The position numbers were made by a program, and so were the translations under genes. The notes beneath the pieces are model-generated. The model was not told the DNA's origin. It saw only the letters and a list, made by a program, of their open reading frames with translations, and did no database searches. Positions 1 to 64,000 of a stretch of DNA of 64,000 nucleotides are shown here, one piece after another; positions within the stretch are counted from its first letter, which is position 1, and each line of letters begins with the position of its first letter. Source of the DNA: Moniliella sp. 'wahieum' (lineage: Eukaryota); assembly GCA_003971905.1 (NCBI GenBank), contig RSEE01000062.1:124001-188000 (forward strand), written 5' to 3'.

Positions 1-566
1 TGTGGTCGCGAGGAGGGAGGACGAGGGCGCGGGGGGGATGGGGGGCAGTCGCTGGGCGATGTGGCCGATGCCGAGGTCAGAGCTGCCTCCTGCCATGGCT
101 GGCGTAGAACAGGTGCCCGTAAGCGATGGGGGGCAGGGAAACGGCAATGGTGTGCGATCGATAGCCCTGTCGGCGGTGCGTCTCTCTTCTGCCCGACGTC
201 CCACACATGGCGCTTGGGCAAGCATGCAGCGCTGCGCTGCCCCTGCCGCACAGCGCCACTCATCGCCACCCCCCGATCGGCTGCTGCCCCACACACAGCC
301 CCCGCGCTTTCCCTCGCCACACCCCCCCCCCACGGCGCCAGTCTCCCCCCGCGCTGCAGTCCTGGCGGTCGCTCTCTCTGGCCCCTTGCTGGCCCTCGGG
401 CCTACTGCCCATACTGCTACACCCGAGGTGCGCCCACTCTCTCGCGACTGGGCCGTCATCATCAACGGGGAACGTCAAGAATGGTTGATTCATTGATTGC
501 CTTCCGAGCTGCTTGAGCGCGTCCAAGCCTGTCTCCCTCTCCGGGCACCCCTCTTCCCAGCACAAC

Positions 567-2673
567 TTACATCTCTGTCGCGCAGGCCAGCGCACGCCCC
601 ACTTCCGGCCGGGCAGCCGCCAGCGAGGTCAGGATGGCCTGTTCGTCGCCCTTCAACGACGCCACCGGTCGCGACCAGCAGTTGGGCGACACTGGTGTGC
701 CCACCTCGAATGGCCGAGAAGAGCGGGGAGAAGCCGTACATGTCGCGCAGGTGTACGCTCGCGCCGCCTCCAACAACAGTCCCACCAGGTTCGTCGTGCC
801 TGCCATCGCGGCCACGTGAAGCGCACATTGTTGGTCCAACATCGATACGGGTCCCCCAATCGCCTCCCCCCGGGCAAACGGGAGACCTGTTGTTGCTCCT
901 CGATTTTGCTCAAGTAGTGCCGTACCGCCACCTCGTCTTCGCTCTGCACTGCTCGCAGCAGCAGCAAAGGCAGCATCACCCGTTCCGCCGCCGATTGCAC
1001 ATCGTGCGCCGTGATGGACCAGGGGCGGCGGGCGTCTGGGCTCCTTCTTGGTCGTTTCCGGGGCCAATGAGGTGGGAACGAGTGGCGTGCAGGATTGAAC
1101 AGAATGTCGCCCACGAGTTGCTGCACCCCAGGAAGCTTCAATGGCATATTGCCTTCCTCATCCGCCTCCAAGCCAGGTGGGTCGGCGGTCAACTCGCCCC
1201 GAAGCGAGGCACCGACCAAGGTACGTACCTGGTCTCGACTCAACTCGGGTTGCCCAACAGATAGGCCAACTTCATCAGGGCACACTCGGGAGTCATATCG
1301 GCTCCCGACACAACTCCTGCCTCGGCCAACTGTTTGCCAGCGGCATAAATCCCACTCACTGTGCCTTGCAGGCACTGGGTCACGTTGACCAGAACCACGC
1401 CTCGTTGGACGCCTCGGCAAACAAGTCTAGCAGGCTGGCGCCGGCATTGCCCGCTCCAAACGTCTCGATCACAGCGCCCTGGACAGGCGGCGCAGCGCTC
1501 GCACTGCGGTCCGCGACAAGCCCGGCACCAAGCGTAAGATCACCACGTCGGGACTGAGCCGGGTGGCAGGACGAAAACGACGCAAGTCACGTGGCCTCTG
1601 CACCAGCTGCCAGTTGACGCTAATGTCGATCCCTACGACCGCCAAAGGAGGCATGTTGGGCGAGTCAACGCGGCCAAGGCATCGTTGGATACCTTGGTGG
1701 ACCGGTTGCCTCGGAACAGCTTGGAGGCAAAGTACAGCGTCACTTCTGGAATGATGTACTTGCCCGCAAGCGTCAAGGCGCCGAGCACATTCTCGATCGC
1801 ATCGTTGCGCAGTTCGCTTAGAGGGACTTGGGCCCCTGTCACAATCACCGACTTGCCCAGATTTTCCAACAGCATAGACAAGGCACTTGCTGTGTAGGCC
1901 ATCGTGTCGGTGCCGTGGAGAACGATGAAAGAGTCAAAGTTGCATAGTTTAGTCCAATGTCCCGAGCCATACGCTTGTAATCGTCAAATCCATCTCGGAC
2001 GAGTCGAGGAGAGGATCGTACTCCAAAACACAGTACCGAATCCGCTTTCCTCCGTGTCCAGCGGGCAATACGAGCGATGGCAGGGAGAACTCCAACACGC
2101 GCACCGGCCCTTCTGGGCCGTCACTTCTCGTTCCTGCACGTCGGAGGCATCGACAAGAGAGATGCCATCGAGGGTGGAGGAGCGGACCTGGATGGGTGGC
2201 CGTAGGGTGGCCATACCCCCTCCCCTTGCCCCCCGGCTGGGAGGAGAGACGCCTTGCCTCCTGCTCTTGTTGGGTCGAATGCAGTAGCGCCGCATCGATC
2301 TCCTGGGCGCCAACCTTGTGGGTGGGGGCGTGCATGGGGTAATTGGTCCCGTCACTGGTTGTGCTGGTAACGCTGGCCGCGTCGTCCAAGTCGGTCGTGG
2401 ACTGGCTCAAGGGGGGACTGCGGTCGCTGGCGCGGGTGGCAGGGCCCGGGCTGGGGGAAGCGCCACTGGCTCGGTGAACCGTACTCCACTTTTGGTACCG
2501 GTCCGGGGAGTCGGACCAGCTAAAGATCGAGTTGCCAAACGGATCGTGGAAGCGGGGCTGGGTGCGCAGCGCTTCGGTGAGGAACGAGGCATGCGGTTGG
2601 TACCCCTGGATGGGGTGGCGGAGCATGCCCAGCGTGCCTCCAATCCGATGGCCAACACGAGTGTTTCCGACAT
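567..2673 (-). CDS. L-asparaginase with C-terminal ankyrin repeats (60 kDa lysophospholipase type); several frameshifts
   Basis: Across frames: N-terminal GGTLGML, LEYDPLLDSSEMD, HGTDTMAYTASALS...KSVIVTGAQVPL...LFRGNRSTKVS (type I asparaginase motifs), then ankyrin-like ALHVAAMAGTTNLVGLLL and GFSPLFSAIRGGHTSVAQLL. ATG 2673, probable stop 567. Confidence 0.9.
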
Positions 2674-3214
2674 GGTGGGATGGCGGGGAAACGGTGGAGC
2701 AATCGAGTCGGCGTGCTTTTTTTTTCTGCCCAGGGCCGGAAAAGATGAGGCGGGGCTGAATCCACTTAGCATCTGCAAACTGCCTGAATTCACCGGGTAT
2801 CGAGCATCGACCATCGATCGATCATCTGCATCATCGATCACCATCATCCATGAATGTGAAACTCAGCAGCCGCTGCTCCGAAACGGCGTTGCACCGACTC
2901 GCTCACTGATGAACAAGCCCAGTCACTAGTCACGCGTCACACGTCACGCGCGTCACGAGGCTGGGCCTCTGAGATCTGACTGCTTCGCGAACGGGGCCTT
3001 AGGCCTTAGGCCTTGCTTCAGCACCGGGCGTGACATCACATGACATAAGCCGCGCCCGTCGCCCCGAGGCAACGTGGAGCCTGGCGGGTGGAGCGTCGCC
3101 AGCACGCTGGAACGGCCGAGGCCGCGCTGGACCGGCAGCCACCTTCTCGCCTGCGTCTCGCCTCCGCCTCCTTCGCTTCTTCCCCCTCGTGCGTGCGCTG
3201 CGTCCCCCTTGGCC

Positions 3215-4881
3215 ATGGTGGTGCTCTCCGTCCATCTGTACGCGCGCCGGCAAGCCCATCCTTGCCCGCCAGTTCCGCGACATGAGCCGCTCCCGGGTCG
3301 AGTTGCTGCTTGCCAGTTTCCCGCGCCTGGTCAGTGCCCATTCCCAGCACACCACCATTGATGCCGACACGGTGCGGTATGTCTACACGCCGCTCGAGGA
3401 TCTCTACCTCGTCCTCATCACCAACCGCACCAGCAACATTCTTCAAGACATCGACACGCTCCACCTGTTTGCCCGCGTGGTCCAAGACATGTGCGCGAAC
3501 GCTGTCACGGTACCTGCCGTCGTCGGAGACTACCCGTATCCCGTCCGTCCCGCAGCGGCAGGGTGGACGAGGCATCGGTTCTTCGTCTGTCCTTTGAGCT
3601 GCTGGGGCGTTTGACGAGATCATTGCCCTTGGCTACCGCGAGTCTGTCGCCCTGCCCCAGATCCAGACCATCCTCGCCATGGAGTCGCACGAAGAGAAGA
3701 TTCAAGAGATGATTGAACGCAACAAGGAAGCGAGGCCAAGGAGGAACTGAAGCGACGAGCCAATGCTCGAGAGCCAACGCCGCGATGCAGCAAGGCGTGG
3801 CATTCCTTCCAGTAACTTTGCTGCGTCCATTGGCGCCTCTGCACCGGGCGGCTTTGCTGGCAACTCGACGGGATCTTTGCCTATGCCCACGGTACATCGC
3901 GACGATCTGCGTGCGCCGGCGGCGGCGCCTCAGGCCAAACCTTTCAAAGGCAAGGGGATGCAGCTGGGTAAAAATCTGTCTCTGCCACAGCTAGCTTTTT
4001 GGGAACCTCGGCTTCTACCCCTACCGAGTCCCCTGTCCCTCCTCCCGCCGTCCCGGTCCCCGGTCCGACCGCTGCCACTGCCACTGCCCCTGCTGCGTCC
4101 AGGACGTCCACGGCAACATTTGACCCCCACATGCTCTGGGCGATCCGGCTGCGCCAGTGGCCCTGCTAGCGCGCGAACGGATTACGCTCGTGGCTGAGCG
4201 GGACGGGTCAGTGCGATCGTTTGAGGTGCGCGGGGATTTGGAGTTGACCGTTCGGGATGCGGACTGGGCCAGGTGCGTGTGACCTTGGCGGCCAACGCGA
4301 GTCCTCTGGCCAGTGCCTTGACCTGGAAAACCCACCCGCACATCGACGCTGCTCGTTGGACGGCGCAGACCGAGTTGGCCCTGCGCGATGCCAACCGCGC
4401 TTTCCCGCTCAACCACCCGCTCGGTGTTTGCGTTGGCGTGTGCTGCGTTGGCCTCGGGATCAGCCGCGGCGGCCAGCGACGTGGTGTGCCACTGGTGATT
4501 TCTTGTTGGCCTGGTCCAGCCGGGCGGAGCCGAGGCCATTGTCGAGTTTACCGCCGCTGCCGAGCACGATGTGGCCATCCACGTCTCGGTCCCGGCAGAG
4601 GCAGAGGTAACGGGGGCCTCGCATGGCGAGGCGCTGCCTGCGCCTGGGGAAGTTGTCTGGCACATTGGTGACCTGTCTCAGGGCGCAACGGGCTCACTCG
4701 AGCTGACTGTACCAGGCGCGGATGCCGAGGACCCAACAGCGTTCCGCACCACCGCCGAGTTCTGGTCGGCTACCACCTTGGCAGGCGTCGAGGCTGTGTC
4801 GGTAACGGCGACCGAATCGGGCGCGCCAGCGCCCTTGCTCTGCAGAGCTTTGTCAGCCCAGACCGATACGTGTTTGGTTAG
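3215..4881 (+). CDS. RET2: Coatomer subunit delta (COPI); frameshifted
   Basis: MVVLS..SICTRAGKPILARQFRDMSRSRVELLLASFPRL...VRYVYTPLEDLYLVLITNRTSNILQDIDTLHLF; MESHEEKIQEMIERNKE; KGKGMQLG; mu-homology segment WKTHPHID...LALRDANRAFPLN. Confidence 0.93.
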
Positions 4882-5525
4882 TTGCAGACCAGCAAAAGAT
4901 CGATTGAGATGCCTGTGTGGCTCGGGTGGGGTGCTAGGAATCGCTCATTAAATGAGAATAGCAAGAGGGGAAGTCAGGGTAGTACATGCGAAAGGGCCTG
5001 TAGCAGAGGTGGGAGCCGGCGGCGTTGAAAGGAGATACTAGTATGTATGGCCTGGGGGGATGTCCTCGGTACAAGGACCGACGGGCGCGGGACAACGTTG
5101 GCGATGAGCCGGTGAGGAGGCCCAGGTGTGGATGGGTTACGCAAGAAAGCCCTGTCTACAGGGGGGAAGCAAGTAAGAATAGAAAGGAGAGCCACTGTCT
5201 GAATTCTGCACTCTGAACTGCCAACATCTCCATGTTGAGGCGGCTGGGGAGGGTGTGTCAAGGGTACTAACCCACGGGTAGGGGTATACCCGCCCCCCCC
5301 TCCTGCAGGCCGCTAGCCGCCGCGACATCCGAACGGGCCGCCCTCAAATGATATTACGCGCTTGGGAAATGCTGCGGCGTATAAATTTTAGGCGGGCACA
5401 AGGGCTCTGTTCTCCGTCCTAGGGTTAACCTTCCGCTCCCTGGCTGGGTTTCGAAGGTCGTTGGGCCAAGGTGGTCGGTCCCCAGCTCCGTTGTCCATCT
5501 ACCGTTACCAAGGCCGGTGTATCCT

Positions 5526-5609
5526 GTGAGTCGGCCTGCTCCTGGGCTCCTTTGTGTGCTGTCCACGGACCAAGGAAGCAAGTGTGCTAACTGGTTCTCC
5601 TCCTCGCAG
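5526..5609 (+). other. Probable 5'-UTR spliceosomal intron of RPL20
   Basis: GTGAGT donor at 5526, GCTAAC branch point ~5586, pyrimidine tract, CAG acceptor at 5607-5609, 8 nt before the ATG at 5618. Confidence 0.7.
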
Positions 5610-5617
5610 AGCTCGCC

Positions 5618-6136
5618 ATGTCCCGTTTCACCGAGTACCTCGTTGTGGGCCGTCACCTGCCGACGGAGAAGGAGCCGACGCCCAAGCTGTACCGCATGCG
5701 CATCTTTGCGCCTAACTCGGTGGTGGCCAAGTCGCGCTTCTGGTACTTCGTCCGTCAGCTGCGGAAGATGAAGAAGTCGACGGGTGAGATTGTGGCGGTG
5801 CACGCAATTGCTGAGGCCAAGCCGCTGAAGGTGAAGAACTTTGGTGTGTGGCTGCGTTACAACTCGCGCTCGGGCACCCACAACATGTACAAGGAGTACC
5901 GTTCCCTCTCGCGCGCCGAGGCTGTGGAGAACATGTACCAGGACATGGCCGCTCGCCACCGTGCTCGCTTTGCCTCGATCCACATTCTCAAGATTGCCGA
6001 GATTGAGAAGGCGGCCGACGTGCGCCGCCCCTACATCAAGCAGCTCATCCAGCCCAACCTCAAGTTCCCGCTGCCCCACCGCAAGTCCTCGTCCAAGGGC
6101 GTGTTTGCCGCCAACCGGCCCAAGACGTTCTACTAA
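5618..6136 (+). CDS. RPL20: 60S ribosomal protein L20 (eL20/L18a)
   Basis: Intact 172-aa [42 protein letters not shown]...[16 protein letters not shown]...KFPLPHR...RPKTFY. Confidence 0.98.
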
Positions 6137-8554
6137 GTATATCGTCCTGGGGCAGGAGCAGCTGGCTTGTTGCAATCCGCTCTTGCCTCCAACGGTTGCT
6201 TGGGGCGTGCACTGGGGTGGCATGTGACACGCCTCGGAGCTCCTGTTGGTCAAAACCTTAGACAGCGCTTTGTTGCCTGATCTACTCTGTGTGGGTGTCG
6301 GCTAGCGTCAAGTGCTAGACGCTCACCTGCTGTCGAGTCCCTTGGCATGTGGGAATTCCATGTGTTCTCGGCCTCAAACCGTCTCGAACTGCTGTAGGCT
6401 GGCATGGCCCGGACCTATAGTAGTAGCAAGTAGTAATAGTAGTTGTAGTAGTAAAGACGGATACTGTGGTCAGTATGGCTTCACCACCGACAGCGCCAGC
6501 GGATTACCGCTGCGGCTTAGCCTCTTCCACGTCCATCCTCTGTTCTCTGTCGAAGTCCAACCACCAAGCTCCGGTCCACCCCAGTCTACACCAGGCTTGG
6601 GCTAGTACTTTGTCTTGGTATCCATCATGCCCTCTCTCTCTCAGCTTCCTCTGGAAACGTTGGCATGACCGTACCACGGCCTGCCGGCAGATGCTGCCGG
6701 GCAAACCGTGAACCATCCTCCGACTTGGACCTACCAGTTGCTTCCCTCGCCCGGCGGTAAGTGATACGCGGTAATGTTTGCACAGGTGAGGCAGATCATT
6801 GTTGTCCTCTCGTCCAAGGAGCGCAAGACAGAAATGATCACGAGAAAAGTAAGGTGAGGACAGGGGCGCGTTCAAAAAAGAAGGGCAATAACCATCAAAA
6901 GCAACACTCTCGGGCTTGGCAGTGGTGGAGGATTGTCCACCCCTCCTGCTTCTGCCGCACTGGGTGGTCAATTACACCGTTGCACTGGTCGAGCTGCACA
7001 TTTTCCCATGCATGTCTTCCCAATAGACTGGTGTGCTCACCACTATCGGCCTCTTTCTCATCTAGAGTACCGTTTCGAACTACTCTCGGTAGTAGCTTGG
7101 ACGGAGGAGACGTCAACCTTCAGTGTCGCATTAACTGTTATATGACTTGAGCACTTGCGGGCTGGCCTCTTTTCCTTGTCCAGGGCGTGAAAGAAAGCTT
7201 GAACGCCCCTGCATGCGGTGCGCGGTGCGCCCCCTTCCTACCTATTCTCGCTCCTATATCCAAACTCCCACGGGTTACACTACTGATTGCTATAGTAGTA
7301 ACCTACCCCCCCCCTTGTCTATCGGTGGGAATTGATCGCCTTTTGTACGCGTAGTACAGAGGGCGCGTACCACGTTTGGCTGAGGGTTGGAAGGGGAAAA
7401 GCGATTATGTGCAAGTAGTACCCCAGCGGCCAAGTGCACAGTAGAAAGAACAGGTGTGGTGCAAATTCCACCCAGACCTGCAGATCGAGGGGCACACCAA
7501 CACTGGTCCTATCTGTCTCACACAACGGAGGGCGAGATGGAGTGTGGCACTTGGTCCGGCTGGGTGTTGGCTGGCTGATGAATGTTGAACAGCAATGCGG
7601 TTGATAAACGTGTGTGCACGTTCAATCGACCAGCCCATATATTTTTGTCTCTCCCTTTTGAAAGAGAAAAAGTCGGGGGCGAGTGGGTATAATGTGCCGA
7701 CGACCACCCTGTTGATTGGACTGGAACACGAGGTAGTGCCATTCACCGCTACTGGCAACAGGTGGTTGTTCCAGCCGAAGAGGGAGGACGGGCTAGGCGC
7801 TAGAGGGCCAGTAGTCTTCCCGTCCAGAAGATGTGTGTGCACAAGACGAAAGCTGAAGCGCCACGAGTGAGGGTGTGCATTCTACCCATGACGCAGAGCC
7901 GGTACCCACACAAGGCTGCCTGTGGTGCGCATGCGGAGAAAAGGGCTGCATGGGCGGGTACAGTGTGCGTGTGCGAGCACCGGCAGGCACCTGCTCGAGC
8001 GGCATTGTGCGTTTCCTAGGAACGAGCAGCCCGCATCGAGCAACTCGTAGCACGTGACACGTACTGTAACGAGGTGCAGGCCATCGCTGCTTCGTCACAC
8101 ATGTCACATGCATCACCCAGTCCAGCCGCGTGGAGGCCTGCGGCAGCACGCATGTCTGCTCTGCGCTGCCGCTGCACTGCCCCGTGCCTGCGAGCTGCTG
8201 CCGCACATGCCGTCGCCCCCAGCAGGGGCAGTGCCGGCAGCAGGGCGCCACACACTGCTGCTGTGTCTCTGCAGCCGCACCACGCTGGCCGTGCGTCCTA
8301 TACGTCGTCCTATGTGTCCTACACGTCCTATACCACTGCAGGCTCTGATTCTCCTCTCCGGCCTCCTCCTCGCCACGCGGCCGAACCGGCGGGGGGATAA
8401 ATACCGCCTCGCCGGCCTCCCATTCCCGCTTCTTTCCCCCACCTCCACTTCTCTCTCTCTCCCTCCACGACGCCGGCCGTCTCCCCTTTCATCCAACGCT
8501 TCTGGCAAGCCCCCATCCCCACGCCCCACATCCCTCCCCCAGCTCTCCAGCCCC

Positions 8555-9618
8555 ATGCACCTCCTCCGCTTCCTCCTGGCCACCGCCGCTGCTGGTTCAG
8601 CCGCCGTGTGGGCCACACCCTCTCCGGGCGTGACGGAGCTTCCCTCGATCCACACCCCTCCCAGATCGCACGGATGGTGCGTCGGCACCACTCGCACCGC
8701 CCCCACCACCACCACACACCACCGCCATCACCGGCACCCCATCCACCACCCAGCTGCTTCAGTATCCCATTCCTCCCCGGCCGCAACACATGCGCACAAC
8801 AGCACGGACCAGAATCACCTTGCTGGTGCCGGCCGCGGGAGTAAATTGACCATGGCCAAGAATGGGCTCAGCTGGGCAGATGGCAAGTGGCTCAATGTTG
8901 ATCTTTTTACCCAGTCCATGGGATGGCTCTACTCGTGGGACGTCAGTCCCACCCAGGGCCAGCCGACGGCGCCTAACTTTGTTCCTGACAACATTCAATT
9001 CTGGCCCATGTTGTGGAGCAACCAACCTGACCGCGTGGCCGCGTGGGAGCAGTATGCTCAACGACCGCGATGCCCAGCAGAATAAGGCCAAGGTGGCAAT
9101 GGCGTTCAATGAGGTGAATCAAGTAGGCCAAGCAGACATGAAGCAAGCAGATGCCTGTGGTGCTTTCCGCCAGTACCTCCTCCCTCTCAAGGAGGATGGG
9201 TGGACGATCATTGGTCCATCGACTAACGGCGCGCCAGATTCCATCTCGTGGATGCAAGAGTTCAAGTCCATGTGCCCCGACGCTTACGAGGCGATTGATG
9301 CACATTCGTTGCACTACTATGGCACGGAGCCGGAGAATGCAATTGCGTATCTCGAGCAGTGGCACAGCACGTTCCCCGAAAAGGACGTGGTGATTACTGA
9401 GATTGGGTGCATGAACTACGGTGGTCAGGCCGCGCCAGACTTGGGCACCGCGTTCCACTTTGTGCAAGGTGTCAACCAATGGGCGCAACAGACCGAGTGG
9501 GTCAAAGGCGTGGCCTTTTGCCCCACTGTTGCAAATCAACATTAACGAAAACTCGCGCTTGGCTACTAGTGCTGGCGCGCCCACACCTCTGTTTGACTTT
9601 TGGGTCAACAACTCGTAA
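8555..9618 (+). CDS. Secreted glycoside hydrolase family 128 (Asl1-like beta-1,3-glucanase); frameshifted
   Basis: Signal peptide MHLLRFLLATAAAGSAAVWA, Thr/His/Pro-rich linker, then GLSW...WLYSWD...FWPMLWS, FNEVNQ, SLHYYG, VVITEIG (the two catalytic-Glu motifs). Confidence 0.85.
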
Positions 9619-10093
9619 CGTTCCAATTGGATCACGAGGGAGAGAACAGATGGCTATGAGCGGTAGCTGGTCTGTTGCTCATCAGCTACTCTGAGAATCC
9701 CACGCATTCGATCCATTCCATTTCATTCCTTTCTCCACCACGCACCCCTTCGATTTGTTTTCTATCAATTTTTTCCACTACCATCTTTTGCATTCCCGTC
9801 CTCCCCTCTCCCCTCGACAATCAACCAGGCTTTCTACCAAACAAGTGTCTCGAAGCAAACCTTCGTGCATTAAGTTCTTATCATACCTAGGTCGTTCCAC
9901 CCTGTGTGTTGGGCAGATCCAAAAAGTCTGCCAGAATTCGTCCAACTGAACTCTTGTCTAGTAGACATACGGATCCCACCACTCCCTCCGACTCATGACC
10001 TGTTTCCATCTCTATTCGCATCCTTCTCTCCACTCCCCTCTCCCATGAGGGAAGACATGCAATTGCATTGCCCACGGCACATCCTGCCGGGAT

Positions 10094-11670
10094 CTAGGAT
10101 ACACATTTGTTTTTAGTTGGCGTGCATTTTGGGCGAAACCATCTCCCATACGTACGGCGCCCCTGACAACAAGTGAGTACAGGGCCAGGACACCGAAGGC
10201 GATATGGGGAGGCTGGTACCACGTTCGCATGAGCAAGTTGATTGCGCCAGTGAGCAGGTTGGCCTAGAAACAAAAAAACAAGGTTAGCAAGCATACAGCA
10301 GGAGCTGTTTACCGTGTTGCACCATTGAGGTCTCGAGGAAGAATAACGTACCAGTAAGAAGGCTGGCATGGCGTGTCGGTTGAGAGCGTCGAGCAGGTCC
10401 GCTGAAACAGCCGGCGGGGCGGCGGGCAAACCGGTTTCCTGGTCCTGCGTACCCACCACGCCCGCCTCCATGGAAGCCTGCGTCGTCGCATACAGTGCCA
10501 AAACCATCGTGTTGTATGCAGCGACCAAGCTGACGTAGCCTGCGTTGGCCAGACGACGACTGACGCCCCATCCTGCTGTAGGGGGGATTTGGGCCGCATA
10601 CGGCGACGGCTCCGCTGTGGTGACAACCCAGAAGGCCAAAGCGTATCCGAACGCCAGTAGGCTCAATCCACGTCGTGGGCCCGGGGAGAACGCGGCCAAA
10701 CCAGCATGCACACCCAAAAGGAAGATGGAGACGTAGCCTACCAACGATACAAGGCCTTCTTTGTTCTGGGTGAGCAAAGGCAGGCCGTCAGCCACCCTGT
10801 TAGGCAAGGCGGCAAGTGCCCATTCCCCCCACCCACGAGGACAGAATGGCCTCGTGTTGCACCCAAGAGGGCGAGGGAGAGCAAGACGATGCTGCGACCC
10901 GAGGGGCGTAGATACGCAGTCACCGTAGCCAACAACGGCACCAGCGCCAGTGTCGCAAAGAAGTTCCAGTGTACCCCGTACTCGCCCATATGCTCGGGTA
11001 GGCCACACCCTTGACTGCCGCCACGCGAACCAGTGCAAGCACAACAAGCGGCCACGTTTTGGAGAGCGTCTTGCGCCACAGTTAGTGTACGCGGGCGAAA
11101 GGGAGGTGAGGCCAGTGGTTTGGTTGTGGATGTAAAGCGGTGAAAGCAAAGGGCGCGCCGAGACCAAGCCCCAGCTAAATACGAACGAACCCACGCCCAG
11201 GTCCATCATACTCATCCCAAAGTTCTCTGTTTTGGCCAAGGAGCGAGGGAAGATGGGAAAGTCAACAGCCAGGATGCAGAGGACGGTCATGAGCATCATA
11301 TGGGCGCGGTAGATGGTGAGGAACCGGTGGGTCGGGCTCGGACAGGAGGAGGAGCGAAGACGAAGACGAAGACAGCCCAAGGTACGTGCACGGTAGAAGA
11401 GCAAAAGCGCACCAAAAGCAAGACAGCGGTCAACAGCCCGGCTTCCTTTGGTTGCGACCACACTGTGCACGCCGCCAAGGGCGGCAGAACCACAGCACGC
11501 CCATTCGCGGCGAGCCGCAGTGGCCAAGGGACAGAACCGTGCTGAGTCTGGCCGGCTTTGAGAAGGACCGCACCAGCCCAGGGGACGAGACTGATGGATA
11601 CGATCTGGAGGAGCGACCCGCCGGTCAGGTTAGTGACGGACGCCTCCTTGGCCTCGCGGTACGTGCTCAT
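10094..11670 (-). CDS. GWT1: GPI-anchored wall transfer protein 1 (inositol acyltransferase, PIG-W); frameshifted, intron ~10264-10350, 3' end approximate
   Basis: MSTYREAKEASVTNLTGGS; FLTIYRAHMMLMTVLCILAVDFPIFPRSLAKTENFGMSMMDLGVGSFVFS; EHMGEYGVHWNFFATL; QNKEGLVSLVGY; VSRRLANAGY; ANLLTGAINL. Confidence 0.93.
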
Positions 11671-12329
11671 CGTCGTCGCGCAAGAAGAAGCAGACACGCA
11701 GTGGCCAAGACGACCTTCAACGTTGAAGTGGGTAGTGACGTGGTGGAGCAGTCCCCCTGAAATGTTTCACGCTGCCGGCATGTGACCCAGGGTTGAATAT
11801 TGAATCGCCATTTTCTTTTCAGCTCTGTAATTATCGGGGCACGGGCCCCTTTAACCCTTCATTCTCTCTCATGTTCGTTTCCTTTATCTCGCCACCACCG
11901 CTTCCCTTGCGTTTTCTCTCACTCGACCTGATTCTTGAGCCAATACCTGCCAGTCGGGATCAGACCCACTTGATCACCGTTTGATCACCCAAGTTGACTG
12001 GTCCTGATTTGTTCTAATAGTAGTAGACCCTGTTTTCCCTCTTTGACTATGCTCCTCTTCCTCTTCCTCCGTGTGATTCAGCTCGCATGTTCTCTTCTTC
12101 TCCGAGGCATATATACCTCGCCCTCTTTCCATTCGATGAATGTCATCCTCATCCTGTCCCCCATCTCCCTCTCCTGTTAGCCAAGGTGATTGCTTCGTGG
12201 AGACTGGGCGCCACAGTAGCCGTGTCCATTGCATCACCGCAGCCATTCCGTCTCAAGTCCTCGAGCGTATATTACGCTACCACCTTTTTGCCTCGCTTCG
12301 TGCCCTCCCTCGCACCCCTTGTATTTGAG

Positions 12330-13109
12330 ATGGACGCCTCGAACGCCCCCACGGCACCCAACGCCGCGCTGCCGGAACCAACGCAAGCCATGGCTTGGTC
12401 TCCCTACGACTCTATCCATTTCCCACAGGAGGTCTCCCAAGCTGTCCAAGAGGCAGAACACCTTTCCAAGCCGGACTATGACGCACTTCAAGGTCTCAAG
12501 TACGCCCATATTCAAAAATGGGACCACGACCCTTTGACGCTACCTGTTCTCTTCGAGAAAATCGAGAGATTCCTAGATATTGAACAAGTCTCCCCTCTGT
12601 CGGTGACAAGTTATTACTTCGGTTCTAGGGCCCTTTCCGGGGAGCCCACTGACATTGCGCACAGTACCTGCGTCTATCCCTGTGCGCTCTGTTGGGACAA
12701 CATGAAACGTGGGCTCCTGCTTGCTTACAATCCTGAGAGTGAGATCGACTCCCGTCTGAAATCCTTAGAATGGGGTCGGGACGCTTATTGGTCCGAGAAT
12801 CTTCCAAGTCATGAGATTTGTCATAATGGACGCCCGAACATTGGGCCCGACCAAGTACGACGTGATCAGAGAGAACTTCTGCCGATACTTGAGCCAGCAT
12901 GGGTACTCGAAAAAGTGGCGAACAGGTGGAACAGTATCCACGACTGGACGGCGTTTATCAAGACGTGGCCTTGGTCACCAATTGTAAGGTCCGCATTATC
13001 ACCATACAACGCTAACAAGCAATGCTTGATTAAGGTGATTCTGCCTTACAAAGGTATCATTGACGAAGACTGCCCTGACCCCTTATACGTCGACGTGCTC
13101 CCTCGGTGA
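12330..13109 (+). CDS. Hypothetical protein, ~259 aa, no family recognised
   Basis: Uninterrupted ORF with globular-protein-like composition (MDASNAPT...YVDVLPR), preceded by a pyrimidine-rich leader. Confidence 0.6.
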   Translation: MDASNAPTAPNAALPEPTQAMAWSPYDSIHFPQEVSQAVQEAEHLSKPDYDALQGLKYAHIQKWDHDPLTLPVLFEKIERFLDIEQVSPLSVTSYYFGSRALSGEPTDIAHSTCVYPCALCWDNMKRGLLLAYNPESEIDSRLKSLEWGRDAYWSENLPSHEICHNGRPNIGPDQVRRDQRELLPILEPAWVLEKVANRWNSIHDWTAFIKTWPWSPIVRSALSPYNANKQCLIKVILPYKGIIDEDCPDPLYVDVLPR

Positions 13110-13729
13110 ATATCACAGTGTACCCGGAAACACCGCATCCTACGTGAGCGGCATATGACCGTCCGTCTCGCTGCCGTCGAATGGCTCCCAGACTCCTTCA
13201 ATCCAACCCCTGTTGAATGTACAGCCAGGCCACTGGGCAATGTAAATTAAGTGGAGCTCTTGAACTCGTGTCCCTCTTTCCTTTTCTTGGCCCTAATGGA
13301 TGTCCTCCTTTCATTGTTCCGGCTTGTGACATGTGACAATGTGACATCCATCACCGTGGCAGCGGTATGTAGTTCTTGAAGCTTCAAGATGCCCCAGCAC
13401 CAGCAACGTTCGTCCGAACTTCCCCTGTTCATGAATGTTGTACCACCGCCAGCGCCCAGGGTTATGCGATTCAGGCCATGTGGGCATTGCAGTGGTCACT
13501 CTCATTTCCATGCTTGCCGAAGCTCTTCCGTAACCCGCATCCATAGCGGCAAACACAGCTCACCCCCCAGCGGAGGCCGAAGTCAAGTGGCTCATTCAAA
13601 ACACAGACTATAGTCCCGTTAGACCAACAAAACCGTCAGCAGGCAAAGTGTATCTTCCCAGCCGCGGAGGATATTGTGACCCACATGTAACACGGAGCTA
13701 CGAAAATAGTGGGACACGGTTCAGTACGT

Positions 13730-14135
13730 TCAACGTTCAAGGGAGAGCAACTCCTTCAGTCGCCCATCAGAAGCGAGCACTTGCAAGTCGGAGTTGCCGC
13801 CCACATGCTTGCCATTGATAAAGATGTTGGGCACGGTGCGCTGGCCCGTCTTGGAAGCCAAATAGGTCTGGATCTCAGCCCCCTTCGATCCCAGTTGGTC
13901 CAGCTCCAACACACCGAGCGGGGAGGGCGCCACGTGAACTTGTTGAGCAAGCTAATAGGGGGTTAGCCCGGTCACAAGCCAATCAATATATACGCGCGTT
14001 GTGTGCCGACTGGAGTGAGTGAAATGCGGAGGGGGAGGACGCACGTTTTGCTGGCGGTACAGTAGGGACAGAATGACTTGGAAAACACAAATACCGGTTC
14101 TGGGCAATCAGCTGCTCCACTTGTTTTGCCGCCAT
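13730..14135 (-). CDS. Dithiol glutaredoxin (CPYC); intron ~13952-14044; frameshifted
   Basis: [57 protein letters not shown]. Confidence 0.92.
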
Positions 14136-16903
14136 GGTCCTCGTATCCGTACTGCAGCGCCTGGTGGTGGTGGAAAGAAGCACGTCAAGCATCAATTGCA
14201 TTAATGGCATCAATGTTTGCGAGAAACAAACACTTAACCCCGACAAAGAGCGGGGCGGAACAGTACTTTAATTCTGTTGCCATTCCGCGCTATCACGACG
14301 TGTGGCGGTCATCGATCATCGGTCATGCATCAGTGAAGCGAGAGATTCCGTAGGGTCACCACCGTCGTAATTGCTTTTGCTTGCTGCTCCACCATCAAAA
14401 CATTTTTAAGCGGCCGAGGCATGGTCTTCTAAAGCGAGAGGCTATGTTATTGTCCAAAATGTAATCATTGATGAAGATGAGGCCTGGTGTCTTGGCCTGA
14501 CGGTCCTCGAAGGTGCTGCACCATCGGACTATAGTGTAACAGTCGGGACTAAACGGGGGAGACCAAGGTCCTGTCAGAGGCGGGGGGAAAGGCAAGGTCG
14601 TTCGTGGGAGGAAACAGAAGGCATCGGACAGAGAACAGAAGCAAAAGGAAAGGGAAGCGCGAGAGACACACAGGATGCACAGAATTGGAAATTGGAGCGA
14701 GCTTAGTCATTCGGTAACATGTACTAGTGGCGCTGGGAATAGAGGAGGAAGGAAACGGTCCGTCGATGAAGAATACAGAGGTAATGCTCACAGCCGTTTT
14801 GCCGTTGCATTTCGTAACAACCTTTGCGTCTCTTTCCCCACAAAAGCCTCCGTGTTTCAATCGCCCGGTGGTCTCCTCGTCACCACATGCAATTAACATT
14901 GCACTGTTGGACGATGATCTCGATGTGATTCATGTCGATGAGACCTGAGGCTCAGCCCTGAGGCTCAGGCCAGAGATCAAGATCTCTGAGATGTACGAGA
15001 GAATTGAAAACGTGTTTTATGACTTGAGAATAGGATGGACTGACTGTAGAGAGCGGATGATCTTCGTGCCGCGTACAAAACAGCGAGTGGCTGACGAAAA
15101 TCGAGGACCCTCGCACCCCGACACAGCGACACACGAAAGGTCAAAAATATGTCAGCCAAGAAGAGGGGCAGCCTGAGCCACTCAGCCGCTCAAAGCGCTC
15201 ACATGCAGTCGATCTTTGATCTCAGAATCTCAGACGTCTGTCATAGAGTAATCTCGTTCGATAATGGATAATCGATGAGCTACGATCGATATATGACCTG
15301 TGGCCGAAGCTGAGGGTTATGCTGTGGTGGATGCTATAGGGGGCTGGCCTGGGGTTCTAGCGGTTGCTGTTGCTGTTGCTGTTGGGCGGCATGCAGTATG
15401 CAAAAGGCCAGCTGGACCCTGCGCGCTACGGCCGGGTAATGAATACTGAGTCGCAGTACTGCGGTCCTGTCCTGTGAGAGGGGAGTACTGACGGTACTGA
15501 CGTACTGAGTGGATGGGCCGAAGTGGTGTAATGCTAATGCCGGGTGTGGCACGTGAATATTTTTTGTGAATAGGCGAATGCAAAACAGCACAGCACCTCC
15601 ACCCTGCTGCGCTATTTTGCATGCGCTCAAATTACAGCGCTTCTAATCGCAGTGCAACGCTCGCCTGAGACAGCCAACGTTCCCACGCGATTTCTCAGAA
15701 TGCGGCAGGGTAGGAAGCCATGCAAGTAATGGCACGGTGCATGCATGATGCATGCGAGGTGCTGAGGAACACGTTAGCAAACAATGCCAATGGCTGAGCG
15801 CCTGTGCTTACTCGGCGCTTCCTACGTAATGCAAATGCATAATGCGCTTTTGCTTACCTCAGCATGAGACAACAACCATCCAGCTTTTGTCCCTGCTTGG
15901 TCTCAGATCCCAGGTGCCGGCAGTGGCTAGCGGCTAGTGGCCACGGGAGGTTACCGGTTATGGGCCGCGTGTGCTGAAACAGGCGCCGGCTGTGTACACT
16001 GGGCAGGTGCTGCGGGTGCTGCGGTGCAGGGCTGGTGCACCGCAAACAAAGATCGGAGTCGAGCGGTTGGTGGCTGGCCTGTGCTGGCCACCGCGCGCCC
16101 AGCCCGACGGACGCCGGGCCCTGCACTGGCCCCGTGCTCTTCTTGCTGACAGCTGGGGTGCTCCGAGCAAAGGCGCATGGGCCCTGGCAGTGCTGGCCTG
16201 GCTTGTGGTGGCCTGGCTTGGGCTGGCCTGGCTTGGACTGCCACTCCCATTCTCACACAGGGAAGCGGTGCATAATGCTGCATGCGCTGCGAAGGAATGC
16301 GACAGGCCGGCGTATTGCCCGCGCCTACCAGCATATACTAGCGTAAGCGTATACTCGTTGGCTGCCTCGCCGGCTACCTCGCGGCATGCTCTCCGATCTC
16401 GTCGCTGCCATCGCCTTACCGGCGTTGCACGTGGCCCCTGTCCTTCCAGGAACGCCGTCCGCAGCAGACGGGCAGTGTGTAGCTCTCGGGCCGGATGCTG
16501 GGCCGAACTGGCGCCGTGCGAGGTGCGAGCCGCCCATGCATCACGCATCGCATGTCACATGTCACACGCCATGCATTACATCCCCCTCGGGGCTTCACCG
16601 ACTGGATGACTAGTGACCGGTGAGAGGGATCGATGATCGATGAGGTCAGACGTCAGCGCGTCAGCAGGCATCATGCATGCACACCATGCATCAGTGCATC
16701 AGCGCTTAACCTCAGCGGTCAACGAGCGGACATCCGCCCATCATCATGCATTATGCATCACCCACCACCGGCACTGGCTGTACCCCTCGCCGCATGCAGG
16801 GAGAGTTGCGGCGGAAGGGCATTCGACCGTCGCTGGTCGATCGTCTCGTGGTCAGACGACAAACCATCACCACCACCACCTCCTCCCCCTCCTCTCCGGC
16901 GCG

Positions 16904-19900
16904 ATGAGTGCGGCCTTCGACCTCTTCGCCGACGACGACCCCGAGTCGGTCTGGATGCAGGCACGTCCTGCGTTGCTGCTCATCGAGCAGCTGTGCCGCC
17001 ACTTCTCCATCAGCACCGACAGCGGCGTATCCACCGGCACGTTCAGCGACGCCTCTGCCTCCACCGTCGTCGTCCCGGCTCCTTTGCTAGTACGCACACT
17101 GCCTCTTTGCCGCCCTCGGCCTCAGCACAACCGTCAATGCTGCTCCTCCCTCCCCGCCTCGTCCTCTGCTTCCTCCACTGCCTCGGCGGGCGACCTCGCC
17201 CCGGCCCCCATGACCACCACGTCCACTTCCTCCCCATCCTTTATGCTCGGCCTCCCGCGCCCGCGCCAACCCAGCCTTGGCTACTCGTACCAGCGTTCAG
17301 GTAGCCCCACCGCCTTTGACTTCGGCTGGGGCTCGGCAGCCGGACTGAGTGTGCCTGCTCAAGCTGGTCCTGGACCAGGCTGGGGACCCAAAATTATGCT
17401 CACCGTCCCACAGGGTCTCTGTCTGTCCGCCGCGTCAGCTCGCTGGCCTCAGGATCCTTCTCTGCTTCGCCCACCCCACGTTCCAGTATCAGTTCTCGTC
17501 GCAACCCAGGTGCACCACAGCCGTTCTTGATGAACCTGCCCAAGGACGACGATCAAGTGCCTCCATCAATGATGGCCATTGAGGAAGGGGTGGTCATGTT
17601 GTCCCCCGGTGCCGACCCAGACGCAGTGTCCGAAGAAGAAGAAGTGTGGGATGCAGTCGCTCGCACCCTGCGTCCTGTGGCGGATGTACTACGGCAAGAC
17701 CGGTTGCGAATCGCCATTGGCTCGTCGGACATGCCAGTGCAGGTGCTAGCCCTGCTGCGCTTGTCGACCATCCCCCGTTCGTCCAAATATCTTGCACCGC
17801 TCCAGGATGCCCAGACCCAGCTCCTGCGCGTCCTGGGCAATCTATGTGTCGATTGCGGTGCGTACTTTCCTTCCCTTGGCCAAGCAGCCAGCTCTGACCT
17901 TACTTTGCAGATGTCAACCGGGATCGACTGCTGGACCTGGATGCTGCGCCTGCTATTCTAGCCGTCGTGGACGGGTTTTGAACGACCCAGTACCGGACAT
18001 TCCGACGCTGGTCTTGTTTGATTCAACTACCTTGCACCTCCTTCGTGCTGCGACGGGGGCCATTGAGAATCTCGAATTGGACCACAGCCCCACCCAGGCG
18101 TACCTCGCATCGAACCCTATGGCGCTCCGTACCCTCTTCCGCCTTGGATCGTCCCCTCGGATTTATACCCCCTTTCTTGGACGATGGGGGGGTACGGATT
18201 CATGCGGGAGGGCTCATTACAGAGCGAGGACGCACGCGCGCTGGTTCAGGCAGGCGCAACCATTGCATCGCGCTCGTGGAAAGTGTTGCAGGACGTATTG
18301 GCTTCCCTGCTGACCCACCCCTGTCGGATGACGAACTTTCGCCCGGTGCAGCCAGCCTAGGAGCCCGTCTGTCAGGCAGCAGTCGTGGATCCACCTCTGC
18401 TCCCTTGCCCGACCCGGTCCAGCCCGCCCGCCTTCACCCTTCGCCTGAGCCGGAGCGGCACCGGCTACGCACCGGCACCGATCTCGTTCTAGCGGAAGAG
18501 GCGGAGGAGGAGGCGTGGAAGCATGTCGGGTACCGTTGCACGCCAAATCCCTTGTCATCGACACGGCGATCAATTCCACCCCGCAGTAATCTTGCGTGCA
18601 TTTCTCGACCCACGTCGCAAGCCAAGCAAGCCAAGCAAGATGGAGGAAGTGTGGGGAGGTGAGCGAGCGGCGCATGCTCGTCTCGGCCGACGAGCAAATC
18701 CTTTCGGCCGCAGCGGAACTCATTGAGTCCTCCTCGCTCGATAGCAGTGCATGGCGTCGTGCTGCCGTCGCTCCCGATAGCTGGGCCGATGCGGTGCGCT
18801 ACCCCTCTGGCTTGCGCAACCGTACCCCATGGCGGTGTATGCCGCCTTTGTGGCTCAGGGTGCGCCTCCATCCGCATGGCGCTTGGGGAGAGAGGAGGCA
18901 CGTTTCCGCGCCAGCCCGCGGCCGTCCCCGCAGTTGTTCCGCCAAAGTGCGGGAACGGGGATTGTCTGTTGCCGCCCCCGTTTCGGACGAATCGATGGGA
19001 GAGTCAGAGGAGGTGGGCGACGGTTCATGGTGCGAAGACGAGATGTTTGAACAGTATCGCTCGGCCTTGGTCCGGAGCTTCTTGGCTGTGCTGAGTGAGG
19101 AACGGACGATTGACATGCTCTTCTCTCCATCGGGCACGGGAGCACCGCACGAGGGTCCTGGTTCTGCTACCTGGCTCGTCATCTCCTTCTTTCTTGGCTC
19201 TCGGACACCGACGAGAATCGGAGTGAGCTCGTCTCGGTCGCGTTGTTGGCCTTGGGAAGTTTGGTTCGAACCGAGCCACACTGTATCAGCTTGGTGCACA
19301 AGTTTCAACTGGGCCAACGGCTGGCGCCTATCTTTGACCATACCTGGGCGAGCCAATCGGTTCAGCAATCCGCCACCTTGATGGGGACCATGCGCAATCT
19401 TTCCCTTCCCAAATGCCAACAAGGGCATGCTGGGCAGCTTGGGTTGGGTGGAGAGGGCGGCCGGGGTGCTGCGCATGCCCCCCCCTGCGGCCGTCGGAAC
19501 GAGGACGACAGTGACGACGAACGATTTATTGTTCCGCACCGTCTTGGTACTCAAGAACCTAGCGCAGGAGCAGCCGGCAACTCGGTGCGTGTTGCCATGG
19601 GACCGGCGCGCGATGCTCTGGCTCAAGTGGCCAGCAGCTTACATTCATCGCCGATCAGTTTGGAAGCGGGACGGGTGCTGGGCGTGGTGGTGCAAACGTT
19701 GTTCCTGATTCCCCTCCCTGATGCAGCCGCACTGGAATCTGCGTCCCGCAGCGAAGACAATGCCGAAGGCGTCCAGTTGGCCCGCACCATGTTGGCGGCC
19801 CGCGAGGCGATTGCGTGTGCGCCCGTGACCAATGCGCTGGCCAGCATGGTCTGCGCTTCTACACGGTACCCTGTGTTGATCAACGAGGTCTGACCGCTTT

Positions 19901-20395
19901 GGGGTTCCTTCTACCACGCCATTTGGCGCAGCCTGCGTAGCCTCCGCCTTGGTCGCTCATCCTCCTTCTCCCTCGGCCCCACCTGACGCACATACTTCCC
20001 CCATGTCTGCTGGGACGGGAGCCAGCTTGTCCCCTGACAGTTCCTTCTCCCCGCCCCCAAACAGCAGTCCTACCGGGGCAGACCAGGAAGGCTCAAGGCC
20101 AGGCGGAAGGGGACGAGCCTCGCTCGTACTTCCCCCCCGAAGAAGTCAGCCCCCGTACTCGTCCTGCGGCTTTACCCTCTGTTCCCACCAAGCCACCCAC
20201 CGACCCCAGCTTGCTAACCATGCTCCTCTCTGTCTTGGCACGACGAGACGCACGAATGCCGCCGCACTATGCTTCGAATGCATGTGCGCTGGTGATCAAG
20301 TTGTTTTCGCGCATGCGGGCCCGCGCGCACCAGCACCGTTGGTACGGGATTTGGACTTGATTGCTCTCCAGATCGCTCCGGCACTGGAACGTTAG
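16904..20395 (+). CDS. ARM-repeat protein, SmgGDS/RAP1GDS1-like; intron ~17858-17910; many frameshifts
   Basis: QLLRVLGNLCVDC, LALGSLVRTEPHCISLV, MGTMRNLSLPK, VLVLKNLA resemble SmgGDS armadillo repeats; ends approximate. Confidence 0.65.
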
Positions 20396-20759
20396 CGTCG
20401 CAAGGACCGACGGAAGCACTGTTGATGGCCCAACGAGCGTTCGAGTGCGTTCGTGCCGTTGCACCCCTGTCCCGCCTTTGCGCTCGCCCGCATCCGAGAT
20501 GGAAATCACTTCCCCGGCTAGTGCGCCCCTTTAGGATTCCCAGGTGGAGGTGCACAGGATGGCATGACATGTCTTGGTTTATCTATGGTCTCTTTCTCTT
20601 TTTCTTTCTTTTTCTCCTTCTCTCCTCGGTTGACTCCGCTTGCCTTCGCTCGGCTGCCCCCCCCCACCCCCCCACCTAGCCTCTTTCTTTACTTCTTTTC
20701 TGATCGTTTGTTTCACTCTCTGGACTGCTGTTCTTACTATTTACCCTATCGTACCCTTG

Positions 20760-20865
20760 CCTTGTTTTTTTCTTATCTCTCTCTCTCTTCCCCTCTCTCT
20801 CTTACTCTCTTTCTTTCTTCTTTCTTTCTTTCTCTCTCTCTATCTCATCCTTTCTCTTTATCTTC
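20760..20865 (+). repeat. CT-rich low-complexity tract
   Basis: Imperfect (CT)n/(CTTT)n run. Confidence 0.7.
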
Positions 20866-21873
20866 CCGGACCCCCAGCCCCTCCCCTCGAACACATCTCC
20901 TTGGCAACCTCCATGATATCTGCGCAATCCGCCATCAACTTTCAAGCCTCTCTTCGTCCCCCTTCTCTCTGTCCACACACTCCTGGTAGATAGTGGATAT
21001 CCCCTGGGACGCCGTGACGTCTTCATGTCCACAACAATTTTACCGGGGATGAAACGAGAGAGGTGTGGGTGAGGCAAGATACAGCCCTGGAAGTGCGCCC
21101 AGGATCACCGCCGCGTATTACGGCGGCAAGGCAAGACGGTAAAGGCATGCGGATCCACTAGGTGAGCGAGCGCAAGCGACTGGTGAAAGCGGCAAGGTGC
21201 AAGGTTGCTGGGGCCAGGGGGGAGCGCTGGTGTCGTAGCAGCAACCCCGGAACCAATGGATGACGAACTAGGTTAAAAGTAGAGGGCGAAGGAAAAGGAG
21301 TGGCACTGGCCAGTGGAAGAGGATACTGCCATGATTGTATGGTTGGATGTGGAAGAAGATGAATGTGACGTTCAAGGGATGGGCCCTCTAAGATCTGACC
21401 CCTTGTGGTCAACACCTCTACACGGGCCAATAGAACTTGGAGAGAGACTGGTGGCGATAAGTAGCAGAGGTGGCTTATAGTTGTATTGTGATCAAACCAG
21501 CCTGAATACTAAAACACAGTTGGTTTGTGTACTAATAGGCTGTGCGCAAGTACTCTCTGATCTGTATTTCACTATTGGGGTATATGGCAAAGTATGGAAG
21601 TACTACGGAGCATGGGAGGTGGTGAGAGGTATGAACATATTAAGTCGATGGCAGGAGAAGGGATCCGTCACGAGGGGCATCCGTCACGAGGGGTCTAGAT
21701 CAAGGTAAGAGAGCGGCGGGAACAAGTAAAGGACGAAAAGGGGGAAAAACAAGAAGGTCGAAAGAAGAAAACCTCGCAGTGTGCGGGGCATAGCCGGAAC
21801 GTCCCCAAGGTCATTCGGTGGGACGAGGCCATGAAAGGATGAGAGGGCAAGGGCAAGGCAAGACCGATACCTT

Positions 21874-23126
21874 TTAGGCAAAGCCCACCTGCTGGTTGGC
21901 CACATCAAAGATGACCTTAGAAGTCGAGTCGATGAGGGAGTCGCCAGCGATCCACGAATCCATCCCCATGTCCTCTCCTACCACGGTAAAGACACAGTTG
22001 CCGTCCGAGTCGGTACCAGCTGACACCGAGTCGCCCAACGTGATGGTCTTGGAACCGAATTTGAAGCTCACCGAGGGCGGCGAGTCGCAATCAAACGTCG
22101 CTTGGGCCTGGCCGTCGCTGGTAGAGTACTGGAGCCCGAGCTGGTTGTACAAGCTCTCCGCATCACTAACGGGGGCCACAATCAAGGTCGTGCCCGTGTC
22201 GACGATGGCAGAGATATCGGTACCCTCTACCGATGCGTCGACAGTCCAGTAGGATGCGTCGGTGACCGGGGTAAAGTCGGCACTGGAATCAGTCGCACCC
22301 AACGTCAAGGTTGACCCATCCTCAGCCAGGTAAAGATAAACGCCTTGTGGTCCAAGACACCGGCATTGATCAACGAGTAAAAGTAAGGCTCCTGTTGCTG
22401 GAAGGAGCTGAGGCTAGGGAACGCCATACCGCTGATGCCTTGGCTGTTGCCTTCGCCCGTAATGAACTTTGGTCTGCAAGGCCAATGTACGCGGTGTCGG
22501 CGGTAAGACCGCCGATCGTGAGCTTGTCCGAGTACACTTCGCCCGAGGCCGTGGTACCGTCGCCGTACGAGTCGCTGAAGGTCGTGCCCGTGTCGGAAGA
22601 GTCGGAAGACGAGTCAGGGTCGTACGCGCCCTCGTTCACCAACGTGTCGGAGCTGCCGGTATCAAAATCTAGACCCCCCCAGAACCATAAAGAACGGTGA
22701 GTGTCCGACCGATGCAAAGCAAGATCAAAATGGGAGGGGGAGGAAGAGGAACATACCAATGTGAATGTCTTGCACGGGCGAGCCAAAGCCAATGACGCCG
22801 GTCCAGAGGGACTGTTGCTCAATGTCGGTCAGGTCGACCGTGCCGGTACTGCGGCGAGCAGTGGCAGAGGCAGTAGCAAGAGAGTGCTTGGAACCGGTGT
22901 TGCGCTCGTAGTTTGCCAGGGTGCGCGCGTACTTGGCACGAATCAGCGCGCGCTCGCGGTTGAACTTGGCCACGTCCAGCGATCCGTCGGCGCGACGGAA
23001 GTTGCGCTCAGCCCGGCGGGTGAGCGGCACAGTGATCGACCCCGTCTTCGGGCCGAAGGGGATGGCGGCGACGTGTACCGCGCCAAGGGCAACGGCCAGA
23101 CCAACAAATGTGCTTGAGAGCTGCAT
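21874..23126 (-). CDS. Secreted aspartic protease, pepsin family A1; intron 22669-22756; frameshifted
   Basis: Signal peptide MQLSSTFVGLAVALGAVHVAA, basic propeptide, catalytic motifs DFDTGSSD and IVDTGTTL, flap YGDG, C-terminal WIAGD...VIFDVANQQVGFA. Confidence 0.93.
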
Positions 23127-23216
23127 GGTGTGGATGAGGATGGAGAAGCAGCGAAGGTGTGGGCGAAGCAGAGGAGGGGGTGGGGGAATGAAGACAGGGG
23201 GCCGATGGATGGAGGG

Positions 23217-23224
23217 TATATATA
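23217..23224 (-). promoter_or_regulatory. Candidate TATA box of the aspartic protease gene
   Basis: TATATATA about 90 bp upstream of ATG 23126 in a GC-rich context. Confidence 0.45.
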
Positions 23225-26200
23225 CGGATTGGCACGCTACTGGGATGAGGGTGGATGCGACAAGGGTGGTGAGGGTGGTGGCAGGACTACGAGAGGAACC
23301 GGAGACAAGGGATGGTGTAATGGTCCATGGCCTATGATCCATGATGTATGTGGATGCGTGATGGCTGTAAACTGAGACAAAGGCAACTGGGCACTGCTTC
23401 CCCATCGGCCATGGTGTATCATATTTCATCGATCATCCGGCCCGCGCACCCGCGCGGGGAAAGCATGGCAGGAGGCCAGTGTAGGTACTGCGGAGGGGGG
23501 GATGGTCCTGGGTGGTCCTACGGTGGCAGTGCACTGCAATGCCACTCTGCTGGCCATGTACCCTAATAGGAACTTGGTTCTTAGGCTTTAGGCCGTAGGC
23601 CTTCGCCATGAGTATTACTCAACTGAGTACTGACTGAGTACTCACTGAGTACCGATATTGAGCTCAGCAGCTCAGCGTCAGCCCTCTCAGCGTGAGCGCT
23701 CAGCCTCAGCCAAGTATGGGAAGGTGCTTCCGCTCTTACATAGAGTGTAGGGGGGAGGGCTGCGAGAGGCGTCGCATCATCTGCATCATTCGTGGCTTGC
23801 CTGGGCTCTGGGGTGGTGGTGGTGGGGGGCAACCATACGGTTTGGGCCTGCCGAGAAACAGAAGCGGGCCAAGACGCTAAACATCTCATCGTCATCTGCG
23901 CTCGCACTACAGCACCAGACAACAACGCCTCGAGCTAGCTTCGATAAGATGGAGGTCGAGGCACTGACCCGAATCCTCATGGTCTCCTCAGACCACAGCC
24001 TCATGGTCGGAGTTGGCTGGGGTGGTTATCGACCGATTGCGGATGATGCGAATGGTGTCGATAATGCCGATGACGAACGAGGCCGTGTACGCGACGCATG
24101 GCATGTGGCACGCCTCAATCGCAGCCCTGAACCCTGAACATTTAATCCACACGCAGTGGCTTGCGACGCCTTTTGTTCCGAAGACTGGGCAGGCAGCTGC
24201 TCCTGGGCAGACCCCTTGTCCCAGCCCAGCCACAGCGCTCGCCGCCCACCCAGTTCGGGGTCGGGTCGGGCGCAGGAAAGCGCCATTGTTCGACGACGGC
24301 CTCGGCTGCCTTGCCGCGATGCCCTCGCGCGTAAATCGATAATCGATAGTCGAGCTAATCGTCAAGTACGTTAAACGTTAAACGTGTACGTTAAATGTTA
24401 ATCACGTCACATGCGTCGCGCCCGCGGTCTCAGATCTCCCAAATCATGTGACGCATGTGATACGCCACATATCACGCACTCTATCCCCACGTCCTGCTCG
24501 CATGCGGCAGAACGACAGCTTGTCGCGTAACGCATGTCACAGCCATAGCGAGTACCCGAGGCCATCCCAGGCCATCTTGCGTGGGGCAGCACACCCCTCT
24601 GGCGCTGACAGCTGGGGTCCCCAGTACGACGCCTGCTTACGATGTTGCTGGATGCAGGCTTCCCAGGTAGCAATAGTTACTTCTATTACTACAGCTTCTT
24701 GCTTCACTATATAGAGGTTGCTAGTTACTTGTTACTAGTAACTACTTCCATCCCCCTGTTGGCAAGGGAGACCAGTCCACCTCGGCCATTCTCGAGGCGA
24801 GACAACGAGGTGCACGACACCTCGTCTGGGGAAGCTCGAATTGAAAAGAGAGCGCACGCAGTGCTGTGCTAGCTGTGCTATGGCTGCGTCTCTGTTGTCT
24901 CTGCTCGAACATCAATCATGCATCGCCCATCATGTATCATGCATCACCATCCATCGATCATCGATTACATGCATCACGTTTCACGTTCCAAACGCCAACC
25001 CTTCTTTTGACGTATAGGCTCCGATTCGATCGGCGTCTTGACCACATGGAGACTTTTGGCATATGCTTGAAGCTTGAAGCCTGACACTTGAAAGGGTTAG
25101 TTGACATTATCTTGGGAGAGATAATAGCCACCGCCAGGCTCAGGTACCACCGTCTCCCACCATGCACCATCGGAGGACGGACAAGACCAAAGGAACGCCC
25201 CTCAAGACTGTAAGTAGACCCCATATAATATCTCAAGTAAATCATCTATTTTGTCGCAAGCCTCTTCTGTGTATAGGTTTGGACTATCATATCGATGGTC
25301 GATGATCGATCTTATCCTGCTGGCACTTTAACCTTAAAGCTCAAAGCTTAATCCTCATCGTAATGCTCACTATGTCAGTTGCCCCGTCCCAATTCTCCTG
25401 ATCACCGCAGCGGGTCGCAGGCCACACAACCACGCGGAGAGGCGAACGGCTCCTCGGCTCTTCGGCTCCTCTCGAAGCCTCGGCTTCAGAACTTAAAGCT
25501 GACAGCTGCCACACCAGAAAACCATGTGCACACCTAAATCGGGCAGAGTGCGAACGCCACAATTGCGCTCACTGGACGCACAAGCCACCCATCAGCTCTC
25601 CCGGCCACAATGCATAACTTCACATAAGTATAGCGTTGGCCCCTTGAGGTAATACCTGTACTTGTTACAGCCTACAGATATGCCCTCTGTGCCAAACACA
25701 CACAGACTTTGCCATGTGCCTTCTGCGCGGTTGAATGAACTGTAACATGTAACCTTTTGGGGAAAAGAGTCGTTAAACAGCACACCGAAGGATTATCGGG
25801 ATCTTCGGTCCATGCTGGGGTGCCTGATCCGAACCGTTACTCGAGTGCTCTCTGTGACCCGAACAGGAAGCATATCATGTGCATAGCATGTAACATCATC
25901 ATGTGCTAACACATGGTCCACTGCCTCGGCTGCCCGGCTGAGAGGGGTCCAGAACCCTACTGCACCCCAAAAAGATTCTTGGCGCTACTTGTCGCCCATG
26001 GGTGCACCCATGGCCGCATGACGCAAAAAGGACGTGATGGTCGTACAGGGAAAAAGGTGCCCCCGAACTACTCGCACAAGACCGTCCTGAAAGAGGACAC
26101 TCCGGTTACATGTTACCTGCGCTACAAGGAGGCGAGCCCCAATTTAGAGTATATGTCTGTGTGTGGACGTCTCAGTGCCCGGCGTGTGGCTGCATGGACT

Positions 26201-26619
26201 CTTCCACAATCTTCGCTATTTGTAACCATGTGGCACCGTGGTCTGTTGTTATATACCCATGTAATATGACCCCCTCTTTTGTGAATTTGTTCGAGGGCCA
26301 AACATTCATTCTCCCCACGTGACACTGCCACTTCCCTTGGCATGTTAATGATATGCCATTCGTCAAGAGATCCATCATGCACATCTCGCATGATGCATGC
26401 CGCTCGTACCAACATGCCCATATCACAGCTGCCGTCTCTCATTTGTTCTGGCTCACATTTGGCACGCTGCTAGCGGTGAGCACGCACTGTTCTGGAGAGG
26501 CGTCAGATCCATCACCTGCCCCACGGTGGCAGGCAGCGCGCGCAGAGGCGTGCTCGCACCAAATGGGGTACGGTATGGACGATGCTCGCCACTCGACGGC
26601 CGCGCGTGGTTCTAGTTCT

Positions 26620-27145
26620 CTCAGTCTGAGGGAAGCACCAGGTGGCCGTCCTGTTCGGCGAGAAAATGACTAACTATTAGGCGGGAGCACGGGGTCTGGT
26701 CTCTTTCTGAGGGAGGAACCAGATGGCAATCCAACTCGGCTCGGTCTTGACGTGGCCAGTGCGCCAGATGGAGTGCGGGTGGGGCACAGAATGACTAACG
26801 AGGCATGAGCACAAAGAACCAGACCTTTCTCTGAGGGAGGAACGAGGGGACAGGCTGGCTCGGCAATACAATGACAAACCACGCGGGAACACAAGCGTAC
26901 AGGTGTCCCTCAGAGGGAGGCGCCAGAGGGCAGGCTGCAAGCCAGTATCAGAGGGCAGACCAGCTCGGCAGTACATTGAGTAACTAAGCCTGAGCGCAAG
27001 TGGCTCTCTCAGTGCGAACCACCAGAGAGCAGACCAGCTCAGGAGTACAGTGACTAACCCCTCGTGAACACAAGTGTCCGGGTCCCTCGCTGAGGGAGGC
27101 ACCAAAGGGCCGGCCGTCTCAGTCGGCTCCAGAATGACTACCTAG
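26620..27145. repeat. Degenerate tandem array, about 6 units of ~80 bp
   Basis: CTGAGGGAGG-like blocks at 26626, 26707, 26831, 26911, (27010), 27090 alternate with ATGACTAAC-like blocks at 26666, 26791, 26871, 26976, 27050, 27134; spacing mostly 40-41 bp. Confidence 0.8.
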
Positions 27146-28105
27146 ACGTGAGCCCTCAGGCCCACAGTTAGCTTTCTGAAGGAATTCCCAGGTGGCAGTC
27201 CGGATGTTTAATGGATCTTCATTGTTCCCTCACCCACCCTCCTACTACCCGCCTACTCTTGTGTCGTTGATGGCCACACTCGAGGCTGAACAGCTACAAC
27301 AACCATCACCGACATGCAAGCATGCGGTTCTCTCGGGCACCCCGTCCAGTCTGGCTTGGGCCTGGGCAAGCTGGCTGTGAGGAGAAAGAGACGGGAGAGA
27401 AAGGGTTAATTTTTGCTCACTGCAACTAAAATGCAGCTGCAGCACGATACACTTTCAAGTGAAGTCGACGGGGCACATTTGGGGGCGGAGGTGGTGTTGA
27501 GCCAGGGGAGAAGATTGGATTAAGGAAACGATCCTTGGTCTCCCTCTGACGCTGGTGGCCGTTGGAGCACTCTCCCTCTCCTCCCCTCCACAGAAGCCCC
27601 AAGGGGGACACAGCGATTTCGGCGGACGATGGTAGACGTTGGATGATACAATGAACGTGCTACACTTGATCAAGGATTTGCTGCGCCGCGCAGGCATAGG
27701 ATAGGAGGTAGGAGTCAGGCCTCAGGAGTCACAAGTCACACAGGAGACAGAAGTCAAGAGAGGCAAGAGGCAGGAGGCAGGCGGCAGGAGGAAAAGCCTA
27801 TGGGTCCCGGTCCATAAGCGCCCCAGTGGAGCGTGCCGGTCTTTGCTCCCTTGATCGATGATCTCTCGAGGATTTCAATCGCTTGAGCAACGTGTGGCGA
27901 AGGGTCGGGTGGGCCGGGGCAAAGGGGGGGGGATTCAAGCGAGACATTCCGATCTATGCAACGCAGCGATCTCCTGCTGAACCATCACGACCGCAATGTA
28001 AGTTGGTAAAAATGATCTAGTACTCTATATGATACAGGGCGTTCCAAACGTTGAAAACGGGGGCCTGCAAGGCCATCTGCAACGCCATCCGCGAGACTGC
28101 ACGTC

Positions 28106-29780
28106 TTAGCTTGACGAACGGGATGGGCCCAAGATAGTCAGACAGCTGATGCATCCATCCCGCCGGTTGATTTCCGCCACACAGCCGTCAAGGAAAGTGA
28201 GGGCCCGGGCTGACTTGCCCGAGTGCTTCTCCCTCCTCTCTTTTTCCTCCTGCCCCTCTGGCCATGCTTCTGGATCGTCGGCGTTCTCGGGCTCCTGTGG
28301 CATCTCTGGTTCAGTGTCGTCTGGCTCCATTGGCTGGACGAGGGGAAGACGGAGTGCGCGCAAAACACTCCCCACATCCAGCTTCAGCCGGCCTTTAAAT
28401 TCGTACCAGTCCGATGCCCGGTCAAGGATCATGGTTTCCCCCTCGGAGCGAGCCATGTCCTCTTCCGGCTCTTGGTCCAGCAGGGCCCGTGCTCCTGCCT
28501 CTGCCTCTGCCACAAGCGTGGCATACGGCGTCAGCACATCATTCCCCGTAGCGATCGCTGTATCTTGATGGGGCCGGGCGAGGCGCCAGGGAAGACGCTT
28601 GTATCGCCCAAACAGGGCGTGGCCTGGTGTATTAGAGTGGCACACAATCTTACTCAGGCCCACGCCACTGGCGGTGGGGGTGAAGAGCAAGTCGAGACCA
28701 AGGGAAAAATAGTTGAAAAAGAACGCTTGTCCTAGCCCATTCGTGTTAGCACTTTCTCGTCCTTGTCTTTTTCCTCCACCGAAACACAACGTACCTTCCT
28801 GCGGCGTGTCATTGACTTCGGTCCCACTTAGAGGCGTCGTATCTGTGACACTCAGGCTGGTGAATGGATAAGCGTTCATCTTCCTTCCAAGCGCGTGCCT
28901 CGGGGGTGCCCAAATCAGCAAGCACATCCTGTACCTCCGTCTCTCCAATCCGAAGTTCCACCACTTCCGTCTCCAACTCGGCTCCTTCGCTCGATCTGCG
29001 ATGATGACGGGTATGTGTGGCGAGTACGAGCCGGACGCCTTGGCCGGGGAACACCACCGCTTCCTCCACCCACACCTCTTCCGCCCGAGCGTCCGAGGGC
29101 ACCGGCGCGCGGATCAAAGGCAAGCTCCATTGCTTACCTTGCTTTGGGAACGGGTGGCGCGCGCCCCTATCAAACACATACACCGTCGATGCCGGCGTCG
29201 TCGGGGCATCATCGAGTGGGAACCCAAATGCCAAGCCCGGGTAGGAGAGGATGAAGCGTTCGACTGCTTGCTCGGATGCTCTCGGCCCGGATAGGTCGGT
29301 CCGAGAGTTTGGTGGACCATGGACCGCGTCAGAGCTGGCACGCCCGTGTGCGGCGGCGAGGTGGCAAACAACGCCTGGCCTTGGTACTGCACCACCATGT
29401 GCCGGTACCACGTCTGGCTCACATTCGGGTCGGCATACCAAGGATCAAACTCGGGGTCGGCCTGGTCCTGGTTCTGCGGCCGGGGGCTGGTAGAGGTCAA
29501 GATGGACTGGACGACGATCGATTGGAGACGCTGACGATGCGCATCGAAGGTAAGGTGGATGTGACGGCCAAGGGAGACGAGGATGGATGGGGCGTGCGGG
29601 GGGAGGCAACGATGCGGACGGAAGGGTAGGCGTGCTGCTCCCGGCGCAGGTAGTTGAGAGTCGTCCACAGCGACTGACCCAGCACAAAGGGGCCCAGACT
29701 GACACCGGGCACCAACTCGAGCGCAACGATTTGCGGGCGCGTGCGCGGGCCGAGGGCCGAGGGGGAGGGGGGAGATGCAT
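28106..29780 (-). CDS. UPF0183 / PHAF1 (C16orf70)-family protein; frameshifted
   Basis: LELVPGVSLGPFVLGQSLWTTL; HLTFDAHRQRLQSI; FILSYPGLAFGFP; QDVLADLGTP...KEDERLSIH; FFFNYFSLGLDLLF; KIVCHSNTPGHALFGRYKR. Confidence 0.85.
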
Positions 29781-30178
29781 AGGCGAGGATGGAGGAGGAG
29801 GAGGTGGTGGGTGATGGTGATGGCGGTGCGTGGTGGCGCGTGCGGTTATCAGTACGCCCACCCACCCCAACGGGCTGGCGCACCCAGGACTATTAAGCGA
29901 CGGCGCAGGCGACGCTCAGCGGCTGTTATCTAATCACACACTCCCCACGTACCCAACCACGGCCGTCACGGGTGATCTGAAATTGAAATTCATCGACGTG
30001 CGGTAGGGCAAACGTTCAATGTTCACCGGTCACCGTTCACGTTTCTCAGATGGATGGGGGGGATGAGATCGACTCGATGACTAGATCTAGATCGATGGCT
30101 GGATACCAGTGATGGATTGCCGTTCTATATACAGAGCACCAAGTGAGCAGGCCCTTGCAACCCTTCGCGTGCTCGCAT

Positions 30179-31362
30179 CTACTCCGACAGGGGAAGCACC
30201 GCGGGCAGCGGGCCCATCGGCACAATGCGCAGCGGTTGATGGCCGTGTGGGACGAGTAGTAGTGCGCCTTGATCGAGTCCATGTGCGTCGTGTCTTTGAA
30301 CGCAGCATGGTTCCAGTATAGGTTGCGCAACCACTTGTGGATCGCCGGGTAGCCCGAACGGATGGTGCGCAGGTTGCACTTAAAGTGGCCCACGTAGACA
30401 GGGTCAAAACGAACGATGGTCGTGTACAGCCGGATGTCCGCTTCGGTCAGGCGGTCACCAAACACATACGTCCGGCCATCGCCGAGCAACTTCTCCGCCC
30501 GGTCCAGCGCCTCAAACAGCGGCACCACCGCCTCGTTGTATGCCTCTTGTGTTGTGGCAAAGCCCGAGCGGTAGACACCATTGTTGATGTTGGGATACAC
30601 CCACGAATGGAACTCCTCAATCTCGGGCTGCAGGTCCTTGGGGAGGTCACGGCTTGTTGCTCCTTGGGCAAAAACTCATCAAACGCAGTGTTGAAAATCC
30701 GGATGATCTCGGACGACTCGTTGTTGACAATCGTCTGCAACTTGTTGTCCCTAGCACAGGCACCGTGCACCGCAAACTGTAACCGGGCTCAGCCGCATTG
30801 TAGAAATCCCGGATGCGCCACTTGTCCTCATGGCCGGGATCAGGCCCGTACCCTGAACATCAAAGGCCTCTAGGCCCTTGATGGACTTGAACGTCCAGCC
30901 CTGGTCGGCTGGGGGAAGAGAGCACCGAGTCAGACCCAAGCTCCTCATCATTATGGGGCGTGCGTGTGGGGAGAAGGGGGAGCGACGTACACAGCATCGA
31001 GTTGACCACAAACACAGGAAGCAGACCTTCGACCTTGTCAATGCCTTGAGCTGGCGAGCGATGAGGGTGCGATGGGCCCAAGGGCAGGCATAGGCCACAA
31101 TCAAAAAGTACCGGTTCAGCTCCGGCTCAAACGGCCCACCCTTTTTGATTTCGTCTCGGAAAGTCGAGGTTTGGCGACGGAAGCGGCCGTCACCGCTGGC
31201 CCAGCGCGTCGAGCCGTCCTTGTGGGCGTCGTCGGCAGTGGTTTGAGCGGCCATGCTGAAGCAAAAGGTACGGATGGGAAGGGGGCGAAGCAGCCGGGTG
31301 TGGCGGTGGGAGGCAAGCGTAGACCGAAGGAGGTGGGGAGTGCACAAACGCGCCAGAGCCAT
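30179..31362 (-). CDS. ECM4: Glutathionyl-hydroquinone reductase (ECM4/YqjG-type GST); frameshifted
   Basis: GRFRRQTSTFR; RYFLIVAYACPWAHRTLI; TIVNNESSEIIR; YPNINNGVYRSGFATTQEAY; LTEADIRLYTTIVRFDPVYVGHFKCN; IKAHYYSSH. Confidence 0.93.
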
Positions 31363-32471
31363 GTACTTGCCAGCAGGGACCGAAGCGGGGTGGCGGTCGG
31401 GGGGCAAGTGGGTTATATACTCGCCATCCGGCCTCGGTGCCGGCCGGACCGGACATAGCAGGTGCGCCGACGCTTTGGGCAGCGCTGGCCCGAAATGCCG
31501 TTTCTCAGACACGCCTCGCACACTGCCGCTGTGCCTCCCCCTGAGGGCCCCCCCGTTCACAGACGTCTGATTACGCGATCAATTCCGCCTGGCTCTTGCC
31601 GCACTTTAATTGCTTCCTCGCCTCCACGGTCCACGTGCTTCACATCACAGGTTTCAACTTTCAACCTTTAACTCGCCGTCCCAGGCGGTCCCTTGGTTGG
31701 GAGCCACCCCCCTTGTGACGTCATCGGCGCCGTTGCTATGCGATGGCCACAGTAGAAGCATCGGACATGGCACCTAAATACCCAGGATGATGAAGCTGCC
31801 CTTGCTGCTACTTTGATGGAGTACCGCGGGTCCGTCCAGCTGCTAGGCAAGTTCATCGAGAGATGGGAGTTCGATGGACGATGGCATCGATGACATCGAT
31901 GACATATGAGATCTGAGAACTGAGATCTGAGACGAGGAAGGAGAGGGAAGAATCGCCTAGCTCTTCCTGGGCTGAACCCCATCAGCAAGGATATATAGTA
32001 GTACGTCCCGCCCGCGGGACTTTCCTTCACGTCAACACACTGTGACTTGGATGAGGGAGTATCGAGTATCCAGAACCGGCCCCGCACACCAAGGTGGAAT
32101 ATAAACGGTAATAAGAGAGATCGTCACATTGAAAAGCACGATGGTCTTGAACGGACCAAAGCTGGAAACGGGGGACATTCGGCCCAAAAGAGAAAAAAAA
32201 TGGCCGGCGCCGATGGCATGTCGTCAGGACAAAGTACAGCGAACGGGGGGGGATAGGTGGGAAAGGTGGAAAAGGGGGTGTTAGGAGGGGTAGGGGGGGG
32301 GGGGGGCAAGGGGGACATGATGGACGCCCCCATACGGTATCGAACGATTAACAGGGTATTATACACAGAAAACGGGTCAACTGCCATCCAACATAAGAAG
32401 ATGGGCAGGGAGAGGAAGTAAGGTGCCGAAACAAAAAGGCGAGAAACTTAAAGACAGGATGAGGACAGATT

Positions 32472-35347
32472 TTATGAAACCACCACTGGTTCAGTTGCCT
32501 CAGTCGTCGTAACTTCCGCCGGCTGCGCACATGCGCCTCGGTGGTCACTTCAGCGGGGGTAGCCGCAGTAGCGGCGTCGGCGGTAGGAGCGTCGCGGTAG
32601 GAGCGGAAGAGTTGACAGGAGCTGGAGCCTTGGAAGGAGCGGAAGGCTCGGCAGCGGCCTCGACCGAAATGGCAGACTGAGCAGGAGTAGGTTCAGGGGT
32701 AGCCAGAACCTCCAACAAGGTATTGGTGAACGCCTTGTTGACCGCCTTGGAGCCACGAAGGGACTGGACCAGTACCACCTTGGCCGAGGACGAGGCAAGC
32801 GTAAGCGGGGTGCAGACCATGTCGTACCGCGCTTGCACTGCTGTGATAGGCACACTGGCCGGCAAGACAACCGCTCTGTCTTGAGCCAGGAGGGAGGAGG
32901 TGCGCGTGGCTGAGGCGAGGCCTGGTCATCGAGTTAGCTGGTTCTTCGAGTACGATGATTAATGAAGGAAGGGAGAGGAGGGAGGATACGTACCTTGTCT
33001 GAGCCGGTTGTGCGTCCCTGGGCCTGAAGAAGCCCGTGCCACGCTGAGACTGCGTTGGCGAGCGAGGCTACCGAGCCCTCGTCCGCCTTTTCATCCGAGG
33101 CCGTGGCAAACGTTTTGGCAGCCGAGTCCAGTACGGTCTGGTACTCGGTAAGAGTGATGGGACCCGTGGTAGCAGGCTGACCAAGGGCCACCTTGAGCGC
33201 GCTCCATGCGTCCGGCGCAAGGAGAGACAGTGCCTGCAACTCATTCGGTCCCGGCTGACCCAGGTCGACATCCGACACCACCAGCCCTCCCACTACCTGC
33301 GGATTGGACGCGGCATATGCCGCCACCACGGCTGCACCCCCGCCCCGAGGCGCTCAGAAGGCTGAACCCGGGCAAGTCGAGGTGAGTGCGTACGGCCTCC
33401 AGGTCCGCAGGTTCCAGCACGCCCGAAGAAACAGAGACCAAAAGTACTTGGTGCTCGAGGTGCTCGGCATCCAAGACCGCCTGGAGCGGGGCGGGGAGCG
33501 TGTCCAGGTCAGCCGAGCCATCGACGCCACCCACATGCAGCACTGGTTTGTTGGCTGTCTGGGCACTTCCATGCAGCGCATACAAAATCGTTTTGGTTCC
33601 CATCTGCGCACCTCGCCCGTTTCTTTCTCAGCCGTGCGACCCCAGTGGAAGAAAGAGAAGCGAGACGGGTGCTTCTTGTGCTTTCCAGCCACCTTGGGCG
33701 TGGAGGACACAGTACTCGCGGGGCGCGAGACTGGCGTGGGTGGATCGACATCTACAGCCTTTCCTTGCGCCACCGGTTCCGCAGGCGCAGCAACCTCGGT
33801 AGCCGTTGTCACAGGCTCTCCCACCGCTTCAGCCGTCTCAGCAGGGGCCTCAGCCAGGGCCTTGGTGGCGACCGTAGCGGGCTCCTCCGTAACGGGAATG
33901 CCTGTCTCGGCACTGGCCGTCACCATAGCCGTCGGCGATTCTTTAGGTTGATCCGGCATCGAGAGAATGGGGGAGGAAATGGAGGACTTGGGGGTGGCGT
34001 ACAACACATCAGAGGAAGCCAGACTCGACAAGCGAGAACGGCGTTTCTCTCTCCCGGGCCACACAGCTGTCGCCGAGGCCACCGCGCCGGCAGCAGGGGC
34101 GGCAGTGAACTCGCCCCCCACATCATCGTGGGCTGCAATGGCGACACTGGGCAGAGCTGAGGTACTGGTTGCCGCAGAATCCACATCAACGGGCTTGGGG
34201 CCCAGCAAGCTGTGGCGTGGAGCACGTGTGACAGATACCATGCTTTGCCGCTTGGAGCGGCCTGCAGCACCAACCAATCCGTTCGCCGAGTTGGCCACGC
34301 TCTCAGCCTCGGCCTCCTTGCTTACGTCGGCGGCATCCTCGGTCACTGCAGCCGCAGGTACATCCGGTTCCTTCGCCACCGCCAATTGACTTGAGTGGAC
34401 TCCATCTCCGTAGGCTCATCCACTAGAGCGGTGGTCTCAGCCTTTGACGCCTCTTTGGCATCCTCACTAGCCTCCCCCTTGGCCGCCTCAGGGGTCACCT
34501 CGTTAGTCTGGTCAGGTGCCACCTCCTTGACCTCCGCCGAAGGCCCCTCCTTAACTTCCTTCGGGACGTCCTCTTTGACCGGGCGAGGAACCGGCTGGAG
34601 CTTTTGAGCTGGTTCGCTCTTCCCCTCTTCGACCGAGGGGAAAGCGAGCGGGCCTTGGTTTGGGGCGATCGGATTCGAGGGAATAGCTGGCGCCTGCCCG
34701 TGCTCTGAGGCAACCGGGAACGGAGGCGCGGGTTTCTTGGCTACAAGTTTGCGTTCCTTGGTCACGTCCGCGTTCTTTTATCGCTCTCTTCGGACGGCAC
34801 AGCGTTCCCGCCTTATTGGTGGCGGGACGGTGAATCGTAGCGGAGCGCATGGCTGCACCTACAGCCAGGGAGATGCGACGGGTGCGGGAGACTGGCGGTG
34901 GGTGACTAGCTTGGTTCGGTCCCGTTTTGGATGGGTTCGATCCCACCGGCTTGAGCGCAGAACGCCGTCAGTACCATGGCGCAGGGAAGAGTTGCGGTTG
35001 GGCACGCCAGGGGCCGAGATGGGCGAGGGCTCTGTCTTGGTTGCTTCGGTCTCGGCGCTGGCGGACTTTTGCATGGGCGCGTCGGGCGTAGCGAGAGGGG
35101 CGGTGGCAAGGCTTCCGGTGCGCAGTGAGAGGGGTGGGAAACCATCGAGTTGAAACGCTGCAAGCGCGCACGGAAGCGGCCGGTAGGGCCACTACCAGCC
35201 TCGGTTGCCCGCGGCAAGAGAGGGCGTCGAGCCACGGTCGTCCAGCTTGGGCGTAGGGAAGGCCAGCGGCGCCGGCCCATCCTTCTCGCTCGTGACGGCG
35301 GCGGGGCGGGAGAGGGTGCGGCGGCGAATGGTTTCGCCAATGGCCAT
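32472..35347 (-). CDS. Long Ala/Pro/Glu/Ser-rich protein with C-terminal degenerate proline-iminopeptidase-like alpha/beta-hydrolase domain; intron near 32935-32993; frameshifted
   Basis: MAIGETIRRRTLSRP start; low-complexity body; domain ~33610-32700 contains KPVLHVGG, ADLEAVRTHLDL, AAYAASNPQVVGGLVV, LAPDAW, VQARYDMVC. Confidence 0.7.
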
Positions 35348-38335
35348 GGTCGGCTGTGGTGGTGGGGGGGAGAGACGGGGACGAGACGAGAAGGAGGCAG
35401 CAGCAGCGTTGCCCCGAGCACGCGCAAGGGACCCAGTGAAAGCTAGTGAGTAGCTAGTGAGTATGAATATTGAATCCAGCGGCCAGCAACACTGGCGGGT
35501 GCGAGCGATGGCTGGGCTCGGTTGCGGGTGCGGGTGCGGCGCGAGGCAGCCCAGGTTCCTATGCGTGGGCGGGCAGCGTCCGCGGGGCACATGGCGACCC
35601 ACCAGCCGCTTGCGCCGCACCACACTGCCCCTGCGCCTCTATGCTCCACTGTGCCTCGCCCTGCCTCGCCGCGCGCGCGCTGGGCCAACGCCAATACCCC
35701 TCCTACACTGCTCCTGTGCCCACGACCGATCAGATCGCGCGTCTACGTAAACCACAATATATAGTACACGCCTTTTCACCATCACCCCGCCGCCGCACCC
35801 CCATTGTCACAGCGTCACTAGCAGCCACGCTGAGATGGAATGGGACACAGATGCCGCGCACACCGGGAAAGGCGGATGTGAAGAGGTCAACGTGAACGGT
35901 ATTGAATGTTGAGAGTACGTTGTTGAATGGTTAACTTGAAGAATGTTCACGTTCACGAGAACGGTGAACTCCTGAGAGAGAGGTTGTGGCTCCGAGGGAC
36001 ACAGAAGCTATGCAAAGGGCAGGGTCTTTATATATGCAGCCAACGGTACCACGTGAGAGAGAGAGCGTCCTAGGGATAATCGATGAGATATGAAAGCGGA
36101 GCGAATGCAGAATTCAGGCAGATCATCTCTTCGATCATCGATCATCGATCATCATGGGTCAGGAACAGAGAGACGAGGCTCGACTGAGAAGCACAGAACC
36201 ACCTTTCTCTTCAGCTATACTGACCGTACTGGCCAGGGGTATCTCAGACACTATGCAATCCATCAGGCCTTGATATTGATAGGAGCCGCTGTGCATATGA
36301 TAGGGATTAAGATCTACTGCCCCTTGTCCAGCCAGATCTACTCTGGAATCCATTCGCCCGTAAGCCAGGGCTTTCACAGGAAGAGACCGTCCGCTTCGCC
36401 CTGGCAACAGCCAGGTCATGCAGTCTACCCATGACCAAAAACGGGATGAAGAAGGAGGTAGCAACTGTATGATCTGATTTTTATTTCGTCTGAGCTCATC
36501 TTGGTTTGAACACACACCTAGTCCAGGTTTAGAGAGTTGCATGAGAGCTTATGGGAACCGCGATGAGGCTCGTGGGCTCCATCCAGGACACCCGCATTCG
36601 CAACGAGCCGACCGGGAAAGAGAGACAAAACGCGGAGAGAAGAAGACGGGCCGGGCGTATGGATTACACACACCGAGTGAGGAACCAGGAGCATTCAGAG
36701 GACGGGGGATGGAGCGGTGGACCCACATCTTGAGGGATTCGGGCACCAAGGAGGCCGTCATGATGGTTGTGCATCGGCAGGTGGTACACGAGGTATTAAA
36801 CGCAACACCTGTGGAACGGTGGAAGAAGAAGCTGCCTACGAAGCAAGCGACATGTGGCAACATTGCCAAGTACCACAGTAAGAGGCACACTCACGAGCCA
36901 TGCTTTCCCCGTTGGTCCTATGACGACGGACGTATGCTATGCCACCAAATAAAAAGACCCCGAACAAGATTAGTTTGAGCGCTCCTAGTTCATTCGTATC
37001 CATGCGCAGCTATCCGATTGGAAGCAATAGCGGGCGCCACAGGGGTCTTAAGCTGCAGACAACTCGACTGGTTTCCTAATTGGCTGTCACGAGCACACGC
37101 CGGATGAGGATGATCGATGAGCGATGGATGGATGAGCCGATTATAACGATGATGCCATTCCTTTCCCTCCAGCGCATGTTGGCGGCAACTATAGGGTACT
37201 ACAGCAACGGTGGAGGGAAGAGCGGTGCGAGCGTGTGGCAGGTCCGAGCAACTACCCAAGCCCAGAGCGAGGTGAGACCACACTGGTGCTGTGTGCTGCG
37301 AAAGATCGCCAAGAGAGCGCGCCAACGTCCATGGGCCGGCGGGAGACGGGGGGGTGGAGGAACGTGGAAGGTGGGTGGAGCTGCTTGTTAAATGTTTAAG
37401 CGTCAAACGTTAAAATCGGCCCGCAGAGCAGTTTTAGGGTGAGGCCTGAGGCTAAGGCCTGCGTCCACTGGCCCACTGCCTGCTCCACACGGATCGACAC
37501 GATTGGTGGTCACCGGTCAGCGATGACTCTGGCCAGCTGCGCCTGGTGCTGGATGCGAGCTAAGACAGAGCAGGTGCCTGGTGGGCTGTGTTGGTGTGGG
37601 CGGCAGCGCTGGCCGGCTGCTGAGGCTCAGCGCCCCGCCTGAGCGCAGGAGCGCGTTGCTGGGCATGCGGGCCCCCGCGCAGAGCTCCGACTTTGCGAGC
37701 CAATACGCAGTACTCAGAGTCCTGCAGTGCTCCTGCCCGCCGGTGGGCCGCCACGCAGGCGCGCAGTTCGCCACTGTGTAGCTTGCAGGGGGCAACAGCG
37801 ATGCAGAGCCTGGGGCAGCAGGAGGATGTATGGTGGCGCACACTGTACGAGACAGTCGTGGCTGCAGCAGGCACAGCTGAGGTGCTTGGCCCAGCACCAG
37901 CCGGCAGCTGCACCGACACGTCGCTCGCGCCCTGCGCCAGGGCAGCACACGCTATGCTATGCACCCGCCAACCAAGCGCCCTGCCAATTTCAATTTCAAC
38001 GTTCACTGGCAGGCATGGGTGATGCGCGGTGCACTGCCCGTCTGTGCGGCCGACGGATGGGTGGGCCTGGCATTCCGCGCACCCGCACGAGCCCAGGCAA
38101 TTCGCGCCCCCCAGCCAGCCCCCACAGCGCTCCAACGCTAAACCCACCCGGTCTGCGCCACCCTCTGGCCCCCTGCCTGCCCACCCCCGCACATCACCCA
38201 CCCACCCCTCCCATCCGGCCTGTGTCCCATGGAGCGACTCGCTCTGTGCTCGCGCCCTCTGGGCCCCCTGGCCTCCCATCCACACCCTCTCATCATGCAC
38301 ATCCCAGCCCATCCGCCCAGCACTGCTGCTTCTTG

Positions 38336-38343
38336 TATATAAG
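38336..38343 (+). promoter_or_regulatory. Candidate TATA box
   Basis: TATATAAG about 125 bp upstream of ATG 38464, followed by a CT-rich leader. Confidence 0.5.
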
Positions 38344-38463
38344 CCCTGCCGCCCTCCCCCCTCAGCCCCGCCTCTTCTTTCTCCCCTTACCCTCCTCCCC
38401 ACCACCACCTCCGCTTGCTTGCCCCCCCTCCTTTGCTCTCTCCCCACCACTCTTTCACTCGCC

Positions 38464-39113
38464 ATGCAGCTCTTCCATCTCACCGTCCTTCTTGCCGCCG
38501 CCGCCGCCGTCTTGGCTGGCCCCTCCGTGTGCGTACCCCCTCAGCCCCTGACACCGTTGCGCAAGAGCAGCTGACGCTAACCCCCCCCCCCTCCCCCCCT
38601 CTTTCTCTCTCCACCAGGGTTACCCCCACCACGACGATCATCAGTGGTGTGCCCATGCAGATCACCTGGTCTGGCGGATCGGCGCCCTTCACGCTGGTCG
38701 TCAACACCTTTGCCAACGGTCAGCAGACGGGTGTGGTCAAGACGGTGACCCAGGCTACCTCGCCCTACACCTTCACCCCTCCCTCTAGTGTGAGCGGTAA
38801 GGCGCTTCAGTTTGACGTGACCGACTCGACTGGTTCTCTTGGCCAGTCGGGCGGTACGGGCAACGTGGTTGGCGGCTCGGGCAGCGGCGCCGGTTCTTCC
38901 GGTGGCAAGGACTCGGGCAGCACTGGTTCTTCCCTTCGTCCGCAGCGGCTGGCGGTAACGACGCTGCTTCCTCCCGGCAGTGCCCCGCTTCTTCCAAGGC
39001 AGGTAGCGCCCCCGCTGCTTCTGCCTCTTCTTCCAAGTCGCCTGCTTCCTCGATCCGCGTTGCCTCGGCAGCCGTGGCTGGTAGTGGGTGTGGCTGCGGC
39101 TGCCCTGCTGTAA
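38464..39113 (+). CDS. Small secreted Ser/Gly-rich, probably GPI-anchored cell-wall protein; intron ~38528-38617
   Basis: Signal peptide MQLFHLTVLLAAAAAVLAG; beta-rich domain PMQITWSGGSAPFTLVV...YTFTPP...QFDVTDSTG; Ser/Gly stalk; hydrophobic C-terminus WLVVGVAAAALL. Confidence 0.8.
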
Positions 39114-41212
39114 AGCCAGGAGCGGAATGCCGCCTAATCTCTGTTTTGTTTTTTCTAGTCTCTTCTTGCACGAAACGTGTCGCGGTTGAAAACGCTCTGT
39201 CGCCCTTCCTCTTCCCCCTTCCCTCTTTCCCCCTCTCCCCCTTCATTCCGCACCGTGTATCGTTTTCTTTCATGGTCTGGGTTTCCAGAGGCATGGAGCG
39301 TCTAGCTCCCCACCATCCACCACCGTTTCTGTTTTGCGTTTTGCGTTTTGCATTGTTTTCATCTTTCCCTTTTGCTCTTCCTCTTCCTGTCTCTCTTTTG
39401 GACCTTACTCTGCCCCTGCTTCCTGCTCATGATTGATCGTGATTGTTTCCTCCCTCTGTGCGTCCTGTCCTGTTGCACTCTGCATTCTGGAAATGACGTT
39501 CCATTCAATATTCGCACCTGCACCCACTTTAGAGGCTTGAAGTGTTAAGCGTCAAGCTGACCAACGTTGAACGTTGAGCCTCTTCGTCACTTTGCTGAAA
39601 AAAACATTTGCTGACGCCAAGTGAGAGACGTGTACCTACAGAGACTAACAACGCTCATCGCGTGGGTACGTTGTCATGCACGCATGCGGCATGTAAACGC
39701 TAAGCGCGCGGTTTCGATGCAGATTGCTCTGTAGCCAGACTGAAGCTTGAAGCTGGAAACGTTCTGGACGGGTGGATACCTCTCCCCACGGATTCATCTG
39801 CGATATCACACTGCACAACAGAAAATGCCCCTGGGGCCTGATGCACTCCTCTCCTGTATGTGTGTGGCGCACTTGGATTTAGAGCGAGTTCTTAAACGCC
39901 CGACGCTTGAAGCTTGAAGCTTGAAGTTCCACACTTGGACCATACATGGTTAAACTTTGTCTCGAGTCGTCAAAATGCGTCAAAACAGCATTATATTGTG
40001 GGAGAAATGCCTTCAATCTTCAATTGAAGTGTAAACTTCTGGCCCCACTCTCAGACTCACGGCCCAAACGCCAGCACTCAGGCGCTCACGACCTATTTGA
40101 ATACCAGGGGCTATTATCTGGCTTGAAGCTTGACGCCACGGCAATAATACGAGGGGGACAAGTAATATGTGGAAGAGCAAGGCGCACGATACAACGCAAG
40201 GTAGCGAACCGCGTGCTGTGCCCTGCTGTGCCAGAGCGTATTGCGGCCCACCTGAAGATGCATGATGGTTGCCAGCACTGGTCATACCATCAGGGGTCAT
40301 AGCACGGTTAGTACCAGCACGAGTACCAACACTGCTTATGCCAGGCAACAAGCCAGCCGCTAGCAAGTTTTCGGGTGCTGGACACTGAGAGGGTGGTGGC
40401 GGAAGAGGGGGCCCCTGCTGAGTTTCCCTAGCAAAGGGAGGGGCCGAGTCCGTGGCGACCCCGTTGGGTAGGCGACACAGACGGGTACAGTGAGGAATCT
40501 GGTTGAAGCACCCAGACTCCAGTGGAAAGAGAGGGAGCAGGACACACAACAGCACACCTCGCAAATTTTTTCCCCAGACCGACCAGTACATGACGCCCAC
40601 GTTGAATGTGTTCCATGTTCAAACGGCGCACGCGCAGGGTCCGATGGCAGGAGAGTGCAGTGCAGCGTCACATGTCACGTGACATGTGACAGCACATGCC
40701 GCCGTGCTTGCGTCCGAGAGTCTGGCCGGGTGTGGGATCTGGGCAGTGTGGATCTGGGCAGTGTCTGGCCCGCTGGCGGGCTGCGAGCAAACGAGCAGCA
40801 CCTTATCTCGCTTCGATCGCCCTGGAAAAGCTGCAAGCTGGCTGGAAGCCGCATCCCGCACATCACGGCGCTGCCACCCGCCCCGAATCACCAGCGGCTA
40901 GCTTCCGTAGCCGCAGCGCAGGGCGGGATGCTCACTAAGAATGTCGGAGCCCCACACCTCTCCCCGTTTGCCATGACGTCGGGGCGATGCTGAGTGCTGC
41001 CGAGCGCTGAGCACGCTGAGCCGCCATCGAAGATCGCCCATCTGAGCTCGCAGAATGTTGACGAGCAGCCGATGAGGGGCGCAGGTGTGGCGTGTTGTGA
41101 CATGTGACGTTTGCTTTGCACACATGTGGTGCCTTAGGCCTTAGGCCAGCCGCACCCGCCCTTCGCTTCCCGACCACCACCGCCCGCTTCCCCCTCCCAC
41201 CACTCCCCAAGG

Positions 41213-42660
41213 ATGGGCACCGGGGCTCTTCCACAGTACACCCCCCTTCCCTCCCATCCCACCCACCCCCCCCCACCGCCCCTCCCCCCCAGGCCACAAG
41301 AGACGCCATTATCCTTGGCTCTCACCGTCTTGACGGCATGCCTTGGCTGCCATCCTCCTCGCCGCCGCTTTGCTGCCCCCCGTCGATCCGCTGAGAGAAC
41401 CTGCTTTGGGCAGCCCACCCCCCCACCGATCTACCCGCTTGGATTCCCCCCCGCCGCTCTCGAGCCAGAGTGGGAGTGGGCACGCAACGCAACCATTGTC
41501 TATACCTGGGTCAATGGCACCGACCCGCTTAATCGCCAGCTCCGCCAGCAGTACGGCGGCACCTATGCCGCTGGCTCGGATCGGGATCGAGATAATGACG
41601 ATCTGCTGTACAGCCTGCGCACCTTGGCTTTGCAACTGCCCTGGCACACCGGCCGCATCGTCATTGTCTCCCCTACCCCGCCCTCGTTTCTACGTCTCGC
41701 TCACCCACCCATCAATGCCAAGGGCGAGCCCGTCACCCACCCAAGCCCGGCAGCCCAACGGGCAAGACCGATCCGCTGGGCCGTGTAGAGTGGATCGACC
41801 AAGACAAGTTGGTGCCCGCACGGCGCAGCCCACGTTCAACTCCAACGTGGTGGAAGCTTACCTTTACCTCCTCCTCCACCTCCTTCTGGCAGTCATTTGC
41901 CTGATAGCGAGTGGATCATTCAATGTAACGACGATTACACTTTCCCTTCGCCCTTGCACCCGCGATTTTTTTACTCTGGGCAATGCGACCGCCGCCCCGA
42001 GCAAATTTGGCAGCACAATGGAACACAGGGACGAGGCAACGGACACGGCGTACGCCAGTACCTTGAAAGGGGGTGGATCGAACGTCCCGATACGTATGCC
42101 GACATGGTTCCCGAGTACAACATCTGGCTCTTCAGCACGTTAAATACGTTGGATGCGATTGAGCGGACCTATGGCCCTGCTAGTGGACTCCCTTTCCCCC
42201 CACGATACGTCAAACATGCTCCGTTTGTCTACCACCGCTCCTTGCTCGAAGGCGCAGCGCGGAGATTTGAGCGCGAGCGCAACGTCACTACCCTCCACAA
42301 GTTCCGGCACTACCAAGACACCATCACCCCCTTGCTCGTCCACGCCTATGCAGCAATGGAAGGCAGCCTGACTGCCTCCAGTCGCCCAGCAGGCCACGTC
42401 TCGTCCCCTCCTGTGTCGTTTGAAGTGGTATCGAATGCGGTCATGACCCCGGCTACGCTCCTAGAGAAGTGGACTTCCGACGCACAAGAGAACGAGGCGA
42501 TTGCAGCCGAAGTCAAGCAGCGCATTTCCACTGGTCTCCTCAAGTTCCTCACGCTGAATGATGAGATGGATGGGGTCCCGAGGCCGAGGCAATGGCTCGA
42601 ACCCTCAAAAACTTTTATCGCGACTTGTACGGCGACGTCAAATCGCCCTTTGAGCTCTAG
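41213..42660 (+). CDS. Stealth-family sugar-1-phosphate transferase; frameshifted
   Basis: CR1 IVYTWVNGTDP; CR2 DNDDLLYSLRT..PW...PTFNSNVVE...NDDY; CR3 HAPFVY...HKFR; CR4 FLTLNDE...KSPFEL*; hydrophobic N-terminal segment. Confidence 0.88.
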
Positions 42661-43907
42661 CTCTAGCCTCTCAGAACGTTCAACGTTGCCACACTTCGAC
42701 TGATAGTGACCGACATTGCAACGAGGTCCTCATTGCATTTCTCTTGAGTGGGCGTATCCACAGCATCACACATTCCATACATGGAATACCATTCCCGATG
42801 GTCTCGCTATGGCTCTGAGATCTGATAGGAGGACAGGAGGATACAGGATCCGCCTATACTGTTATCGATCCGTATCTTCATTTCCAGGGCCTGTTCCATG
42901 CTGCAGCGAGTACGATGGTAATTGCTTACATTGTGCATTGAGCGCACAGATCAAATGCTGGCGCCGAGCGCTGATGTCAGATCTGTCAGAGGCCAGAGTG
43001 GCGCCTCTCGCAGGAGGTTCGTTCGTTATAAAAAGAAAGTAGGGCCTGATGCACACATTTCGAGCTTTGCTTTTTATCGCGGAGCCCCATTTGTCTAGCT
43101 TGAGCGCTAAGCGCTTCTGCAGCCCACGTCTGGCTCACTCCATACTGCGCCCAACCGTGTGCCTGCGCGAGGGGGGAGCGGGTGCCTGAGGCCTCAGGCT
43201 GAGGCCCCCGGGCGGCGGGCACGGCGGCTTATGACGTCGTATATAGGCGTGTTCTGTTGACAGGGGTGGCCGGAGGCTCCGTCTGCGCTGCGGTGCCTCC
43301 TGCGTTGGTGTCGGCGCATTCGGATTTATATCTCAGAGGGATAGGTATGCGTTGCTGGCCATTGATGATATGGCCTACTATGGAGCGTCATTCAATACTC
43401 AATACTCACATTCACATGTGTCACGCGTCCGAGCCGTTGCAGCCCAAGTCCAACGCGCCGAGTTATTACACCAGAGAAGCCATATCTGTCCAACGCGTCT
43501 CTCCCTCCCCTCTGTCCCCACGCCTGCTCGTCGTCTCCAGTTCCGCAGCCTCGGTTTGACCCGGCACATGATACTCTCACAGATGCGACATGTGACATGG
43601 GAACGTATGTAGTGTGAGAGCAACGGGTAGTAGTAAGAGACCCATTGCATCAACGTTCAACGTACTCAACGCTCAAGCGCTCAACGTTCAACCCACCCGT
43701 GGGAATGACGTCCGGACCTCCCCGATGCTCCGACCACGCTCGCCTCGCCCTCTTCCTCTTGCTTCATCCCCACCACCAATCGCCCGTCCTCCCTCCACTC
43801 CCTCCACTCCCCCCACTCCCCCACTCCCCGCCGCCTCGCCCTACCTACCTCCGTGACCTTCCCTCCGCCCCTACCCATCCAGCCTATATTTCCAAACCGT
43901 ACCCAAC

Positions 43908-45471
43908 ATGTGGCTGCCTGTTGGTACTATCATCCCGTCGCCTCATGGCATCTGCAATGGTCTGGATGACGTCCCCGGGGATGATACGCCTCTGTTTTCT
44001 CAAATCCTCGGCTCTTCCCATGATCTCAGCGGGATTGATTGTCGCCAGGCTCATCACCCCATCTCGTTCTTGAGTGCGATGGGACCTGTATTTCTGCACG
44101 CTCCCGCCGCTTCTGCCAATATGCTCGACACTCTTGGTGGTGTGCCGTGCTCCGTTCCCCCCTGTGGGGCAGACAACCCTTGGCTTCCCCCCTGGGAACA
44201 CCACCATTATCGATCCAGCCCTCCACCCTAGGTGCTGCTCGTATCCTGTGCAGGATCATCCTCCTGTTATCCCCGCTCCAGCCCATGCCTCTTGCTTGTC
44301 CCCACACCTTGGCTTTGAGTCGAACGAAGCGACGCAGGACGTGCTGTTCGCTACGCCCGCTGCTCCTTTCAAATCGAGCTTACCCTACTCTATGAACGAC
44401 GAGCTGCACAGCTCCCCCACCACGCTTCCCTCTTCTGGGTCAGTTGCTCCGGCCGATCTATGGACGCCCCAATCCTCTTCGTTTTCCTGCAATCAATTGA
44501 CTTGCCGCCGGGGAGACAGGGCCATTGAGTAGCACCAGTGCTACGGGGTGTCTCTCCGAGACTAGCATCTCCTCTGTTTCCGCCTTCCCTACCTGGCCTG
44601 GCGGGCTATCGGACGAGTTGATGGTACCCTCCTTGGACCACACGTACGATGTTGGCTTGATTTGATTCCCCACCCCGACTCGGACTCGACCGGAGGCACA
44701 AAGCGCCTATTGATCAATCCAGCTTCAACCGAGACCTCGGCTCCTGCCTCTGACGCTGACCGAGCCTTCACGCCCGTCAGCGCAGGCTCACAAGAGTACC
44801 TATTGGATCCCTTTGCTTCCTCTGCAACGACAACGGAGGACAACATGTTCCACCCACTTCTTCCGACTGTGCTCCTTCTGTCGTTGGCGCATCGATGCTT
44901 TCGAACTCCATCTCGCCCACCCAACATGCTGTTGCCCTGGGCGCAAAGTACGAACCGCCGTTGCACATCAAGCTGCGCCCTGACTCGCTTCCCATGGGAT
45001 GCTTGGACAACGAGGGCCGCTCTGTCCCCCAAGTCGGCCCTGGTAAGGACAGGGTGGTGAGACCACGCAAGAGGAACCCACGTGGACGTAAAGGTGTCTA
45101 TGTCGCGAGTGAACAGCGGCCGTTTCAGTGTGAGACGTGTTGCTCGTCGTTTGGCCGCAAAGAGCACAAGTTGCGTCACATTGTCTCGGTGCACAGTGGG
45201 CAAGAAGGCAGTACGTATCCCGCTTCCTATCCTCTCCTTTCCTGCAATAGTCTCACGTTGGGCTGTGAGTAGGCCGATTTTGCAGGATCTGATATATTAT
45301 GTACACATGAGGAGGATACTAATGATTAACGACGCTGACCAACGCCCGTGTCCGTTTGCTGTTTCCGTTTGCTCCAGGGATCAAATGTTTTCAGTGTTCG
45401 TACCGCACCTCACGCAGCGACAATCTCTCCAACCACCTTCAAGCCGTGCACGGACTCAAGAAGCCGATTAG
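43908..45471 (+). CDS. C2H2 zinc-finger transcription factor, Msn2/Seb1-like; intron 45211-45377; start uncertain
   Basis: Finger 1 RPFQCETCCSSFGRKEHKLRHIVSVH; after splicing GTACGT..CAG, finger 2 IKCFQCSYRTSRSDNLSNHLQAVH; Pro/Ser-rich N-terminal region. Confidence 0.8.
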
Positions 45472-46558
45472 CAAAAAGGGCCGCAGGGCAAAGAAAGTTT
45501 CTATGTAGCAACAAGGGCTGAACCTCTTCCCCTTGCATAACCCCCCGGTTCCTTGGGTGTCTGTGGGTTGGGCGCACAAGCACAAGCACCAACCCAATTT
45601 TTTTGCAGAGCCCAGCTCCTACTATGCCCTTCGGTTTCTATTTGTACTTTGCAGCTCTTGATTCGCTTATGGAAATCACAATCTCCCATATGTTTTCTCG
45701 ACACATGTTGTGGCCGTTCCGGTTCACGCGGCTCCTCTGACCTTGGTTTCCAACCCTCTACTGGTATTGCTTCTTGAGTGGCTGTTCTTGGTGCTTTCCA
45801 CACCAGTGCTTCGTTTCCACTGCGGACAGTGGTGTGCTTGAGCCGTATACGTTCCCATTAAAGAACCAAGTCTCGTCCTCACCACAGCAGGATGGGAACT
45901 GCTTTGTGGCTTTGTTGTCCCGTCCTTTTTACACTTTTCCCATACACGATATGAAGGACCCAGTTGACGGTGTCTCGAATCATTCATACACCGCTTTCTT
46001 GGAGTACGCTTTAGATCGATTCTCAAGAACATCAAGAACATATTACGTTTGCTGGATCCACTTTGTCTTCTCATCCTGGCAATCTGCCGAACCGTTTTTG
46101 CACACCTGCAGTGCCATCTTCTGTCTGTGGCTGCCATCTTCTTCTCTCCTCTCCTAATAATGCGAGCGTTTTCAATTTGTGAAAAGGTACCTCAGCTCGA
46201 GGGCTGAGAGCTTGAACGTAACGGAGGGAAACTTGAAGCTCTCCATACTGGCAGGGAAATTGAGCTAATCGCCGGGCAGCTAAAAAAAAGGTGTTGTAGT
46301 ATATATGTCTCAGGTCGCCGTTCTGGACCTTTTAGCGTCCGTCAGATCTTCCATCGAGAAGCCATCGGCGTGCATGAGTGTGGATTGCCAGTTCAGCGAG
46401 AGCCCGAGACATCGTTGTGCCTTCTGGAGAAGAGGCAGCTGTCGAGGTAGGCGCCATGGTGAAAAACCGGTAGTCACAATGTGTCCACATGCAGGTACGG
46501 GAGGACCTCCGCTGTTTTTGCCTCAAATGAAAAGACACAAGGACAACTGGTTCCATCT

Positions 46559-46640
46559 TCTCCGATAGTTTAGTGGCTATGACACGTCCCTGTCATGATT
46601 GATGTACGGACGAGACCCGGGTTCGATTCCCGGTCGAGAG
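46559..46640 (+). tRNA. tRNA-Asp(GTC) with 11-nt intron (46596-46606)
   Basis: TCTCCGA-TAGTTTAGTGG D-arm; anticodon stem CGTCC/GGACG with loop CTGTCA^C; T-arm CCGGG-TTCGATT-CCCGG; T-run downstream. The 3' acceptor strand lacks one G. Confidence 0.9.
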
Positions 46641-47346
46641 TCTTCTTTTGCCTTGCTCTTCTCTTCTGGAGACGTTCGCTTTTTGCTTTTTGCTTGTGAG
46701 ATCAAGCTACGTTCAAGCTTCAAACAACCTTCAGGGCCTTCTTCAAAAAGAGCACATTTGCTTAGCAGGTTACCGGTTAGCGCCATCAAGAGTAAGTGTT
46801 CGGACCTGGTGTTGTCAATCACGAGTTTGAACTTTAACGCAGAGGTCATCTCGAGTTCGTCATACCATCCCATCAGTAGCACTACTAAGAGCACAGCTTA
46901 CCAGAGGGCGCATATGCTTTTTGCTGGCGTGATTGCAATCTCATCCTCCACATGCAGAAGGGTCTTGCGCGTTGTCTGCGTATCTCCTTCCCTGCTACCG
47001 TCTGTAGGCAAAAAAGGTGTCCAGACAGCCCTGGTCATATGCTCAATCGTGGCATCTCTCTGGAGGCTTACGCTGTTTTTCTGTAAAAAAACAGCGAGGC
47101 TCTAGTGGACAACTAAGGCAGTTCTGTCACCACGGAAGGAATCAGTTGAGCATATGCAGTGGTAGAAAGAGGACTAAGAATACATGCATGGGTAGGGTAA
47201 GGGTAGGTCGTGTAGCGAAAAGGGAAATGAAGGGGGGAAATATACACATCGCCAACATAGAGAGGCGAACACCATGGCCCAGGGCACCAGGCCTTCCTTC
47301 CATGGGCAAACGTTCTCCCAAAGCACAGAACGCGATGAAAAACAAA

Positions 47347-49033
47347 TCAAAGCGACTGAGCATGAGCAATCTCAGCGAGCAGCTCGCCTGCCGCCTCGCG
47401 AGTACGGTGCGAAATGGCTCAGCAATCGGCGTGAGGGAAACCACATGTTCTTCCGTCAAAGGCGCCGGAGACGCAACTGGGCGCGCCGTCTCGGCAGCAC
47501 GGCGTACAGACCATTCACCTTCTCTGATGCACCGTACTGCGCAGCGACAGAGCGACCAGAGCAAAGAGAAGCCCAGCTTCGGCCAATTTGCACTCTTCTT
47601 GCGTTTCAACCGTCACCGAGGCCGGCGCAAGCGGTGGTAGTGTGGAAGGTAGCGGGCCAACCGGCCTTGGCCTACAGCCGTCACAGGATCAGGAGAGCAG
47701 GAATTCCAAGGTTCGCCTCGGTCGCACGAACCATGGCCAAACCTTCCCGGGCCGAGGCCATGGCCCGCGAGCGCAACTGAGTCTGCCGCGCAGACGCCTC
47801 GGCACGCGTGACACCTTGTTCGTGCCATGGCCGTTCAGCCGCAAGTAGGAGCGCGTTGGTGAGCTTGTAGTACAGCACGCCGGCGTGGCACTTGGCCTCC
47901 GTGTTGGCCTCGAGTGGAGTTGGTTACGGTGCGGTCGCCAGAGAGGGGAAGCATGGCAGCAGGAGCGACCGGCAGGGCAGCCGACGACTCGGGAGAGAGA
48001 ATCAACGAGATGGCTTGGTTGTACAACTTGGCTGCGCGTTCAGGCTTGCCGTGCGAGGCGTAAAACGTAGCAAGAGACTCCATCCCCAGACCCAAGTCGG
48101 CCGTCTGGGCCCAGGTGGGAGCATCCAGTTGCTTCAGCGACGCAAATGCTTCTTGAACTGGCTTTTGCAATTGCGCATCGGCCACCAGCGAGCTGGTGTG
48201 GTCCAACGCATCGGGAGCCATGACTAGAGTGTCATGGTCTCCACCGCCCAGGTATAGTACTTCTCCGCCAGAGCATCCATGTTTGCAACTGGTTGGCTTG
48301 CGACGACGACGGAAGCACAACCAGCCCACTCGCTGCGAGATCACCCAACTTTTGCGCTAGGGCCACAGCGCGCATTTGGTCATTGGTTTGTCGTGCTAGA
48401 GGAGAGGTCGGCAAAAGCCGTCTCGTAGGCCTTGAAGGCATCGGCAGTGCGGCCACCCTGTTCCAAAGCAGAAGCACGAGCGAGCGAAATAGCAGCGAGC
48501 TTGGTCCGCACCTCCTCCTCCGTCGCTCCCAAACGCGTGGCAAAGCTACTGGAGCTAGCTGCCTTGCGAGCTGCCGACTCAGCCTGGGTGTAGAAGGCAA
48601 CAGCTGCAACAAAGTCACCGTGGCGCTCCGCACGAGCGGCCTCACGTAGCTCTTGCCGCACCGAGGCAGGCCAAGGCGTGCCGAGCAGACGGTTGACATC
48701 CACCGCTCCAGTCAGGTCGAGGGCAAGGGGCACACCAATGACTGGGGGAGGGGGGCAAGGGGGTCAGCATGCTGCGCTTTCAAAATGTGGGAAGGGGGTT
48801 ATCATCTCAGGACGTACAGAGCAGCGGCAATGCGCCACTTGTTAGCGCCCGTTTGGGACTGGGTGTGGGTCCACGAGCCAGACGCGTGCTGCTCGCCAAA
48901 GGCGGGGGCGATGGCGAGACGGGGCGGGAGGAGCCAAAGTAGCGGGGAGCCGGGGGCGTCTGGGCGTGGGGATGGTGGGGGTGCGGAGGGTGCGCAGGAG
49001 ACGCGGGGCGAGGCGGGAGGTGGTGGGGTGCAT
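47347..49033 (-). CDS. TPR-like helical protein with Arg-rich N-terminal presequence (possibly mitochondrial Mgr3-like); frameshifted
   Basis: MHPTTSRLAPRLLRTLRT start; WPASVRQELREAARAE...AVAFYTQA; KLAAISLARASALEQGG...AFKAYETA; MESLATFYASHGKPERAAKLYNQAISL. Mgr3 assignment is a recollection-level guess. Confidence 0.55.
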
Positions 49034-51120
49034 GGCGAGACGGGGGGGGCTAGGTGGGGGGTGGACTGTGGACGGCGGCGGAGGGGGCGAATATATACGG
49101 CCAGCGGTCATCGAGACGAGATGTGCAATGTGAGGATCTGAATCTGGTATATCTGAATGGATCGGACAGCGACGATGTGGATGAGCACGAGGATGGATGG
49201 GGTGGACGCAAGGGTGAATGCGGGGGGCGAGCGCGACGATGCAGGGGGCAGCTAGTGCTTTGTTCTAATCGCGCTGGCTGCCGGGTCGTGCTGGGGCAGC
49301 CGGCCAGTGTCCTGCCTGCTGTTTCACCCTGCGCACCTTGCTGTGCCCCGTGGCACGCAGACCAGCGCGACGGCAGCGGGCGGCGCGCAGCCCCACTGTG
49401 ACGTCGTCAGAACGCGTCGCTCTGCATCACACACCCAGCCCCGCACACGGGCAGTGTATGTGATGCTCGGCGGGGTGTGAAACCGGTGGACCAGCACCTG
49501 AAAGTTTGATGCGTTTGGTGCTGGGCCAGCCAGCCCGGCGGAGCGCGACGAAAGCAGCGCCCATGGCCCCCCCACGACCCCCGCCACGACGCCCACCCCC
49601 ACCACCAGCACGATGTAGCCTTTGAAATCTGACCCTTCCTCACTGTTCAAGTTCACCACGTTCATCGCTCAACTGGCACTGAACTTTCCAGGAGTACTGC
49701 AAGCTAGCTTCAACACGTCACGACGTCGTTTGGCGTCATGCGATGGCCATATGTGCACAGTGTCGATCAGACCGTCTGATCGTCGGGACTGTGGACGCCA
49801 ATCGTCGTCCGTATCCGTGACGACAGCGTCCTGGAAAGCAATGCGCCCTTAGGCCTTAGGCCTTATGGTACTTTTTGATGCTGTGGTCAGATTGACAAGT
49901 TGGCATCATCTGGGGGAGAGGCAGTCTCTCGACCCATGGTGTAGGTGTAGTTGGAGGACGGTGGTGCAGTCATACCCGCACTATAGACCACTTCCCAACC
50001 CAACTTGAACAGACCAACATCGTCAGCACGTGACCAACCAGTGTTCGTAGTGACGCTACTAGTAGTGACGTCCACAGTGGGTTTCCTCACTTGCATTCTC
50101 CACCCCTTATCGCCCTGCTGCTGGATGAGCCTCATCGATCATCGCTGAGCCAGCTATAAACGTTAAACGCTCAGGCTGAGCCTGGATGAACGCACTGTGG
50201 CTTGTCCTGTCATTTCATATTGGATCGGTTGGACCCCTATATGGCTCACCCCTGACGAAATACGAAAAACCAAAACGAAATATAACCCCCGCCGAGAGGG
50301 GAAGAACATGGATCAAAGTCTTTTTTTTAGTCGTAGATACTGATCGACAAGGAATAGATAGACAACGTAACGAAGAAAAAGGGACAATGAACTAAGACGC
50401 TTACGCCTCCGATCTCTACTGCCCTCACAGACAGAGGAGCACACAAACCAAAAGTCCAAGTAGCAAAAGAAAGCTTCCAGCACTCAACCAGGACCGGAAG
50501 AGTCAAACCCACAGCAGTGGCGCGTGACAGTCACGCTTGCCGGGCCACCTCTGTCTTGTATGCACTGGGCCTGATCACCCCTGCCTGAGGCCTGACTAGT
50601 AGTCAGACAGTGACTCCTACGCTATGTACACCAGCCAGTCTACCGGGAAAAAACAAAAAAGAAGAAGAAACCACCCACGCTTCAAGGTAAATGGACAGAG
50701 AAGGCACGGGGAAGGCACGAGTGGAGAGGGAGATATAGGAGGATACAGCAAGCAGGGCTGGGGTAAAGTTTAAAGACAGAAGAGAGAAGAGAGAAGGGGG
50801 AAGAGGGAAGAAGGAAACGAGTGATGAGCTGTCGTCGCGCCCCCAATCACGAATGACAAGACGGAGCGGGAGACACGATGAAGCGTGACGCGAGAGAAGT
50901 GACAAGTCAAGCCCAGCGGGAATCTAGTTATTCCGAGGTCAGAATCCTTAAGGAAACCACATGAACCTCTCCATTGCAAAATGGTTGGTGCACCCCTGTG
51001 TAATGCGCGCACCAGGCCCAGAATCGAACATAGTCCAACAGGAGACTGAACAGAACGAGCAGAACTGAACTGAACGAAACTGAAATGAACCGAAAGGAAC
51101 ATTCTTCTTCACACCCTCGT

Positions 51121-52263
51121 TTAGTCTTTCCGGCTCAAGTCGCCAGCGGGAAGGATCATGATGGATTTTCGGCCGTGACGATGCCTGTGGCGGCCGTGTA
51201 AAAAGCACAGGCGGCACACAAAGATGCCAAATGCCGCCTGCCGTGCCGAGGTGGGCATTGCCAGAAAAGTAGTGGCAAAACACATCAAAAACGTAACCGT
51301 CAGCGAGGTAAAGACGCAGACCAGCGCTACCGACGCTCGCAACGTCGCCAGCATCAGAATAAACGTCACGATAAACCATGTGGCGAGGAAAATGCCAATA
51401 CTCGAATCCAGTTCGGCGGGCGACAGTGCCGCCCCAATACCAAACCATGGAATGAAAATCATTGCAAAGCTCATCCAGAAGCTTCCGTACTGTATGTAGA
51501 GAGGCACGGGAAAAGAAAAGAAACCAGTCAGGGGATGCACATATGCAGAAGGAACAGTGGTGGGGAAGAGACGTACCATGCAAAACGCCGTGGCGCCAAA
51601 GGTGTTGCCTGCCAAGGAGAGGGAGAAAAAACAGGGAAAAAGGTGAGTGATTCTATCCTATTCTACTCTGACGGATGCACATACCCGATGCAAACTCCCA
51701 AAGACCGGCAGCAAACTGGGCCAAGCCACCCGTGGCCAAGGCAGGGGCAACAATGAAGTTGGCGTGTTCAATGCCACGCGCACCAACGTTAAAGAGCGAC
51801 AGGATAAAGGTGGTGCTGGCAAAGCCCATTAGTCCCAGAGGTGCTGGGTTGGCAAACTTGCTGTGGTATCATATTAGGCCGAGGCAAGAATGCAGGCAGG
51901 AATCATCAGTCAGATCGCGCTCTGTCTGGAACTGGGACGGATAAAGCAAAGCCCGGGGGCAGAGCAAACCATAATATACGTACCGATGGTATACGGGAAA
52001 CGCCGGCTGGGACGTATCAACGGCATGGCCTCCGGCTGGGATGAAAAGGAAGAGAGGCAACTAAGGGGTCAGGCCACGCACGCCTACCAGCAAGCGGAGA
52101 GGCCGAGGGAGGGGAGACAAGACGCACGAGTAAGGCTGCGCAGAAGGGGAGGGAAGACGGAGGAGCGGGTGGCGGGGGCTTCCTCTACATCGCTGGTGGG
52201 GTTGCTGGTGGTGTGCAGGTTGATTGATCTGCCTTGTTCATCTTTGTGCTGGCTGTTGCTCAT
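51121..52263 (-). CDS. GPR1/FUN34/YaaH (Ady2/Ato) acetate/ammonia transporter; several introns
   Basis: GGHAVDTSQPAFPVYHR; KFANPAPLGLMGFASTTFILSLFN; GGLAQFAAGLWEF; GNTFGATAF; YGSFWMSFA; IGIFLATWFIVTF. Confidence 0.92.
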
Positions 52264-53884
52264 GGGGGGCAGGAAGGGGGGCGGTGGGGAGGACGGAGAA
52301 GGTGGTGGATGTGGGGCGGGTGCTGCACAGACACGGGGGTGGAAAATATATACAGAAAGCGGGGGAGGGGATGCGGATCGGGATGGGTGGGGGGCAGTGT
52401 CGTCTGTGGCTGGCGTGAGGCGAGAGGCATGCATAATGGGGTGTGCGCTGGAGCGAGGAGGGATGATCGATGGCGTTTGAGACTGGCATGCAGCATGCAA
52501 GGGCCAGCACAGGCACGTGCGTGCGGTGTGAGGCAGGCCCCCGCACACCCAGTCTCGGCAGTAGTCAGAGGGCGACCAGAGTAGGGGTGCGCCCTGCCGC
52601 AGAAGAAACATCCACACCTCTTCTGCAGCCAGTGCTCGCCTGGCCTTGCCTGGGCCTGGTCTCTGTCGCTTGCCCCACGCCAGCACCGATGGCAGGCAGC
52701 TGGGCCTGAGGCCTCAGCCTGAGGCCTGATGCCTGGCCCTGCCCGGTCCTACCAGACTCTGCCCCACCCCCAGCCGCACGCCTCACTGGCCCCGTGCCGC
52801 CCCCTTCCCTGCCCCAGCGCGCCAGGCACACACTCCCCCCCCCCCAAGCCGGCGGCTTTAGTGCGCCAAATCGCACGGCGTGGCGTCTGGCACTGCGCCA
52901 GTGTCCTGCACCGCGTGGGGTTACGCGCGTTAAGAGCGCCCAGCACCACAGCGCACCCAACCACCCTGTGCCTTACTCAGTACTCATTGCTCTGAATGCT
53001 TGGACGTCTCACCTCAACCCCCACAAGCACACCGAGTGCCCCACACTGCTGCCCCCCCATTCTGTCCGGCCCCAACACTACATATGTCTCGTATCATATA
53101 CAAGGAGGACCACCGGGCCTACGCCCCGGTCAGCTGGGGCCGAAGCCCCAGCTGCCGTTCCCCTTCACCACCGTAGCCACCGTTCCCCGCTGGAGAGGAA
53201 CATAATATCACCGATGCATGCGGGTGGGCAGGAACGTGGCACCGGTCGCTGATGTAAAAGCGTGCAGATCGGGGGATTCGCAATGTTATCTGTTGGCTAC
53301 TAAGTCTCAGTGGAAATGGTTCCTCGCTCGGATGTCAACCACGTTCCTCCTGTCCACACGCGCTTCCTAGGGTACGGGACCGGATGGCGAGAACCGGAGG
53401 GTCCTGATATCTAGAGATCAATGTCTTTCTCCACCCCATTCATTCCCCCCCCGCTGACCATGGCCACAGGACATGGATCGTCGCCTGGTGCCTGGGCGTC
53501 TCCTCCCTCGATCGAATGCCAAGCCACCGCGCACACGCACACTGGCATCGAAATCATTCATCCAAGCTTATTGAGCACACACGACACTCAGCTACTGACC
53601 ATGCCATGCATCATGCATCATGCATCATGCATCACCCCAACCTTTTACTGCCTCACTCGCACCGCAGCAACACCTTCTCCCCTGCCGTAGAACGTCAGGC
53701 CTAGGCATCTTTTTGTTAGGTAGTCCATCCTCCCCTCTCCCGCTTGACTACTCTGTACTCAGCTGAGCACTCTGACTTCTTTCCCCTTCGCCCTCCGCTT
53801 CCTTTTTTTCTTTCTTTCCCTTTCCTTTTCCTTTCCTCTTCACAGACAGATTCACCACTTTGGCCGCCACACCAACCGACTACC

Positions 53885-54012
53885 CGCCCAACCACAACAA
53901 CCGCAACCACAACCGCAACCACAACCGCAACGCAACCGCAACCACAACCCAATGTGGTCGCATTGAAGGCCAATTCAATTCAACATTTCACCATTCACCA
54001 TTCACCATTCAA
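53885..54012 (+). repeat. Microsatellites (ACAACC/GCAACC)n and (TCACCAT)n
   Basis: Direct reading of tandem hexamer and heptamer units. Confidence 0.8.
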
Positions 54013-54246
54013 CGTTGTCGCGTTCCTTTTTCTTGCACTTTTCCCTTCCCCCCCGCGACCCCTTCCCCATCCCCCGCGTTTCTCTCATCTCTGCGGCTCG
54101 TCGCTTTTTGGCCCACCTCACGCCCCTCTTTGTTCACACAAGGACCTAACCCCAACCCGACCGCCGCAACCGAAGAGCAGGCGTAGGAGGCGTAGCAGGG
54201 ACAGCGCACCATCAAGCGCAGACACGAGCCAAACGCAAGGTACCAC

Positions 54247-54312
54247 TGGGGCTGGGGACTGGGGACCGAGGACTGGGGACCGAGGACTGGGGTCCGGGGA
54301 CCGAGGACGGGG
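54247..54312 (+). repeat. 7/14-bp G-rich tandem repeat (GGGGACC-GAGGACT)
   Basis: ggggact ggggacc gaggact ggggacc gaggact ggggtcc ggggacc gaggacg. Confidence 0.8.
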
Positions 54313-55251
54313 AACTCTTTTTCCCTGATCTGATGAACCGCGCTGCGACGGGCGTGTGGTGGAGCGTGGGTGGAATGTGGGGAGCAAGTGGGTGATAGGG
54401 GGGGTAGCAAGTCGGGAAGAACAGAGGGGGAAAGGGAGGGCGGGGCGAGGAGGGAAGAGGAAAGGGGGCAAGGAGGCTAGATCAGGAAAAGGGAAAGGGA
54501 AAGAACAGGGAAGGGTCACGTGGTACACAAAGCAAAGCGATGGCGTACAAAGCATGGCACACACAAAATGGCACACAAAGGATGGCACACACAAAGGGGG
54601 GGGGGGCAAGATAAAAGAATGCAATGCCACGCGATGCGGCTGGGCCCGAGGTTGGGACCAAAGAGGGGACCAGGGAGGGCAGGAGAGGGGAGATGGACAG
54701 GGATGGACAGGGGTAAGGGGGGAAGCAACAGGGAGAGGGATGAGGGGCAGAAGAGGGGCGAGGGAGAGGGGCAGAAGAGGGGGAGAAGAGGGGCAGAAGA
54801 GGGGACAGGGAGAGGCGTCCGAACGAGCAACGAAACGAAACGACACGAAAGGGGTACTCACGTCGGCCACATGCAAAGCAAAGCAAAGCAAAGCAAAGCC
54901 CCGACCCGGACCAAAACGGGACCAAGAAACTAAAAAACACACCAGAAACCGAAACCCAATAGGCAAGAAGCACAGCGGAACACCCAGGAGAACGTAGGCC
55001 AAAGGGGGAGGGAGAGGGGGAGGAGTGGCCATGAGATAATTGCGCAAGCGACGACCGACACCAACACTTGTCCTCCTCGTCCGGGGGGCGCGTGGGGGGG
55101 GGGGGGGGGGGGCAACAGACAATTAATCGTACGCACCCCTCCCTCCCTTTCCCATTCGTTGTCTTGCGCTGTTGCTCTGGTCCCAGCGGTACCCCGCCGC
55201 GTCGCACGCACTCGTCGTACGTTTACTTTTACTGTTACTTTCTTCTTTCCC

Positions 55252-58200
55252 TTACTCTTCGTCGCCATGGGTGGAGGGTAATGCACTCGAACCCCGAAAA
55301 GGGATTGTTCGAGTCGGGTGTGAAGCGCGCATCGCCATCTGTGCCGGGTAACGAATCGCCAAGTGAGAAGGGAGGGGCTTTTCCCCTTGGGCGCCTGACG
55401 AACCCGCAGACCCGCCCGGTCCTACTCCTACCCCTACCCCCATTCCCAGTCCTAAGCTCGACCCGGACCCGAGGGCGGGGGCAGAAGCTAGCCCCGACCG
55501 GCCGACGTGCCCGACCCCACGGAACCAGGCATGGTATGCGGATGCGCCATGCGCGCTTGCGCTTGTGCTTCCAGCGCTGCAATCACCTCGGCTGGTGTGG
55601 GGGGGATAATGGGCGGTTGTCGGTTACGCAGTAACCCCCAGTTGATCGATGCGAACCATCGGTGTTCCTTGACTTCCGACGCACCCGTCACCGAACCCAG
55701 CCGACGCGTCTCATCTTTGATCAGGAGTTTCTTGATTAAACTTTTACCTGATTGGGAGAGTGCCGGGCTTACGTGGCCATGGCTCGTGCCGGATCCCACG
55801 CCAGAGCCCACATGGTCCGGGAAGATCACGTCGCGCTTGAGGACATTGGAAAAAGTCCCGTTGCGCGAAGATCCTTTGAATGGTGTCGTCGCATACACCA
55901 TTTCGTAAATCAAGATTCCTAGTGTCCACCAGTCCACGGCCGAGGTGTGGCCACACCCCTTGATCACCTCGGGCGCAATGTACTCCTCCGTACCGACAAA
56001 CGAGTTGGTACGTAAATCCCCAATGCACGAACGTGTATCCACAATTGGCACACTGTTCGGTGTAGCTTGCCGGATCACCGCAGGCTCGCCCCCACGCGTA
56101 CCGGCTCGCGCGGAAAGATCAAAGTCCGAAAGCATCACGTGGCCCGATTCGTGCAGCAGAATGTTTTCGGGCTTGAGGTCGCGGTAGATAAAGCCCATTA
56201 AGTGCAGGTACTCCAGTGCAGCAGTTACTTCTGCCGCGTAGAAAACGCGCATCGTCCTCGGCTAAACATTTGCCCGGAAGCGATTGCAGCGCACGGAAAA
56301 ATTCCCCTCCGACACAGTACTCCATACAGAGGTACAGGTACTCTTCCGATTGGAAACTGTGGTACAGCGTCACGATAAAGGGTGGTTGAGCGACGCGAGG
56401 ATCTCTTGCTCGGCCAAAACTCGCTTGATCTTGTTCCGCTTGATCATCTCCTTCTTGCTCAACACTGCAGCGCAAAATTCAACCATAGATGGAGATGGAA
56501 GATGAAGATGGAGATGGAAAGCAGAAGCATAAGAAGAGGGGTGAGTTAGCTCAACTCAATCAGTATACCAACCGGGGAACGGGAGGGACAACGCACCTTT
56601 CATCGCATACAACTTTTCCGACTTCTTCTCGCGCACGAGGTAAACCTTACCCACATCGCCTTTACCAAGCAACTTGATCTTATTGAACGACCCGGGGCCC
56701 ACCTCCGTCGCAGACACCTTGATTGACGAAGCCGAGTACGTCCGACGCCCTACGCCAGTTGGAAGCGCACTGGCCGGACGCGCTAGGCCCAACCCAGCAA
56801 CCGAGGTCGAACTCCCACCTGCAACACCTGACGAATGCACCCCATTCGGCCCTGATAACGGTAAGTACCCACCGACGACGCACGTGGATCTTCCCCCCCA
56901 ATGCGACGGCGACCGAGGAGTTGACCCCGTGCGGATCTGGCAAAATGCACAAGAGACAATCAGGTCAGATGCGGAGCCGGACACAGAGAGAGCAAGTGAC
57001 CAAGTAAACTAGTGAACTAGGACCCGGCGACAGGACACGCAGTAGCCACGTCGGTACACGTAACAGGGACAAGGACAAGGGCAAGGAACGAACCAAGAGA
57101 ACCTTTGCGCTTCGGACGGGATTTGAACGGATCAGTTTATCTTTAAACGCACGGTTGCGCCACGGACGCCAGCGTAGCACTAAACCCTCCCGACCGTTTC
57201 GTCTCGCCTGACCCGGACGCCGAGACAGTCGTCAATGGAGAACCGGCAGTCGCGGGTCTTGTCCCTGGACTCGCCGTCGCCGTCGCAGTTGCACTCGCCG
57301 TACCACCCGGTGAAGACCGAGGCGGGTGCGTGCCACCGTGGACTAAGTTGGCAAAGGATGAAATGGAGTGTTGCGCTTCAATGGCGGTGGGGCTGCACCT
57401 GCACCGGAATGGGTACCCGTGCGCGAACCGGATCGGGACACGCTGCGCAAAAACCCATTACCACTCTTCTTGTGCGGCTCAAAGTCTTGCGAACTGAAAC
57501 TCAGCGCATTCCCATTCATCGGCACGTTCGAGCCCGTAAACGTAGGCCAGCGTTGCAGTTCCGCACCGGTAGTGCTGTTGTCTGACGATCCCGGGGACCG
57601 CGCATCGGCATGCCAACTCGGTTGAGAGAGAGATTGGAACGGGCGCAACGGGCGGAAGCGAAGGGTGGGCAGGCGAGGTGGGAGATACAGACGGAGACAC
57701 GGGTCCCAGAACTTCAACTGTATCGTTATCCTCTCCATTGCTGGTATGGGTGAACTGTTCGCCGTGGCCACCGCGCTCGCCACGGGGCGGGGGAGAGCGG
57801 CCGTGCGCCTGCGCCTGTGGGTGGGACGGGGACGGGGACGGGGATGGGGACTGGGACATGGAAAGTGCAGCATTAAATATGCGCAGTTGCTCGTCGTGCT
57901 CGCTGGCTGGGACGGGCAAGTGAGGTGCCGAAGGAGACCGGAAGAGCGCGTGGGCGTCAGGCATGGACGTGGGCCGGCGCAGAGCGGTGCAGGACTAGCG
58001 GGGCTGGGCAGTAAAGTCCGATGGGGCCGGTTGGTCGGCGGAAGAGGGTGGGCTAGGCCGGTCCGAGAGCGTGCCAGAGCTAGAGCCGGCCGAGGAAGCT
58101 AGTGTCGAAGGAGGGGCCGAGGGGGGAAGAACTGCGACGCCCGTGTGGATCACGTGCGGCACGGGCACGGCCACGGGCGGGTTGGTTGGATGTCGCAGTG

Positions 58201-58419
58201 GCGGTTGGCTGGGTCAGCATCTGGGGCGGGATGGCGAGATGGGCGGGCGGAGGCACGCGGCGCGCAGAAACGGCAGCAGCAGGCGCGCGACGGGCCAGGC
58301 CCAGGACGGAACGCCATTTCTTGCTTGTGGGCGGCGCCGAGGTGGGCGGCGGGGAGGTGGGGAAGAGGGGAAGGACGAGGCGGTGGCGGGGACGGATACG
58401 GCGAGTGGGTACCCATCAT
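55252..58419 (-). CDS. AGC Ser/Thr kinase, Nrc-2/Fpk1/Kin82 family; intron ~56466-56596; start approximate; frameshifted
   Basis: [11 protein letters not shown]...[84 protein letters not shown]-terminal [16 protein letters not shown]. Confidence 0.93.
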
Positions 58420-61400
58420 GGTGGGGGAGGGGGAGGAGCAGGAGCAGGAGGAGGTGCAGAGGAGGTGCAGAGGAGGTGCAGAGGAGGAGGAGGAGGGGCA
58501 AGTGCAAGTGCACGCACAGGAGACAGCGCAGAGGGAGGCGGTGGAGGAGGGGACGGGTGGGGCGGGGCGGGGCAAAGGGGTGGAAAGGAGGGCTATGGCG
58601 ACATGCAAGTGTGGCTGTCGGCGGGACGCAGCAGGAGCGAGCTGGGGCGTGCTGCGGTGTGCTGCGGTGCTCGGGGGGCTGGGGGGCTGGGGGGGCTGCT
58701 GCGCGAGCAGTGACCATCACCCCCCGCGCTGCTGCCCCCGTGCTGCCCGCTGCACTGCTGCACTGCCGCCCTGCGCCCTGTTGCCCGCGCCACCGCGCAG
58801 CGGCGCAGTGGGTGGTCGCACACGGCCGCTGGCGCCAGGCGGGTGGTCATGCAGGCGGGGGGGCAGTGCGTGCCGCGCCAGCACGCTCGGCCGACCCACA
58901 CTGCCCGCGGGCGAGCGGGCGCAGCGGGAGCTAGTGGGCGTTGCCACTCGCCTGCCCTGTCCCATGCCCCATGTCACATGTCACGCTGACTACTAGCTAC
59001 GCAACTCAGCGCTGAGTTCCCAGCTGGATGCGAGTGTGTGGGATGGGTGGTCGAGACGATGGGTGATCGGGGGGCCACACCGCCCACAGGCCAGCTGCCG
59101 CGGTTTGACAATGTGACATGCATGACACATGTGTGCCACCCCCGCGCCCCTCCGCCCACACCCACCACCCTCCATCACCCGTCCCGCCCAACTCAGACGC
59201 CGACTCGAGACCAGACCAAACCACACACAACGCTGGTGCGCCTATCACACCATCTGTTTCCGCCCGTGGTCCACATGCTGTTCACCTTGGACCATCGGAC
59301 TCTAACCGCGAGATGGGGACCACCGACAATCGGCTGATGGACCCCATATGCATCCTCGGGTGCGTTCTGTATTGACACTGGCAAAGAGAGGAGATATTAG
59401 GATTGCAGAAGAGATGGCTTTTTGTCTTCCGATAGCACATCATTGATGGTGTGCATATGGCTCACAAGAGAACCAACAGAAGCTCAGGCTCACCAGAAGA
59501 AGGCTATAGGCTTACCGCTCAGCGCTGAGTCCCCCTTGAACCTGCCACAGCACACTCAGCTCAGGCTGAGTCGGGATCGGTCCCCCGTACGCCCGCACGC
59601 CCCGCTTGAAGCTTGAAGCTTGGAGGTTGAAGCGTTCTCACGTGAGTTCATGCATCCTCAAGTCCATTATGACATCTTTTTCTCCGGGTCCCACCACTTG
59701 GACGAGGTGGTGGGATCTCCCGTCTCCTTTCCACGTCTGTCTTGGGTCACAATCCGCCCATCCACCTCGCGAGGGTGGACCGGGGGCGGGGAGAAGGATT
59801 AGCGCTGAGCCTTGTACCATCTGTCCTTGTATCGTGGGTCTTGTACCCTCCCTGGAGCTTCGGTAGTCGCTAGTCAGTACTCAGTAGTCGCATGCTCCAC
59901 TGTCACATGCATGTCACATGCATACCCGTCCGGCGTCACCGCGTCACCCGTCACCCGTCCCAACAGACAACGGCAACAGGTCACCGGTAAGATCTAAGAT
60001 CTAAGATGGGACCAACTGATTGGTCATCGATCGCTCATCGATCACTATCAATATCTATCTCAGTATCACAAGAGGCGCTAGTGATTAAGATTCGACGCTT
60101 CGAGGATCGGTGATCGAGCGGATCGATGATGTGGATGAGGCTTGCAGCTTAGACGCGCTACGAGCAAGGGACGGGCCGGCAGGCGGGCACTAGGGCACAC
60201 TTGGGCACACTTGGGCGCGAGGCGCGCGGCCGGTGGAGCGTGAAAGCTTGCGCATCGAAATGAATATTGAAGCAGTTAAAATTGCAACATTGTAGTGAAG
60301 CTCTTTTGAAGCTTGAATGGGGTGCAGGGACGCAGCGCATGGAATCGTTCCCTCTACCCCCATCGACCGTCTGTACTCAGGACATCAGCACCATTAGTAC
60401 TGGGACTCAGTACAGCCGTACAACCGCGCGCTTTCCCTATGCTCTGTTCCATTCGCCCGCTCACGTTGATCCATCGAGGTATCCTATTAAGTACTCTGCA
60501 ATGAGAGAGATTGAGGCGATCGCCGGCGACGCCTGTGTTGTGGTTTTTGTTCTTGGCCGCGCAGCAATAGGTTAGGGCAACAGGAGTTAACTGGGAAAAT
60601 GATTTTACGCTCTCGCATACGATAGATTGAACTTTCCTTCCCCCTTGCGCCCTCTCCGTCTCCACCTCCTTCGTCATCTTCATCTTCATCTTCATCTCTA
60701 TCGTACTTCGTCTCTCCTTTCTCCTTATGTGTCTCCTTCTTTTCCCCTTCCAGTGTGCTGGAAGACTCGTAGCCCTCACTGCTTCTTTCTATTTTTTGCC
60801 TTGATGGATGGCACCTCACTATATCCATCTAGTTCTGCTCTTCATGGAAGGCGCCTCGTTCATGGGGATACACGCAGCGTATATATCTGCCTCTCTTCGG
60901 AGACCTATATCCACCTACCCTCTTCAAGTACCTCACCTCGTCCTTGCCAGTGAATCAGCCTCCCCAGCTCCAGTTTGGAACCCGTTTTCATCATAGCCAC
61001 TTGATCATGCCGCGCTTACGATGCAGGATCGCTGCTTTCACCGACAAGGTATGGGTTCCTTCTCGTGGTCGAACTAACAACCCCGCCCCCTGGTTTTCCC
61101 GATCCATCTCCCCATCTCCCCATCCCTCGACCCATCTCCCGACCCATCTCCCCTCCCGCATTTACATCTACCGCTACTGACCAGAGCGAGGGCGGCGAAG
61201 GATTTGTTACTGCATGCGCCAGAGCGTGGACTGCGAGTCGACGGCGTGGAACTTGGGCGGGGCTCGGATCGGTTGGACGGCGGAGCGGAGGGACAAGGAC
61301 GCACCGAGCACCCAGAACCCAAGGGCAAAACGAGGGTCCAGGGGAGAAAAGGGAAACGGCGGGGAAGGGTAGAGAAAACGAGAAAGAGAAAGAGAGGAAG

Positions 61401-62951
61401 ACAAAGGGAAAGAGCAAGAGGGGGGTGGTACGAAAGGAAATAAGAAATAAGAAATCAAAGGTCAGATAACGGAGTGCCTGGTCAGCTAGCTGGGGTGGAA
61501 AGAGGGGTGAGGTAGGAGGTAGGGGGAGGGAGGCGAAGGCTGAAGGCTCAAGCGGGCACACGTCCAAGCACAAGCACAGCACAAGCACAAGCACGAGCAC
61601 GAGCACGAGCGCAACTGCCGGCCGGCCCGCCTGCCGGAACAAGAAACGTACCCGTTGTCCTCGATACGTGTTTGTCAAGCTGCGATCGCGGCTCATCATC
61701 ATGTCGATCCAGTGTCATGCTTGATCCGGGCGTTCTGGAAAACGAACGGACGAACAAACGAAAGAAAAGATAAATGGACCAAAGGGAAAACGACAAAAGG
61801 AAAAGGACAGAAGCCAGACATAGCAAGAGAAACGAAAGCAGCATAGGAGGGACAAAACGAGTTAACATGACCGGTCCCGAACCCATCGCATAGGCTTTCT
61901 TTGTTTCTTTGTTTCTTTGCTTTTCTCTCCTCTCCCTTTTTGGGTGGAGGGGGGAGGGGACGTACCTTGCCCTCGTTGGCAAAACGGGATCCTGGTACTG
62001 CGTTGCCCCCAGAGACCATAGAAGCCAAGAATGATGCCACAGGGTAACACGCGCGTCCCAGGGAACCGGCATGGTGCGGACAGCAAACCGGAGGCTGGGT
62101 CGTGGCGGGTCGACACGTTCGTCCACCCGACCACCCCCGACTTGCCTGCCTCGACGGGCGACAGCGACCAGTAACTAATAAAGCGGTCCGTCGTGGTGCG
62201 TTGGTACATGATCGATGATCGATGATCATCGATCGGGCAGCCAGGATCGAGATTACTAACGCCGCGCAATCGGTTGTACGCGCTGAACCTTCAGTTGAAG
62301 CGTGAAATATTGAACTTCAACTCTGTTTCGATTTTCATTCTGCTGCAAGTGGGACCGGATCTCCTCAGCCAATTCCCCTGCTTCCCTCAACGGCGTTGGC
62401 GCTACCAAGCAACACACGCCGCATCAACGGGTCGGTTTAGGCCTTGGGAGCAGGGGTTCTTTGTCCCAGCCATAAGAGCTTAAGCTCTTTCAATGATATG
62501 GTTAGCGACATAGAGATTTACTACTTGACATTTGCAACGTGCACAACTTGAGAAGCTTGTAGCTCAAAGGGATTCAATCAACTGGGGTTATATTTCTTGG
62601 GAGATCGAATGATTGGCCATTCGATTAGCCCAGCATCATGAATCATGATGCGATTGGGATCATGGAAACGAACTCCGTTCCGAAAGGAACCTCCCTTTAT
62701 TTCGTCCACCCTGAAAGGACCATGAGGGTTGGCAGCCAGCAGAACAAGAAGAAGATGTATGTTTTGTGAAACAGAAACAGAAAACAGGGGCTGAGGGTGG
62801 GTGGAGGGAAGAGTAAGAAAGAGAAGAGTGCCAGCGAGCACCCCATGGTCGTTAAGCTAGCTAGCTCATTGCTCCGGGTAGTAAAGCAAAAAAGAACCAC
62901 GTATACCCCAGGCATCATATGTGATGCATCACAGGTATTCCGCCTCGGCAG

Positions 62952-64000
62952 TCAGCTCGCTGAGTTTGGTATCGGTCCGCATGTGCCCGTACTCGCTCTC
63001 TGGCGGAGCATACGAGTCGGGAGGGAGACGGGTCGAGCGGATGGAGCAGGAGAAGTGGACAAGTACTGCGACAGTTGCTTGGCCTGAGCTTCGTTCTCGA
63101 ACGCTTCAGGGGCGTAGTGGATCGGGATACCAGCACCCGGCGGGGCCGAAAAGACCTTTTTAGTTACCTTGAGCATTTTTTGTCCTAGCCCTTTAGGTCC
63201 GTCGGATCGACTGCCAATCGTCGACGCATAGTCCGGTGGCAACCCGCGCTCACGAAGGTTCTTCCGATCGTCACGACGTTGTTGTTGCAGGTACAAAGGC
63301 ACATGCGATAAACGCGGACCTTGGCTCGCCGCCTCACCAAAGTACCACACGAACCGTGACACGTCCTTCGACCACACCCCATCTTCCCGTCGCATCGTCA
63401 CGCTCACCATCACTGACGAGCACACAACATCTGGCGCCTCCGCGTTGGCCAGGTCCACCACAACGGGTACAGTCACCTTGGCCAACATCTGCTCCGGCAC
63501 GTACTTGTACCGCGTGTCAGCGGTAAACGTCTCGGCAGGCACACCCGTACGCTGGTTCATGTGCGCAGGGTTGATGATCACTTGCATGTCATTGTCCATC
63601 ACGATATGCGCACACTCGCGCCGCAGCTCCAGCTGCTCCCAAGGATCGACAAGGTACCCAAACCACAAACCACGCCACATCGCAACAGACCACAGACGCG
63701 CAACGGTCAGCATTCCTCCGTCCGTAGCACACACCAATAAAGCAAAAGAAAATAAAAAGGGGAAAAAAAGAAAAACCCTGCAAAACAACCAATGTACAGA
63801 CACCCCCCGTCGCCACCTCGGTCGCGCGCCGGGGGAAAGTCTATACTATACCCACAACACCAACCCCAACCCCAAGGGGAAGCAGCGACCAAGTGGCAAA
63901 CGTACCTCGAACGCGACACGGTCGCCCGTAGAGTTCTTGAGCATGCGGCAGCGGCAGGGACTGTTGGTGGTGGACCACGCTGTCGCTTCCCCTCCCTGGG
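62952..64000 (-). CDS. Hypothetical protein, 5'-truncated by window edge; intron ~63660-63905
   Basis: Long open frame YLVDPWEQLELRRECAHIVMDND...GPIPNSAS*; upstream exon ending ELYGRPCRVR at a GTACGT donor; acceptor AG not clearly visible. Confidence 0.6.

Follow-up and report, generated by a model that had tools for sequence, protein, structure and literature searches.

Very short heptanucleotide arrays of T-N-A triplets and self-complementary tetramers in non-coding DNA of Moniliella sp. 'wahieum'

The cyanobacterial STRR are intergenic arrays of heptamers, HIP1 is a highly iterated short palindrome, and the G+C clusters of yeast mitochondrial DNA are mobile small palindromic inserts with a duplicated flanking triplet that also occur as tandem arrays. 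These three belong to other organisms or genomes than the one studied here and have fixed sequences, the mitochondrial elements being also much longer than our units; to our knowledge, in none of them is a constant triplet joined to a palindrome of free sequence. In the E-box family (CANNTG), conserved outer bases enclose a variable core and are bound by paralogous dimers. Excision footprints of the Tc1/mariner type (duplication, element tips, duplication) resemble our units in that a direct repeat encloses a short filler, palindromic and constant in length, and those of hAT and Transib elements and of V(D)J joining do so in their P nucleotides, that is, variable palindromes set by the flanks of the break. 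A further likeness to cut-and-paste footprints is that TNA is a known target of PIF/Harbinger-type (PHIS) elements: NuwaII, a PHIS group reported from two basidiomycetes among other hosts, is described with the target C-TNA-G, and a GG, an A or a G is given as the start of PHIS terminal repeats (PMC4482050). For PIF-type elements, excision is described as precise and, as far as the account in PMC4561436 goes, mPing with matching duplications was never observed to leave both of them behind.

Here we describe a pattern of short units in one window, a stretch of 64 kb from the basidiomycete fungus Moniliella sp. 'wahieum' (GCA_003971905.1, RSEE01000062.1:124,001-188,000). An earlier note on this DNA had pointed to intergenic heptad chains in which TNA alternates with a 4-bp palindrome, and the counts bear this out. 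TNA-[4-bp palindrome]-TNA occurs 90 times in the window, at 74-79 loci, against 7.45 ± 2.74 expected from 100 dinucleotide shuffles, the top shuffle giving 15, whereas non-palindromic spacers were found 127 times against 113 ± 11. All TNA-N4-TNA sequences together number 217 against 120 expected, indicating that pairs of TNA were newly created and not just converted. Among 16 flank types of the form XNZ, TNA alone was enriched (z = 25.8, with 2.9 for the runner-up; 30 shuffles). For TNA-to-TNA distances from 3 to 15, palindromic spacers are in excess at 7 (90 vs 7.0) and at the harmonic distance of 14 (8 vs 0.2), and at no other spacing. The ORF-free segments (16,002 bp) contain 52 occurrences, where Markov models predict from 2.8 (order 1) to 5.7 (order 4), and an overfitted order-5 model 14.1. 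Neither even palindromes of 8 and 10 bp nor odd palindromes centred on ANT, CNG or GNC are in excess in the window. A full-text search of a collection of open-access papers and bioRxiv preprints located no earlier description of the pattern, matches to the 10-mers being primers only, and it is apparently undescribed so far.

What is conserved is symmetry and not sequence, with T and A at fixed places. The wide variety of tetramers claimed before even exceeds the 13 of 16 then listed: TTAA (at 32956) and TATA (at 45290) bring the number to 15, only AATT being missing, and their first bases are T in 25, G in 27, A in 20 and C in 18 of the 90 occurrences. Strand-collapsed, the 10-mers fall into 35 distinct sequences instead of one consensus, while TCATCGATCA occurs 12 times in the window. 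Conserved symmetry around a free tetramer makes a single ordinary sequence-specific transcription factor unlikely, as had been argued before.

In one register the repeat unit is TNA plus a palindromic tetramer; in the other it is a heptanucleotide formed by a 6-bp palindrome, A-XY-Y'X'-T, and one free base N, so that the hexamers are spaced by a constant 1 nt. The middle base is identical in both TNAs in 69 of the 90 occurrences (30.4 expected) and complementary in only 10 (30.2 expected), which implies that the unit was copied rather than mirrored and that the dyad centred on the tetramer is broken at N. The dyad axis formerly placed every 3.5 bp is therefore not exact. Neighbouring loci less than 200 bp apart share N in six pairs and have complementary N in six. 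Regional strand bias as the source of the identity is ruled out by these pairs; N agrees inside the unit and is uncorrelated between adjoining loci, thus a local copying step is required. Pairs of TGA and TGA and of TCA and TCA peak at lag 7 (48 and 60, vs about 13-18) and again at the harmonics 14 and 21; no lag-7 peak was found in the window for TGA-to-TCA pairs.

Symmetry and period go together. Among period-7 arrays, 48 of 117 are dyad-symmetric against 12% under the null, no excess of self-complementary units of period 5, 6, 8, 9 or 11 was detected in the window, and heptamer arrays lacking symmetry are no more frequent than those of period 8 or 9. Many loci have the layout of a 5-mer that is followed by its last 2 nt in reverse complement and then by the same 5-mer, a layout confined to TNA-containing repeats. 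A general fold-back origin was considered and rejected, TNA palindromes with non-palindromic arms of 5 numbering 8, about the chance level.

Exact arrays measure 10-13 bp in 92 of 114 cases, with a sharp fall in number at 14 bp and a maximum of 30 bp. In exact 12-bp arrays the TNA lies inside the repeated part in 18 of 22, against 9.4 expected under random phase, whereas arrays of at least 14 bp start in any phase and are not bounded by TNA. Most loci are single units (70/79). Where three TNAs follow each other in 7-bp steps (n = 32), 8 chains repeat one palindrome in both spacers, 3 have two different palindromes, and 21 have a palindrome in only one spacer. Relative to shuffles, ORF-free DNA has a surplus of 36 perfect copies, 55 with one deviation and 21 ± 12 with two. 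In their exact or near-exact head-to-tail copies, non-coding location, lengths of less than 2 to some 4 units and erosion by point changes, these arrays resemble the microsatellites of fungal promoters. They differ in that most of them hold less than 2 full units and in that the excess is confined to period 7 and to a 6-bp palindrome A....T plus one base, so that, unlike in an ordinary microsatellite, it depends on the symmetry of the unit and on a single unit length.

The 14 sites previously cited read as described, except that 23624-23644 holds two TGA-GTAC-T.A units 11 bp apart and not a 7-bp chain. A cluster in a divergent intergenic gap (2923-3014) contains TCA-CTAG-TCA-CGCG-TCA, with two different palindromes, TGA-GATC-TGA and (GGCCTTA) x2.9, and three single units, TGACATGTGA, TGAAGCTTCA and TCAACGTTCA, lie at 13327-13739. 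The chain TCA-TCGA-TCA-TCGG-TCA-TGCA-TCA (14309-14332) has four TCA every 7 bp with varying spacers. A dense cluster at 16551-16760 combines (CATGTCA) x2.3, TGA-CTAG-TGA-CCGG-TGA, (GATCGAT) x2.3, TCAGCGCTTA and TCA-TGCA-TTA-TGCA-TCA. Eleven loci occupy the long ORF-poor interval 5' of an aspartyl protease gene (23426-26115), including (ACGTTAA) x2.6 at 24368-24385 and (GCTTGAA) at 25065-25080. In TGA-GATC-TGA-GAAC-TGA-GATC-TGA (31907-31930) the central spacer is one mismatch away from a palindrome, and (TCGATCA) x3.3 at 36131-36153 is exact. The interval 5' of a Stealth-domain gene (39563-41147) has eight loci, among them (AACGTTG), (GCTTGAA) x3.1 (39905-39926), a perfect 22-bp palindrome (40668-40689) and (GCCTTAG) x2.4 (41131-41147). 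Five loci lie between two plus-strand genes (42816-43690), and (CCTTAGG) x2.7 is found with TCATCGATCA, TAAACGTTAA and TGAGGCCTGA at 49847-50595. Further on are TGA-GGCC-TCA-GCC-TGA-GGCC-TGA (52707-52729), the longest array, (CATGCAT) x4.3, exact over 30 bp (53605-53634), and a divergent interval with ten loci (58970-60316) that includes (GCTTGAA) x2.7 (59604-59622) and TCA-CCGG-TAA-GATC-TAA-GATC-TAA (59981-60004). The exact array (ATGATCG) x2.9 lies at 62208-62227.

Stop-to-stop ORFs of at least 150 aa cover 67% of the window yet hold only 24 of the 90 occurrences, and Pfam-supported ORFs (8,686 bp) hold one, in agreement with the claim that coding sequence is largely free of the units. That nearly every intergenic interval contains them was an overstatement: of 27 ORF-free segments of at least 100 bp, 16 have a locus and 11 have none, and no locus was found from 3008 to 11717. 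Both observations are compatible with an even density, since a single rate fits all 27 segments (chi-square p = 0.09; 11 empty segments vs 9.3 expected). Gene blocks were delimited only approximately, by self-trained ORF scoring and Pfam matches; sliding windows of codon usage did not resolve coding sequence well enough for a map, and the 59 candidate introns from a splice-signal scan were too noisy a set for use. With these rough blocks, loci are uniformly placed inside same-strand gene intervals (mean 0.52, KS p = 0.27, n = 39). Divergent gaps hold 5.5 loci per kb (18 loci, p = 0.0013), tandem gaps 2.3 and convergent gaps 1.1 (3 loci), again with gene blocks that are rough. The distance between TATA-like sites and units in the window is not fixed. 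Database searches with proteins from the window assign the fungus to Basidiomycota, the best among the named matches being to GWT1 (33% identity) and to a kinase (68%).

The units are thus copied including N, keep a strict 7-bp period and have their T and A in constant positions related by the dyad, around a tetramer that is free yet self-complementary; their density is nearly even in non-coding DNA and depleted in coding DNA. We tentatively regard the arrays of the window as one family of very short tandem heptanucleotide repeats that is specific to this lineage, and a copy-based mutational process at T-N-A as their likeliest source. Such a process would add DNA by 7-bp steps, TNA being duplicated and a self-complementary tetramer placed between the two copies, and ordinary slippage would later extend some arrays. 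Arrays would survive anywhere outside coding sequence; in genes, a 7-bp insertion would be a frameshift, and TGA or TAA every 7 bp would bring stops in successive frames. We infer, with low confidence, a mutational rather than a selected origin of the arrays, in which T-N-A may be targeted by a sequence-specific, two-fold symmetric activity that cuts or handles DNA.

We count for a mutational origin the identity of N, the lag-7 peaks, the surplus of TNA pairs and the composition of the chains, and further the phase of the 12-bp arrays, the use of nearly all tetramers, the even density, the uniform position and the coding depletion. Against it, we could derive no repair or transposition chemistry that yields TNA, an arbitrary palindromic tetramer and the same TNA, and slippage, whether generic or assisted by hairpins, fails to predict the period of 7 or the specificity for TNA. 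A 7-bp tandem duplication predicts 14 bp at birth, a length that the bulk of the arrays do not reach, and under a neutral steady state decayed copies should be more numerous than found, as the small two-off class shows. The enrichment in divergent gaps and the recurrence of 10-mers such as TCATCGATCA would fit a function too.

Function as symmetric protein-binding elements is indeed a serious rival. It is possible, if doubtful, that the 10-13 bp units are putative sites of a two-fold symmetric protein, or of a family of dimeric factors that share the outer T and A and differ in the inner tetramer. With about the same reserve, they may be regarded as general promoter or chromatin-organising elements whose arrays arose by slippage and were retained by selection. 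The dyad-related T and A span about 10 bp, a typical size for a dimer site, the hexamers with the strongest over-representation in ORF-free DNA belong to the family (ATCGAT, AGTACT, AACGTT, AAGCTT, ATGCAT), certain 10-mers recur at many unrelated loci (repeat families D2, D9 and D11), few copies have at least two defects, and density declines from divergent to tandem to convergent gaps. However, an arbitrary palindrome is beyond a single reader, and a family of paralogues would need about 15 specificities. E-box-like families may be likened to our units in the fixed outer bases and variable palindromic core, but here there are about 15 cores, N is repeated directly and not mirrored, and the 1-nt spacing of the hexamers is obligatory, which selection on multiple sites does not predict. 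A symmetric reader leaves the identity of N unexplained and would rather favour the complementary N. Moreover, loci show no positional preference in tandem intervals, density is even across ORF-free DNA, N has no polarity between neighbours, and units are missing from some promoters, such as the one of the ribosomal protein gene at 5591-6133.

Without any sequence-specific enzyme, the arrays could be generic hairpin-prone microsatellites, in which self-complementary units fold in single strands and lead to slippage or escape from mismatch repair, an account that we consider unlikely. The head-to-tail repeats and the free phase of arrays of at least 14 bp fit it, the units are able to pair into a stem of 5 bp capped by a TNA loop, and 33 of 41 TNA-centred 11-mers have the form pal4-TNA-pal4. 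Nevertheless, the excess is restricted to period 7 and to TNA, arrays remain short with no expansion, and most loci, being single units, have no hairpin. Folding of eight regions gave z -3.4 for the 22-bp palindrome and -2.25 for one array, but +0.4 to -0.9 for the other six, that is, for six of the seven repeat loci, whose predicted hairpins range from -0.8 to -7.8 kcal/mol. Seven of the eight thus gained nothing or only marginally over their own shuffles, so the units lack stems that are stable beyond their composition, and the "tiny hairpins" invoked in the earlier note are weak. An Rfam scan of the whole window matched only a tRNA, and nothing over the units.

Excision footprints of PIF/Harbinger-type elements, in which the target duplication TNA would be kept on either side of two bases from each transposon end, were among the origins first suggested for the chains, and we now regard them as very improbable. 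The known NuwaII target C-TNA-G, with its two basidiomycetes (PMC4482050), speaks for them, and the directly repeated TNA, its N included, and the fixed increment of 3+4 bp look canonical. Yet bases from conserved transposon ends should have GG, A or G at their start, as described in PMC4482050, and the 15 fillers with their four first bases are too diverse for that. The filler also matches the outer flanks at 60-68% over two positions, which is unexpected of transposon-derived bases, and long arrays are without TNA bounds. With a density above one locus per kb, a huge number of excisions would be needed. Precise excision of PIF-type elements is on record (PMC4561436). A source is lacking in the window as well: the repeat search revealed no mobile element, TNA-flanked inverted repeats amounted to seven 8-bp candidates at chance level, and none of the 123 ORFs of at least 150 aa has a transposase Pfam domain. 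Opening of hairpins at TNA was also proposed before; the products expected of it from a 3-bp TNA duplication are essentially absent (one case of TNA-TN'N'A-TNA and three of TNA-(TN' or N'A)-TNA). Unlike in the footprints of hAT, Transib and V(D)J, where palindromic bases complement the break flank on either side, here they derive from the side away from TNA, with no case of TNAXY-N'A-TNAXY. Finally, a sequencing or assembly artefact, a caveat of the earlier note in favour of which we saw nothing, is hardly credible given units confined to non-coding DNA, in 35 distinct 10-mers, with graded decay and normal sequence between intact genes, and we know of no basecalling error that creates 7-bp symmetric insertions.

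Returning to the copying process at T-N-A, it is conceivable, though far from assured, that a two-fold symmetric, T-N-A-specific enzyme or complex of this lineage writes or reads units of a duplicated triplet and a self-complementary tetramer genome-wide in open non-coding DNA. If so, each genome would carry tens of thousands of such marks, and they would represent a new mutational signature or chromatin element outside the known transposon families. If the units are read by a protein, intergenic DNA would be marked by symmetry instead of sequence, to which motif finders based on position weight matrices are blind. If a specific activity writes them, the units would be a natural record of a new chemistry of breakage, repair or insertion with a defined 3-bp target and, at the density of more than one locus per kb found here, would contribute heavily to promoter variation across the lineage.

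Palindromic tetramers between two T-N-A triplets, forming units TNA-[4-bp palindrome]-TNA with a 7-bp step, are in excess in the window (90 observed against 7.45 +/- 2.74 in 100 dinucleotide shuffles), whereas non-palindromic TNA-N4-TNA is about as frequent as expected (127 against 113 in shuffles). The sites cited in the earlier note all match the sequence as described. Among 16 XNZ flank types the excess is found at TNA alone (z = 25.8), and among TNA-to-TNA distances of 3 to 15 at 7 alone, with a harmonic at 14. In ORF-free DNA, Markov nulls up to order 4 give 2.8 to 5.7 units where 52 are observed. The units comprise 35 distinct 10-mers and use 15 of the 16 tetramers, TCGA being the commonest (15) and AATT absent. 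All TNA-N4-TNA pairs together number 217 against 120 expected, a net creation of TNA pairs. We found no published description of this pattern in the open-access and bioRxiv full texts searched.

The middle bases of the two triplets are identical in 69 units and complementary in 10, with 11 units differing in some other way; chance would give about 30 per class. Same-triplet pairs peak at lags 7, 14 and 21, TGA-to-TCA pairs show no peak, and neighbouring loci (at most 200 bp apart) have no common preference (same base in 6, complementary in 6), all of which indicates that the triplet is copied locally. The 10-mer unit is not a true palindrome; two full TNAs are held by 18 of the 22 12-mers, the triplet being the better-preserved part of short arrays. 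Two different palindromic spacers occur in 3 of the 32 chains of three TNAs at 7-bp steps.

Read in an alternative register, each unit consists of a 6-bp palindrome, A-XYY'X'-T, and a single further base; hexamers of this form occur 293 times where 166 are expected, and no other hexamer-palindrome class is enriched in the window. Dyad-symmetric units make up 48 of the 117 exact tandem arrays of period 7 (12% by chance), 43 of them of the TNA type as tallied from the array-length table, with no enrichment at periods 5, 6, 8, 9 and 11. Exact length is 10-13 bp in 92 of 114 TNA-type arrays, dropping steeply at 14 (longest, 30 bp); outside the 10-mer, the match to the periodic consensus runs ~0.65, 0.62, 0.48, 0.41 and is down to background level by the eighth base. 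Enrichment of TNA-centred odd palindromes is limited to those with self-palindromic arms (33/41), which rules out plain fold-back copying as the source. The tiny hairpins envisaged earlier were not generally stable when examples were folded, the sole clear exception being the perfect 22-bp palindrome TCACATGTCACGTGACATGTGA at 40668-40689 (-11.3 kcal/mol, z -3.4), with a CACGTG E-box-like core and ACATGT at both flanks.

The window, with ~58% G+C, comes from the nuclear genome of a basidiomycete, and its genes have short introns. Pfam matches on stop-to-stop ORFs, which give approximate gene models, named ribosomal protein L18A/L20 (5591-6133), a Glyco_hydro_cc hydrolase (8850-9542) and a Stealth-domain protein (41138-42700) on the plus strand, and GWT1 (10097-11766), an aspartyl protease (21877-22828), PHAF1 (28109-29444), GST (30049-30675), a Gpr1/Fun34/YaaH protein (51124-51657) and a protein kinase (55491-56261) on the minus strand. 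The best named relatives of GWT1 and the kinase in protein searches are just 33% and 68% identical, so a close annotated relative is lacking; named relatives of both are fungal throughout, mostly Basidiomycota. Rfam and ARAGORN agree on an 85-nt tRNA-Asp (GTC) gene (46558-46642, plus strand), with units immediately downstream at 46713 and 46770.

Units are largely absent from coding sequence, as had been claimed: ORFs of at least 150 aa cover 67% of the window yet hold 24 of the 90, and Pfam-supported ORFs (8.7 kb) hold one. Their presence in nearly every intergenic interval was overstated, solely because a short interval will often happen to lack one; 11 of 27 ORF-free segments are empty (9.3 expected), and a single even density fits (p = 0.09). 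A unit-free stretch of 8.7 kb (3008-11717) takes in the intergenic DNA around the ribosomal protein, hydrolase and GWT1 genes. On rough gene blocks, locus density per kb is 5.5 in divergent, 2.3 in tandem and 1.1 in convergent gaps, but position within tandem gaps is uniform from 3' end to 5' end, and the evidence for a promoter association is thus mixed.

Irregular TCA/GTCAC chains akin to the units (2929-2957; 59901-59960) include GTCACGC-GTCACAC-GTCACGCGC-GTCACG, a symmetric 11-bp-period array TGTCACATGCA x2.1 and (CGTCACC) x2.6; TCA/TGA punctuation extends beyond the strict 7-bp palindromic form. GTAGTA, CTACTA and ACTACT exceed expectation 3- to 4-fold in the window's ORF-free DNA, and do so independently of the TNA family. 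TATATA is found 17 times where 1.3 are expected, and TATATAC, which recurs at 12110, 13987, 23219, 26250, 30126, 31414, 49092 and 52347, several copies falling within long ORFs, may serve as a signal for processing, introns or the core promoter. The region 26620-27123, possibly a repeat-containing gene, holds diverged repeats, a 40-nt unit present five times and a 54-nt unit three times, at a spacing of 74-179 bp; they overlap a weak minus-strand ORF (26680-27141). Homopolymer-like stretches, 14-33 nt of G or C, lie at 32293-32306, 55094-55112, 38581-38599 and 41258-41290. Long CT-rich tracts (20589-20867, 39195-39244, 53796-53841, 60634-60740), several directly preceding likely start codons of the same strand, may mark 5' leader regions.

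What remains is a T-N-A-linked copy-based process or selection for a symmetric reader, both putative. Selection on units as sites for symmetric DNA-binding proteins seems only slightly less likely than the copy-based process: the scarcity of two-defect copies, the recurrence of particular units and, on rough gene blocks, the enrichment of loci in divergent gaps speak for it. A paralogue family of dimers would require ~15 inner specificities and leave the copied middle base and the obligatory one-base spacing unexplained. For the PIF/Harbinger footprints suggested in the earlier note, the TNA target fits, being common to the units and the PIF/Harbinger-type group NuwaII (C|TNA|G, reported in two basidiomycetes; PMC4482050). 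Such footprints are not supported: the fillers are too diverse and correlate with flanking bases, arrays of 14 bp or more lack TNA at their bounds, a search of the 64-kb window found no source elements, and the superfamily is reported to excise precisely (PMC4561436). Hairpin-opening products of a TNA duplication were sought in the window and were essentially absent (1 and 3 cases of the two forms sought). With so many different 10-mers, a single conventional transcription factor cannot be responsible, and generic slippage fails to account for the restriction to period 7 and to TNA.

We tentatively favour the copy-based process, because the middle base is copied locally, TNA pairs are net-created, the tetramer is almost free and the spread through non-coding DNA is even; a process of this kind, tied to T-N-A, would generate the units.
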